From Marsupella aquatica (Eukaryota; Plantae; Marchantiophyta): a DNA stretch of 64,000 nucleotides. Position numbers and translations under genes: made by a program. Below the pieces are notes generated by a model. The model was not told the DNA's origin. It saw nothing but the letters and a program-made list of their open reading frames with translations, and searched no databases. Positions 1 through 64,000 of the stretch are shown piece after piece. The DNA lies in the NCBI GenBank assembly GCA_973895155.1, contig OZ316898.1, forward strand, positions 3,224,480-3,288,479, written 5' to 3'. Position 1 is the first letter of the stretch. Each line of letters starts with the position of its first letter.

Positions 1-1393
1 TATAATTATGATTTTAATGTACAGTCATACATACGTCAGTCTTGTGCATGAGAGTCCGATACAGGGATAATGTGCGTTTTTTGAGTAGAATGGTGCTGAG
101 GGAAGGTTGTCGGGTCTAGTTCATTGTCAAATCTTTTGTTGCATACGATAAGTCAAGATGCAATAACTCGCCATTTCTCACATAGTTAGGAGATTAGTCA
201 AACGGCTGACCTGGGAATGTGTTTTTAGACAAGAACACATGCTCGAAAGAAATTCGAAATTGAGACTCCGGTGACAAGGAATCCTAAATAATATCAGAAT
301 AAGTCTCACAATTAAGTACGGTGTCCATTTTCCAAGTTGAAGCCCAAGCACAACACCTTAATTTTGTCCACGCTGCTACAATACAATACAATCCCGAAAG
401 CTAGTTAGGTTGATTCTATTCAAGAAGTTCCAGAAGTAAATCATGAAAGTGCGAAGATGATCAATCTACAGTTTCCAAGGATTGTGCTCGCATACCCTAA
501 ACTCCTGCCGTGTCATGAAGTTGTTTTTCCAATGATTGAATTCCACAACACTTTATCGTTACTAGCGGGGGTCACAAATTTTTTTTAGCGGGGGTCACCA
601 AAAATATTTCATTTTGTCTTTCAGAGTGTCTGACGTGGTAGTTTATGTGGGAAAGTCTATTTTGGATTGCCAGCTTTAAGCTTCTATGCATATGGATGTT
701 TCTATATAGTAGACGTGGAACTCGCTAGTCACGAGAGAGCATATGCTGCTCAATCAGCTGCTGTCACATCGTCCATGGAGCTCAAGTTAATCACAAGGTT
801 TCAAGTGAACTCAAATGCTATTGAAGCAGAAGTAGATTGCACTCAATCATTCGGATCGAGACGCTATCATCCGTGGAGAAAATCTTTCAACTTATTAATC
901 TGGTAGTATCTACTGAACACTGCATGAACATGTCTTTCATGATATATATACAGAAGCTTGTCTCAAAGGTGCTTCGAAAACATAGTATAGGAAGCTTGTT
1001 GCAAGTTGGTCTAGCTAACCCAGCAAACCCGGCACAACTGTTCGAAGTCTATAACATTCAAGTTGAAGAAAAGTGCAGATTAAGCCAATTTATAGAGCAA
1101 AAATTAGGCCAAGTTAAGCTTTTTTACAACGAGGAAAATCTTAGACCGAACCACAAAAGCGCAAGTGCCAGTACAGGATGTAGCAGGGTGGAGGGATTGC
1201 TTATGTTAATGTGCGGTCCTAATTAGCGCTATCTGACTTATCATATATTGCTAGACCAGTTGTAACATTCCGAACTTCTCAAATTGCCGATTCGAACGTT
1301 AACAGAAGACAGTGCTCAAACATCTTCACTAATGCTAAGTTCTCCCTCTGAGATCCTTCTGGGAGAGACAATCGACAAGATTGTATTTTGAAT

Positions 1394-3553
1394 TCAGAGA
1401 GCCGTACGGTCGAAGGACCTCTCAAAAGTCACCGGTGGCATCACAAATTCTTCACCTTGGCCGAAGTTCTTCCCTACTGCCATCACCTGAATAGTAGTAC
1501 ACCCGAAATACATTGAGACCTCAATGTCGGGCCATGCTCCTAATACATCTTTACTAGGATGCTTCACAACAAACCTGCCTTCTTTATGTGTGCCTGGCTC
1601 TGTTACGTATTTTGGATCAGTGTTAGAGTTGGAATACAGCGAGATACTCGTCTCAGTTAGATTACGGGAAATGGGCACGAACCTATGGCTCACACAACAA
1701 TCTACGAGGACAGTCTCGCCATTTCTGGTGAAGACTTCGAATGTATCATCAGATCGTGTCGCTCCGTCGTGATCTACAAACTTCATATGAAGTGGGTCAC
1801 CCTGACGGAACAGCCTATAGACCGCAATTCCGTAAGTCTTCTTGGAGATACGCGACATTACGAGGTCAGATCCAACTCCAAACGCGATTGCTCCACAACA
1901 GATCGCGCTTCCCGGCACCTCGGGGAAAATAATTTTTCCCGGGGCCAACCTCTGTGAGTAGACCGCCTTAATTCGCTTTGTTAGATACGGTGATGCTGAA
2001 AATCCGCCCACGACCATCATGGCCTTCAGGTCCGGGATCCACTGGCAGTTGATCAGGTCTAATATCTGATTAACTACGGGATCAAATATGCTCAGCATGT
2101 CTTCGAGGGTCAAGGCTATGTTGTCATACGACACATCTGCATTCGGCCGTCTACCTATTGAGGTTTCGTCTTCCTCCCAAGCCCGCGCCAACTTTACTGG
2201 TAGCTCCAACTCATAATCAAAGAGCATATCACCATTAAAATTGCACTTGATTGTGTCCCACCACGACTGCAACTTTAAGACGCTTTGGGGATGCGCCGCA
2301 GCAAATTTTCGATAGCATGATATGCGCTGGGTGAGAAATTTGAAAAAGCCTTCGTCCACATAGGTTCCACCGCAGAGCCCACCGGAGCTGGGGGCTACTT
2401 CTCGAACTTTGTTACTCCATTCTGAACCAACTTTTTGGTGAAGAGCGAGGTCCACAGTTCCACCTCCAGCGTCCACCACGAGAAATTTGTCTCCATCACT
2501 GAGAGGAAAATCCGATATTCGCTGACAGTAAAACGAGGCAGCCTCGGGTTCTAGGACAATAATGGGTGGGTGAGGGCTAGCATCCATGTCTCGGCAGTTT
2601 GGTCCCTGCACCAAACCAGCAACCTCGGCACATGTCTTCATTTCTTGCTTGGCCGTCTCGTCCCATATCGCGGGCACTGTTATACACCACTGAACGTCTT
2701 CCTTGGAGATATGACTTCCGAGATTTTTCTGAAGAACGCTGATAATCAACTCCACCAACTTCTTCAGATAGTCGGATATAGCTCTTCGAGCAGTGAGACC
2801 TTTCGGAAGGTCGGCAGCAGACGTCTTCCCTGTAGAATAAAGAACGATTAATGACTGTCGATTAGCATGCATGTATCCATCACAAGATTAAATTGTTCGT
2901 GACGTACGATATATGGGATAAGGAAAGTAATCAGCATGTTGAAATCATGCAGCTCAAATTAGGAAAGCTTTAATTTTCTAGCTTCGAAGAAAATTGGTCC
3001 TTAGACTTGAAAGAAATTATTTATAGCTAGCTGTAGATACCAATACGTACACGATACAATTAGCTAGTTTCTTAAACAATTAGAAAATGACTCGAAACTT
3101 CAGCAGGGGAATCCAACATTCCATGGTGGACGTACCAGTTCCAGCAAGATGCAACTTAAATCGGGTAATGAAATGTTCCTGTCGCTCAGACACAGTGTTC
3201 GTCCGCAGGAACTGGACAATGTTCTTGCCAGAATTCCTGTTTCGAGCGCTGCATTCTCCCAGACTTGTCGCATGGAACTTAGTGGCATGCTGGACGAGAG
3301 CCTCGTGTCCCCATCCTTCTAAGTCGAAAGACCCTGAGCTAGAACCTCCTGTACCCGGATTCGAGTACAGTAGGCTCGTCTGAGTTTTGCAGTAATTTGC
3401 AGCGCCCGATTCCTTCAGTCCAGGCCACTCATAGAACAACTGACATTCTTCTGGTTTAGATGCGAGTGCATACGCAAATCCAGAAAACGTAGTTCCAAAG
3501 TCGAGTCCTACTACTACGCTGGCGTCGGATCTAGTGATCTTGAGACGATTCAT
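1394..3553 (-). CDS. HSPA12-like atypical Hsp70 (actin-like ATPase), copy A; exons 3553-3136 and 2829-1394, ~617 aa
   Basis: Motifs: phosphate-1 VVVGLDFGTTFSGFAY, WCITVPAIW, LEPEAAS, phosphate-2 VVDAGGGTVD, GGTYVD, VVGGF. A phase-1 GT..AG intron (3135-2830) joins HLAGT-G-KTSAADLP in frame, and the same intron position occurs in all three copies. No EEVD tail or canonical lid. Confidence 0.9.
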
Positions 3554-5229
3554 CTCAAGTGTATAGAAGAACCACACAGAAATATCAATCAGCGGAGGGG
3601 TCGATATTTTGATTAGTAGCTTGTGACCTTCGTTCTATCTCTGTCGTCCCGTCAATTTGCTACTTGGGTCCTGTGCGCGCGTTCAATTCTCAAGATACTC
3701 TCCAAGTCTGGTATTCAGTTGGAGTGCCCACTAGACTGAATTGGCGCATAGATATAGTTTCAGTTTCAGTTTCCTGACAATAATAACACTCGGCCAGAAC
3801 CTTATGCCTCTGCGAACGGCTAGGTTTGTCTGTTTCAACTCGATCTCATGTTTTGTCCTCACTCATTTCGCTTAGGTGAGTGGGGATATCTAGGAAAGTG
3901 ACATAATTATAGAGTTACTCAATATCGGAGCACACGATTGAGAACGAACAGTCTGATAGCACCCTGTGTACCACCTGTCCTGGTAACATCCCCGGTGGAC
4001 TCCAATCCCACTCCCATTCATCAACCATATATAGGCCAATGCAATCTCAATCTAGCCAGACCGTTACCATCAGAGTCAGAATATCATTTCACTTGACGTC
4101 ATCTCAATTCCCTGGCCTGGCAGCGAGTATGTACATGATTGATCGTTGCTAGCCGCGCCAAATATCACCAGGGAACGTACAGCTGATATCGATTGATCAT
4201 GTTGGATCTATCAAATCACAAATCCCAATCTCACTTGATTTGGACAGTAATGTTGGTTACAGCTTATTGTTCATCTGCCCTTTTCTGGGAAGAACAACTT
4301 GGTACGAAGACGATCACTCCGGCCTACAGCTAGTATTAGCCTATACGCAGTGCACAGATGTACACTGCTAGCTTGGAGTTTCACGCCCGGTTTGACGCTG
4401 TACGCCACTTTCAGAGGAATTCTTCCTTTCTCTCAGCGGGTAATCCATCGTGATAACATTTCATTCCTATCTGAGAGTAATGCATGGTTCTACAATTTCA
4501 TGAATGTAGTATCAGAAGGTAATCTGTCTTTGGATGTAAATGCCCATGCAGATCAATTGTATAGATAAAGCCGATGGTTTCATTTGATTTGAACAAAATG
4601 GAGATCCAGAACATCTAGCTTGTCTGTAACGTAAAACCCGCGCATGGCTACTGATTCCGTGTGCGAAAATCCTAAAGTTGGGATGCAATAAGTAGAGGAC
4701 AAGTATGTCTATACTACAATCTGATCGTGAAAACACTGGCATCATGGTCTAAGACCTCGTCTGAGACATACAATCTAGTAAAGTTAAGTTGCACACCGCA
4801 TTATGACCCACAACTCTAGTGCCACACTTATAATGATTGTTTCAACATTCTTGCCCAAGGATTAAGAATATCGCTCAATATTTAGAGTATCATATTTAGG
4901 GTCTAAACACTAAACCCATGGCATATCTGTTTTTCTTAAATGTAGCTTCTAAATGTGTTCTTCAAATGGAACTAAAAAACGCTGTGTTGGTTTGCACGGG
5001 ATGGGTCCACGTAGAAGCGAGACCCCAGAGGTTAAATACCCACAAATCAGGTATCCTTTGAAAAATACTCATAGGCACGGTACTACATACTAATTATTGT
5101 TCTCGATCAATGATCTTCCAGGCTGGCCAATTCTGAATATGCATATTGGTGTATCTTCATTGACCAAAACGTAACTTTTGGTGACTTTCGGTCCTTAAAG
5201 AGCGCCACTAGCCATTGTCAAAACCTGAA

Positions 5230-5470
5230 GCGAAATCTTTAGTACAAATTGTGAAGCAAAGTCTTTAGTACCTTTTTACTCAAGCTAAATCTTTAGTACC
5301 TTGTTCCTCAAATTGTGAAGCAAAGTCTTTAGCAGCGAAGTCTTTAGTACCTTTTTACTCAAGCTAAATCTTTATTACCTTGTTCCTCAAATTGTGAAGC
5401 AAAGTCTTTAGTACCTTTTTCCTCAAATTGCAAATCAAAGTATTGAGTACCCTTTTCATGAAATTGTGGA
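5230..5470. repeat. Degenerate tandem repeat (units built on AAATTGTGAAGCAAAGTCTTTAGTACCTT), probably a TE subterminal region
   Basis: Several near-identical copies of the motif are visible in succession. Confidence 0.7.
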
Positions 5471-6358
5471 GCAAAGGTAGAAGAGAGAAATTTGAAAAAG
5501 GGGGAATTTTTGGACTTTCCTTTTTATATGGCCAGTGATGTTTTAAATCTGGCTTACTCTGTATTTTCATAAGGCTTTAGGAGGGTTTCCAGGGCCCGAC
5601 TGAGCCGACGGTGTTAGGGTGGTGCACTTCAGGGAGGCTGGCCCGGCAGCGAGTTTTGATCAGTAGTGAGGAAGACTCAGAGAGGGGTGGGCACAGCAAA
5701 GAGCCGAACAGGTCCAGGTACGGTACACACCAGCTTGCTCTCTCCCTGAGTGTGCACCATGTCTGGACACTGCCCAACCTGAGTTCACTCAAAAACAGGG
5801 CCTTGTTGGCCAGGCTTTTGCCACTGGTGGTCATTCCTATCCCAAGGCCATCCACAGTAAGCAGTCATCCGTAAGAGCCATACCCATTTGAACCCTATGC
5901 AATTCAGTCTTCAGTTCAATCCATCGTGCTGGGAGTTCGAGCTCCTGGCAACCTTCCTAGCAGGTCCATTGTGCTCTTCTACAATCATTGTGCTTTGTAA
6001 CGACAACACTGTGTTCCCTTCCTGGTTAGCATGCATCCTTGGCAGGTCAGTTTTTGCGGTATACGAAGAAGAAGAAACGCAATGGTGCTGATGAACTTCA
6101 GTTGTTATTGAACATTGACACCCAGATAGATATTCTGCATTTAAACTGGCCTCTGACAGTGAATTGACTGCCTTAGAGGGTGCTGCCATAAAGTTGAATA
6201 CCTCTAGGTTCCTACCAAAAAGGGGGAGCCCTTCGTAGTGGTACGCGGATATAAACCTCACTCTCCTGCCCTCGTGCAGCTCAAAATGTTGAGAATTTTC
6301 TTTGATGTAAAGGATTAACAAACAGTAGAGATACAAATCTAGGTGATAAATGAAGATT

Positions 6359-7704
6359 TCATACAGTTCCTGCTGCAACTGCAGACCGCTTCCTCAATTT
6401 GCACCATAGGCCAGCTTTTGTAGCTCCTGTCACAAGCTTTACATCTTCAGGATTACCTTTCAATTCCAGATCAAATCTCTGTAAAAGTAGGGTCAATGCA
6501 ATGGTGACCTCCATCAGTGCAAATTGGTCACCCACACACTTGCGAGCACCCCCACCGAAAGGCAGGAAAGCAAAGTCAGATATCACCTGCATTGGGTCAA
6601 TCCACAGAAGAAGTAATCATCAGTATTTCGTGGAACCAAAAAATCTACGCTTCTCATTAGATCCCCTGTAGGATCCGCTCCTTCACCAGAAATAATCACT
6701 GGAAGAGCGTGCGAGATACTAAGCCCCGAAAGTTGTGTCCAAAACATCCACATGGCAGTCTCACTTACACGACCTCCAAGTTCAGCATAGAAGTATTCGT
6801 GCACGCCACACCCACCCAAGTAATCAACTCACCTCATTAGGATAAAATGCACCTAGGCTGCCGGCGGGATCATATCCTGCCCACCCATCAATCTCACTAG
6901 GCTTGGGCTCCAAAAACCTCTCTGGGTTGAACTTCTCAGGCTCATTCCAGAAATATGGAGACCGGTGAATGTTGTAAACCTGACCAAAACGAAGATCACC
7001 TTTGAGTACATAGATACAAAGCAAATTCTCTCCTCCGGTTAGGTGTCCTATGAATACTGGAGGTGCAGTCTCTCAACTGACCATCAAGATGGACAAACAA
7101 TTTATTTGTGAATGAAACCTACGGAAATGAATACATCTGCTCCTTTGGGAAGTGGATACCCAGTAGGATCGCCATTGTAACCACCTGTTTCATTCCAAGG
7201 GGAGTGGTGAGCATACATTCAAACACCAATCATTTTAAGGTGAAGATCATGACAGTACACCACTGAAAACTCTCTCTACCTGCACATCTATTAAACGGAA
7301 CGAGCTCCACAATATGAATAACATGTAGCAAAAGAGTGTCATCACCTAGAAGTAAACTAAAGTTCATTGAAGAATTGGAGGTTCCCTACATCGGACTCAC
7401 CAGGAATAGTGTCCGGTTCGAGTGCCCTTCTAATGAGCAATGGTGGTTGAGGGTACAAACGCAGCGACTCGGCAACAATGAGCCTTATGTACCTAAATTG
7501 CAATCACAACACAAACGAGAACTTGGACGGTCAGCATTGTGCTTAATATTAAAGGAGTCATTTCACATTCGAATAGGATACTGGACAAGGAGTATCGACC
7601 TAAATATATATTCAAGAATCTCTTGAAATATAAGTTGCCCATGTAAGCACAGCAGCAGTTGTCTCGTGGCCAGCAATGAGCATTGTCATTAAGTCATCAC
7701 GAAG
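6359..7704 (-). pseudogene. CYP97B: Truncated cytochrome P450 CYP97B-like (carotenoid-hydroxylase clan), 3' half only; exon remnants ~7704-7630, 7492-7401, 7184-7123, 6979-6833, 6586-6359
   Basis: Spliced translation gives [23 protein letters not shown] (I-helix), [22 protein letters not shown] (K-helix ExxR), GYPLPKGADVFIS, VYNIHRSPYFW..PERF..GWAGYDP..YPNE and [17 protein letters not shown] (heme Cys). Four exons have clean GT-AG borders. No N-terminal half is recognisable, the J-helix exon is missing, and GATIHT is reduced to GAT. Confidence 0.85.
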
Positions 7705-9723
7705 CTGTGGACCAAACAAAATGTGAAAACTGCCCCCAACTTCTCGTCAAGCCACCCTCAATTACCTAAAATGGCTGCAAATTGGCTTTATTTCTCGGTT
7801 GGAATGGCTCTACCAAGTTGATGCTTCATGGCACATTGATCCACTGAAATCTGCTGTGATCCTTTCCTTTTATGACCTCCTGGGATTGTTTCAAACTTTG
7901 TGTGTGTCTCTCTTGGTTGATGCTGTCTTAATTGAATGTGAGTTGATTCTTACATCGAGCTTCATTGCGCTGTACCTTGTGTTTTTTCCCACTTGCTCTG
8001 ACTCCCAGTTGAATAGCTACCATGTCCTTGCAAATTCTGCTGACCTTTGACTTCGAGTTGAGAGTACACACTGTCCTCTTGGCACTTAGAGTAATATTAT
8101 TGAACCCTGAGGTTGCCATCTCTCCCCAGTTTGGCCTTCAGTTGATGGACAAATGAGGGGTCTGGACCCTGTCATCTGTCGTCCATCAAACCCAGTTGTC
8201 CCGACCGCCTGGTCCCAACCCGACATACCCCAACCCCGTTACAACTCTGCCCGGTCCCCAACCCCATCACGACCCCGCACGGTCTGACCCCGTCCAATCC
8301 CGACCCTGTCCTATTCTGGTCCCAACCTCAAACTGGGGGACCAGCTTGCTAAACTGGGGGAGGGGTTTGGGAGAATTTGGGACCGACCGGGGAATAAAAA
8401 GAAATATGTATCATTTTGGCCCCTTTTGGGATTGTAATGTGATGAGTTTATATGAGGGCAACAAGTAAACTTGCCCATCAGCTCAAACCTGCATCTCTCC
8501 CATTGGAAGAAGCCTCTTCCTAACCCTCGCTGCAGTAAGGTTCCAGTTGTCTAACTCAATTTTTCCTGACTTCTGAACTGTCATCCGGTGGCCAACTAAA
8601 GTTGGTTTCTCTTAACCCAATTACCGAGCAGTTGACGTAATTCAAACTTACACATAACTCATCAAAACTAGACAATGTGTAACTCAACCCCTTCCAACAC
8701 TCTTAACTCAAGCTCTTCCCTTGACTCCACTTTCAGTCTTTGGTCAACCAGGGTTGCCTTCATTTTGCCATGTGTTTCCTTCCCCTTCAACCTCTAAGCT
8801 AAATTAAATAGTTCACACATTAACGTTCTTGAGCACATCCGCTTAAGTCTAATATTCGAATAAGGTTCCTATTGTCATTAGCTAGGTTTCTAATTAACCC
8901 AATAACATACCAGAGCACTGTCTGGTCATGGATCATTTAACCCTTCTCTTGAACACGTTGGTCATAGACACCTTTCGTACACAATTTGAATAAATTGCCA
9001 TTTTTATCTAACAACTCGACTAGGAGTTCCCACTTAGCTACTAGAACATTTCTTCAGATTCTGATGCTAAACCAGCGTCCAATCTTGAGTTTACAATCTC
9101 GAACACTCTTTTTAACTTTAGGTGTCAATATCCTCTTCTAACACATCCATGTAATTCTTGCTTTCCTCTAACCTTCGGTGGTGTTCTATTTGGAACATGG
9201 TCCAATGAACACTGAACAGGGCTTTCGAGGTACAGAACCTTAGTTCTCTCAATGGTTCTTCGAAAGGAGAGTAGGCTTTAACCAGAAACAAAGGGAACTG
9301 TTTCGAGGTAGATACATATATTCATTCAAAAGTTGCAATTTACACCAATTTATAAAGCAGGAAGTGGTAGACAAGTTGAACCTTTGTGATAACGAGAAAA
9401 TGCTTTAATTTAGATTTTGACCAAAACGCCAGTGCTAGTACGTAGAAGGATAGAGGGATTGCTCATTGCTAATGTGCGGTTCTTACTAGCGCTATCTACT
9501 GCAACATGTCCGAAATTCTCAATGGCCGATTCAAAATGTGCTCAAACACATCACTAAGTAATATGATCAAAGGAAGCTAGTGCTTCAAGACGTCACTGAA
9601 TGATGCTCGATCAGTTCCAACTTTTAGATCCTTCAGCGCGAGACAAGCAAGATATCTGAATTGATACTTCAGAGAATCCCACGCCCTCAAAGGAGAATCG
9701 ACATGTCTGATCGAATTTAGAAT

Positions 9724-11945
9724 TCAGAGAGTCATACGCTCAAAGGACCTCTCGAAAGTGACCGGTGGCATCACAAATTCTTCACCTCCGCCGAAGTTCT
9801 TCCCTACTGCCTTCACTTCGATAGTAGTACGTCCGAAATACATTGAGACCTCAATGTCGGGCCATTCTCCTAATACATTTCTACTAGGATGCTTCACAAC
9901 GAAACTGTCTTCTTTGTAGATGCCTGGCTCTGTTACATATTCCGGATCAGGGTTAGTGGTGGAATACAGCGAGATACGTGTTTCAGTTTGATTACGGAAA
10001 CCTGGAGAGAACCTATGGCTCACAGAGCAATCTACAAGGACGGTCTCGCCTTTTCTGGTGAAGAGTGTGAATGTACCACGACATCGTGTCGCTCCATCAC
10101 CATCTACAAACTTCATATGTAGTGGGTCACCCTGACGGAACAGTCGAGAGGCCGCAATTCCGTAAGTCTTCTTGGAGATACGCGACATTACGAGGTCAGA
10201 TCCAACTCCAAACGCGACTGCTCCACAACAAATCGCGCTTCCCGGGTCCTTGGGGAAAATGATTTTTCCTGCGGCCAACCTCTGTGAGTAGGCCTCCTTA
10301 ATTCGCTTTGTTAGATACGGTGATGCTGCAAATCCGCCCACGACCATTATGGCCTTCAGGTCTGGGATCCATTGGCAGTCGATCAGGTCCAATATCTGAT
10401 TAACTACGGGATCAAATATGCTCAGCATGTCTTCGAGGGTCAAGGCTATGGTGTCATACGACACATCTGCATTCGGCCGTCTACCTTTGGAGGTTTCGTC
10501 TTCCTCCCAGGCCCGCGCCAACTTTACTGACAGCTCCGTCTCATAATCAAAGAGCATATCACCATTAAAATTGCACTTGATGGTGTCCCACCACGACTGC
10601 AATTTTAAGACGCTTTGGGGATGCGCTGCAGCAAACTCCCGATAGCATGATATGCGCTGCGTGAGAAATTTGGAAAAGCCTTCGTCAACATAGGTTCCAC
10701 CGCATAGCCCACCGGAGCTGGGGGCTACTTGTCGAACTTTGTTACTCCATTCTGAACCGACTTTCTGGTGAAGAGCGAGGTCCACAGTTCCACCTCCAGC
10801 GTCCACCACGAGAAATTTGTCTCCATCACTGAGAGGAAAATCCGATATTCGCTGACAGTAAAACGAGGCAGCCTCGGGTTCTAGGACAATAATGGCTGGG
10901 TGTGGGCTAGCATCCATCTCTCGGCAGTTTGGGCCCTGCACCAAGCCAGCAACCTCTGCGCATGTCTTCATTTCTTGTTTGGCCGTCTCGTCCCATATCG
11001 CGGGCACTGTTATGCACCACTGAACGTCTTCCTTGGAGATATGACTTCCGAGATTTTTCTGAAGAACGCTGATAATCAAGTCCGACAACTTCCTCAGATA
11101 GTCGGATATAGCTCTTCGAGCAGTAAGACCTTTCGGAAGGTCGGCTGCAGACGTCTTCCCTGCGGAGTTAATGAACGATTCATGACTGTCGATCAGCATG
11201 TCTAGCTAGCTCATCCAGGTGCATGCACGTTTCCGTCACAAAATTAATTGTTCGGGACCTTCCATATATGTGATAAGAAAAGCAATCAATTCAATGAGCA
11301 TAGTGAAATCAGCTCAAATTAGGAAAGCAATTCCAGGCTTCGAAGAAATTAGCTCCCAAATTTTGAAGGAAAATATATTTCATTTGTATATTATATATGA
11401 GTACATACACGTTACAAGCTAATTTTGGAAACGATTAGACGATCACTGGAGTCTTATTAATCGCAGACGGATGACATCATCAGCAGGGGAATCCAACATT
11501 TCATATAAGACGCACCAGTTCCAGCAAGATGCAACTTAAAACGGGTAATGAAATGGGCTTGTCCCTCAGATACAGCGTGGGCATGCAGGAACTGGACAGG
11601 ATTGGCGTGCAGTAAGTGGCGCGCTGTGTGCCTGTTTCGAGCGCTACATTCTTCCTTTCTCGCATGGGACTTTGTGGCGTGCTGCACGAGAGCCTCGTGC
11701 CCCCATCCTTCTAGAACGAAAGACCCTGAGCTAGAACCTCCTGTACCCGGATTCGAATAGAGTAGGCTCGTCTGAGTTTTACAATAGTTGGTAGCGCCCG
11801 ATTCCTTCAATCCGGGCCACTCAAAGAACAAGTGACATTCCTCTGGCTTAGATGCGAGTGCATACGCAAATCCAGAAAAGGTAGTTCCAAAGTCAAGTCC
11901 TACTACTACGCTAGCGTCGGATATAGTGATCTCGAGACGATTCAT
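9724..11945 (-). CDS. HSPA12-like atypical Hsp70, copy B; exons 11945-11516 and 11159-9724, ~621 aa
   Basis: Same motifs and same phase-1 intron (11515-11160) as copy A; exon 2 has the identical length (1436 nt). Confidence 0.9.
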
Positions 11946-12295
11946 CTCGAGTGTATATATAGATAGAACCACACACAATATCAATCAGCAAAGGGCTCGA
12001 TATTTTAGTCACTGGCTTGTGACCTTCGTCCTATCTCTGTCGTCTCGTTAATTTGCTACTTGGGTCCGGCCTGTGCGTTCAATTCTCAAGATACTCTCCA
12101 AGTCATATATTGAGTTGGAGTGCCCACTACGACTGAGTTGGTGCATAGATATAGTTTCAGTTTCCTGACAGTAAAACACTCAGCCGGAACCTATGCTCGA
12201 ACCTATATGCCTCTTCGAACGGCTAGGCTTGTCTCAAAAATGATTCAATTCGATCTCAATTTTGTCCTTTCTGCTTGGGTGAGCGGAGAAACCTA

Positions 12296-12527
12296 GGAAA
12301 GTGACATAATTATGGAGCTACTCAATATTGGAGCACACGATTCAGAACGACGGTCTGATCGCACTCTGTGTACCACCTGTCCTGGAAACATCCCCGGTGG
12401 ACAAGCTAGCTTGAATTGAAGTGATAGAATTGTAAAGCTACTCAACATAGGAGCACACGATTCAGAAAGACGTCCTGATAGCGCCCTGTGAACTAAACAT
12501 CCTGGACAACATTCCCGACCGGTGGAC
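12296..12527. repeat. Local ~120-bp tandem duplication in the Hsp70-B upstream region
   Basis: The block AAGTGA..GCTACTCAA..GGAGCACACGATTCAGAA..GGTGGAC occurs twice here but once in the copy A and C promoters. Confidence 0.7.
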
Positions 12528-14472
12528 TAGTTGAACCTCTCCAATCCCACTCCCATTCATCAACAATCCGCCAATCTCAGTCTAGCCAGACCGTTATCAT
12601 CAGGGTCAGAATATATATCATTTCGCTTGTCGTCATCTCGATTCCCTGGCCTGGCCGCGAATATGTACATGATGTAATTAACCATCATTGATCGTAGCCA
12701 GCCGCCCCAAAATTCATCAGGGAACGTACAGCTGATCGATATCGATTGATCATTTTGGATATATCAAATCACAAATCTCAATCTCATTTGATTTGGACAG
12801 TAAATGTTGGTTGCAGTTTAGTGTTCATCTGCCCTTAGAACTTCGCACGAAGCGATAACTCCGACCTACAGCTGGTATTAGCCTGAACGCAGTGAAAGAA
12901 TAGCTAGTCTACTTTCGGGTACAGATGTACACTGCTAGCTCGGAGTGAGTTTCAACCCGATTTGACGCTGTACGCCATTTTCACAGGGATTCTTCCTTGC
13001 CCTCAGCGGGTAATCCATCGTGATAAAAAAATCCTATGTCTCAGAGTATCCTTGGTTCGTCAATTTCATCAATTGAGTATCAGAGGGTAATCTGTCTTTA
13101 GCTGTATATGCCCATGCATGCAAATCAGTTGTATAGATAAACCCGATGGTTTTGATCATTTGATTTAATTTGAACAAATGGATGTCCAGAACATCTAGCT
13201 TGTTTGTAACGCAAAACCTGGGCATGGCTGCTCATTCCTACTGGGAAAATTTTAACTTGGGATGCAATGAGAGGAATATAATCCACTTGAATATTAGAAT
13301 CCAAACTCCAAAGGTGACCTCAAACGTCACTCGCCGCCCAAAGTGATGATGAGTTCGTTGATCGGTGGCAAAGAGGCACTGCAAAATCGAATATTAATTT
13401 TGATGAGCTAGGGATTTCTGGATGATTTTTAGTCGGCCGGATGAGCTAGGGATTTCTTGATCAAACCTGTGTACATTACATGTTAGTTAGTTATACCTTT
13501 TCTGAATGGTCCTATTTCCCAATTCAATGATTGAAATGAAGTATTCTAGCTAGGTCTCTTTTGTCTGAAAAATACTTGCTCCTGTTTCCGAGTACGTTTA
13601 CAAAACTAGAGACATGAGATCAGACCTAAATATTGTACTCCCAAGTGATGTGAATCCCTGTTTCTCGAATCTTCCTAATCTGGCATGGGGAAGGTCAATG
13701 TCCGTGTACAGGCGTACTCCTAATGGGTAACCTATTTTCGAGTTGTCGGTCGGTCCTTTTCCCAGATTTGATCTGAAGGTGCCTTCGTACATTTCACATC
13801 ATGTCGGAATCATCCTTTTCTTGCCAAGCGCACTAATTCCGTAGACTACGTACTGAATTGCAGTCAGGAGATTTTCTGTTTGGTAGTTATTACCGTTGTT
13901 GCTGTATACCCTCGATGCATACTGAATGCCACATGCATGTTGAGAACGATCCTTTGGGTGATTGAAAGCGTCTTTGGTACGTAGTACAGTCACGTCTGGC
14001 AGGCAGTGAATTGCCAGAAACCTTGGAGTTGACAACGATGTTTTGAACGAGTCTGATCGTTAATTACGAAGATGGCGAGTCCCAGTATACATGACCACCA
14101 GTTGAGTAGTTCGTCTTTTATGGCTTTCAAGATTACACAAGTCCATATCCAATGTCGTTCATTACGTCTATTGCAACTCTCGAAAGAGTGTGTGAGCCTC
14201 TACCTAAGTACAGGATACTACAAAGGCGTTCAAGCAGACAGGCTACATTTTATCCTCTGCTATCTGAGCGCTTAAGAGTCTAGCTGCGTGACGGCTCTAG
14301 AGGATCGAGCTCAGTCATCATGTTAATAAAATCTCTGTTGATTAAATCGTACGTTGTTAGTGTTCTGCTGCCTTCATTTGAAGTTTAGAATCTAGCTTCA
14401 GACCTCAGAACGTACTTCCTTTGAGAGCAAGAAGCAATTAATTGATAAGCGTACAGGTGAACGGAGTGCAAA

Positions 14473-16368
14473 ATGGACCCCAGCGGAGTTCCTTGGACTC
14501 GTCAAAGACACGAAAGCCCAGGAGAAATCTGCTTTGATGCCATACACGAAGAGCAGTTCATTCTTGACGTCTCATCGGTAATCTTAATCTGGTCGACCCC
14601 CAAGTCGAGTGGTAACTACGATTAATGGAGTATAACTTACTCATCCAGATACTCATGCATCGAACTGGAATACTTGTTCGTTTTAATAAGTTGTTCATAT
14701 GCGTTGACAGCGATATAATATGTTTAGGTGAATTTCCGGAGATCTTTGATCAGGTACATGTATGCTTCATGTTTAGGGGAACACAGCTGATGATTGGAGA
14801 TAGCAGGCATCCAAGATCTGCTGTCTCTAGTTTTGTCGCGGTATTGGATTTCACCTGCTTTTGTTTGGACTTCAAAGGACTAAATTATAATTACTCTTGG
14901 CACTGTTGAAGGATGAAACTTGTTGGGCTGATTGCAGGGTCGGAAGAACAACAAATCTGAGCGTCGTTCCAATTATGATATACGGACAGATCTGGATGTC
15001 GTGCCAAGAGAAGCAACCTTTCATGACATTGTGCAGGGGAGGCCCGACGCGAGTCTGCTCAAAGCCAGTTTCGAAGGTCTTGTAAATGCAAATTTGAAGG
15101 TCAATGCAGACTTGAACGCTATCTTTCAAACACGGGAGTTGGAATTCCAGGAGCAGAAGCAATTGGTTTGTCAAGCACAGCGAGAGAACCAGACGCTCCG
15201 TGAGCTCCTGATCACCGAACGTAACAGTCGCACTACACAGGTCGTGGAGTTCCAGAAAACGATGTGTGTAATCAAAGATGAGATTGCACAGTTACGCCAA
15301 GACATGAACAATGTACCTGCTATTTGTGAGGATAGTATGGCAACCAACATAGAGATGGCAATTGGTCAGCTATTTCGTGATCACCAAGGACTAGATAAAG
15401 ATCTTCGCAAATGTCGCATCCAGCTCGAGTCCGCAACGCACAACGTCAATCTGAAGACCAATGAAAGTGAACAGTTGACGACAAACAATCTGTTACTCGA
15501 AGAAGCTAACAGTAAACTCAAGCTGAAAGTTGAAGAGATTCAGCTAGAGCTTTGTAAGGAAAAGGAAGGTCATCATGGATCCCACGGCGGTGGCTCGCCG
15601 ACGCCCTTGCTTTGCGAGACCATGGCGAAAGAAATGTTCTCTTCAATTGCTACATTCAGCATTTTGCTAACTGAATACAAAGATTCGTCTGGAAGCATCC
15701 CCGCCTACTCTTTGACTGTTGGTAGTGAGCTTTGGAAAAGAGTCCTCATCGCGCAAACCCATCACTGGACATACGTGTTGAAGAATATTATTTGCAATGG
15801 CCTGTTTAAAGACTTTGAGTATGAGACTTTTCTATCGTCCGATTCAAGCGTGTTGTTTCTGGATCAAGAGGAAAGAGTGAGCAAATGTTTGAAGTACTAT
15901 GAAAAAAGCAAAAACGCAGGGTCTTCGGAGAAGGCGCCTGCCTCTAATACACGAGGGGATAGACTTGATTTATTCTTTTGCCACTACTTCAGAAATCAGA
16001 TTCGTCTTTTACCGTCGGAAATTCGTCAGCACAGCATGGCTTTCAGAGATTATGATGAGCTCGTCAGATCTGTCCACAACAAAATACCAAAGTTAGAAAA
16101 CCCTGCTGACCGGCAACCTCCCCTGGTAACTAGCCTTATCATTGCGGCTAAAATGGTATGGGACTTTCACAAGCTCTGTTTGTCATTTGACCCTCCTGCG
16201 ACTATATTCAGAGTATCACCGGGAGATCCCTTTAATGCCGATTACATGGAGAGCATTGACACACCAGACCATAGCACTGTCCCAATAGTTGGCTGGATGG
16301 TTTTCCCTGGATTCCGTCTGCGGAAGTCTGTTATAAAATGTCAAGTCTATCTTTCGCTGAAGACTTGA
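14473..16368 (+). CDS. Coiled-coil protein with GIL1/IRKI-type C-terminal (GrpE-head-like) domain, copy B; exons 14473-14577 and 14938-16368, ~511 aa
   Basis: Long heptad-rich N-terminal half. The C-terminus WDFHKLCLSFDPPATIFRVSPGDPFNADYMES..VGWMVFPGFRLRKSVIKCQVYLS matches the plant GIL1/IRK-interacting protein C-terminal pattern. An ATG-bearing 35-codon exon (MDPSGVPWTRQ...) is conserved in copy C and joins via a phase-0 GT..CAG intron. Confidence 0.8.
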
Positions 16369-17895
16369 TATATATCGATCTTCCAATTTTATCTGTAGTC
16401 GAATACAAAGTACTATTCTGCAAGCTTTCTTGACATCAGTTCTAGTCAGTTACAGAGTATCTCACAGTACGCGCTTCTGTATACAACGACCTTAAAAGTT
16501 AGTCAGTCTTAGTTAGTATCAACTAATTAGACTTGGCAATTCCAAGATAAATTTTGTATTGTCCGCAGTTCCCATATATGCAAAGTACGTTCGCTTTCAC
16601 TGAGTGGGTATACTGTTCGACACCATTTTGTACGTATCAATCTTAAGACTTCCAGAAGTCCATAATAAGCATTCTCGCGTTTTGTTCGATCTCATTCAGC
16701 TTTCTGTATGCTGACTGAATCCTTATTCATGCATCCCGAACAATGATGTATTTCAGCAGTGAGACCATCAACCCCGCATCAACTGCATTACCCCGAGATA
16801 CGCACGCATTCATTCCTAAGCTGCCAACTATTTAGTTAGCAGTTTAGAACTTTACCTCTGTCTATATATTAATTTCCCATATATATCCAGGTTAAAATCG
16901 TTTGTTTGGTCTTCTTCCTTTCATTAGAGATAGTATGTTTCACCAGGTAGAGCAAGGCTGGACGACATGAGCAGCGCAGCAGAACTAGCTCGCCTAACAG
17001 ATTTACCAGCCACCTTGCAACTGCTCCAAGGCCGATGAAGGGGATCGAGAGGACTGATGATTTCAGGAAAGCTAGATCGAAAGCAAGAAAAAGATATATG
17101 CCTGGACCACGTAGCTAAGGCCACAGCCTCCAGATTCAAGGGTAATTGTAACGTGCGAGCAAACAGTAGAATTTTTGCTCGCACGGGCAAGATGTCACCT
17201 TGTATTGGGGCCCAAAAAAGGTCTGGAATATTCCTCGCTAGCATGGAGACCCTGTTCGATCAATAAATATAGACGGTTACCCATGGACGATTCTAGTCCC
17301 GTGAACGCAATAGATCAAAATGACATATCTTCAGGCCAGCGAAATCGCTAGTCTAATGATGCCAACACATTGAGCCACTCATACGAGGTACGGTCTCCAC
17401 GTACAGGCTTCCACATGTGAAAATTCCCACCCGAGGAAGAGTAATAACAAAAAAGTACTTCGCGATTCCCGCGTGAAAAGAATCAACGTGTCATTACTAC
17501 CGAGGAAAGGAGGATTAAGGCCGTTTGGACACTAATTAAGTCACTTGCAAGTGAACGGGACACTTACCGTTCGAACCAGACTCGAATCCAAGGCGTCGAA
17601 CCGTCCACTTAAACAAATCCGCTAGCCCAAAAACCACCAGTCTACCAAATCATTCTCCCGATCACTTCCACCGCGTCCGACTTGATCTCTTTCATTTGGA
17701 ACTGCTATCAGTGTTCCAAGTTCTCAACACTCTCCAGATCTAGTTCAGGTAAGCACGGGTCTATTCTTTGAGCTGTTTTAAGGGAAGAACTCTCCGACAA
17801 GGCATGATATTCATCGTATTCCACCGTGAATAATTTTTCCATTTGTTGAATCCTGTTCTCTTTAATCACTGTTTGGGTTTCGTAAGTGCAGAGAA

Positions 17896-18324
17896 ATGTC
17901 TGGTGTTCCAAGCAATCCTCCTCAGGGGAAATGGCGACTTGAGATCCGTCGTTACAACCCGGCGACAGATGGCCCGCTTGAAGATGACTCTCCTCCGAAG
18001 CAGAAACCCGATGCAGAGACTATGAAGGTCTCCTCAGGCAGCAGTGTCCCAACCGAACTCGGTCAATCTGTTGGATCGTCATCATCATTGAGGAGAACAC
18101 CTACTCCTCCAAAGTTAATTCCAGCAGCAAAGTCTCCACCGAAGCCAAAGGTGGATACCACACAGCGCGAGGTTGTATCGAAGAGGAAGAGGCTCGCAGA
18201 AGAGGATCAGTATTGGATTGACAGGGAGATCTATGACTACTGGACCGAGGAACGCCTCGCCTCTTCGGATTACGATTCTGAGTCAGACACTGACTCCGAT
18301 GCATGGAAGGCGTCCAGCCCCTGA
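17896..18324 (+). CDS. Small disordered ORF inside the MULE (142 aa; Pro/Ser-rich, KRKR basic motif, acidic tail), unknown function
   Basis: ATG-initiated open frame with protein-like low-complexity composition; no recognisable domain. Confidence 0.4.
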   Translation: MSGVPSNPPQGKWRLEIRRYNPATDGPLEDDSPPKQKPDAETMKVSSGSSVPTELGQSVGSSSSLRRTPTPPKLIPAAKSPPKPKVDTTQREVVSKRKRLAEEDQYWIDREIYDYWTEERLASSDYDSESDTDSDAWKASSP

Positions 18325-18947
18325 GGGTAGAGTCAGGTTGTGGATTTACTGAATTTTTTGTAGTTACAAGCGAACCGCATGTCCTCATGTACTTTCAATA
18401 TGTATGAGAAGTAAAGTTTGGGTGGTCCTTTCATTTCTATGTGTTTCTCTGGAATGCCATTTCGCACATAGTACTTTTATTTTGAAGTCACTGTTGGACC
18501 TTTCCCAGACTAGCGATATCGCTAGTATAGAACTGTGTTCATCTTTGATAATCAATTCGATGGAGTATTACCATAACAACTTCAGGGGAAACTTCCCTCC
18601 CTAAACCCTAAACATCCTGTCACATCCTGTCCTAAATTCCGTTGATCAGACTAGCGATCTCGCTAGCCAAAAACTGGCATCATTTTAATGATCAAACCGT
18701 GAACTCTAGAGAAACTTGTCGATAGGTTAACACGTATGAAAGTAGGATGTTTCTGTCAGGATGCAGCAGACTTCCTAAGACTAGAGAGATCGCTAACCGT
18801 AAACAGAAAACTCAAACACCATAAAAGTTACCATTGTGGACCTCGCTAACATTATGATTCACTCGGTGAAAACAAATTGATATTTGTGAAACCACAAACT
18901 CGAGTAATCCATCCCACCACCCTATAATTAGCATCTCCAATAAACGA

Positions 18948-21900
18948 CTAGTCCCCTATCTGTAACGGAATTAAACTCCTCACTTCCCCAACAGTCAGAA
19001 TTGGCTGTTTGACAAGGTCGTCCTTCTCTAGGTTGAGTGAAAACTTGTTTAAATACACCCACAGCAGATGTTTACAAGACATGTATGGTTTCCCTCGTGT
19101 ATGCCTCTTATAAAAGTCTTCACAAGAACACAAAGGGAAACAATAGATTTGCACCCAATATGTGTGCGGAACTTGTGAATCAGTCTCGTGAGTGGCGATC
19201 AAGTATCTCCAACCCCATCCATTTCTGGTAGTTACCTTCTCATTTCCGACAACTCTCATGTATTCTTGTGTAGCGGAAACGATGCGCTTGAGCAACTTTG
19301 GAGTATTGCTGAAACGCTGTCTTGCACCCTTACCATTTCGAGTTTTCAACCGACGGTCCACATTAGTTAGATCAATTCGTTCGGGGAATGAGTTAACATC
19401 AATTCGTAGGTTGACCCGATTGGGGGACGGGAACTCTCCAACTTGATTTGCATCCACATAGGAGAGTCCACTGATCTGGAATCCTAATCCCAGCAGAAAC
19501 TCTATCTCGGGATGGGAGAGGCAAGTCCCACGCTGAACCTTGAGCGACTCGGGTGGGGGGGGTAGTTGAGCTAGAGTTCTGCGTCCTCGGCTCTTGTGAC
19601 ACTTATTATTAGGACAGAAGTACAACAACTGGCGATGTGGAGACGATAATCGCAACCCGTGAATGGCGACTCCAACAATTCCCCCTTGCGCGGACTTACA
19701 TCCAGTCTCCTTGATGAGATTTCTACATTCATCTCTTCCAAAAACGCTTCGGTCAACCGACCCGTTGCAAACAGGTCCAGCACCTCTACCGCTCCGCCTG
19801 AGATGCCAGGTCCCATAAGGAACATCAACCTCTCGGATGGAAGGGATCCTTTGGGGGGCATCCCGATGGTCATCCCCGACATCACACTGAGGTTGAGTCC
19901 CCATCTTCACGGTATCATTGACATTACGACTTGCATCATCACCATCATCATCTGAAATATGGATAACTCCAGCAGAACAACGTCCGACAGGTGTTGCCGA
20001 AGTTGTATTATTTGCTACTTCTGGGTCCGCAGAAGTCTCCGAAACATTGACGAAGCGAAATTCAGGATAGAGATTACGCCTTTTTAGTCCTGAAGGAGAA
20101 GCTGTTGTGCGTGACACCTTGTCATGTCTGTGGGAGTCATTCTCGTGGATTACAGCTGAAGCTTTCCCTTTCCTCTTCGTGGATGTTGTTCGGAGATCGC
20201 CATGTAATGGAACTGTTCTATAGAATTCATACTTAGCTGAAGACTCAAGCAAAAGATTTGTTGCCTTTTCGTAAGCATCCATGGATCCCATAGCATCGGC
20301 GTTCCTATATGCTAATTCAAAAATGGTCGGCCCCTGGCCTCTGTGAACACCTTCACTTTAGGCAGTAAAAGCAGCAATTTGCCCCGCAGCACGATTCTGG
20401 TCCACCTCACATGCTTCAATCAATCCCACTAGTTTCTTCATTTGGCAGGATCTCATGGATGCATGGACTGATTCCGCTCCAGTACAATTTGGCATCAAGG
20501 CTGACTCCATTGCGGTTTGCGTCTGCAACAAAGTAGTCCCCAGTCAGACCTGATATGCTAGCGAGGTCGCTAGCAAAAACAATGACGTCAAAGATAAATG
20601 AAATTGGACACTTACAATGCGGATGAAGTTCCCCCACTGCCTCCACCTCACGACCCACCAAGATAACCATCCTTGGAGAGACTTCAATTTCCCAGCATAG
20701 CAGTTTCCTTCCTTCCACCAACGATGGATTTCGTCAGCAACACGGTAGGCCTGAACATATGTTGGTGCTGTTCTCAGCCTTTCCCACAGTTTATAGTGCT
20801 CTCGATGGCGACCTTCCCGAATACCCTCCAATGTGTGACGACGAAGAGATTGAGCAAAGTGAAAGGCGTCACTGTGCTCCTTCTGTGGGTGACGGACACC
20901 TCCAAAAAAAACATTTCGAATGGCGATCCATCCAGCCTCGGCATTATCGGCAATAAATCCTCCAATGAGTGGGTCATGCACATCATGATCAGAGGCAACT
21001 TCAATCATATATCTCCATGCGGTTTCAAGAGATAAGGACTCCTCCGCACGGAGCTCACAAGTGAAGATGGTACAAAGGGACCTGTAATTATGGTCGTACA
21101 CATGGGCGCTGAAAGTCAGCCACCCAGTGCTTATTCTCCGCATTACATCAGAACTGACCCATGCTCCTTCCAGCTCACCTCCACTCTTCATCTGCCTGAG
21201 AATATCGACACCAGAACCTGGGCCATTTGTACTCATTTTGAAGACATGAGCCCTATCGGTCTTGCTCCCCTGCCCAGGGAAAAGGTACCTCTGAACGTAA
21301 GGAAAATTATTCCGTGCTTGCATCTCACGAAGAGAATCCAACTCACCCTTTTTTGGGTTATCCATTTTCACACTCCGGAATATGGCCTGGAATTTCTCAA
21401 CAGTGGACACAACCTTCATCGATTCCCAAATCTCTCTCTCTTCTTCTTTTGATAGTTCTGAAGAAGACTCTGGATGCAAAAGAGAAACCAGGTTTCCTAT
21501 AGACTTGTTAAGAACACGCCCTGGCGTACACACGGGATTCGCTTTATGAACACCAGAAACTATCTCCTCCGCCTGCTTTTTTGCCAATCGAGATTTCCCC
21601 TTCCAAACAACGTGGTCATGGAAACCCATGTGAACAGCCAATCGAGACATATGTTTCGCAACATTTGACTCAAGAGACGGCTTAGGATAGACGTACAAAA
21701 GCTTAGCCGGACATTCACGGATGCAGAGAGGCCTCTCCTCACAGAATCCGCACACCAACCCTCCTTCCTCCACAAGCTCACCAAGATGAAACGGCTCAGT
21801 AAATTGTCCCTTTCCTCGGAAGGAAGAGTCATTTTTTGAACCGGTGTGCTTCAACTTTCTACAGACCAGATTTTGGCATTCAAGTACACCAGCACATCTG

Positions 21901-22661
21901 ACTTTTGACACAGACCAGTGATTGCGAGGTTTGAGATTAGCTGAAGTTGTGAGAAGTCTCGTCCATGGATAGCCGTCATTATCCCTATCCATGTCCTGAA
22001 GACCATATCCTCGACGAAATTGACCTTCCACCGGAGGAAGCTCAAAAACGCAGTTTCCGTTGTATGAAGTGGGCAAAGTCTGCACTTGAATCTCCTTCCA
22101 ATCGTTTCCCCTGCGGAAATTTGCCAACTCGCTTGACCCAGTAATATTGAGAAAGGCATCATATGCACTAACTCGATAAAGAACTGGCTGAGATTGAAAC
22201 TCGTTTTGACTCACTGCTTCAAAAACGGATTTCTCTGAAGACTTTGTCGACACAGAAGAGACATCCCTACCCACACTCTCAGGGGAGATGTCAATAATTT
22301 CTGGTACTGCAGGTGACGGGCGAGTCGGGGATTCTGGATCGGAAACATTGATATGTGCAATGTCATCCTTACATGAGACTAGCTCTACATCTGAACCACA
22401 CTTCAGGTCCCAAGCTCTTTCTGGCAATATTCCTGAACCATTATCCGACACCTCGTGACTTTTGGATCCATCCCGAGAGTAAAGAACGAACAACTTCCAG
22501 ATAAAATCATCTTTCAAAAGCCCAAACCTCGATGAGAGAAAAGACTCCTTGACAGAGATAATAGTATTCTCCGGAACATCCAGAACAACAACATCACCCG
22601 TTGTCTTTCTCTCGATCACAACCTTCGATCCCAATGAAGACATGCTGGAAGTTTTGGACAT
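18948..22661 (-). pseudogene. MULE-like DDE transposase with C-terminal SWIM zinc finger; exons 22661-20616 and 20522-18948, ~1206 codons, one in-frame TAA at 20360-20358
   Basis: Putative triad: WVSSDVMRRI (D), FIADNAEAGWIAIRNVF (D), DAFHFAQS (C/DxxH position), and MPNCTGAESVH (E, seen only after splicing the phase-0 intron 20615-20523). SWIM: CSCEDF..SCKHLLWVY. The N-terminal region is Cys/His-rich. Confidence 0.82.
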
Positions 22662-23336
22662 TACAGTCTACAGCAATCCACAATGTGAGATACTTCGCTC
22701 TCTTCTTTCTCCAAATACATATGAGGAAACGTGCTTGTGTAGGTGTTGGACTCAACGTATTTATTTAATAAATGCCTCTTATTCCCGTTATCTGACCGTT
22801 ATTTTGTCTTATATGACACTATTTGCGGAATGATAAAGCTAGCGATCTCGCTAGCTCAATGAACCAAGTAAAATTGTTCAAATCCTTACAAAACACCCTT
22901 CAGGAGTTCATGTATTTAGTGGTCATTTTTTGGCTAGCGATGTCGCTAGCAAAAATATTTCCTCATAAGAGACCATTGTGACCGTTTATATTCGTTGGAA
23001 TTGGTCAACGGGTACCTATATGTCAACGGTACGGTACAGTACTGGACACCTGTCTCATTGTCATTAGATACTTTTCTTTCAGTCGTGAGTTCGGTGGTTT
23101 GTATTTCCGGAAGTACATGTATACCTGACGGTGTCTGAAAAATGATTGCGAGAAGAGTCGTACAGAATATCTGTATCTCTTTTCACGACCGGGCGCAGCA
23201 TTCAGGTGAAAGCAATAGAAGAGGGTATGATTCTGTCTTTGATTGGAAGATCGATTCTCGGGGTTTTTTATGTTCGCAAAGCGTGTCGCCCTCGACCTTG
23301 ACCTGTTGATACCCTTATCACTTCACGGACCCCCTG

Positions 23337-26300
23337 ATGGAGCCATTGTCTTCACCCGAGAGCTTGTCATCAATAGGATCGTTCAAGTTAGTCGAGTCAA
23401 GCCGAAGGGAGACCAGGTCTACAGTGAACAAGAAGGCGCTCCAGGCGGGATTGAAAACACCGCGGAGGCCCAAGATGGTGAACCAAGTAGATGTTGTGAA
23501 TCCAACGTTTCAACCTGGAGCTTCAGAACCTTATTCTGTTGTCATCAATCGCCATCTTTTCCCTTTTGGAAATGACGAATTTGGATTCTCGCTCGCTCCT
23601 TCGAGGATTCCCCTTTGTAGAATGCGAAACATGCAGATCGTTCGGTCCTTGCAAACTAACTTGACTGCGATCGAGACACTCAAGAATGAATTCCGAACAC
23701 AAGGATACATCGAAGATGCGCCTCGATTTTACGTCCAAATGACCGGCGAAGATGGCCTTGTCCAGATGTGCGAGGATGTGATTCGGGGGTCGTGGGATGA
23801 CATGTGGATTCTTCAGAATGAAGAATTCGAGAGGGAATGTGATTCTCACGAAGCTTTCAAAATTTTGAAAGACAAAATGTTCTGTGTTTTCGATGGAAAT
23901 CATCGTCTGTACTCATGGATGCAGCTTGCGGACGAGAATCCCCATGATGTCAAATATCATCCTCGAGTTGTTTGCCGAATTTTCAAGGGTGACAAGAACT
24001 CATTCGTGCAGATTGAGTCGGCAATGCATGCGCTGAATAGGTTTGTTTCTTTTCCTTCAAGCTGTGAATTGTATATAAAATTCTTTCATTTCCTCTTGTT
24101 AGTGATCTCGCTGACCTGTTTCTTTTGTTCAGGTTGACTCAATGTCACGTTGAGAATTCTTGGGTCCTTGAAGCAGAGAGAGTCCACAAGGTTCTCAGTA
24201 ATGACCTTTCTGTATACAAAGATATCATCGATGCAGACAACTACAAACTTTTCCAGTAGAAGATGGCAAATATCAGGAAACCGGCTTGGTATTCGAAGAA
24301 CATGACACTCGATGCGTGCACGTACATTCTGTCTGCTGCTAATATTGCAGCGCAGACGGAAGATTTGAAGAAGAAGTTTCAGTTGAAAGAAGCGCAAGGA
24401 GAACCTCTTTCAAAAGCTGCGCAAGACATGGCAGTCAAAGACATGATGAAGGAGCAACTGGCAGATTGGAATGTGAAGGTGCCAAAGATTGGACCTCTCC
24501 TGAATCCTGAGTTTGGTGACTTTTTCCAGATGTGTGTTGAGATGCACAACTACTGCGAACATGAGAGGAAGGAGGCCCAACGAACAGACGATAAAGGAAG
24601 GGGTAATGTGTCATGTGGTCTCGATCGTGCGAGGCTATTTACGGGTGTCTCATCGTTGACTCCCCAGCTCAGATGTGTACTCCTCGAGGCACAATGCAGA
24701 CCTGAGCTTTGCAAGAAGTACTTCCACCCTGGTCAATTCTCGGACAGCGAAACAAAACTTTGGCTTCACCGATGGGCTGTATGGGAGCAGGTTGAGTCAA
24801 TTTGTTCTTTGCTCATGTCTGAGATTATTTCAGAGTTGATCCCAACTGTTCCAGATGCAAGGATCCTTACTTCGTCTGAGAAGACAAAGCCATTGCTGAT
24901 CCTTGACATAGAGGAGGACTTTGAAGATTTCCAAACGAGAGTGAAATCTCGTTTTTGCAAACAGATTTGGCCACCAAAGTCGGGTGAGAAGATTGACATC
25001 TCACTTTTTCGGAGGAGGGCGAAGAGATATACGTATCGTTTTTTTGTGGATAGAGAAGTTGCTGACAAAACATATTGGTGGTCCTATCCTGCTTGCTTCT
25101 CGCCTTGGATAGCAGGAGTGAAAGAGGATCCAACCTCTGTTAAATATGGAGAGTACTCGATGTACCCATGTGAGGGAGTGGAGGCTCCAAGGAAGATGAG
25201 TGAGTGGGAAGTCCTTCACTGTCCATGGTATTTAGAATCAGACAAATGGGCAGTGACATTTGACACAGCAGAGAAGGCAGCATTTCATATGATAAATCGA
25301 GGCTTGATACCAGAGTCGTACATTACAGAGTCCAAATTAGCTCCTGCAGAAGCCGAGGCTGGCGGATGTGATGCAATGGAGAAAGCTGTTCTTGGTGTAG
25401 CTGCCATTGTGGACCGGAGTAGATCGAGGAGACCTCGGAAAGTGCCGGTGAAGGACACGTCCAAAGATGGATCAGTCTTGTCTGGGAAGCAAAGTAAGTC
25501 TTTTTCTCCTCTTTTTTTCATACCTCATTTGGAGTAATTTTGTCTCAGTCACCTGTCTGACATTAACATGTTTTTCAGAGAAGAGAAAGGCTGCAGCCTC
25601 TGGCAGTTTGAAGAGTGGGGCGGATGATGGAGAAGAACCCAAGTCTCCTGATGTTGAGGTCACAACAAAATCTGCTGTGGACCTGGGTTCAATCAAGCGT
25701 TTAAAGAGGAAGCGCAATGTCCAAATTCTCTCCGACTCGGATGAGGAGGAAGCATGCGTCGCGCAAGGAGTAGCACGAATGTGTGGTCTTAAGAAGGACG
25801 GTGAGAGGCATTTCTTGGCGAAGAGCAATCTCACGGAAACTGCAAACTCAATTAGCCAGAGGAAAGTAAGACCTCCCTGGATGGGCGATGCGGATCAGTG
25901 GTTGTCTAGAATGAGCAAATCGAGCGAACACCCAAACGCCGTGATGATCAACGGAAAAAATTACGCTGGAATTGGTGCTCACTTGGGTTTCATATTCCTT
26001 CCCACGGGTCATCGAACAAGCGTCACAGACCGGGAGGTCCCGAAGTGGAATGTTTGGAGTGAGAAATTACCATATTATTTCTTTGGAGTCATGCGTCCGA
26101 TGCTTGCCGATGATGGTTATGTCGCAGTTCTTCACAGCTCTGACTATAACCATATGAGGCAAATTTTTTCTGTAGTCGAACAGAAGAACAAATTTAAACA
26201 TGTCCGGCAGTATTCGGTTTTGCTTTCATCTCCTTTGTATCAGGCAGATATGGACATCGAGGTAAGATATCCTCCATATTTTTTGTGCAATTTTTGCTAG

Positions 26301-27302
26301 CGAGCTCGCTAACCAAAAGTGCCCATATCTTACATATTATCGTTTTCAATTCAGGTGGTTACTCTCATTATGGATGTCTTCTGCAAGGTGGAATTCTCGG
26401 CAAAAGTCCCGAAACATACAGGATATGTTCCAATGACTTCCTCGGAGGATGCCCGCCATAAATCAATGTTGAGTGTTTGCCACCCAAAAACTGATCCCAG
26501 TCCCAGAGCGGCTTTCGCAGGTTCCAATAGATTGTCAGTTGGGTTCATGCAAGCCGTAATGGAGATCCTTACTTTGCCAAAGGACATTGTCATTGACTGG
26601 ACTGTTGGAGATGGAAGTGCTTTTGCCGCTGGGGAATACGCTGGGAGATTTGTTGTGGGTGTTGAAGATCGAGACATTCTTCATCTGTGTGCACAAAGAA
26701 CTTTGGCAAATGTGTTGGATAGACATGCCCAGAAGTTGAAAGGGGCCGCAGACCCGAAGAACGATGATCCCAAAGATGAAGGGTCTGATGATGAGTTCAC
26801 CATCCCAAGAGATGATCAGGGAGGACCTTCAGGCGAGAAGGATGAATTCGACCTGGAGTAAAGCACTTGGCCTTTGATGTAGAACTCCCTATTTGGTGTT
26901 TTTCTTTTGTTTGTAGAATTTTCGGATGTTTAGTATTGATCCGATTCTGGTGATTTCTTCAGTGATAGGCGTTCGGATTGGTTTTCGGAGGAGAGATTCC
27001 GTCTTCGGAAAGAAATCGAGGATCATTTTCTTGTGACCCCTGACAAGGGATTTGCGCTTCCATGCTATGCTGAAAAGACTGCAAAGGAGGTTGATGAAGC
27101 GCCCGTCGTTTTGACTTGGGAGGGGAAAGGTCTGCGGTCAATGAGGGGTGTTCGGAAAGCCCTTTACTGCCCTCAGTTCATAGATGAGGAGGCTGGGACT
27201 GTAGCACAGTATGTTGACGGTTCGGCTGAGGAGACTGATACGGAGTCCAGTAGCGATCCTAGTAATTCCTCAGATGATTTGGAATCAGAGGATTCTCAAT
27301 GA
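23337..27302 (+). pseudogene. MULE cargo gene: ParB/Srx-like N-terminal domain plus C-terminal beta-class N4/N6 DNA-methyltransferase-like domain; exons 23337-24040, 24133-25493, 25579-26261, 26355-26857, 26963-27302 (~1196 codons), one in-frame TAG at 24257-24259
   Basis: Four GT-AG introns (phases 2,1,0,2) stitch five open segments into one frame. VFDGNHRL (D at 23892) is ParB/Srx/DGQHR-like. FMQAVMEILTLPKDIVIDWTVGDGSAFAAGEYAGRFVVGVE follows the N6_N4_Mtase motif X-I-II pattern. MRPMLADDGYVAV follows the 'RvLkpdG' pattern. The motif IV position reads FLPTG instead of DPPY. Confidence 0.7.
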
Positions 27303-28334
27303 CTCATGGTCAATTTCAGATGCAATCTCATTCCAGAAGATATTTGTCATACCAAAGTTTTATTAAAGATGGATTTTGAAAGGTTTTTTGACCTGGTTTT
27401 GTTGTCAGTGATGATGCCTTTTCATTCAGTTCAGTGTAGTGAAGATCTCGATTTTTGAGTTTGTGAATATTTAAGTATCTGCATTTTCGTTTTCCTTAAC
27501 TGTTTCACAATATATATTGACAATCTTACTTGGGAATGCGCCTTAACTACCCTCAAATTACGCGCAAACTTTCCTCGCTAGCCTGCTGTCCTCGCTAGCA
27601 AAACTCCTGTTTGCTCGCACAATAGAATACCTCCAGATTCAATGGGCAGCTAGATAGGTTGAATCAATTGAACCAAACGAGCAGTTATAGGCTGTGCAAC
27701 TAACCCTGTTCGGACTCATTGTGGTCAGGGTGACTCACATGTATATCTTCACCAAGATTTGTTCCAGAATCTCATTGTAACATATATATACTGCACACCT
27801 CTCGTAGGGGTTTAGTGAATACCTTGCCTTGATCTGGTAACAGTGAGTCGACTCCTCTAGCCACCTGCGCTAGCTACATGCACGTACCGTCAACCATCAC
27901 TCCCAGTTCATCGATGCCATTCGTAGAACAACCTGCCAACGTTGTAATCCCATGCTTTTTTTGGCGAAGTGAAGCGGATCTAAGGTCTCAACAATTCAGT
28001 TAATTCCGGCAGCCTGGGCTGAAAACTCCCCATTCTTGCTGACTGTAGCACTTTTTCGAGGCATGCATGAGGTTCCAGGGGTTTAGGCACGGTTTTAGTA
28101 GGATTTTTTGCCCAGGAGCAATTTCAATTCTTGACTTCTCTAAATAGTGAGGTAACTAGCAGAGCGAAATTAGGTTGAAGAAAATTCAGCAGGAACTGTG
28201 TTGGAGCTGGAAGGAAGGGATTCGTATTTGAAGCTTTTGCAAGTCAAGCTTAATCAGCAAACCCGGCACAGCTGCTCGAAGTTCATGACATTCAGTAAGT
28301 TGTGGTCTGGACAAAAGTGGCATATTAAACCAAA

Positions 28335-29114
28335 CTAGCTCAATACTCGTGCGTTGCACAAAAGATGTCGTGTCGGCCAAGATGTCCTTAAGACAAAAGA
28401 TGTCGTGTCAGCCCAAGATGTCGTTAAGAAAATAGAGGTCGTGTCCAGGGTCGTGTTGCCAATGATGTTGTTATGTAAAAGATGTCATTAAAAAAAGAAG
28501 TTGTGTCGTCAAAGAAGTCTTTATGTAAACGATGTCATCAAGTAAGAAGATGTCATTAAAACAAAGAAGTTGTGTCACCAAAGAAGTTGTTATGTGACAG
28601 ATATCCTTAAGAGGATGTCAAGTAAAAATATGTAGTTAAAAAGAGTTGGGCAGGGGAGAAGGGAAGAGGGGGAGAGTGGGGCGAGGCAGGGCCATCCCGG
28701 GTAATCGGGTTGGGGAAGGAGGGTGGTGGGAGGTTGACCGCAAGAATGCGGCAGTCTACGGTCGGCGTGCGGAGCAAGGCGGTAGGGTGGTCGCCCCAAT
28801 CATAGTAGAGGCTGGCCGCACAACATTTTACTTGCCTCCGCTTGGTGCTGTCACCGCAATCAGATGGAAGTTGACCTCAGGAGCTGGTGTGAGGGCCATT
28901 TTTGGTCTCTATTGCTTTGGTTGTTTTCCATACTGAATTTCCTACACCCAAATTGGCCCTGTAAATTCAAATGACAACCATGGCAAAAAAAAGGCACAAC
29001 ACCTTATTATAGTTTTTGATGTTGTCAAATGTGGTTGTCCCTTTATATATGTGTCCCAAAACCCTGTCACCCCAGCCAAGAGTGGTTTGGCCCCCAACTC
29101 CTTGTTATCTCATC

Positions 29115-29149
<35 letters not shown>

Positions 29150-30053
29150 AATTTTGCCAAGTATATTTGTTTTTATAAAATGATTTCATTCATATGAGTA
29201 CCAAGGTGAATGGGTGTATACACTTTCCTTGCATTGCATGCACATTAGGTGTACATTGAGGCAGGGTCAATACAAATAAGACAATGGCTGGGAGGGATTA
29301 GATAAAAGAGTGTATTTTTGAATACTATGATGGCATCAAAAGGAAGTACTTTACCTGCTAAAGTGATGAGGAATATCAAGAAGTATTCTGCTCCCTTCAT
29401 ATTTGCATTGCATGCACATCAGGTGTACATTGAGGCAGGGTCAATACAAATAAGACAATGGCCTGGGAGGGATTAGATAAAAGAATATATTTTTGAATAC
29501 TATGATGGCATCAAAAGGAAGTACTTTACCTGCTAAAGTGATAAGGAATATCAAGAAGTATTCTGCTCCCTTCATATTTTGCTGTGGGTTTATTTTTATT
29601 TGTTCTCTTAGCTTTGCATATTTGATTTCTTTCACTTGGCTTGGAAATGTAAATTTTGAATGACAGATCACTTCAAAAAGTGGCGCAAGTGTGTATTATA
29701 GGAGTTAATTTGTAATTGACATAGATTATCATGGGGGTACTTGATATGAATGTCTAGGTATGGAAAGTACTATGTCTATGCATGGATGGTTTCCTATGCG
29801 TTGATAGTACTATACTTATATGTCCAGAAAGTACTTGATTATTGTGCATTGGTATTCCTGGCATTCCCCTTTATTTCTTGATTGGAAAGCGTGCACTTTT
29901 TACTTCACACTAAACATTATTCAATTTTGGTTTATTCCTTTTGTTTGTCAGATTCTTTGATTTTTGTGCCCTTCAAATTCAAATGACGACCACTGCATAA
30001 AAAGGCGCAACCTTGTATTATAAAAAGGCGCAACCTTGTATTATAGTTCTTGA
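28335..30053 (-). mobile_element. Non-autonomous Helitron (1719 bp)
   Basis: The minus strand starts A|TC (30053) and ends ...GTGCAACGCAC hairpin...CTAG|T (28335), with no TSD. Removing it restores colinearity with the paralogous uninterrupted flank near 1080-1110. It contains AAGATGTCGT-type repeats, a (TA)n tract and a ~175-bp internal duplication. Confidence 0.88.
29118..29147. repeat. (AT)n microsatellite within the Helitron
   Basis: Read directly from the sequence. Confidence 0.9.
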
Positions 30054-30360
30054 TTATAATGCACGAATTAGGCCCAGTTGAGCATTTGCTACAACTCAAT
30101 GGTTTTGGAGCTTAGACCTAATCCTAAAAAAGCAAGTGCTAGTACAGTGTCTAGAAGGGTAGAGAGATTGCTAACATTAATGTGCGATCCTAATTAACGT
30201 TATTTCCCGTGCCATGGCTACACCAGCTGTTACATTCCGAACTTATTGAACTGCCGATTCAAAACGATAACAAAATCGCTCAAACACCTAAGTCTCTAAT
30301 AATCAGTCCTGCCTTTCAGATCCTTGAGGGCGAGACAATCGACATCTCTGAATTTCGAAT

Positions 30361-32481
30361 TCAGAGAATCATGCGCTCGAAGGACCTCTCAAAAGTGACT
30401 GGTGGCATCACAAATTCTTCACCTTTGCCGAAGTTCTTCCCTACTGCCTTCACTTCGATGGTAGTACGTCCGAAATACATTGCGATCTTAATTGTGGGTG
30501 ATTCTCCTAATACATCTTTACTGGGATGCTTCACAATGAAACTGCCTTCTTTGTGTGTGCCTGGCTCTGTCACATATTCTGGATCGGTGTTAGACGTTGA
30601 ATACAGCGAGATATGTGTCTCAGTTTGATTATGGGAACAGGGCAAGAACCTATGGCTCACACAGCAATCTACAAGGACGGTTTCCCCTTTTCTGGTGAAG
30701 ACTTGGAATGTATCATGACAACATGCCTCTCCGTCGTCATCTACAAACATCATCTCTAGTGGGTCACCATGACGAAACAGTCGACAGGCGGCAATTCCGT
30801 AAGTCTTTTTGGAGATACGCGACATTACGAGGTCAGATCCAACTCCAAACGCGACTGCTCCACAACAAATTGCACTTCCCGGCTCCTTAGGAAAAATAAT
30901 TCTTCCGGGTGCCAACCTCTGTGAGTAGACCGCTTGAATTCGTTTTATTAAATATGGCGATGCTGCAAATCCTCCCACCACCATCATGGCCTTCAGGTCC
31001 GGGATCCATTGGGAGTTGATCAGGTCCAAAATTTGATTCACTACGGGATCAAATATACTCAGCATATCTTTGAGGGTCAAGGCTATGGTGTCATACGACA
31101 CATCTGCCTTCGGCAGTCCACTTTTGGAGGCGTCCTCTTCCTCCCATGCCCGAGCCAACTTTGCTGGTAGCTCCAATTCATAATCAAACAGCATCTCACC
31201 ATCAAAATTGCACTTGGTGGTTTCCCACCACGACTGCAATTTGAAGACGCTCTGTGGTTGTGCTGCAGCAAATTTCCCAAAGCTCGTTATGCGCTGGGAG
31301 AGAAATTTCAGAAAACCTTCGTCCACGTAGGTTCCACCGCAAAGCCCACCGGAGCTAGGGGCTACTTCTCGAACTTTGTTACTCCATTCTGAACCAACTT
31401 TCTGGTGCAGAGCGAGGTCCACAGTTCCACCTCCAGCGTCCACCACGAGAAATTTGTCTCCATCCGTGAGAGGAAAATTAGATTTTCGTTGACAGTAAAA
31501 GGAGGCAGCCTCGGGTTCTAGGACAATAATGGCTGGGTGAGGGCTAGCATCCACGTCTTTGCAGTGTGGGCCTTGCACCAAACCAGCAACCTCGGCGCAT
31601 GTCTTCATTTCTTGTTTCGCTTCCTCGTTCCATATCGCGGGCACTGTTATGCACCACTGAACGTCTTCCTTCGAGATATGACTTCCAAGATTTTTCTGGA
31701 GAACGCAGATAATCAACTCCGACAACTTACTCAGATAGTCGGATATAGCTCTTCGCGCAGTGAGTCCTTCCGGAAAGTCGGCTGCAGACGTTTTTCCTGC
31801 AGAAAGAACGATTCACGACTGTCGATGAGCATGTCCAGCTATATCGATCATGCAGGTACATCCATATATATTTCGATTATAAAATTGTTCGTGACCTACC
31901 ATCCTAAATTTGAAAGAAACGATTCAGTGGTATATACTAGTTTCAAGGTAAGTTGATTTGGAAACATTAATTACAAACGGGATGACAAAGTAACTGGAGT
32001 CTGTCTTGTTCATCGCACATTGATCTTGGGGAAACTAAGATTCGATGTAGGACGTACCAGTTCCAGCAAGATGCAGCTTGAAGCGCGTAACGAAATGTTT
32101 ATATCCCTCTGATGGAGTACTGGCCGGGGAACTGTGGACGATTGTCTTGCCACAATTCCTGTTTGTCGCGCTGCATTCTTTAGGAGTTCTCTCATGGGAT
32201 TGTGTGGCTTGAGCATGCTGCACAAGAGCCTCGTGCCCCCATCCTTCTAAGACGATAGAGCCTGAGCTCGAACCTCCTGCACCCGTATTTGAATACAGTA
32301 GGCTCGTCTGAGTTTTACAGTAATTGCTGGCGCCCGCTTCTTTCAGTCCAGGCCACTCAAAGAACAACTGACATTCTTCTGGCTTGGATGCGAGAGCGTA
32401 TGCAAACCCGGAAAACGTAGTTCCAAAGTCGAGTCCTACTACTACGGTAGCGTTGGATCTAGTGATCTTGAGACGATTCAT
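30361..32481 (-). CDS. HSPA12-like atypical Hsp70, copy C; exons 32481-32058 and 31796-30361, ~619 aa
   Basis: Same motifs, same phase-1 intron (32057-31797), exon 2 again 1436 nt. Confidence 0.9.
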
Positions 32482-34655
32482 CTTGAATTTATAGAGCTAC
32501 ACTCGAAATATCAACCAGCAGAGGGCTCGATTGTTTGGTCACTAGCTTGTCACCTTCGTTCTATGTCTGTCGATCGTCCGTTTGTTACTTAGGTGCTGTG
32601 CGTGCAATTCTCAAGATACTCCATAAGTCACGTATTGAATTGGAGTGTTCAACTTGGTCCATAGATATAGCTTCCCGATGGTAAATCCACCTACTTAGAA
32701 ACTATAAGTCTCTACACGCGAACGACTACCCTTGTCCCAAACACTGTTCCAACTCGATCTCATGTTTTGTCCTGTCTTTTTTCTCTTAAGTTAGTTGGGG
32801 AAATCTAGGAAACATAGAGCCACTGATCATGGGAGCACACGATTCAGAATGACCGTCTGATAGCACCCTGAGTCCCACACGTATGATTGTCCTGGGCAAC
32901 ATCCCCGGTGGACTAATGAACCTCCAATCCCATTCATCAACAATAGGGCACTCTACTTCTAGCCAGACCGTTATCATCAGGCGAGTTGTCAAGGTCAGAA
33001 TATCCTTTTCGATTCACTTGTCGTCATCTCGATTCCCTAACAGCGAAAATCTACTTTGGATCCGCACCATGATTGATTGATCGTTAGCGGCACCGAATTT
33101 GAGCAGGGACGTACAGCTGATGTCGATAGATCAGTTTGGATCTATCAAATCACAAATCTCAATCACATTCGATTTGGACAGTAATTCTTGGGTGCGCCAC
33201 GATAGTCCATCTGGCCTTTTCTCGGGATCAAGAACTTGGCATGGTACGAAAACGATCACTCCGACCTACAGCTAGTATTGGTCTATACGCAGTGAAAGAA
33301 TAGTCTATTTTATGATTAGGGTCCACTCCTAGGAGCGAATTTCACGCCTGTTTTGACGCTGTACGGTATTTCCAGAGTGATTCTTCCTCAGACGGGCTGT
33401 CTCTCAGCCGGTAATCCATCGTTGTAAATTTCATTCCTATCTTAGGGTAATAATAGTTGGACAATTTCATGGATTTTGGATCACAGGGTAACCTGTCGTA
33501 GTATGTAGATGCCCGCATCATTTGATTTTGAACAGAATGGAGGTCCAGAACAACTTGTCTGTAACGCAAAAACCTTGAAGCTGGGGAAATTTGAAGTTGT
33601 GATGCAATACGAACAGGAATACACTTGAATCTAAGGATCCAAACTCCAAAGTTGTCCTAAAACCTCATTGATCGGTGCCAGACGTGCACTGTAAATCGGG
33701 TATTTAGTGGTGCTGGATGAGCCAGGGAGTTATCTATCAAACCTCTGTACATGTTAACCATGTTCGTTAATTATGCCTTTTCTCAATGACTGGTATTATC
33801 CCCCATTTCAATGATTTAAATGGACAATTTCTAGCGAGGTCTCTTTTGTCTGAATAAATACTTGCTCCTTTTTCCGAGTTGAAGTACTGTACACATGACT
33901 TCGGCCTTGTATCTTGTACTCCCAAGTGATGTGAGTCCTTGTTTCTCGTATCTTCCAAATCCGGGAGGAATCAATTTCTCTTGTACAACCGCACCGCAGT
34001 TCTAATGAGTACCCTGTTTTCGAGTTGTCGATTCTATTCCCAGATTCGATCTGAAGGCGCTTTTGTACATTTCACATCATGTCGAAATCATCATTCCTTG
34101 CAAAGCGTACTCATTCCGTGAACTTACAGAACTGTAGTAACGAAAATTTAGATTTGGCGTGTTTACGGCCTTTGTATCCAGACCAATGCCAAATGCAACT
34201 TGGCCAGCGTTGCGTGATTGAAGCGTCGTTTCTAGTACAGTCCTGTCTAGCTAGGCAGTGAAATTCTAGAACCCTTCGAGTGGATAACGATGTTTGGATG
34301 TCTGACGATGTGTAGGTTTCAAGAAGACACAGGCGAGGCTTACTAAGTATACGTATACATGACTAACAGGTGAGTAGTTCGTCTTTCAAGGCCTTCAACG
34401 TTCTACAGTCCATATATATCCACTGTTGAATTGTGAATTACGTCTAGCTACTGCAACTCTCCAAAGAATCTTGTGAACCTCTACGTATTTCCTAGAGCGC
34501 TTAAGACTGCGTGAGATCTCTATAGTCTCTCATTCTTCAGGTAACTGAGATTTCCGGTGATTGAAACTCTGGCGGAATCGTACGTTGTGTGTCTTATGAT
34601 GCCTTAATAAATTTGGAGTTTAGAATCTAGTTCCTGTGAGAGCAAGAAGCGCAAA

Positions 34656-36516
34656 ATGGACGAGAGCGGTATTACTTTCACTCGTCAAACACGAGAGACT
34701 GCAGGAGATATATGCTTTGATGCCATACAAGAGGAGCAGCTCATTCTAGTCGACGCTCCATCGGTAATTATCTTATTTGGTTGAGTGATTATTCGATTAC
34801 GAGAATGTACTTTACTCATCGAACTGCAAAGATTAGTTCCTTCAATAAATTGCTTCAGGCGTCGACAAAGATATAATAGGTTGAGGTCAATTTCCGGAGA
34901 TCATTGATCAGGTACGTTTCATGTTTAAGGGAAACAAAGCTGACGATGGCAGATAGCAGGCATCCCATATTCGACGTCTCTAGTTTGTTGCAATACTGGA
35001 CCTGTTTTGCTTTGGACTTCAAAGGACTGAATGATCCGTAGACTGACTAAATGTGGTTGGAGGATCCTGTCGTTTGTTCGGCTGATTGCAGAGTCTCAAG
35101 GACAACGAATCCGAGAGTCTTTCCAACGGTGCACGGACAGATCTGGATGCCGTACCAAGAGAAGCAACCTTTCATGCAACTGCACAGGGTAGGCTCGACG
35201 CGAATATGCTCAAAGCCAGTTTCGAAGGTCTTTTAAATGCAAATTTGAAGGTCAATGAAGACTTGAACGCGATCTTTCAAAAACGGGAGTTTGAGTTCCA
35301 GGAGCAGAAGCAACTGGTTTTTCAATCAAGGCAAGAGAACCAGAAGCTCCGTGAACTCCTGATCACCGAACATCATTGTCGCACTACGCAGGTCGTGGAG
35401 TTCCAGAAAACGATGTGTGTAATCAAAGATGAGATTGCACAGGTACGCCAAGACGTGAACAATGTACCTGCTATTTTCGAGGATAGTTTGGTAACCACCA
35501 TAGAGACGGCGATTGGTCAGCTATTTCGTGATCAATTACGACTGGATAAAGATCTTCGCAAGTGTCGCATCCAGCTCGAGTCCGCTACGAACGACGTCAA
35601 TCGTAAGACCAGTGAAAGTGAAGAGTTGATGAAATACATTACGTTGCTCGAAGAAACTAACAGTAAATTAGAGCAGAGAGCTGAAAAGATTCAACAAGAG
35701 CTTTGCAAGGAGAAGGAAGGTCATCACGGATCCTATATCGATGGCTCGCCGACGCCCTCTGTTTGGGAGTCCATGGCCAAAGAGACGTTTTCTTCAATTG
35801 CTGTATTCAGTGGAGTGCTATCCAAATACCAAGATTCGAACGGGGACAACCCCGCCCACTCTGGGATTGTTGGTACTGGGATTTTGAGAAGTGTACGCAT
35901 CGCGCGAGACCATCACTGGACATATTTGTTGAAGTATGTCATTTGCAACGCCCTGTTTAAAGACTTTGAGTATGAGACTTTTCTATGGTCCGATTCCAGA
36001 GTGCTGTTTCTGGATCAAGAGGAAAGAGTCAGTAAATGTTTGGAATACTATAATAAAAGCATAAACGAAGGGTCTTCGAAGAAGGCCCCTGCCTGTACTG
36101 CACCAGGCGATAGATTTGAATTCTTATTTAGCCACTACTTCATAAATCTCATTCCTCTTTTCTCGAGATTTTTACCGCCGGAATTTCACGAGCTAAGCAG
36201 GGCATTCAGAACTTATGATGAATTCATCGGGATTGCTTCCAACACAACAAAGTCAGATATCCCTGCTGACCAGCGGCCTCTCCTGGTTAGCCTTATTTTC
36301 GCGGCTAAAAAGGTGTGGGACTTTCACAAGCTCTGTTTGTCATTTGTCCCTCCTGCGACTATATTCGGAGTGTCACCCGGGGATCCCTTCAATGCCGATT
36401 ACATGGAGAGCGTTGACACACCAGACCAAAACACTGTCCCAACAGTCGGCTTTATGGTGTATCCTGGATTCCGGCTGCGGAAGTCAATCATAAAATGTCA
36501 AGTATATTTACGTTGA
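34656..36516 (+). CDS. Coiled-coil protein with GIL1/IRKI-type (GrpE-head-like) C-terminal domain, copy C; exons 34656-34763 and 35092-36516, ~510 aa
   Basis: Paralog of 14473-16368. Exon 1 (MDESGITFTRQTRETAGDICFDAIQEEQLILVDAPS) differs from copy B by an in-frame 3-nt indel; splice sites are the same. Confidence 0.8.
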
Positions 36517-37924
36517 AGACTTCATATTGATCGCCCTAGTTTCGCTGTACTAGTCGAATAGAAGTCCGATCTGTAGGCTCTCTGGACATGAGTTAGAGTC
36601 AGTCCCAGTCCGTGCTTGTGTATAACTTGGGAAGTGACATGCAACCTTAAAAGTTCAAGAGTGCTGTTCGCAGCTCCGACATCAATTATTTGGAAGGATT
36701 TTGACACCGTTTTTGGAAGTCTCTAAAATTTTGTAGTACGTCTCCACAGTTCCCATATATGCAAAGTTTGCTTTAACTGAATGGGTCTACTGACAGATAC
36801 CATTTTCTTACGTATGAATCGTAGAACTTCCAGAAGTCCATGATAAACGTTCTCGTAGAGTGTTCTAACGTACTTGTAATGCAAATCATTATACTGGGAC
36901 TCATCCTTACGTTATGGTCCCAAAGTAAAGTTCGTTGAAATGCAGCCAATTCGTTTATTTGGAGAGAGCTGATGGTATCGATAACAACTTCTGAAGTTAT
37001 CTTGTAGGGAATCCAATATGTTGCAACCAGTGTTTTCATCTATTTTATGAAAATTTTCATACTTTTCCTCATCCTACTCACTGTGTTTGTTTGAATTTTA
37101 ATACCATGATTTTATGAAAACCTCCATAACATGAAACTGTTCACCTAGCTCTCATAATTACCATCAATTTCACACCCCAGTTTTCCAAAAATGTTACAAA
37201 ACCAGGCTCACTGACATCACAAACACTAAAACATCGGAAATCACAAACGCTGATGTCATCTCAATTAAAGTTTATAAACCCTAAACCCTAAAATCGGGAT
37301 TTCAATATCAAGTCTCATTCTCCCAAAAACATTTTCAAGTGACGTCACCCCAACCCAGGTGATGTGCTCATCTAATCTAGAATGTGAATGAGTTGAGGGT
37401 TTTATTTAGAGAAACTAATTTTACATTTTGCCCCAAATTTGCTAGATGGATATGGCAAGCAATTGAATAAACAACCTTCAGTGAGGAACTGGTTTCCCCC
37501 ATTCATTGAATATCTCAACATTATAGAATGTAGAGCCATGGCCAAATGTACCAAAAGACTTTGTTAAGTGTAGAGACTGCAAATGACCACCTATTGGTTC
37601 AATATGTAGAGTTATTTGAACACTTTGAAGATTAAGGCCATCCCATTAGACAATCCACCAAAACAAATTAACGCTATCAAATATGGGTCACAATTGGCAC
37701 AATATGTAGTGAGGACTTTTATTTGACAGAACAGTTATACCCAAAAAAATTAGGGGCCATCTAGAGGTTAGAAAATTGGAACTTCAAATATCGGCGTCCC
37801 ATCCCATTTGCCGGTTATTTTTAATGCTTTGAAAAAATAATGGCCAAACTCCTTGGCCGGAAAATAGCCATACACAGGGACACGGGCTAGAATCGGGGCT
37901 AGAATGTTTTTGACTTTCAAACAT

Positions 37925-38400
37925 GAGGTCACCCCATTGGCCAAATTTTTTTACATTTTCAAAAATGGGGCCACCTTATTGGTCAGGTGTACAATGAAAT
38001 ACTGATATCTTGCCACTCCAGTGGGTCGACATTTTACCCGCGTTTTTACACTTTCAAAATCAGGCTGGAATTTTTCACTCTTTCCAAATGGTGATAACTT
38101 GGACACTCTTGAAAACCAGGCCGGCCTCCTCATTGGCCGGACATTTGAATACTCATAAATGGGCCTCCCCATTGGCTAAGTGGAGCACCTTATTGGCCAG
38201 ACATTTCATACTCTGAAAAATGGGGCCACCTCATAAGCCGGAAATTTCATACTCTGAAAAGTGGAGTCACCTCATTGGCGGGACATTTCACACTCTTGCA
38301 AATGCAGCCACCTCATTGGTCGCACATTTCACACTCTAAAAAATGGGCCACCCCCATTGGCTGGACTTTCAACACTTTCAAAAATGGTTAGCGCCCCATT
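37925..38400. repeat. Degenerate ~40-bp tandem repeat (AAAATGGGGCCACCTCATTGGCCGGACATTTCACACTCT-like)
   Basis: About ten diverged units in succession inside the long-TIR element. Confidence 0.7.
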
Positions 38401-39643
38401 GGAAGTAACAAACACCATCAATACTCTCACCCAGCTGGCATGCATCGCATTTTCCCACTGGAGCCCCATTGATGAATACATTAAGAATGAAAATATTTCA
38501 AGTACAATAAAATAAACCATTTTCCTCATTTAATAAATAAAATTAAGCAATTATGTTCATAGCAATCAAGGTTTATACCACATCCCAAAGAAAATAGGTA
38601 AGGGCAAAAAGGGTTTTGCAAAAGATCCTTTATATAGTATGCCCCATGAGAATAGTTAATAAATTTTGGAAAGAAAACCAAAAGAGAGACCTTGGAACCC
38701 CTACTTTGTTACAAAATGGCAAGCTAAGCCTCCCAGTTTTTTTCAAAGGGCAGAAAATGAATAATATACTGACACAAATACTGTGCTTGACAATTGTTTA
38801 TGTATGCATCAACACATGGTCACTCAGCGGCATGAAAAGTTCCTATCAGCAATGTTGCTATGCCACTCTTGTAAGCAGGAAGCCCGTAGGAGATCAGTTG
38901 TTGCGTCAGCCCTAAGCTTGAATGACTAGCTATAAGACTAATTTATGCCACCTGCATATCTGCTAATGCAATGGCCTGGGATTCTGCCCTAACAATAAGC
39001 TCACCGCCTTGCCTATCAGTGTGACGATGATGATGTAGAAGTAGCTACTGCTCAACATTCTCTTGTAAACCCCCAGCGAAACCTTCTGTCTTGTTTCCTC
39101 AATAAGGACCAATAATTGATCCTTTCGCCATCAAATTTCTGGCTCTTGTATGAGAATGACTTTCTACACTTTCCTACACTTAGATTGCTTAAAGGTTTCC
39201 TCCGTAGCAACATGAGGTCTAGAACCAAGCTCATTCAGAGAAGAACAACTCAAAGCCACAAAAGTAGATTACATCCAAAAAACCTGTTACTATGATTCAA
39301 TTTGCAAGGGCACTTAAAGACTTCATAATCCAAGTAGTTGTATCCAGGGCGTGCCATATTAAAAAAGTTACAAACAAACAACAAACTCCACAACAAACAA
39401 CAAACTTCACAAAACCATCTGTCAGGATGCCAGGAACAACATTGGTCCCACCTAGCAAAATTGAAAGAGAATAGTGAATAGAACCAAAAACAGAGCCCAC
39501 ATAATAGTTCCCAAATTAAATTGAACACACCTCACAGTACACAGAATAGAACAGAGAATCAACCAGGATGAGAGGCAAAGGTTAAACAAGGTTAAGGAAC
39601 CAGCCTGCCCAAATAAGAGCAAACTACTGACTGCTAGGGTTGC

Positions 39644-40090
39644 CACTAGTAGAAAATGGGGCCTTTTATGACTATGACACATATGACTATGACACATATG
39701 ACTTATGTGCCCAAATGATAAAATATGTCAATGAAATAACATAAATGACATTTAAATAATTGTCTAAAATGATGGGGTGCAAAAAATGACTAATAAATTT
39801 TGCATTAGTGTCATTTAAACCAATGAGGCAAATGACTTTGACTGCTATAATGACAACAATCATGAGTTGTAGTCATTTTGAACAGTCTTTGTGAATCAGT
39901 CAATAGACAAAAACTTGGTCATATCAGTGTTTTACATGTGTGAAGTCATTTCAGACGATGGTGACTAATGACTAATAAATCAAATATACAAATATTAGTG
40001 TTTAAAAATGTTACTAGTCATTTAAACTAAAAGTGATAAATGACATGATAAACAACATGATAAACAACATATGACTATTTTGAGGTTTAT
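39644..40090 (+). mobile_element. Probable CACTA (En/Spm) terminus with ATGAC-rich subterminal repeats, nested and truncated
   Basis: CACTAGTAGAAAA at 39644 is followed by dense direct and inverted ATGAC/GTCAT motifs; the matching right TIR was not found. Confidence 0.55.
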
Positions 40091-40299
40091 GGTTTAGTAT
40101 ATGTTATTAGGGTTTAATTAGCCATCCAAAATGCATGGTAACACATATAAAGACAGTTAGTGGCACTCACATATTAGATTTGAAATAAATTTAGAGACCT
40201 AACAAGCCTTCTTTTGTTGTGAGTCTCATCATTGAATTGATGTACAACTTAAAGGCTTGATAATCTGTAATAAATATGTTCGGGATTGACACAAAGAAA

Positions 40300-42170
40300 A
40301 AGACACAAAAATAAGTCATTGATGATGTCAATGCGGCAGTCAAGCATGCCATGGACAATATGACCGTGGAGCCTCTAGGGGCTTATTTGCAATATCCGTG
40401 ATCGTAGCTGCCCATTAGGGATGCTACCCACTCCACATGGTGTGGGATGGGGTACTTCACAACCCTGGGCCACTAGTTATGCCACTTGGCCTCCACAAAA
40501 CTTTTTAAAACATACATTTTACATCATGGAAGGGCGTCACCCAACTTTGGGAAAAACACTCCCAAGTTGTATGACTTTGGAGTCATTTGCCCAAATGAGT
40601 GCCAACAACCCCCATTTGGTCATTTGCAAGGGATCTTGAGTCATTATTGTGCGTGACTAAAGGTTTTCGTCATTTAGAGAGTGTCAGGAGACGTCATTCA
40701 TGCAAATGACAAAAATATGAGTCATTCATGATGTCAATGTTGCAGTCATGCATGCCATGGACAATATGACTCATTGGGGCCTCTAGGGGCTATTTCTCGA
40801 TATCCGTGATTGTAGGCGGCCATTAGGGATGCTACCCACTCCACATGGTGTGGGATACGGTACTCGTACACCCTAGGCCAGTCACTAGTTATGCCAATTT
40901 GACCTCGCAATAATTTCATGACCCAAGTTTTGCACCTTGGAAGGGCATCACCCTGTTGAACTATGACGTCTTTCGTAACCACCATACAACCATGACTCAT
41001 TTCATGCACACGTAGTCGACACAATCTCTACGTGGTTCACCTCTTCTCTAAGGCTACGTCCACTCAAACACTCAAGCTTTACTTCAAGAGTAGACGAACA
41101 CACATGCTCCCCCTCTTCCTCAAGTTGCTCCATTACAATGAGTAAGCACCACCACACCAGCGGCTTACACTAGCCTTGGTATATACAAGGTCACACACGA
41201 CTAACCTAACCTCAGCTAAGACCCTAACTGTGGTTAGCCTAAGTGCCTCTAGGGGCTTATTTTCAATATCCGTGATCGTAATCGGCCATTAGGGATACTA
41301 CCCACTCCACATGGTGCGGGATGGGGTACTTCACAACCCTGGGCCACTAGTAATGCCACTTGGCCTCCACAACACTTTTAAAACATACATTTTACATCAT
41401 GGAAGAGCGTCACCCAACTTTGGGAAAAACACTCCCAAGTTCTATGACTTTGGAGTCAATTTGCCCAAAGGGATGCAAACAACCCCCATTCGATCATTTG
41501 CAAGGGATCTAGAGTCATTAGTGTGTGTGACTAAAGGTTTTCGTCATTTGGAGAGTGCCGAGAGATATCATTCATGTAAATGACAGAAATATGAGTCATT
41601 CATGATGTCAATGTTGCATTTCATGCATGTCATGGACAATATGACTCATTGGGGCCTCTAGGGGCTGTTTCTCAATATCCGTGATCATAGCCAGCCATTA
41701 GGGATGCTACCCACTCCACATGGTGCGGGATAGGGTACTCTTGAACCCTGTGCCACTAGTTATGCCAATTTGGCCCCGCAATACTTTTCATGACCCAAGT
41801 TTTGCACCTTGGAAGGACATCACCCAACTTTGGGCAAAACACTCCCAAGTTGTATGACTTTGGAGTCATTTTCCCAAAGGGCTGCAAACAACCCCCATTC
41901 AGTCATTTGCAAGGGATCTTGAGACATTAGTGTCTATTCATGACTAAGGGTTTTGTCATTTGCGTAGTGGACCATAAGACGTCATTTAAACATGACACAA
42001 AAATAAGTCATTGATGATGTCAATGCGGTAGTCAGACATGCCATTGACAATACGACTTGTTGGGGGCTCGGGCAGATGATTGGCCATATTGGTCATGAAT
42101 AGGGCCCCGCTGTTAAGGACGCTACCCACGGTGCGGGACAGGGTACTTGTCAACCCTAAGCCACCATTTG
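40300..42170. repeat. ~405-410-bp tandem repeat (about 4-5 full or partial units) interrupted by a ~290-bp unrelated segment at ~40955-41245
   Basis: GCCTCTAGGGGC..ATATCCGTGAT..GCTACCCACTCCACATGGTG recurs near 40370, 40780, 41246 and 41654, with a degenerate copy near 42100. Confidence 0.85.
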
Positions 42171-45100
42171 TGGAGTGCCCATGTGATGCCTAGCTAGGAA
42201 TCACTAGGCCTGGATGTAAAATGGTAAAACCGGGTGGTATACACTAAAACCATTAGTATAAGAAGGAAAAACAAGAAAATATAAACAATTAAGGGTATCC
42301 ATGGAACTTGAGCCGAGGCCAGGAGTAATGGTGCAACGGCAACCAGGGGACACGATTAGGGTTAGGGTATGCTAAGTACCGGCGGCTGCAGGTAAACTAT
42401 GACCAGTCAGGCAACGACAGGCCGGAGGGGGGTAAGGGATGTTTACCAAGGGTGACGGCTCATTCGCGAGCACTGATCGAGCAGATTGCGAGAAGAAGCC
42501 AACGATTGTCACTTGCTTAGGTAAACACTGTGGGTGGAAGCAGATACCAAGCATCGACACGAGGTGGGAATGAGCAACGTCAACCAAACTGCACATTTCT
42601 GGGGATGCCTGTTCAAACGGGCAACTGAGTATGTCATTGGCATGTATACGAGGACGAGGACGAGGTGGTCATTTGCAGCCTCTACACCTAACAAAGGCTT
42701 TTGGTACAATTGGCCATGGCCCTACATTCTATAATGTTGAGATATCAATGAATGGGGGAAAACCAGTTCCTCAAGGTTGTTTATTCAACTGCTTGCCATA
42801 TCCATCTAGCAAATTTGGGGCAAAATGTAAAATTGAGATGAGCTCTAGATAAAACACTCAACTCATTCACATTCTAGATTAGATGAGCACATCACCTGTA
42901 TTGGGGTGAGGTCACTTGAAAATGTTTTTGGGAGAATGAGACTTGATATTGAAATCCCGATTGAAAGTTTATAAACTTTATTTGAGATGACATCATCATT
43001 TGTGATTTCAGCTGTTTTAGTGTTTGTGATGTCAGTGAGCCTGGTTTTGTAGCATTTTTGGAAAACTGGGGTGCGAAATTGATGGTAATTATGAGAGTTA
43101 GGTGAACAGTTTCATGTTATGGAGGTTTTCATAAAATCATGGTGAAATTCAAACAAAAATGAGTAATATGAGGACAAGTATGAAAATTTTCACAAAATAG
43201 ATGAAAACACGGGTTGCAACATATTGGATTCCCTAATCTTGTCTTATTAACACAAGACAAAAATTGAGTGAACGGGTTTTCAAACTATGACTGTACGGTA
43301 GTTTAACGAGTAATTTATAATGTGTTAGTCTAAGTTAAATTGAGCACTTGGTGGTTCTATATTGGAATATTGCTTGAAAGTATATAAACTCTCAAATATG
43401 ACCTCTTTCGATCATTCCTGTATTACCACCAAATAACTCACTTTTTCAGAACTCTAGCGTTGAATTCTGCAGACAAAAACATAACTTATGCCCAAGATTA
43501 CTACCCCTAATATAGTCCCCAAACAAATCTTGATGGAAAACTGGTAGGGTTACTATGCATTCTGAGAGCACTAGTACCGTGTGCACTATTATAGGGCATG
43601 AGCGCCATGTCCTTTAATTCTGGCTGAGGTATAATTGTATAATGTGAGCACACAGGAAATTTGATAGCAAGGAGAATGTTCTTAGCAAAACACTAGTCAT
43701 TCTAAATTTCTTTTGCCTTTTACCTAACACAACCCCCAAAAGTTGGGAATTAAAACATTAAAATTAAATTACAAAAAATAGGTTGGGAATTAAAACATTC
43801 TTTGAGGAGGGGTGTGAAGACAAACCAGTGACCTTTCTTCCAACACTACACCCCTAGTATTGTGTTCAAACCTATTTAAGCAGTATGTGATTCAAAATGA
43901 GTTGCCATGTAAAAAAATAGACACCTCAGTCTTGCTAACTAAGATAACATTCCATTAACAATTTTGTCAAAGGAAATTGCACAGAGGAGCATGTATCCAC
44001 AAAAGAAGTCCGCATGGTTTTAATTACTGTATCACCCTATTCATTAAAAGTGTATTTTATTTTGTTCACTTTTAGGCCTCTAAATGTTCACTATTTGGTC
44101 TCTATATGTACACTTTTTAAACCCAAAAGGTACACTATGGTAGAATACTCCACACCTAAATGATCAATTGTAAACTTGAGGTGACAAAAATGATCTTGAC
44201 TAGAAGGAGTTTCATCTTAGTTCATTTACAAAGGATGAACATGGTGTTACATGTGATGGCCATCAACTTTGTTTCTTGCCTAATTGTACATTTTTTGAAG
44301 GCCAAATGTACACTTTCTATTGCCCAAATGTTCATAAATTCAATAATAATTCACTTTTAATGAATAGATTGATCTGTTACTAGTCCCCAAATGATATTCT
44401 TGGTTCATGATTGAAACCATCCTTGGCAAATGCTTTTGCGGAAGTCTTTCATTATTTAGTCTTTCATAAATGAAAGAATTTGAACATCTGATAATGAAAT
44501 ACAATGCCCAAACTGTCCCTATTAATCATGGTCCAATCAAGACCAATGAAATAGGATCAGAGTACAATCAAGTTCATCCATGCTAGGCTAGTGTACTCAG
44601 AGCACGTTTTTCTTTGAGCATGTTGTGAGTACTAAGTTCTTTAAAGTAACATGGGTGAATCCATATCTAAGCCACTAGTTCAGGCCAGGAGTGTGTCCCC
44701 TAAAGGATGGAGAGACCAGTGTAGACCAAAAGAGGCACACAGCTTGCCTTTATGTCAAGATCCAACATTTTTTCAATCAGTATTTTAAATAATTTTGTCA
44801 GACCAGAAGGTTGTTAATTTGGTCCTGACCTGGTGCACTCTTAAAGGCGGGGTTAAGGTGAACCAAAAAATTAAAGAAAACAATGGGTTTTGCGGGACAC
44901 CCACCCCACTTCCTCAAAATTTGGCTACAGTGCCTTTAATTCTATTTTTGATTCTATTTAAACGATGGGAAGGAACCTTAGCCACCCTGGCGTCTGTCCA
45001 TAATACAGGCAAAAGATTTGAGGTTGTAGAAGTCTCAAATCACCTATTATACTTTGTTGTTAAAGTCTATCATACATGACCAACTCCATAAAGTGACTCA

Positions 45101-46169
45101 AGCCATTAGCCATAATTCTCTGGTAATAGATCAAAAATATCAGTATTAAGCTAAGTTTGTGAATAAGGAGGGGTTTGGAGACTCTAGGTACAGCCTGGAG
45201 GAGTCCTTCCTGTGCATGGGAATTAGGGCTAGATAGTATTTCAAAAGAAGAATCCAACCCACTGCCCTTAGAGGCAAAAATCACTCTCAGTGCCGGAGAC
45301 ACTCATACGGAGCCATCAAGAATGACCAGGGCAGGGCATGAACAAGTAGGTCGGCAGCCTACCATCTTCCCAGTCCAATCAGGATGTACTACTAACTGGC
45401 CACCATAATATTTTGAATAGGGTAACATCACGGTTAGAGGGCATGGTGAGATACAATACCTCCAAACTAAGTACTTTAGCGCAATTTAATTTTGAGTACA
45501 CATTATGGTCCCACAATGCATCTAATAGAACATTGACTTACATGGAAACTTGAGTGGCCTTTAGAAAGGAACAAAATGAAGGCAAAATCCTTGGCATTAA
45601 GGTCTGATGCAATAGTAAGTGTTAAAAAAAGAAGCAGTTAAAATGCTCAGTTAAACCATGCTAAGATTTTGGCACAGGTATTGATCATCCACTACAATGC
45701 CCCTCTCATAAGACTTAATACCTTTCTCCTTTCTTCACACTTGAGGACAATTAAACCCTACTTCCTGCAAGTTCAAAGTGTACTTTCTTTACCAAGCTAG
45801 TACAAGGAGAATAAAAAATCTCAAAATGCCCTTGGAGTGCCTCAGTACGAGGTATTCTCATCCAGAAAGTATATATATAGAAGTAAATATACAAAGAGAA
45901 AAAATCTTGCAGGGATCTAGTTACTCGTCCTGGGTTATACATACCTAGAGTCATGGGGATCATTAGCGCTTGTCAAATTTTTGACACTGCTATATGGTGA
46001 ATCTAACTCTCATGTTTTGTCTTATTCATATTTGTGTATCATGAATTTTTATTTGAATGTACCTTAACAAGGGGCATTCTTTGTATCACATAGACTTTTA
46101 ATCCATTTTTGGACCCCTTTAAATTTTTGGTATCCTATAGTATTTTGAATTTATTTTGGCAGCCCCTTA

Positions 46170-46320
46170 GTTTTTAAACTTTGTTAAGTCATAGAGAGAA
46201 ACTAAGCGCTTCATTTTCTACCGCTTTTAAGTATACTCATGAGTGTTTTTAAACTTTGTTAAGTCATAGAGAGAAACTAAGCGCTTCATTTTCTACCGCT
46301 TTTAAGTATACTCATAAGTG
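46170..46320. repeat. ~75-bp direct tandem duplication
   Basis: TTTTTAAACTTTGTTAAGTCATAGAGAGAAACTAAGCGC...GTATACTCAT occurs twice. Confidence 0.85.
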
Positions 46321-47860
46321 AGAGGAATGATTCTAAATAATGTCAGCACATCCTGTCTTAAGCTCCCCTTGTGGTTTTCTTTCCTAAGTTTATGGTTTTA
46401 ATTGAAATGAGAGTCATCAATAAGACACATTGAAGTACGTGCACAACTCGTAACATCTTTGTGTCATAAAATTTAATTGTACTTTCCGTTGGTCACTATG
46501 TGCTTTTATTGCATGTGTTTTATTTATATTATTTGATCTCATTCACATTTAATATGTATTCTAGTCTTACTCTCTAATTTTGTCCACTTAATATCACTAC
46601 CAGACAAAAAGTAAAGCATGTTCCAGGATGAGCATGCTATATATCAAAGCAGAGCCATCAGTCGCAGCCAAAGACAGAACTCAATATTATGGCCAGGCTA
46701 TAACTGCTTACGGCGTGGGGTATTTGTTGGCTCCATTGGGCCCTTGTCTTGTAGGGGGTGATCTTGTGATCTGTTAGGCTTTTGGCACTTTGGCATAGGT
46801 TGGAGGGCATTCTGGCCCTTCGCCTTGTTTTGCTGTTTTGGCCTGCTAGTATTCATGGCCTCTAAAACTAAGGTTCTTCTTAAAAACAAACAAAACCAAA
46901 CAAAAAAATGGCTGATGGCCAAGTTATGCAACGTGCTTTGACATCAGCCATAAGAAAAAATAAATCTCAATCACACTATCCACGTACAGGTTATTTTATT
47001 TCACTTATTTTTTACCTGTGTCTTTATTTATTTCATTGAAGTGTTGTGTCTCAGTTTTCCTATGTTTTTACAATTAGAGACTCTAAGTGTTCTAAGGTTT
47101 TTACAATTAGAGAGTCTGATTGTTCCAATGTTTTTACAATTCTAAGAGAGTCTAAGTTTCCTTGCTTCTCAAACACAAATAGTCACATGCATGTTGGGTT
47201 CTTGTATTATTAATCATTCTTGTTTGTGAACAATAGTGCTCATGTGGCTACAAGTGCTTCTCAGGAAGATTTTGCAAATAGTTTAAGACTATGGAGTCAG
47301 TAATTACATCCCATTCTGACTCATACAATGGGCAGTTGAAACTAGCGACTAATGAATAAATGTAGATCACATACTTTTCTTACAGGGTCCATATATATCA
47401 CCTCGCTCCTCAAGTCACAGCCAGAACTATACTGTTTACCATAGTTAGTCTTGCTAACACTAATTGTGTAGCTCGGAAAAATTTGAATCCCTCTTGAAAT
47501 AGTCTTACTAACACTAAATCTGTGATTCAATTATGGAAATCAACGCACATTCTTTATGGAGTGGCTATTGATAAACTAACACGGTAAACAGTATAGGGGT
47601 CAAACCTAGAGCCTATTTTTCAAGATTTTCTGTTTTTAGCCAGATCCTACCAAATGTTAGCTCTAAGGGAGGAGATGCTAAGAATATTTTTTATCAAGTT
47701 TTATTATATTATATACTCAGAGTCAGATATCTCTAGATTTATGGACTAACCCATATCTCTAGATTTATAAATTAACCCTTTCATTATGGCAAATGGGATC
47801 TATGATTTGGTGTGAAAGTGGCTAATGACATACAAAGACTCTAGCTAATTTTAGTCAAAA

Positions 47861-48720
47861 GTGGTGAATTCTTTTGGCGAACACTTTTTGGGGGAGAGGT
47901 CTGGGGTCTCGCATCAACGTATTGGGCGGCTGGTTGGCCTCTTACAGATTTTGCTGCAGCACGAATGGAAGGATGGCACCCCATTCCTGGAAACCAACAC
48001 TGCTCATCTACGGGAGATTCAGGGCCCACTGCGAACCACGACACATAAGGCTCTCCGGAAGTGGGCTGAACGCTTGAATTGGAGCCCAAACCTGAAATTG
48101 TTGTGGGCTAATACTTGGCTACCCTTTCGTGCAGCGGCAGAAAACTGTTTCTTATGGCAGCTTATTTATCGGATCCCGGCTACCTAGCATTGGAGGATGC
48201 CGACACTGCCAACAACAAACCCACTAACCTGGTGCACCCGATGTGATCTCAATATACAGGAGGATCTAATACATTGTCTTTGGAGCTGCCCCATTTCTTC
48301 ATCCGTCTGGCGTTGGGTACAGTTCATCCTACATAGTGCATCCTCCAAAGGAATTCAACCATCTATCTGTAGGCTACACACATTTTTTTGGGTGCCCCCC
48401 TCCTGGATGTTTGGGACACTCTTAAACTTTGGCATACTTTGCGGGCCATTGTTGCTTGGATCCTTTGGAAGGATAGGAGTTCACATTTCATTGAGCATAC
48501 TCGTTCGTGTGACCAAGTGGTCATCCGAAGATCCTGGCACCGCCTGGGGATTTACATCCGAAGAGACTGGGCCAAACAGCAATTCAAAATTAAGACCGGT
48601 AAAACCTCTTTAGGCGAAGCCAGCAATTACATGGCCCTCAACTATGGATCTTGGGATGGATTGTGGGAAATCCATAGCGATACCCTACAAGTACCGCCAG
48701 TGCCACCCCGTCCCCCATGA
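47861..48720 (+). mobile_element. 5'-truncated, degenerate LINE (L1-like) ORF2 C-terminus with zf-RVT zinc-binding region
   Basis: LWANTW..ENCFLWQLIYRIPAT, stop, WCTRCD..EDLIHCLWSCP..VW, then a frameshifted ..WILWKDRS.. segment. This is the typical L1 ORF2 tail. Confidence 0.8.
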
Positions 48721-50851
48721 TTTAGGTGTTGGAGTCAGGAGTAGAAGCTTGACTGCAGGCTAGACTGATATTGTTTTACTTTATCACGGACCCACTGTTG
48801 GGTGCCATGCCGGCACTCCTCACTGGCCGGTCTTTGGGGTGTGCCGCTCCTTCTGTAGTAGTTAAATTTCTGGTTTGGCTCCCTTCGTGCTGGGCCTGCT
48901 TCTCTTTTGGTGCCGGCCTCTCCGGTCTCATGGGCAGCTCGACCTTTGGTCCCCCCTGGGTGCCGACCCCCTTTTGTGGGCCACCCCCTTTTGTATGCTG
49001 GCTTTTTGGATGAATTTCAAATTGTTTTTTCGAGGCAAAAACACTTTTGGGGGGAGGTGAAATTTGGCCAAAATTCTCACCTAAAATAAGCTGCTCATAG
49101 ATGTACCTTTTGGCTCCTACAGAGCTTCGTCACTTGTAAGTTTCTATTTCTCTAATATATATGTGCCAAGTCAATAAGCTGAGTTTAGTCAATCCTTGCC
49201 TTGATCTGGTGACAGTGTTTCGACTCCGATAGCTACGCGTCGACCGTCCAGTTCGAATCCCTCGTCCAAGATGACCTGCTCTGCGAAATGAATCGGGTCG
49301 AAGGTCAGCAATTCAGTCAATTCCAGCCGCCTGGCCTGAGAAGCTGCTATTCTTGCTGACTGGAGCACTTTTTCGAGGAATGAGGTCTCAAACGATGCTG
49401 TACTAAAATTCCTCGATCTGACCGCAAATGCTCGATCTCACTCTGCGCTGAGGCTCTGGCCATATTCTCCACCCTCGGCTAGGACAAAGGGTTCACGGGG
49501 TTGTAGTACGGGGGTGAAACAATTTGGTATGCGTGACAATCGGCATTGAGCGAGGCCTACAGTGTCTTCACTGGAATGCAATCATGGGAAATTAAAAGTA
49601 GCGTTTCGATAAACCGAAGTAATTGCTTTGTGGAACATGGTAGAGTCTAGCTCGAGAAGCTACCTCCGATGAAATTGCAGATGAAGTCCGATAATTAAAC
49701 TATGCACCTTCTGGAAATTCAAGATCAGACAAGTAAGCTAGGCTGATGCTTTCCGGAATTTTCGCAGACACAATCTCTAATGATTGCCTCTGTCCCGGAA
49801 ATTGGAAGTGCAAGTAAAGTGCTGTTGGATACGGGGTTGGATACAGATCGATGGAAAACGGTTGTAGAATAGTGCTTTAGTAGGTACTGAAAATGCGTGC
49901 TTTGCAGCTAACAAGCTAGAGGCATGAAATCCATATATATAAAGGCTGTAGATACCTCTGTATTCAATCATCACCTGTCATCTTTCCACTAAAATATTAC
50001 AATTAGATGTCCAACGGAACATGGGGCTGCATCTCCAATTATATAAGTTCTATGCTGGCCTGTAAGAGAGCAGCTACCTACTACTGTCGCAACCTACTTC
50101 TTGGTGAAGATTACCAGTGTTACCATGATTGACAGACAGTTGGCTCGTCTTGAAGCTTTCCACTGAAATAATTAATTTTAGAGCCGACGAGAGAAAAAGT
50201 TATCCAGATTGACAGCAAATTTGCTACCTTTTTTGTGTAACATTACAATGTCGGATCAAAATGGTACACCGTACGTCCATATTCACAGTTTATCTACCGA
50301 CGACTATCTATATATTTTGGGTACAAGTGGCACTATTGTACCTGCTGCAACTTGAAATGATTATCAGTTCCATGTATATTGCATTCCTGCAAGTCAATCA
50401 AGTCTCAGCAAGCAGGCATCAAAATTTAATAATGCAAGGCACATGCATGTGACACAGACAGGGCACCGACGATCAGAGTACGTGACAATTGATGTGTAAC
50501 TTGTGCTCTTGAATGGGGTCCCATTTTATGTATCTCAAGTGGCAACACTGCAAATATAGCTCAAATCCGACATCCAAACTTGAATTTCAACTCGGATTCG
50601 GTCGATGAACGTCGTGCTACTCCGCTCATGATCGATTTGCATTTGATCAAATTTCGTCAATGAATGTGTGAACCTGTTTTATTAAGTGTAGGCAAAAAAT
50701 CAGTTTCCCTTCTTGGATTTCGGGAAATTTAATGAGAAACATGACGGGTTTAGTTCTCAAATCTGAACAAGTGATACATATTCTAGTCTGTACATGGTCG
50801 ACTGATATGAGACCCTATTTGGCAACTACGTACTGAGCTAACAAAAATTGA

Positions 50852-52495
50852 TCATGACTTGCAACTGGTGTGGTCGCATTTAACAAATACTGAGTCACAA
50901 AGAACTTTGCGTTTAGCTAGGCTAGATGCTTTCATATGTAGCGGCTGAGCAGTTAATTTGAAATCTAGATCTCGCTCGAGTTTATCCATGCGGTCTGCAT
51001 GCAGATTGAGCAATGCCACCATGTTTCCCTTGCCATCTGGACTCGGCATCATAGAAATACCATCAATGAACTTTCTGGGAGGAGCGTTCCTGACGCTCAG
51101 TACCGGCTTGCCCCACCCGAAATTGATTTCATAAAGGGGGAAGAAGACCCAGAAAGTGGCGGCCACGTCGAAGCCAGTGGAATTGACATGCTCTGACTGA
51201 CAGCGTTTTGACGATGTGATTCCCGTCTCTTCGACCCAATCGATCAGAGAGCGAAAGTACTCGTTGTCGACAGCTCTCGTTGCATTGGAAATCAGACTAG
51301 CAGCATACGAGAGAGGCCTCCTCAAAAGCTCATCCGGCGTGCTTTCAGCGCACGCGCTGCACACAACGTTGCCAAAGTATCCCGGCGGGAGGCCTAACCT
51401 TTTCCTTCCGTCAACAAACATGAAAAACCTTGACCTGTCTCGACGTGCTTCTTCGTCCGTGGGTGATCTTGCCTTAGTTATCAGCTTCCAAAGTTCGGCG
51501 GAAACCGTCTCCGTTGATGTGAATGGCCGATTCTTGCTGCTACTGGTGCTGCAACCAACGTCTGTATTCCTATTTACGTTCTCCTTCAGCTGTTGAAGGG
51601 TGTCCTTCGTTAGAATGAACTGCTTCACCACTGGAGATGGCAGCACTACCGGAGGATCAGATTGTCTGACTGGAGCCTGACTTATCGGCTCGAACTTTCG
51701 TCGTGAGCGACCGTAGTTGCTGTAGTGGACCAGGGATGCATCAGGAGGCGATCTTGGCTTGAGAAGATCCCGGTCATGGGAAGGTAGAAGAGAGAGCGCC
51801 TGCCCTGTGGCGACTTCCGCCCAACACCTCATAAAATGGCAGCCGGAGAAGCCATCTGCGACCGTGTGGTGCCAATTCGTGGCCAAAGCAATTGAACCAC
51901 AGCTGAATTTTGTGACGTTGATAACAAGCACCGGAATTTCTGGGGTGACCTGATCGGGAATGTAGAGTAGACCGGGACCCATCTTGGCAACGTTGTCCAA
52001 AATGTCCATGCCCGAGAGCGCGGGCATAGGCTGAGGTCCTCCGAGCTGCGAAAGCTTGAGGTTCACCGACGACTCGAGGAAGATGGCACCGGCGTCATTG
52101 CACTGGAGATCCACAAGTGCGTCCTCTTTCAACGTTAGCCGCCCTGCCAGAGGATAGAAGTCGACCAGTACCTTGGCCAAGGAATCCTTCAGACCGGCTG
52201 TCACGTCTTGAAAGGTCCTGTCATGGCCGTTCTCGCTCAGGACATTTTCGTAGAAGAAGATGACACTAACGAAGGTGGGATTCACCACCCTGTCGAGATT
52301 CGTCAGTGGCAGCCATTTGGCATGGTCGGTTGTGGTCGCCGGGACAACAAGACTCTCGGATTTGGGTTTTACGATGAACTTGGAACGACGCGCTCGACCC
52401 TGAGAACATGGAGATCCTGATCCCGATCCTGATTCGTCATCAACAAGGCTCCGAATTCTCGATCTGCGTTGGGAACGTTGCTCTAGGAGCTCCAT
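50852..52495 (-). CDS. BAHD acyl-CoA acyltransferase (HCT/HHT-like), intronless, ~547 aa
   Basis: LKDSLAKVLVDFYPLAGRL, catalytic HXXXD (WHHTVADG), YFGNVV, and the DFGWG variant INFGWGKP. First ATG is at 52495. Confidence 0.93.
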   Translation of the reverse strand: MELLEQRSQRRSRIRSLVDDESGSGSGSPCSQGRARRSKFIVKPKSESLVVPATTTDHAKWLPLTNLDRVVNPTFVSVIFFYENVLSENGHDRTFQDVTAGLKDSLAKVLVDFYPLAGRLTLKEDALVDLQCNDAGAIFLESSVNLKLSQLGGPQPMPALSGMDILDNVAKMGPGLLYIPDQVTPEIPVLVINVTKFSCGSIALATNWHHTVADGFSGCHFMRCWAEVATGQALSLLPSHDRDLLKPRSPPDASLVHYSNYGRSRRKFEPISQAPVRQSDPPVVLPSPVVKQFILTKDTLQQLKENVNRNTDVGCSTSSSKNRPFTSTETVSAELWKLITKARSPTDEEARRDRSRFFMFVDGRKRLGLPPGYFGNVVCSACAESTPDELLRRPLSYAASLISNATRAVDNEYFRSLIDWVEETGITSSKRCQSEHVNSTGFDVAATFWVFFPLYEINFGWGKPVLSVRNAPPRKFIDGISMMPSPDGKGNMVALLNLHADRMDKLERDLDFKLTAQPLHMKASSLAKRKVLCDSVFVKCDHTSCKS

Positions 52496-52879
52496 TCGTG
52501 AAGACAGATTTGTGACCAATATCCTGGATCAATTATCAACAATCCCTCTCCCTCTCTACTATAAAACCTCACAGTTCTCCAGCAAAAAATGCATGCTTCT
52601 CACAACCTTAATCGATGCGGTTGCAACAGACTATGATCTGGACGTTATCAAGAGTGATTGAGCTGAGACATGCGTTGCTTTCAAAGAAGTGGCCTGAGTA
52701 AAACTAAGGTTCGTATCTGAGATCGAACTGATATAAACGACGCTGGTCCCCGCGCTGGTCCACGGTCAGTCCAAGAGAGTCAGATCTCAGTGAACTATAA
52801 CCCAGTCATCAGTGTAGCTTTCTATATTCGTCGTACATCCGAAAGCTAGAGTCCCCTCCAAAAGGTATATATGTTACAA

Positions 52880-53135
52880 TTTGATTAACCTCTTCTGACG
52901 ATTCATTGCTTGGAAGTTAGAAAGAAATTAGAAGTCAATCCGAATTTGAGAAACACGTATTAAGCTCTCCTGAAGATTCATTACCTGGAGTTTAGAAAGA
53001 AAATTTAATCCAGATTTCAGAAAACTAGAGTTTCTGCAAAGTCAATCCGAATTTGAGAACCACGTACATCATAACCTCTTCTGGAGATTCATTACCTGGA
53101 GTTTAGAAAGAAAAGGTAATCCAGATTTCAGAAAA
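52880..53135. repeat. Short imperfect tandem repeats upstream of the BAHD gene
   Basis: GATTCATT..TGGA..TTAGAAAGAAA occurs three times and GTCAATCCGAATTTGAGAA twice. Confidence 0.65.
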
Positions 53136-55899
53136 TTGTTTCTGCTAGTACTCTACAGTCATTTTTCACTTGAATGTCGCTCGATCACAGAGCGAGTACC
53201 CTCGTATTCATCGATTGCCTCTGGGCTCGATCGGTCTCCCCGTTGACAGTTTTGGAAGTTGGAATCGCTGCTGCGTTTGAACCGGAAATTGGGTGTCAAC
53301 TTTGGCGGTCCGCAATTACAGGATCTCAGAGCAGCAAAGCCAGTCAGATCAGAATTACACGACCAACGTAACTAGAAGGTCATGGCAAGTCCACTACGAC
53401 ACTGGTGGTACGAGACTCTAGAGCGGCCGCCGCAAAGAAACTTCGCTAAGACTTTGTAAGAAGTATTGTGGGGCATAGTAAAGTTGAGCTGCGAGTCAAT
53501 TATTATGAGACTGAGATTAGTTTCTTAAAGTGTGGAGCCAATTAAATCACAACTGTAAAGAGCATACGGGTAATCTGCAAAAAAAAAAATGACAAGTATT
53601 TCACAAAAAGTGCTACCCTTCCACTCTTCATGGTGAATAATGAGATATGGAATGAGGCTTTTATAGTGGAAGGTGTGGTTTAAGTAAAGGGCTACAAAGA
53701 CAGACACCAAGCCAAATAAGCTACTATCTGACCAGAAACAAGGTACCAGAACAAAGGTTCCCCAATGCACCAGTTATAGAAGGTCCCTATGGTTATTGAG
53801 TTTAGCTGCAGGCTGCTTTTGAGTAAACACTTTTAGGTACATTAGAGATCTTCCAGTTTACAATAATATCTACAAATATGCCATGTTTTTTGTATATGGT
53901 CTCCCGGTAAGTTGGTGAACTTGTCATCCATATGCAAAACCATGACACATTTGTAAACACAAGAAAATGTGGCAATACTGTCAATGGAAACATTGCAAAA
54001 CCATGAGACATTTGTAAAAAAACAAATCAATGTGGCAATTAATATCAATGGGAACATGTTTAGTCAATGAATGGCAAAGTATTTAGAAGCTGTTAATTTG
54101 ACTAATTAAATTGGAGCATCCTTAGTGGCAAAGTATGTTGTTTGAGTGAACTAACCCCGACTACTTGATCTCTGAACATGAATAGCGGAGTATGTTGTTT
54201 GAGTAAACTAGCCCCGACTACTCGTTCTTTGAACATGAATAGCGGAGAGGAAAATAAAAATGTTACCAAATATATTCTCTATTCATATTCTTTGAAGGTT
54301 AAGGAAATGATTATCATTTTAGTAGATATATAATATACCATTCTTATTTCTATGCACATCCTTCTTTCTATGCACATATGTTGTGGTGGGGCCATAGTGC
54401 CCATTTTTTGAATGTAAATACTTATAAATTATCACAAAAAACCATTTTTTAATGTAAATACTTATAAATTATCACAAAAAACTTGCATGTACCAGCTGAT
54501 ATACATCATAGTCATGAGTTTTTCCCATGCACATGATGGTCATGGAGCTAGGGTCTAGAGTCTTCACTCTAGACCTAGGCTCTTAAAAGTAGATTTCAAT
54601 TGGTGCTTTTATAATAAAATTGGAACTTAAAGTTGTTTTGAGTAAATTGGCACTTAATAGCAGTGTCATTGAGAAACAAACTAAAAAAAACAGTGTAAAT
54701 GTTAACTTAGCTATGATAGTAATTTTTCCTCATTGAGCCTAGTCTATATGTTGCTCCGTTTTGCTCTTATTGATGTAAATCTTAAACCTCCAGTGTGACT
54801 CAAAGGGTGGGAGGACATAATAACACCTTTTTGCCCAGTGTTTACCTTTCTTTCTTTTATGGACAGTGACACCTTTCGATCTGCGCTCATTGACACCCCT
54901 ATCGTGTTCAAAGATATTTCAATAGCAAAGTTTGCCTTCAATGTAACCCTTCCTATCAGCCAATTAGGTCTTCTTGGACTAATTGTTAGAAACTACTTGA
55001 AAATATTTGAATCCGAACAATCAAATATCTGAATCTATTAGCAACCCAAAGCCCCCACGAAATTCCCTGCGGGCAGAGGAAAAAAGGGTGAGGGTGAGGG
55101 TGAGGCATTCTAGGTTTAGTAGGCTACCTATGGGAAACTAGGGAATCAAAAACAACAAACCTGTCAATTGAAGCAACTGGCTTGGGTTAGCTTGGCAGGG
55201 GATTAGCCTGGAACCTAGTTAGCTAACCCCCCCCTCCCGCCCACCCCGCGCCCCCCCACCCCCCCTTGTGGGCTACCTACAGTATTGCATGTTTCAAAGC
55301 ACAGAACTGCTAGCCTTTGCCTGGGGTTGGAATGTTTTGGCCTATACTCTGTACGTTGGATGTGTCTGTTTCTGTCTTTCAGATGGGTCTGCCTTAGGCT
55401 TTAAAGGCAAAAAAACCAGTCAATTGGGGTGAAATTTGGTGAATTTTTGCACTTAAACTATAGGCTGCTGGTGATGCTCTTTGCACCAACACTGTATCAA
55501 GAGAATCACCAGCCTTATTACCATACTGCCATTGCCGTTGTACTAGATTTCCATTGTTTTGGTCAAATATCAGGATTTGTCATTACACCCTCACTCGCTG
55601 GTGTTCATTTCACTTTCAACAGTTTTTGACCATAAATTGTCTCCCTTTCCATGTACCAAATAATCTGTTATTGGGCTAGTTAGAAGTAGATTGGAAGGAC
55701 CTTTCTAACGAAGCTCATATTGCCACCTTTCATTTCAGAATTGAGAGAAATACAAATTTCACATGAGTTCGTCGTTTCCGAGTTTGAGGGCAAATAACCC
55801 CATAGACACAAAGGATAGTTGTGGAGACTCCAATGGCCATGATCAAACTATCTTGAGGACCGCGATCTGGTGGGAGTCTAAGATTTGTGTAGAGAAGCA

Positions 55900-56430
55900 A
55901 AGGAATGCAGACCGATCTAGAGATCCCTGAGTTTTCTTTCAAAGAAGAAAATTTGACGAGAGGCAGGATTACAGATATAGAAATCCCTGAGTCAATCGAA
56001 GGAGAAAATTTGACAAGAGTCAGGATTACAGATTTAGAGGTCCCTGAGTCATCTTGAATCAACGAAGAAAATTTGACTAAAGGCAGGATTACAGATCTAG
56101 AGATCCCTGAGTGATCTTGAATCAACGAAGAAAATTTGACTAGAGGCAGGATTACAGATCTAGAGATCCCTGAGTCATCGTGAATCAAAGAAGAAAATTT
56201 GACGTGAGGCAGGATTACTGATCTAGAGATCCCTGAGTCGTCTTGAATCAACGAAGAAATTTTGACGAGAGGCAGGATTGCAGATCTAGACATCCCTGAG
56301 TCTACTGGACTCAAAGAAGAAAATTTGACGAGACGCACGATTACAGCCTCAAGGGCCAAACTCAAACCGTGCCATTTGGATAGAGAAAGTAAGATCACTG
56401 AGTCTTTTGAATCAACGAAGAAAAATTGAT
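55900..56430. repeat. 63-bp minisatellite (~7 units) lying inside a 251-codon minus-strand ORF (55730-56485)
   Basis: Unit TCAACGAAGAAAATTTGACTAGAGGCAGGATTACAGATCTAGAGATCCCTGAGTCATCTTGAA; the minus frame reads LVKFSSLIQDDSGISRSVILP repeats. Confidence 0.85.
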
Positions 56431-57899
56431 CGACACGATGGCGGAGTTGCAGCTTGTTATGCCAGATTTCAACTGTCAGTGCCATTTGGATAGAGAAAAT
56501 TTATAGCAGGTGGCGAACTATAAGAAGAATGCGGATATTAAACGAACCCATGACGTTGAATCGACCATGTGGAACAAATCTGTAACGAGTCATAACTGAA
56601 TTTTCCTTATGATTTCCAAAACCTTCATGGGACGACTTTAAGCACAGCTACAGGAGGAGAGAAAGTCTGTGCCGGAGCAGAACGACCGTTGCGGCCGTGC
56701 CTACTCCACAATTAATAATCTGTGACGAACTTACTGCCCACCAATAAAAGAGCGTCAACGCAGCACCCAACCGAGTCCCAATCTCACGGCCCACTGTTGA
56801 TTGCAGTCACACGCGAACTCACGTCGCTCTGAAATCGAGTCATCCACCAACACTGACGTCGATCTCGCAGCCCAATGATCGCCAGTACTGCTCCATATGC
56901 GGCGAGGTTGGAGCCCCATGCTTACCCGAATTCCGCAGAATAGAATCCTGAAACAGAAAGAAAAGAGTTCCACTCACTGACATTGATCTCCCAACAGTGC
57001 GTCGAGCTCACTATTCAGCATACTCCATCCGGTGCCAATCGATGCATCACGCGGCCACGATCGAGACACAACAATGTTGCTCGAACGCGTCATCGAGTGG
57101 AATCCCATCCTGGACGAGAATGACCATTGCTGCAAGTACTCTCGTGGTCCTCCTACGTACGCTCCATTCTGTTCTTCACCATCGGTAACAGGTGCAGATG
57201 AGATGAGCCTAAGGGTTGATCGAACAAATGAGAGTTCGGAGTTTGGTGTTCGAAGGATGAATTTCTGGAATGATGAGGTGAGCTGATGGCCCAATGCGTG
57301 CTCTTGACGGCAGACGACAGGTAAAATACAGGCAGTGAGTCCGGGTTGAGCAGCTGTGAGTTTTCTCAGATTCAGGCAGCTGAACTTTCTCAGATTCAGC
57401 TTCACCTACGTGCTGGAGCAGTCACCGAGCATACTGCCCTGGCCCTGCACGTTATGGCTTCAGTGAGTTCGCTCTCGGCCTCTAGTCACCTATACCTGCT
57501 CGTAATCACCATGAATTTCGCAGCGCTCTGACTCCGAAGGATATCCACTTCAGAGGTAGCGCTTCGATCTCCACAAGGTCTGCTTTATGGCATTGTAAAC
57601 ATCAATTTTGATAAGGTCTGCTTCTGGCTCCGGATTGAAGGCTTTGAATGTGGCAAGCTGAGCACCGACACTACAAACTTGAAATCATCATCTGCTTCTG
57701 GATCCGGATTGAAGGGTTTGTCAGCTGCGAATTTGGCAAGCAGAGCATCCACAGCGCAGCATTTGAAAATCGCTGCCAAGGATTGCCTAAGTCACACAGG
57801 GACGGTGATAGAGGCTTTCTAACGCGCCTGTCATACGACATTTTAGCTTTTCTTAGGTATCCGTTGTTGTTTAGGGTGAGCGAGAAAATTGGGAGAGCA

Positions 57900-59306
57900 A
57901 TGAAGAACGGCATCATTGGCAAAAAAGTATCACCAATGCTCTTCGTCTGGACTTGCCTCTTAACGGCGGTGTTTATCATGCTCGTCTACCCCATTCTCGA
58001 CCCATTCGGCCGTGTGTACTTGATGAGGTTCAGTGATCTGTTGAAAGCTGGAGATATATGTAGTGGCAAGAAAATCTACATTTACGATCTGCCGCCGGAG
58101 TTCAATGTGGATCTTTTCAATCGGAGTAGATGCAATAATGGTCTAATATATTGGATGGATCTCTGCCCCCGTTTTGACAACGGTGGCTACGGACTGAAAT
58201 TGTGGGACGATTCAGAATCCCAGTGGATTGCTCAGGACGGTGGATTCGATCGATCGAGCTGGTACGACACCGATTCTTACATGCTGGAGGTCATTTTCCA
58301 CCGGCGCATGAAAGAATATCACTGTCTCACAGAAGACCCAGATGTGGCTGATGCGTTCTTTATCCCCTACTACACGGGACTCAAGGCACTGATCCATTTG
58401 TATCCCAACGAAACAGATGAAATTGATCACGCTGGCCAGGTGAGGAAGAGGCAGAATTTCGGCATGGAGCTGGTATATTGGTTACAGAGGAATGGGGGTG
58501 AGAAGTGGAGAAAATTTGGTGGTAGGGACCATTTCCTCATCTTGGGAAGGACGACTTGGGATTTCCAATTCCAAGAGGACTGGGGCACGGGCTTTTCAGA
58601 GTTGCCGCATGTCGACAAATTAACACGTCTCCTGATCGAGAGAGATCATGACTCTCCGACTGAGCAAGGAATTCCTTACCCGACTTCCTTTCACCCGTCG
58701 TCTCCTGAGAGGCTATCGAGCTGGATTGAAGGTGTCAAGACCGCCGAACGGAAGTTCCTCTTCTCCTATGTAGGTGCTCCTCGCCCTGATCTCTGGACTG
58801 TGAGAGGAGTTCTCGGCACTCAGTGCGCCGATGCCGGTGAGGAGGTTTGCAAGCTCGTCAACTGCAGCATTGTCAGGTGCAGTCACGACCCTGAGTCCAT
58901 ATACAAGGCGTTTTTGCAATCAGTTTTCTGCTTGCAGCCGAGAGGTGATAGCACTACGAGGCGCTCGACATTTGATTGTCTCATCTCTGGAGCGATACCC
59001 GTGTTTTTCCATCTCGATTCGGCGTATACTCAGTACTCATGGCATCTTCCTAGAGATCCCACGAGTTACTCCGTATTCATATCTGAGGAGGACCTCACCA
59101 GCAAAAGGATATCAATTCAGGACGTGTTGATGAGTTACTCTCCAGAACAAATCAGGGCAATGAGGAAAACAATCGTGTCGATTATTCCAAGTCTGATCTA
59201 CAACAACTACGCAAATGATCCTCTGAGCTCCAACAAGGATGCCTTCGAAGTGAGTATAGCGAGTGTTCTCCAGGAAATAGCCACTGTAAAGAAGAACTTC
59301 TCCTAA
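57900..59306 (+). CDS. Exostosin-family GT47 glycosyltransferase, xyloglucan galactosyltransferase MUR3/KATAMARI1-like clade, intronless, ~468 aa
   Basis: N-terminal TM anchor; CSGKKIYIYDLPPEFN; SWYDTDSYMLEVIFHRRM; AFFIPYYTGL; GGRDHFLILGRTTWDF; IPYPTSFHP; SVFCLQPRGDSTTRRSTFD; AYTQYSWHLP. Confidence 0.93.
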   Translation: MKNGIIGKKVSPMLFVWTCLLTAVFIMLVYPILDPFGRVYLMRFSDLLKAGDICSGKKIYIYDLPPEFNVDLFNRSRCNNGLIYWMDLCPRFDNGGYGLKLWDDSESQWIAQDGGFDRSSWYDTDSYMLEVIFHRRMKEYHCLTEDPDVADAFFIPYYTGLKALIHLYPNETDEIDHAGQVRKRQNFGMELVYWLQRNGGEKWRKFGGRDHFLILGRTTWDFQFQEDWGTGFSELPHVDKLTRLLIERDHDSPTEQGIPYPTSFHPSSPERLSSWIEGVKTAERKFLFSYVGAPRPDLWTVRGVLGTQCADAGEEVCKLVNCSIVRCSHDPESIYKAFLQSVFCLQPRGDSTTRRSTFDCLISGAIPVFFHLDSAYTQYSWHLPRDPTSYSVFISEEDLTSKRISIQDVLMSYSPEQIRAMRKTIVSIIPSLIYNNYANDPLSSNKDAFEVSIASVLQEIATVKKNFS

Positions 59307-60429
59307 GCCGCAACATTTTGATAGTATCGAGCTGTTTGAATGACAATCATGTGAACCTGCAGCTCGGTTGTAAATTTTGATTGTGAACTTATCATCGCGC
59401 TCCAATTTTGGAATCTCTATGAGTTCGATTCCCAAATGAAGAACTCCATCCAGACGTGAATAGCAAAACTTTAGTCTCTGTAGACCAGTACATCAACTGC
59501 CGCTCAGATTCCAGATCTAATATAGAGTAGGAGACTCGACCTGCGGAAAAACAGTGGCATAGTCAGAGAGCTTTCGAGCTTGGTGCTAGAATTATAGTGA
59601 GAAACTTGTCTTAGAAAGCAGCCTTCAACTACAGCAGAGTAGCACACTCTACCGAGGCCGAATAGGTTGCTAGCCAGACAGAATCTGTTAAGAAATATTA
59701 TGAGAAAGCAATTACATCTGAGGAAGACAAAATTAGGCATACCCACCTATCAGGAGCGCGTTCTCAATCCCCGAAAACAATGGCAGACAAACACACTTAC
59801 CTAGGTGATCATGCCTGCTCCAAAACGATGCAACCATAGAAATTACGAAACGCTTCTTACGTTGAGAGTTCAATATAGATTCTAGGTAACCTCTTTTCTC
59901 TGGCAAGCACGTACCAGCTTGATGTAAAATGTTTGTGCATATATCTGTGTACAGCTCAATCATTCCTTCCTAGCCCAGTTGCATGAGCTCAAGTCGGAGA
60001 CCTCAACGTACTCGTATTAGTCCCGCGCTTATTCTCCACTCATATGTGACGCATAATTTTTGCTAAGTACGTTTATTTATTCTCTATGATCCTCAGTGCT
60101 GGTTTCGTAATTTACATTTTGGCCAGGAGATGAGATTTGGTGACAATTACAAGCTCCAAACCAAAAGGGAGCCCCATAGTCGGCAGGTAAGGACTTTGCA
60201 ATCTAGAATGCCTAATAGTGTGAACTATCGGTAGACGGAGAGATGTCGACCCGGGATTAGGTCACAAGGTGTACCTCGATCATATGAAAGACATGAATTG
60301 GACGAATAACTTCTCATCATCAGAGGAGTTTCTAGCTGAGTGGAACTTGATTTTCTGTGTTAGACCAAGAAAACGGTAGACTTTCCGTTGTTCACTAAAA
60401 TTGTCCCAAACCAGTGTCGCGTAGGGGAT

Positions 60430-61015
60430 GAATTCGAGACGAACTTTCAGAAAGCGTGAAACCTCCGCTGGATTGGAATTGGAAACACCTATGCCTGAGT
60501 TAGGACACCTGTTACAGTTGGGCCGTTTCTCAATTGGAAGTTACTTTTCGCCCCTGGTCCTCTCCCTTGTTTCATTTACAATCTATCGTCGAGGATTTAT
60601 GGGTAGGACTCGAATGGGTAGGACTCGAATATGATCGATTCAATGTGACATTAGAGAGAGTTTCGAAGAGTCGGGACAGCTACGGGTGTTGTCTGCTCCT
60701 AATAACTATTTCCATGGCCCGATTCCTGAATCCTTCAGCAATTGTTCCAACCTGATTAGTTTGGATTTGAGCTAAGTTAAATCTCATGAGTGGAGAAATA
60801 CCCCGTGAGCTTGCTAACTTGACCAGTCTACGATATCTTCAGCTTGGAAGCAATTACTTTAATGAAAGTATTCCACTTCAGCTCCTGGGAACTTTTACTT
60901 GATGCAAATTCTTGATTTCAGTGACGATGCAAATTCTTGATTTCAGTGATAATGCGTCGGGTGGTGCCATCCCCGCGGAGATGGTCAATTTGTCAGTCGG
61001 CAACAGTTACATATG
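60430..61015 (+). pseudogene. Decayed plant extracellular LRR (RLK/RLP-type) gene fragment
   Basis: Across frames: PELGHLLQL; NNYFHGPIPESFSNCSNLISLDLS*; NLMSGEIPRELANLTSLRYLQLGSNYFNESIP; GAIPAEMVNL. Multiple stops and frameshifts, plus a small duplication near 60901-60950. Confidence 0.8.
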
Positions 61016-61589
61016 ATTGTTCGCAAATGCATCCATCGAGGCGCTTCCGGATCCAGGTTATCCAAGATCTTGAGGTTCAACGCCACATGTCCCCAGGTGA
61101 GTGTGCTCTCGCATGTACCTACTAGTCTTTGAAGTAATTCTACAGTACTCAAACCACAAACGGTGCCAGGTGTTCTCCTGAATGAGCGCAATTCAAGTAT
61201 ATTTGGAGGTAGGAAGCCAGGGTTGCTTGACCTGTGGCTTCCAATGCAATCAAGACTGGTGAGATGCTCCACTACACAAATCATGGAAGATTGCTAAGCT
61301 TGGAAAGGAGGTTGGAGGAAACTTTAGAAGCAAACTCGAAAGGCAATTTGTCCCAATGAAATTCATTTCTGCCAACCCTGGACGGTGATACTTAACCATC
61401 GTGATTTAATTGGAGATACTTAACCATCGTGGCAGGTTAGTTACGTATCAATGAAGGCTTAGGTATCCGTATCGTTTATCCGCATCGTTATATCTCAGAC
61501 GGTATCTCCAATTAAATCACTCTTCATCGGCCAACATGAATGAACAAACGAGAAGGTACGGCTAAACCTAAACTGCGGGCTCAAGCATA

Positions 61590-61682
61590 CAGCACTGGTT
61601 CCTCGAGACAGTCCGGGCCATCAGTACTCCAAGGGCAAAGCACTGGTTCCTCGAGACAGTCCGGGCCATCAGTACTCCAAGG
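61590..61682. repeat. ~48-bp direct tandem duplication
   Basis: AGCACTGGTTCCTCGAGACAGTCCGGGCCATCAGTACTCCAAGG occurs twice. Confidence 0.85.
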
Positions 61683-64000
61683 TCAAGGCTAATGATCATC
61701 ACGGATTGCAGTTGCAAATACCCATAATATACCACTCTTATCATATACTTCGACTTAGAGAGCACTCAGAATTCGAGATGGAGTTCTCACAGACCTAAGC
61801 CTCGAAACCTGCTAGGTTTATCATCATCGTGCTCACTAGACACAACAAGCGAGCTGAGACCGAAAACACGTAGCAGAAGCAAGACCTCAAGGAAACCCAC
61901 AACGGGGACTGGCCTCATCAAGCTCGAAAATTTCCAGACGTCACGAAATCCACCATTTGAGCTGTTCTCCGGGAGGGAAAGAGCCGAAAGAGATACAGCC
62001 CCACCCTGAACTACAACGGAGGGAAACCAGACAGACCTCGTAACAACAAACAACCACAAACAAATTGCTCACATCTGTAACAACCCAACTGATCGTCCTG
62101 CAACGCCAAATCCTGTATGCTAGATAAACCCGCTCGCCCTCCAGTCCAGTTCCTGGTGAACTGCCACATAGACAACACCGGCTGCGAAGAGAGGCACCTC
62201 AGAATCACAATGAAGTAAGCAGAGGAGTCTGGAAACTGGAGAACGCAAGATTCAGAAGCCTCCGAGACAGAATCGTGAACCGCAGAGACTACACGAAATT
62301 TCTCCCATTGAAAAAGAGCATTCTTCGAGCGAGGATCCCCCCGGATAGAAAAACTTGAGAATTGCGTGAGGATTCCATACAGGAGACACTGCTTCTCAAT
62401 GGGATCATGGGAAGTTTATACTTAATTCCTGAAACGCAGGGGAGCGTTGAAAGTGAATGTAGTGCGGCGCTAGGGTTTAGGGTTTAGGTAGCTTCTCACC
62501 GGGCTTAGGGTTTGGTAGCTTTTCTTCTCCGGACCCTTTGGTTTGGCCATATGGACCCCCAAGTATATATATCAAGACCCCAGTGAGTATATATTACACT
62601 GCCAATAAACAAAAGGCAGCCATATGGACCCAAGTATATATAGCATTGCCAGAAAAACAAAAGACTCCCAGAAATGATCCTTTAATTAGGCAAAAGACCC
62701 AATCAAAGGGAAATAACAAAAAAGCCTAAAAGGCCAGGGAGAGAGAACAAAGGCCCACCACAAAAGCTGCAAATCTCCACCCAAAACACTAAGCATAACA
62801 AACTGTAGAGTTTGGTATTAATGGCTCTTGGGTGAACTGCATGGGAGAGTCAAGCAAGGCTCTAAAATAGACAGCCTCACCCCTACAATGAATGGTGAAT
62901 GCCTGAGCTCTCTGCAACCCAATAGACACCCTTGTCTAAAAATAGGCAGTAGGACTTTGAGAGGGTTTCATGGAAACGTACCTAGAAGGATTTACCCCCA
63001 CTCCCAGCTCCATAATTATCCAAGCTTATTTGAACATCTCTTTTTTACTAGGGTCCCGTAACATTACAGTCCAACTGTGATAAGTGCAATGTGTAGAAGT
63101 GTATTCCACAGCTAAATGCAGACTGACCCTTTCTCTCTTTTGGCTCTTTGGTCATCCTGAGGTTTCTCACTTGCATGCGCACCACCCCCCCCCCCCCCCA
63201 ACCTTTTTTTGGGTCTCCTTCCTTTGGGATCATGTCTCCCATTTGGGCACTTTTTATTCTTTGGCAGTTCAACTTATATTTTTTCCCTTGCGGTTTCATG
63301 TATCTCCTCATCATCCCCTGCTTGTCCTCCAGGGTGTGGGTTTCATGTGGATTCATGTCATCCACTCTTTTTGGTCATACATGTTGGTTACATTTGGTGC
63401 CTTGTCACCTTCTCTTTCAAAAAAAAATATTATATTCTCACTACACAATTGTGATGTGAACCTACTGTTCAAGCCTAAGTTCTAAGTGACGCCTCTAGAT
63501 CATGACGCTGGGGGTGTAACTGAAGCTAGGGGTGCCCATCTAAAATGGGGATTGGGAAAATGGGGATCGGAGGCAGGTGAAGTCTGAAAATTGGGCACCC
63601 TGCAAGGATTCACTGGATACCAGTTGAACCTATTTGTTGAGAAGGCAAAGGCCTTGAAAATAGGTTCCCTTGAATACAGTCACGCTAGTTTAAGTATCTT
63701 GCCATTGAGCCCTCTAGTTGCACTAGTTCTCTCCTTTTTGGGAGCTATTAACTCTCCTTTTGGGAGCTATTGAGAACTCACCGTTTGGGAGCGAATTGAG
63801 AAGGTCTGGAGTCTGGACAGCAGCTGCAGATTGATTGCCTGTCGTGGCTGAATGCCTACCCACCTGCCTTCTGTCGCCTCTGCTTGGGGGTTGTTTTGCT
63901 TTCAAGCTTGGAATGCAGAGCGGATCTTACGGGAGCTGCTAGGGGACCTACCACCTTATCCTTGCCCATCTCACACCAACCCCCAGACATTCCCAGAGAG

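Follow-up and report, generated by a model that had tools for sequence, protein, structure and literature searches.

The 64,000-nucleotide stretch of Marsupella aquatica DNA analysed here (hereafter the window) holds two intact head-to-head gene pairs, each consisting of an HSPA12-like Hsp70 gene and a coiled-coil gene with a GIL1/IRKI C-terminal domain (PF24994). Judging from sequence comparison and structure prediction, we tentatively propose that the coiled-coil partner may be a GrpE-like-headed regulator of the neighbouring HSPA12-like ATPase, the two forming a liverwort-specific two-gene module, a reading that we hold to be possible rather than probable. The first gene of the module encodes an ATPase of ~620 residues with a nucleotide-binding domain of the Hsp70/actin fold, in which the motifs for phosphate-1, phosphate-2, the catalytic Glu and adenosine are all intact. 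The second gene (~510 residues), transcribed divergently from a common intergenic region of 2-7 kb, represents a divergent, liverwort-only branch of the GIL1/IRKI/COST1 (DUF641) proteins. Its predicted layout comprises a long helical hairpin (probably serving dimerisation), a variable helical bundle, and a C-terminal helix followed by a six-stranded beta domain, the latter predicted to fold like the DnaK-binding head of GrpE. The features on which this proposal is based are the following:

1394-3553, minus strand: third Hsp70-like copy (copy 0), exon 2 from 1394 to ~2829 and exon 1 at ~3136-3553; intact, without a partner gene
9693-16677: duplication unit A (Hsp70-like A, spacer, partner A), from self-BLASTN against 30334-36855 (67-87% identity)
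9724-11159, minus strand: Hsp70-like A exon 2, including the stop codon (PF00012, 24.4 bits, profile positions 113-356)
11516-11945, minus strand: Hsp70-like A exon 1, with ATG at 11945 and the phosphate-1 motif DFGTT, from the ORF translation
11946-14472: divergent intergenic spacer A, presumed to contain both promoters, aligned to spacer B
14473-14577, plus strand: partner A (GIL1/IRKI-type) exon 1, 35 codons, ATG and donor TCG/gtaatc read directly
14938-16368, plus strand: partner A exon 2, 476 codons and stop, acceptor ttgcag/GGT (PF24994, 43 bits)
16114-16356, plus strand: GrpE-like part of partner A, last helix (residues 393-415) and six-stranded beta domain (422-473)
30334-36855: duplication unit B, from self-BLASTN
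30361-31796, minus strand: Hsp70-like B exon 2, 5' end approximate and set by homology to A (PF00012, 22.7 bits)
32058-32481, minus strand: Hsp70-like B exon 1, 3' end approximate, ORF 32035-32481, N-terminal motifs as in A
32482-34655: divergent intergenic spacer B, aligned to spacer A
34656-34763, plus strand: partner B exon 1, 36 codons, read directly
35092-36516, plus strand: partner B exon 2, 474 codons and stop (PF24994, 49 bits), 70% identity to partner A

The start codons given in the initial annotation (11945 and 32481 on the minus strand for the Hsp70-like genes, 14473 and 34656 on the plus strand for the partners) proved to be right, and the open frames of both genes in both pairs are uninterrupted throughout, as had been claimed. 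The intron of Hsp70-like A (11160-11515; donor G/gtgcgt at 11515-11514, acceptor ...cag/GG at 11161-11160) yields the same LHLAG.GKTSAAD junction as protein P0006 of the liverwort Calypogeia fissa, to which exon 2, encoding most of the nucleotide-binding domain and a C-terminal beta-rich part, is 74% identical. Exon 2 of Hsp70-like B was recovered by TBLASTN at 31809-30364 as a stop-free stretch with 82.6% identity to A. Sequence searches were performed with single exons as queries and not with joined spliced proteins. The five sequencing runs that hold this stretch gave DNA-like contigs across the spacer and the introns, without spliced joints at the predicted introns. No Pfam match was found for ORFs between the units (18948-26861), and no terminal inverted repeats were found flanking the unit, which is therefore not regarded as transposon cargo.

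The Hsp70 similarity of the large exons is confined to the nucleotide-binding part. The PF00012 matches lie just above the cut-off of 20.6 bits in both copies, the Pfam match ending at profile position 356 of 599, BLASTP aligns the protein to DnaK residues 131-379 (E=1e-6) and to nothing beyond residue 379, and the NCBIfam DnaK and HscA matches cover the same part, so that no canonical substrate-binding domain is recognisable. Within this part, the ATPase motifs D18-F-G-T-T, E233, D259-x-G-G-G-T and G417-G418 show little or no variation across 92 relatives. The gene has 912 relatives at E up to 1e-3, and no seed plant is present among the best 120 of these. Weak Hsp70 similarity limited to the nucleotide-binding domain, intact ATPase motifs and membership of a large, lineage-expanded family are features shared with HSPA12A/B-type Hsp70s, a label taken from the name, “heat shock 70 kDa protein 12A(-like)”, under which relatives in ferns and mosses are listed in their sources.

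DUF641 proteins (GIL1, IRKI, COST1 and relatives) are found throughout land plants, where they have effects on gravitropism, signalling by receptor kinases, autophagy, the drought response and the shape of the ER. Both window partners match GIL1_IRKI_C (PF24994) well above its cut-off of 27 bits. DUF641 itself (PF04859) gave no Pfam match in the window partners, while it is carried by 55 of the 101 profile relatives, and the window partner aligns end to end with P0005, a canonical protein with both PF04859 and PF24994. A profile search returned 438 relatives, the nearest outside liverworts being GIL1 proteins of ferns, lycophytes and gymnosperms, and the partner itself belongs to a separate liverwort-only GIL clade (support 100/100). 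In the AlphaFold2 model of partner A (pLDDT 81.5), helices at residues 38-125 and 132-209 are followed by a bundle (223-415) and by six strands (422-473). A metagenome scan found no relatives of the partner; among PDB sequences, phmmer with the partner returned only a coiled-coil match to COP1, and hmmsearch with the family profile only coiled coils. In the protein atlas, a weak neighbour of the partner is MIEAP (0.82).

The initial annotation had described the pair as duplicated as a unit, which is borne out by the self-BLASTN alignment of A and B and by a dS of 0.30 for the Hsp70-like genes and the partners alike; equal values in the two genes point to one segmental duplication event. The dN/dS between A and B amounts to 0.30 for the Hsp70-like genes and 0.55 for the partners (~0.25 in the GrpE-like part of partner A), indicating that both copies have been kept by selection. 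Copy 0, missed in the initial annotation, is also under purifying selection (dS 0.18 and dN/dS 0.34 against Hsp70-like A) with no partner adjoining; it lies in a partial unit (1069-4692) carrying only ~1.1 kb of the spacer, and the DNA shared with the complete units stops at 4692, followed by a P450 fragment. The argument drawn earlier from a conserved spacer has to be abandoned: spacers A and B are 75% identical in aligned columns against 74% for the partner intron, the neutral expectation at a dS of 0.3, which reflects shared ancestry and not constraint. Non-coding blocks common to the window spacers and those of C. fissa were not found.

The adjacency of the two genes is not limited to this recent tandem duplication. 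Four head-to-head pairs are present in C. fissa (L003, L004, L005 and L006, their spacers measuring 1.8-6.7 kb), and they fall into two anciently split subclades. The Hsp70-like genes of the pairs are united in a single clade (support 98/100) composed of two deep subclades, between which dS is saturated and Hsp70 identity is ~50-55%, and the proximal partners split in the same way within the liverwort-only GIL clade (100/100). All 11 members of the latter clade with known context (11/11) lie in Hsp70-like/GIL clusters, and the head-to-head orientation is kept in 6/6 proximal pairs. A fifth C. fissa cluster holds a third GIL type, and in a third, more distant Hsp70-like cluster (L105) a GIL-type gene is found 4.5 kb away. 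On the other hand, no GIL gene was found within 10 kb of three other Hsp70-like loci (from liverwort, moss and lycophyte) or of one further C. fissa locus. The survey of HSPA12-like/GIL synteny suggested by the initial annotation was positive for a second liverwort and negative for the moss and lycophyte relatives examined.

The pairing is not strictly one-to-one either. The closest C. fissa relative of the window partner (P0001, dS 0.48) is separated by 15 kb from an Hsp70-like gene, one that belongs to the other subclade, whereas the partner beside the closest C. fissa Hsp70 relative is an older paralogue (dS ~1.05); this mismatch suggests that pairing has been reshuffled or homogenised within the clusters. 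P0001 and P0002 are far from any Hsp70-like gene, the clusters contain extra GIL copies, and a truncated copy (P0023) has no partner. Since the adjacency has been inherited through duplication, the pairs are not independent observations, and it could be argued that the two genes were chance neighbours in a liverwort ancestor, the block then being copied by tandem, segmental and whole-genome duplication and preserved by slow rearrangement, with no functional coupling. We regard such a historical accident as rather unlikely. Every pair is traceable to common ancestry, which leaves effectively one origin, the spacer is without constraint, the dS between the window species and C. fissa is only ~0.5, L003/L004 (dS 0.065 and 0.071 for the two genes of the pair) and L005/L006 are near-identical duplicates with a dS of ~0.07, and copy 0 and P0023 persist alone. 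However, the pair has outlasted the saturated subclade split, the distant cluster L105 also has its GIL-type neighbour, and purifying selection acts on both genes in every copy. An accident would moreover require the coincidence that the neighbour of an Hsp70-type ATPase bears the single fold for which a function as Hsp70 exchange head is known.

Alternatively, the genes may be functionally linked without being exchange factor and client, for instance as co-regulated members of a stress or defence pathway, in which the partner would be a coiled-coil adaptor or scaffold, or a regulator of another NTPase as COST1 is of the GTPase RHD3, and its head a general module for docking on nucleotide-binding domains. 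This appears to us unlikely, though not negligible. COST1, a DUF641 protein, behaves as a dimer in gel filtration, and its C-terminal domain, positioned close to the RHD3 GTPase domain, stimulates the activity of the latter (PMC13189119). RHD3 is the only biochemically described partner of any GIL1/IRKI/COST1 member (PMC13189119), so that the biochemistry of the family concerns a GTPase and not an Hsp70. The lack of seed plants among the best 120 Hsp70-like relatives, despite the many GIL1/IRKI genes of seed plants, favours the same alternative, as do the loose pairing (extra GIL copies, the lone copy 0, the distant P0001/P0002) and an NB-ARC gene adjoining one C. fissa copy. For the first two of these reasons, RHD3 as the sole biochemical partner and the missing seed plants, the earlier suggestion that GIL1/IRKI proteins at large are Hsp70 cofactors was an overreach. 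Against the alternative speak the constant orientation of the proximal pairs, the specific match of the head to the Hsp70-binding domain of GrpE and to no other family, and a PADLOC defence-system search without a match. Only the neighbourhood suggests a defence role for the module.

The resemblance of the partner C-terminus to GrpE is one argument for a regulator of the neighbouring ATPase, together with the linkage of the two genes, the conserved ATPase motifs and the precedent of COST1. GrpE is the nucleotide-exchange factor of the bacterial Hsp70, DnaK. The last 137 residues of the partner were modelled by AlphaFold2 with a pLDDT of 86 (at least 95 in the beta domain), and a Foldseek search of 350,542 PDB chains, a check proposed in the initial annotation, placed GrpE or GrpEL1 at ranks 1-10 and beyond (E 4.5e-3 to 2e-2, probability 0.85-0.98), from E. 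coli, human, Thermus, Geobacillus and Mycobacterium, the next family following at E=1 and probability 0.02. VIA-align, which is independent of Foldseek, likewise ranked GrpE 1-3 among 48,161 representative chains (Z 6.5, 5.8 and 5.7), superposing residues 116-195 of 1dkg_B on model residues 56-136 at 4.5 Å over 77 residues; applied to Foldseek's own matches, its top six were all GrpE (Z 5.0-6.6). These scores are modest, as Foldseek E never reached 1e-3 or below and all Z values stayed below 8, a range in which, according to the aligner's own caveat, a common arrangement can be reflected. Sequence identity in the GrpE matches is 9-17%. With the full-length partner model, coiled coils dominated the fold searches and GrpEL1 appeared at rank 6 (E=0.38).

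At the sequence level, hhalign of the family C-terminal profile against 13 diverse GrpEs gave a probability of 61% (P=8.1e-5, score 33.5), compared with scores of 10.0 for the reversed alignment, at most 15.8 for 60 column shuffles and 14.2 for an unrelated Hsp70 profile; canonical GIL rows alone gave P=7.4e-5. Partner residues 89-128 were aligned to GrpE 145-186, the register in which the motifs had earlier been matched by eye. The 13-sequence GrpE HMM also matched the C-terminal domain of ~30 family members at HMM positions 144-185. This diverse profile was built with twelve plasmid-borne GrpEs, the relatives obtained from the contig scan being 86-99% identical and therefore unusable. Comparisons with the single E. 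coli GrpE and with 81 enterobacterial GrpEs (Neff 1.2) were not significant, the register being already correct in the latter. Pfam GrpE (PF01025) did not match the C-terminal 137 residues of the window partner at E up to 10; it weakly matched 6 of 101 family members (best E 0.008) and none of the 10 C-terminal-only fragments scanned, so those six matches may stem from the coiled coil. As GrpE is not called by Pfam, the match is a fold-level one, and we consider remote homology probable. In our literature search, no paper was found linking GrpE to the GIL1/IRKI/COST1 family. That the resemblance is convergent or an artefact of prediction, with PF24994 having an unrelated function and its helix and small beta domain of six strands superposing on GrpE by chance, is improbable: the low scores (Z 5-6.6, Foldseek E near 1e-2) and identities, the missing Pfam GrpE match in the window protein and the lack of a GrpE cluster among its protein atlas neighbours would allow for it, but two independent aligners rank only GrpE at the top, the profile-profile comparison finds the same register far above shuffled controls, and the domain order (coiled coil, helices, beta head) is collinear with that of GrpE.

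Under the proposed module, a coiled-coil partner dimer would bind with its GrpE-like head at the nucleotide cleft of the ATPase encoded next to it and might control ADP/ATP exchange or otherwise tune the nucleotide cycle, with the fast-evolving bundle as a possible source of separate specificities or locations for the duplicated pairs. That the partner dimerises, binds and acts in exchange, that the two genes are co-regulated, and that they have any part in stress or defence are inferences on our part. Points that weigh against the proposal are the modest structural scores, the missing Pfam GrpE match, the bundle that separates the coiled coil from the head, the persistence of copy 0 on its own, the reshuffled pairing and the missing neighbour in the moss and lycophyte relatives examined. 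A broader and more doubtful idea is that the whole plant-specific DUF641/GIL1/IRKI/COST1 family descends from GrpE and consists of cytosolic coiled-coil regulators that govern the nucleotide cycle of nucleotide-binding domains by docking a GrpE-type head there; the liverwort pairs would have kept the original Hsp70-directed role, while in seed plants the head would have been turned to other NTPases, RHD3 among them.

To our knowledge, GrpE-type factors are confined to bacteria, a small number of archaea, mitochondria and plastids, and we know of no cofactor of HSPA12-type proteins. If the proposal is true, the partner would be the first dedicated, genomically coupled cofactor candidate for HSPA12-type Hsp70s, and a cytosolic, plant-wide GrpE derivative would extend GrpE-type domains beyond their present range. 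A GrpE-type head, if real, would also suggest a testable role for the DUF641 family, the regulation of nucleotide cycling by an ATPase or GTPase partner, in agreement with the recent COST1-RHD3 result (PMC13189119). Specificity could be tested with the cognate and non-cognate combinations that the liverwort pairs naturally offer.

Compared with GrpE and GrpEL1, the exchange factors of DnaK and mortalin in bacteria and organelles (PDB 1DKG, 9BLS, 3A6M, 4ANI, 8GB3), the partner has the same order of elements, i.e., a long helix, further helices and a six-stranded beta domain; the beta domain and the preceding helix are superposable (Z 5.7-6.6), and the motifs G-x-x-F-[DN] and G-[FY]-x-[LV] are shared by profile. 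In many bacteria grpE is seen to adjoin dnaK, and the partner gene likewise adjoins a gene for an Hsp70-type ATPase. Unlike GrpE (~200 residues), the partner has ~510 residues, among them a helical hairpin and, between the coiled coil and the head, a bundle of helices (~190 residues) that GrpE lacks; it is nuclear-encoded without an evident transit peptide and is not in Pfam GrpE. Its neighbour is not a DnaK orthologue but an HSPA12-like ATPase that lacks a canonical substrate-binding domain. With the GIL1/IRKI/COST1 family it shares the PF24994 C-terminus and the end-to-end alignment to a DUF641+PF24994 protein, but the window partners fall below the DUF641 Pfam model and are clustered with HSPA12-like genes, and the partner of COST1 is the GTPase RHD3 rather than an Hsp70 (PMC13189119). 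BAG, HspBP1/Fes1 and Hsp110 have folds unrelated to that of the partner, although the role proposed here, exchange on a non-organellar Hsp70-type ATPase, would be alike.

The initial annotation had described atypical Hsp70 genes standing head-to-head with long coiled-coil genes and duplicated together as a unit, and this observation was confirmed by the gene structures and by self-BLASTN. The window resembles nuclear DNA of a liverwort, and the nearest relatives of its genes were found in Calypogeia fissa.

Main genes of the window (coordinates, strand, description)
~1394-3553, minus: Hsp70-like copy 0, atypical Hsp70, intact
9724-11945, minus: Hsp70-like copy A, atypical Hsp70
14473-14577 and 14938-16368 (exons), plus: partner A, coiled-coil gene opposite Hsp70-like A
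30361-32481, minus: Hsp70-like copy B, atypical Hsp70
34656-34763 and 35092-36516 (exons), plus: partner B, coiled-coil gene opposite Hsp70-like B
50852-52519, minus: BAHD-type acyltransferase, single exon (PF02458, E=1e-81)
57648-59306, plus: GT47 exostosin-type glycosyltransferase, single exon (PF03016, E=1e-59)

In Hsp70-like A the splice sites were read directly, with exon 1 ending at 11516 (donor G|gtgcgt) and exon 2 starting at 11159 (preceded by ...cag), a junction that agrees with the C. fissa protein P0006. Queries in all searches were single exons or full-length natural C. fissa proteins, and exons were never joined. The sequencing runs that contain this stretch consist of DNA-like contigs in which no spliced joints were seen. 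Copy 0, an intact third Hsp70-like gene, was missing from the initial annotation; between it and copy A, past position 4692, lies the C-terminal exon of a cytochrome P450, heme-binding motif included (6359-6592, minus strand; PF00067, E=1e-14). The long ORFs between the units (18948-26861, both strands; 447, 705, 266, 424, 277 and 180 aa) gave no Pfam match. Downstream of unit B, inverted repeats of 590 bp and 91% identity (37005-37592 and 42663-43235) enclose ~5 kb containing a 284-586 bp repeat family (40298-42172), and this interval (37005-43235) is possibly a transposon bounded by long terminal inverted repeats. Within a 251-aa ORF without clear family (55730-56485, minus strand), a 63-bp unit is repeated in tandem (55911-56346; at least five copies, 81-89% identity).

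Unit A (9693-16677) aligns to unit B (30334-36855) in self-BLASTN, as does a partial unit (1069-4692) comprising copy 0 and ~1.1 kb of spacer, from which the partner gene is absent. Between A and B, dS is 0.30 for the Hsp70-like gene and 0.30 for the partner, and this equality indicates that both genes were copied in one event; inverted repeats flanking the duplicated unit were looked for and none were found. The corresponding dN/dS values are 0.30 and 0.55, the latter varying along the partner from ~0.25 in the C-terminal domain to near 0.9 in some stretches of the helical bundle. The split of copy 0 from A (dS 0.18) is more recent than that of A from B, and copy 0 is likewise under purifying selection.

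The Hsp70-like protein itself matches Pfam HSP70 barely above the cut-off and in the nucleotide-binding part only, to which its weak matches to the DnaK and HscA models are also confined (alignment to DnaK over residues 131-379). Across 92 relatives the ATPase motifs show no or almost no variation. The family is numerous in bryophytes, lycophytes, ferns and one charophyte, and fern and moss members carry the source name "heat shock 70 kDa protein 12A(-like)".

The partner carries PF24994, the GIL1/IRKI C-terminal domain, and can be aligned from end to end to a canonical protein with DUF641 and PF24994. Among 1.84 billion representatives, a profile search returned 438 relatives, the nearest beyond a small liverwort group being fern, lycophyte and gymnosperm proteins of GIL1 type; the liverwort group forms a separate clade in the tree (support 100/100).

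The adjacency of the two families extends beyond the recent tandem duplication. In C. fissa (GCA_965154635.1), all four of the closest Hsp70-like genes have a GIL-type gene directly upstream on the opposite strand.

Head-to-head loci of C. fissa (locus, spacer, remarks)
L003: 6.7 kb
L004: 2.8 kb; second GIL copy downstream
L005: 2 kb; proximal GIL gene 7064-8041 (minus), beside the Hsp70-like P0008, absent from the annotation
L006: 1.8 kb; more GIL copies in tandem, among them P0001 (at 15 kb)

At L006, the GIL-type gene nearest to P0009 (7276-8465, minus) is also absent from the annotation; it aligns as two pieces, suggesting either an intron or a frameshift. In the tree, all paired Hsp70-like genes fall into a single clade (98/100) with two deep subclades, both represented at these four loci and separated by saturated dS, and the split of the proximal partners parallels theirs. 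L003 and L004 (dS 0.065 for the Hsp70-like gene, 0.071 for the partner) are a further case of co-duplication, and all 11 liverwort GIL-clade genes whose context is known sit in such clusters. Among the controls, no GIL gene was found within 10 kb at the C. fissa Hsp70-like loci L011 (more distantly related) and L106, the moss locus L007 or the lycophyte locus L008. The same holds for L104 (C. fissa CBCUJL010000049.1; 1-1041, 10001-11539), where the in-clade Hsp70-like P0023 is truncated (residues ~335-449 missing) and an NB-ARC gene lies 9 kb upstream. Outside the clade, the cluster L105 (C. fissa CBCUJL010000041.1) holds head-to-head HSPA12-like genes (5703-7995, minus; 10001-12238, plus) and, 4.5 kb downstream, an unexpected third type of GIL1_IRKI_C gene (16780-18456, plus) with 25-30% identity to all others, so the association of both families may predate the paired clade. 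Divergence between the window species and C. fissa is only ~0.5 in dS. The window partner is closest to P0001 (dS 0.48), and the partner beside the closest Hsp70-like relative is an older paralogue (dS ~1.05); judged from these distances, pairing has been reshuffled or homogenised within clusters.

A GrpE-like C-terminus of the partner had been proposed by eye, and fold comparison upheld it. The AlphaFold2 model of the partner A large exon (pLDDT 81.5) has long helices at 38-125 and 132-209, a helical bundle at 223-415 and a six-stranded beta domain at 422-473. Since fold searches with the full model were dominated by coiled coils, the last 137 residues were folded separately (pLDDT 86). For this model, at least the first ten Foldseek matches were all GrpE/GrpEL1 chains, from five organisms (E 4.5e-3 to 2e-2, probability 0.85-0.98), the next family following at E=1 and probability 0.02. 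Independently of Foldseek, VIA-align placed GrpE at ranks 1-3 of 48,161 representative chains (Z 6.5, 5.8 and 5.7), pairing residues 116-195 of 1dkg_B with model residues 56-136 (4.5 Å over 77 residues); six GrpE entries also lead the re-scored Foldseek matches (Z 5.0-6.6). These scores are modest, and their weight comes from the GrpE-exclusive matches and the agreement of two aligners.

At the sequence level, the Pfam GrpE model did not call the partner C-terminus, and neither one GrpE sequence nor a GrpE profile of low diversity was sufficient in hhalign. Against a profile of 13 diverse GrpEs (E. coli and twelve plasmid-borne genes), hhalign gave a probability of 61%, P=8.1e-5 and a score of 33.5, with partner residues 89-128 on GrpE 145-186, in the same register as the structural alignment and the by-eye motif. 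Control scores were much lower, 10.0 for the reversed alignment, at most 15.8 for 60 column shuffles and 14.2 for an unrelated profile. Canonical GIL rows by themselves gave P=7.4e-5, and the unfiltered GrpE HMM matches the C-terminal domain of ~30 family members at identical HMM positions and, in some, also matches the coiled coil collinearly. On these models and profiles we conclude that PF24994 and the preceding helix form a predicted GrpE-type head, probably a remote homologue, and that it belongs to the whole GIL1/IRKI/COST1 family, beyond the window genes. No paper connecting GrpE with DUF641, GIL1, IRKI or COST1 was found in the literature. In a protein atlas, a weak feature neighbour (0.82) of the partner C-terminus (window 15955-16365) is the cluster of the chordate "mitochondria-eating protein" (MIEAP, PF16026), and a GrpE-like head may also be present in this animal family.

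The best-supported reading is a conserved module in which an HSPA12-like ATPase gene is arranged divergently with the gene of a predicted GrpE-headed coiled-coil regulator. The proposal of an Hsp70/exchange-factor module stands in part: the GrpE-like head and the adjacency in C. fissa support it, while the "conserved spacer" does not, since its identity between A and B (75%) equals that of the partner intron (74%), matches the neutral expectation at that age, and spacers A and B have nothing detectable in common with those of C. fissa. The spacer is therefore uninformative on regulation. That the partner, a putative regulator, acts on the nucleotide cycle of the neighbouring ATPase is a tentative suggestion, to which we give somewhat less than an even chance. 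A role in defence is hinted at only by the gene neighbourhood; a PADLOC search for defence systems gave no match.

The family member COST1 (DUF641) has been reported to form a dimer in which the C-terminal domain is positioned close to the RHD3 GTPase domain and increases RHD3 activity (PMC13189119). A DUF641 protein is thus able to regulate an NTPase, and the target of a family member is not necessarily an Hsp70, so that the two liverwort genes may be functionally linked with exchange activity absent; the specific match of the head to GrpE speaks against that reading. Alternatively, functional coupling may be absent and the adjacency nothing more than inherited: it is passed on by duplication, so the pairs are not independent observations, and this has to be set beside their persistence across two deep subclades. 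A convergent fold, to which the modest structural scores would be open, fits poorly with a profile alignment in the same register.

A GrpE-type exchange module, as predicted here, would be new in a cytosolic, plant-specific setting, and it gives a direct and cheap test of what a large plant family does biochemically. The proposal differs from COST1 in the NTPase acted upon, which is the GTPase RHD3 in that case and would be an Hsp70-type ATPase for the liverwort partner.
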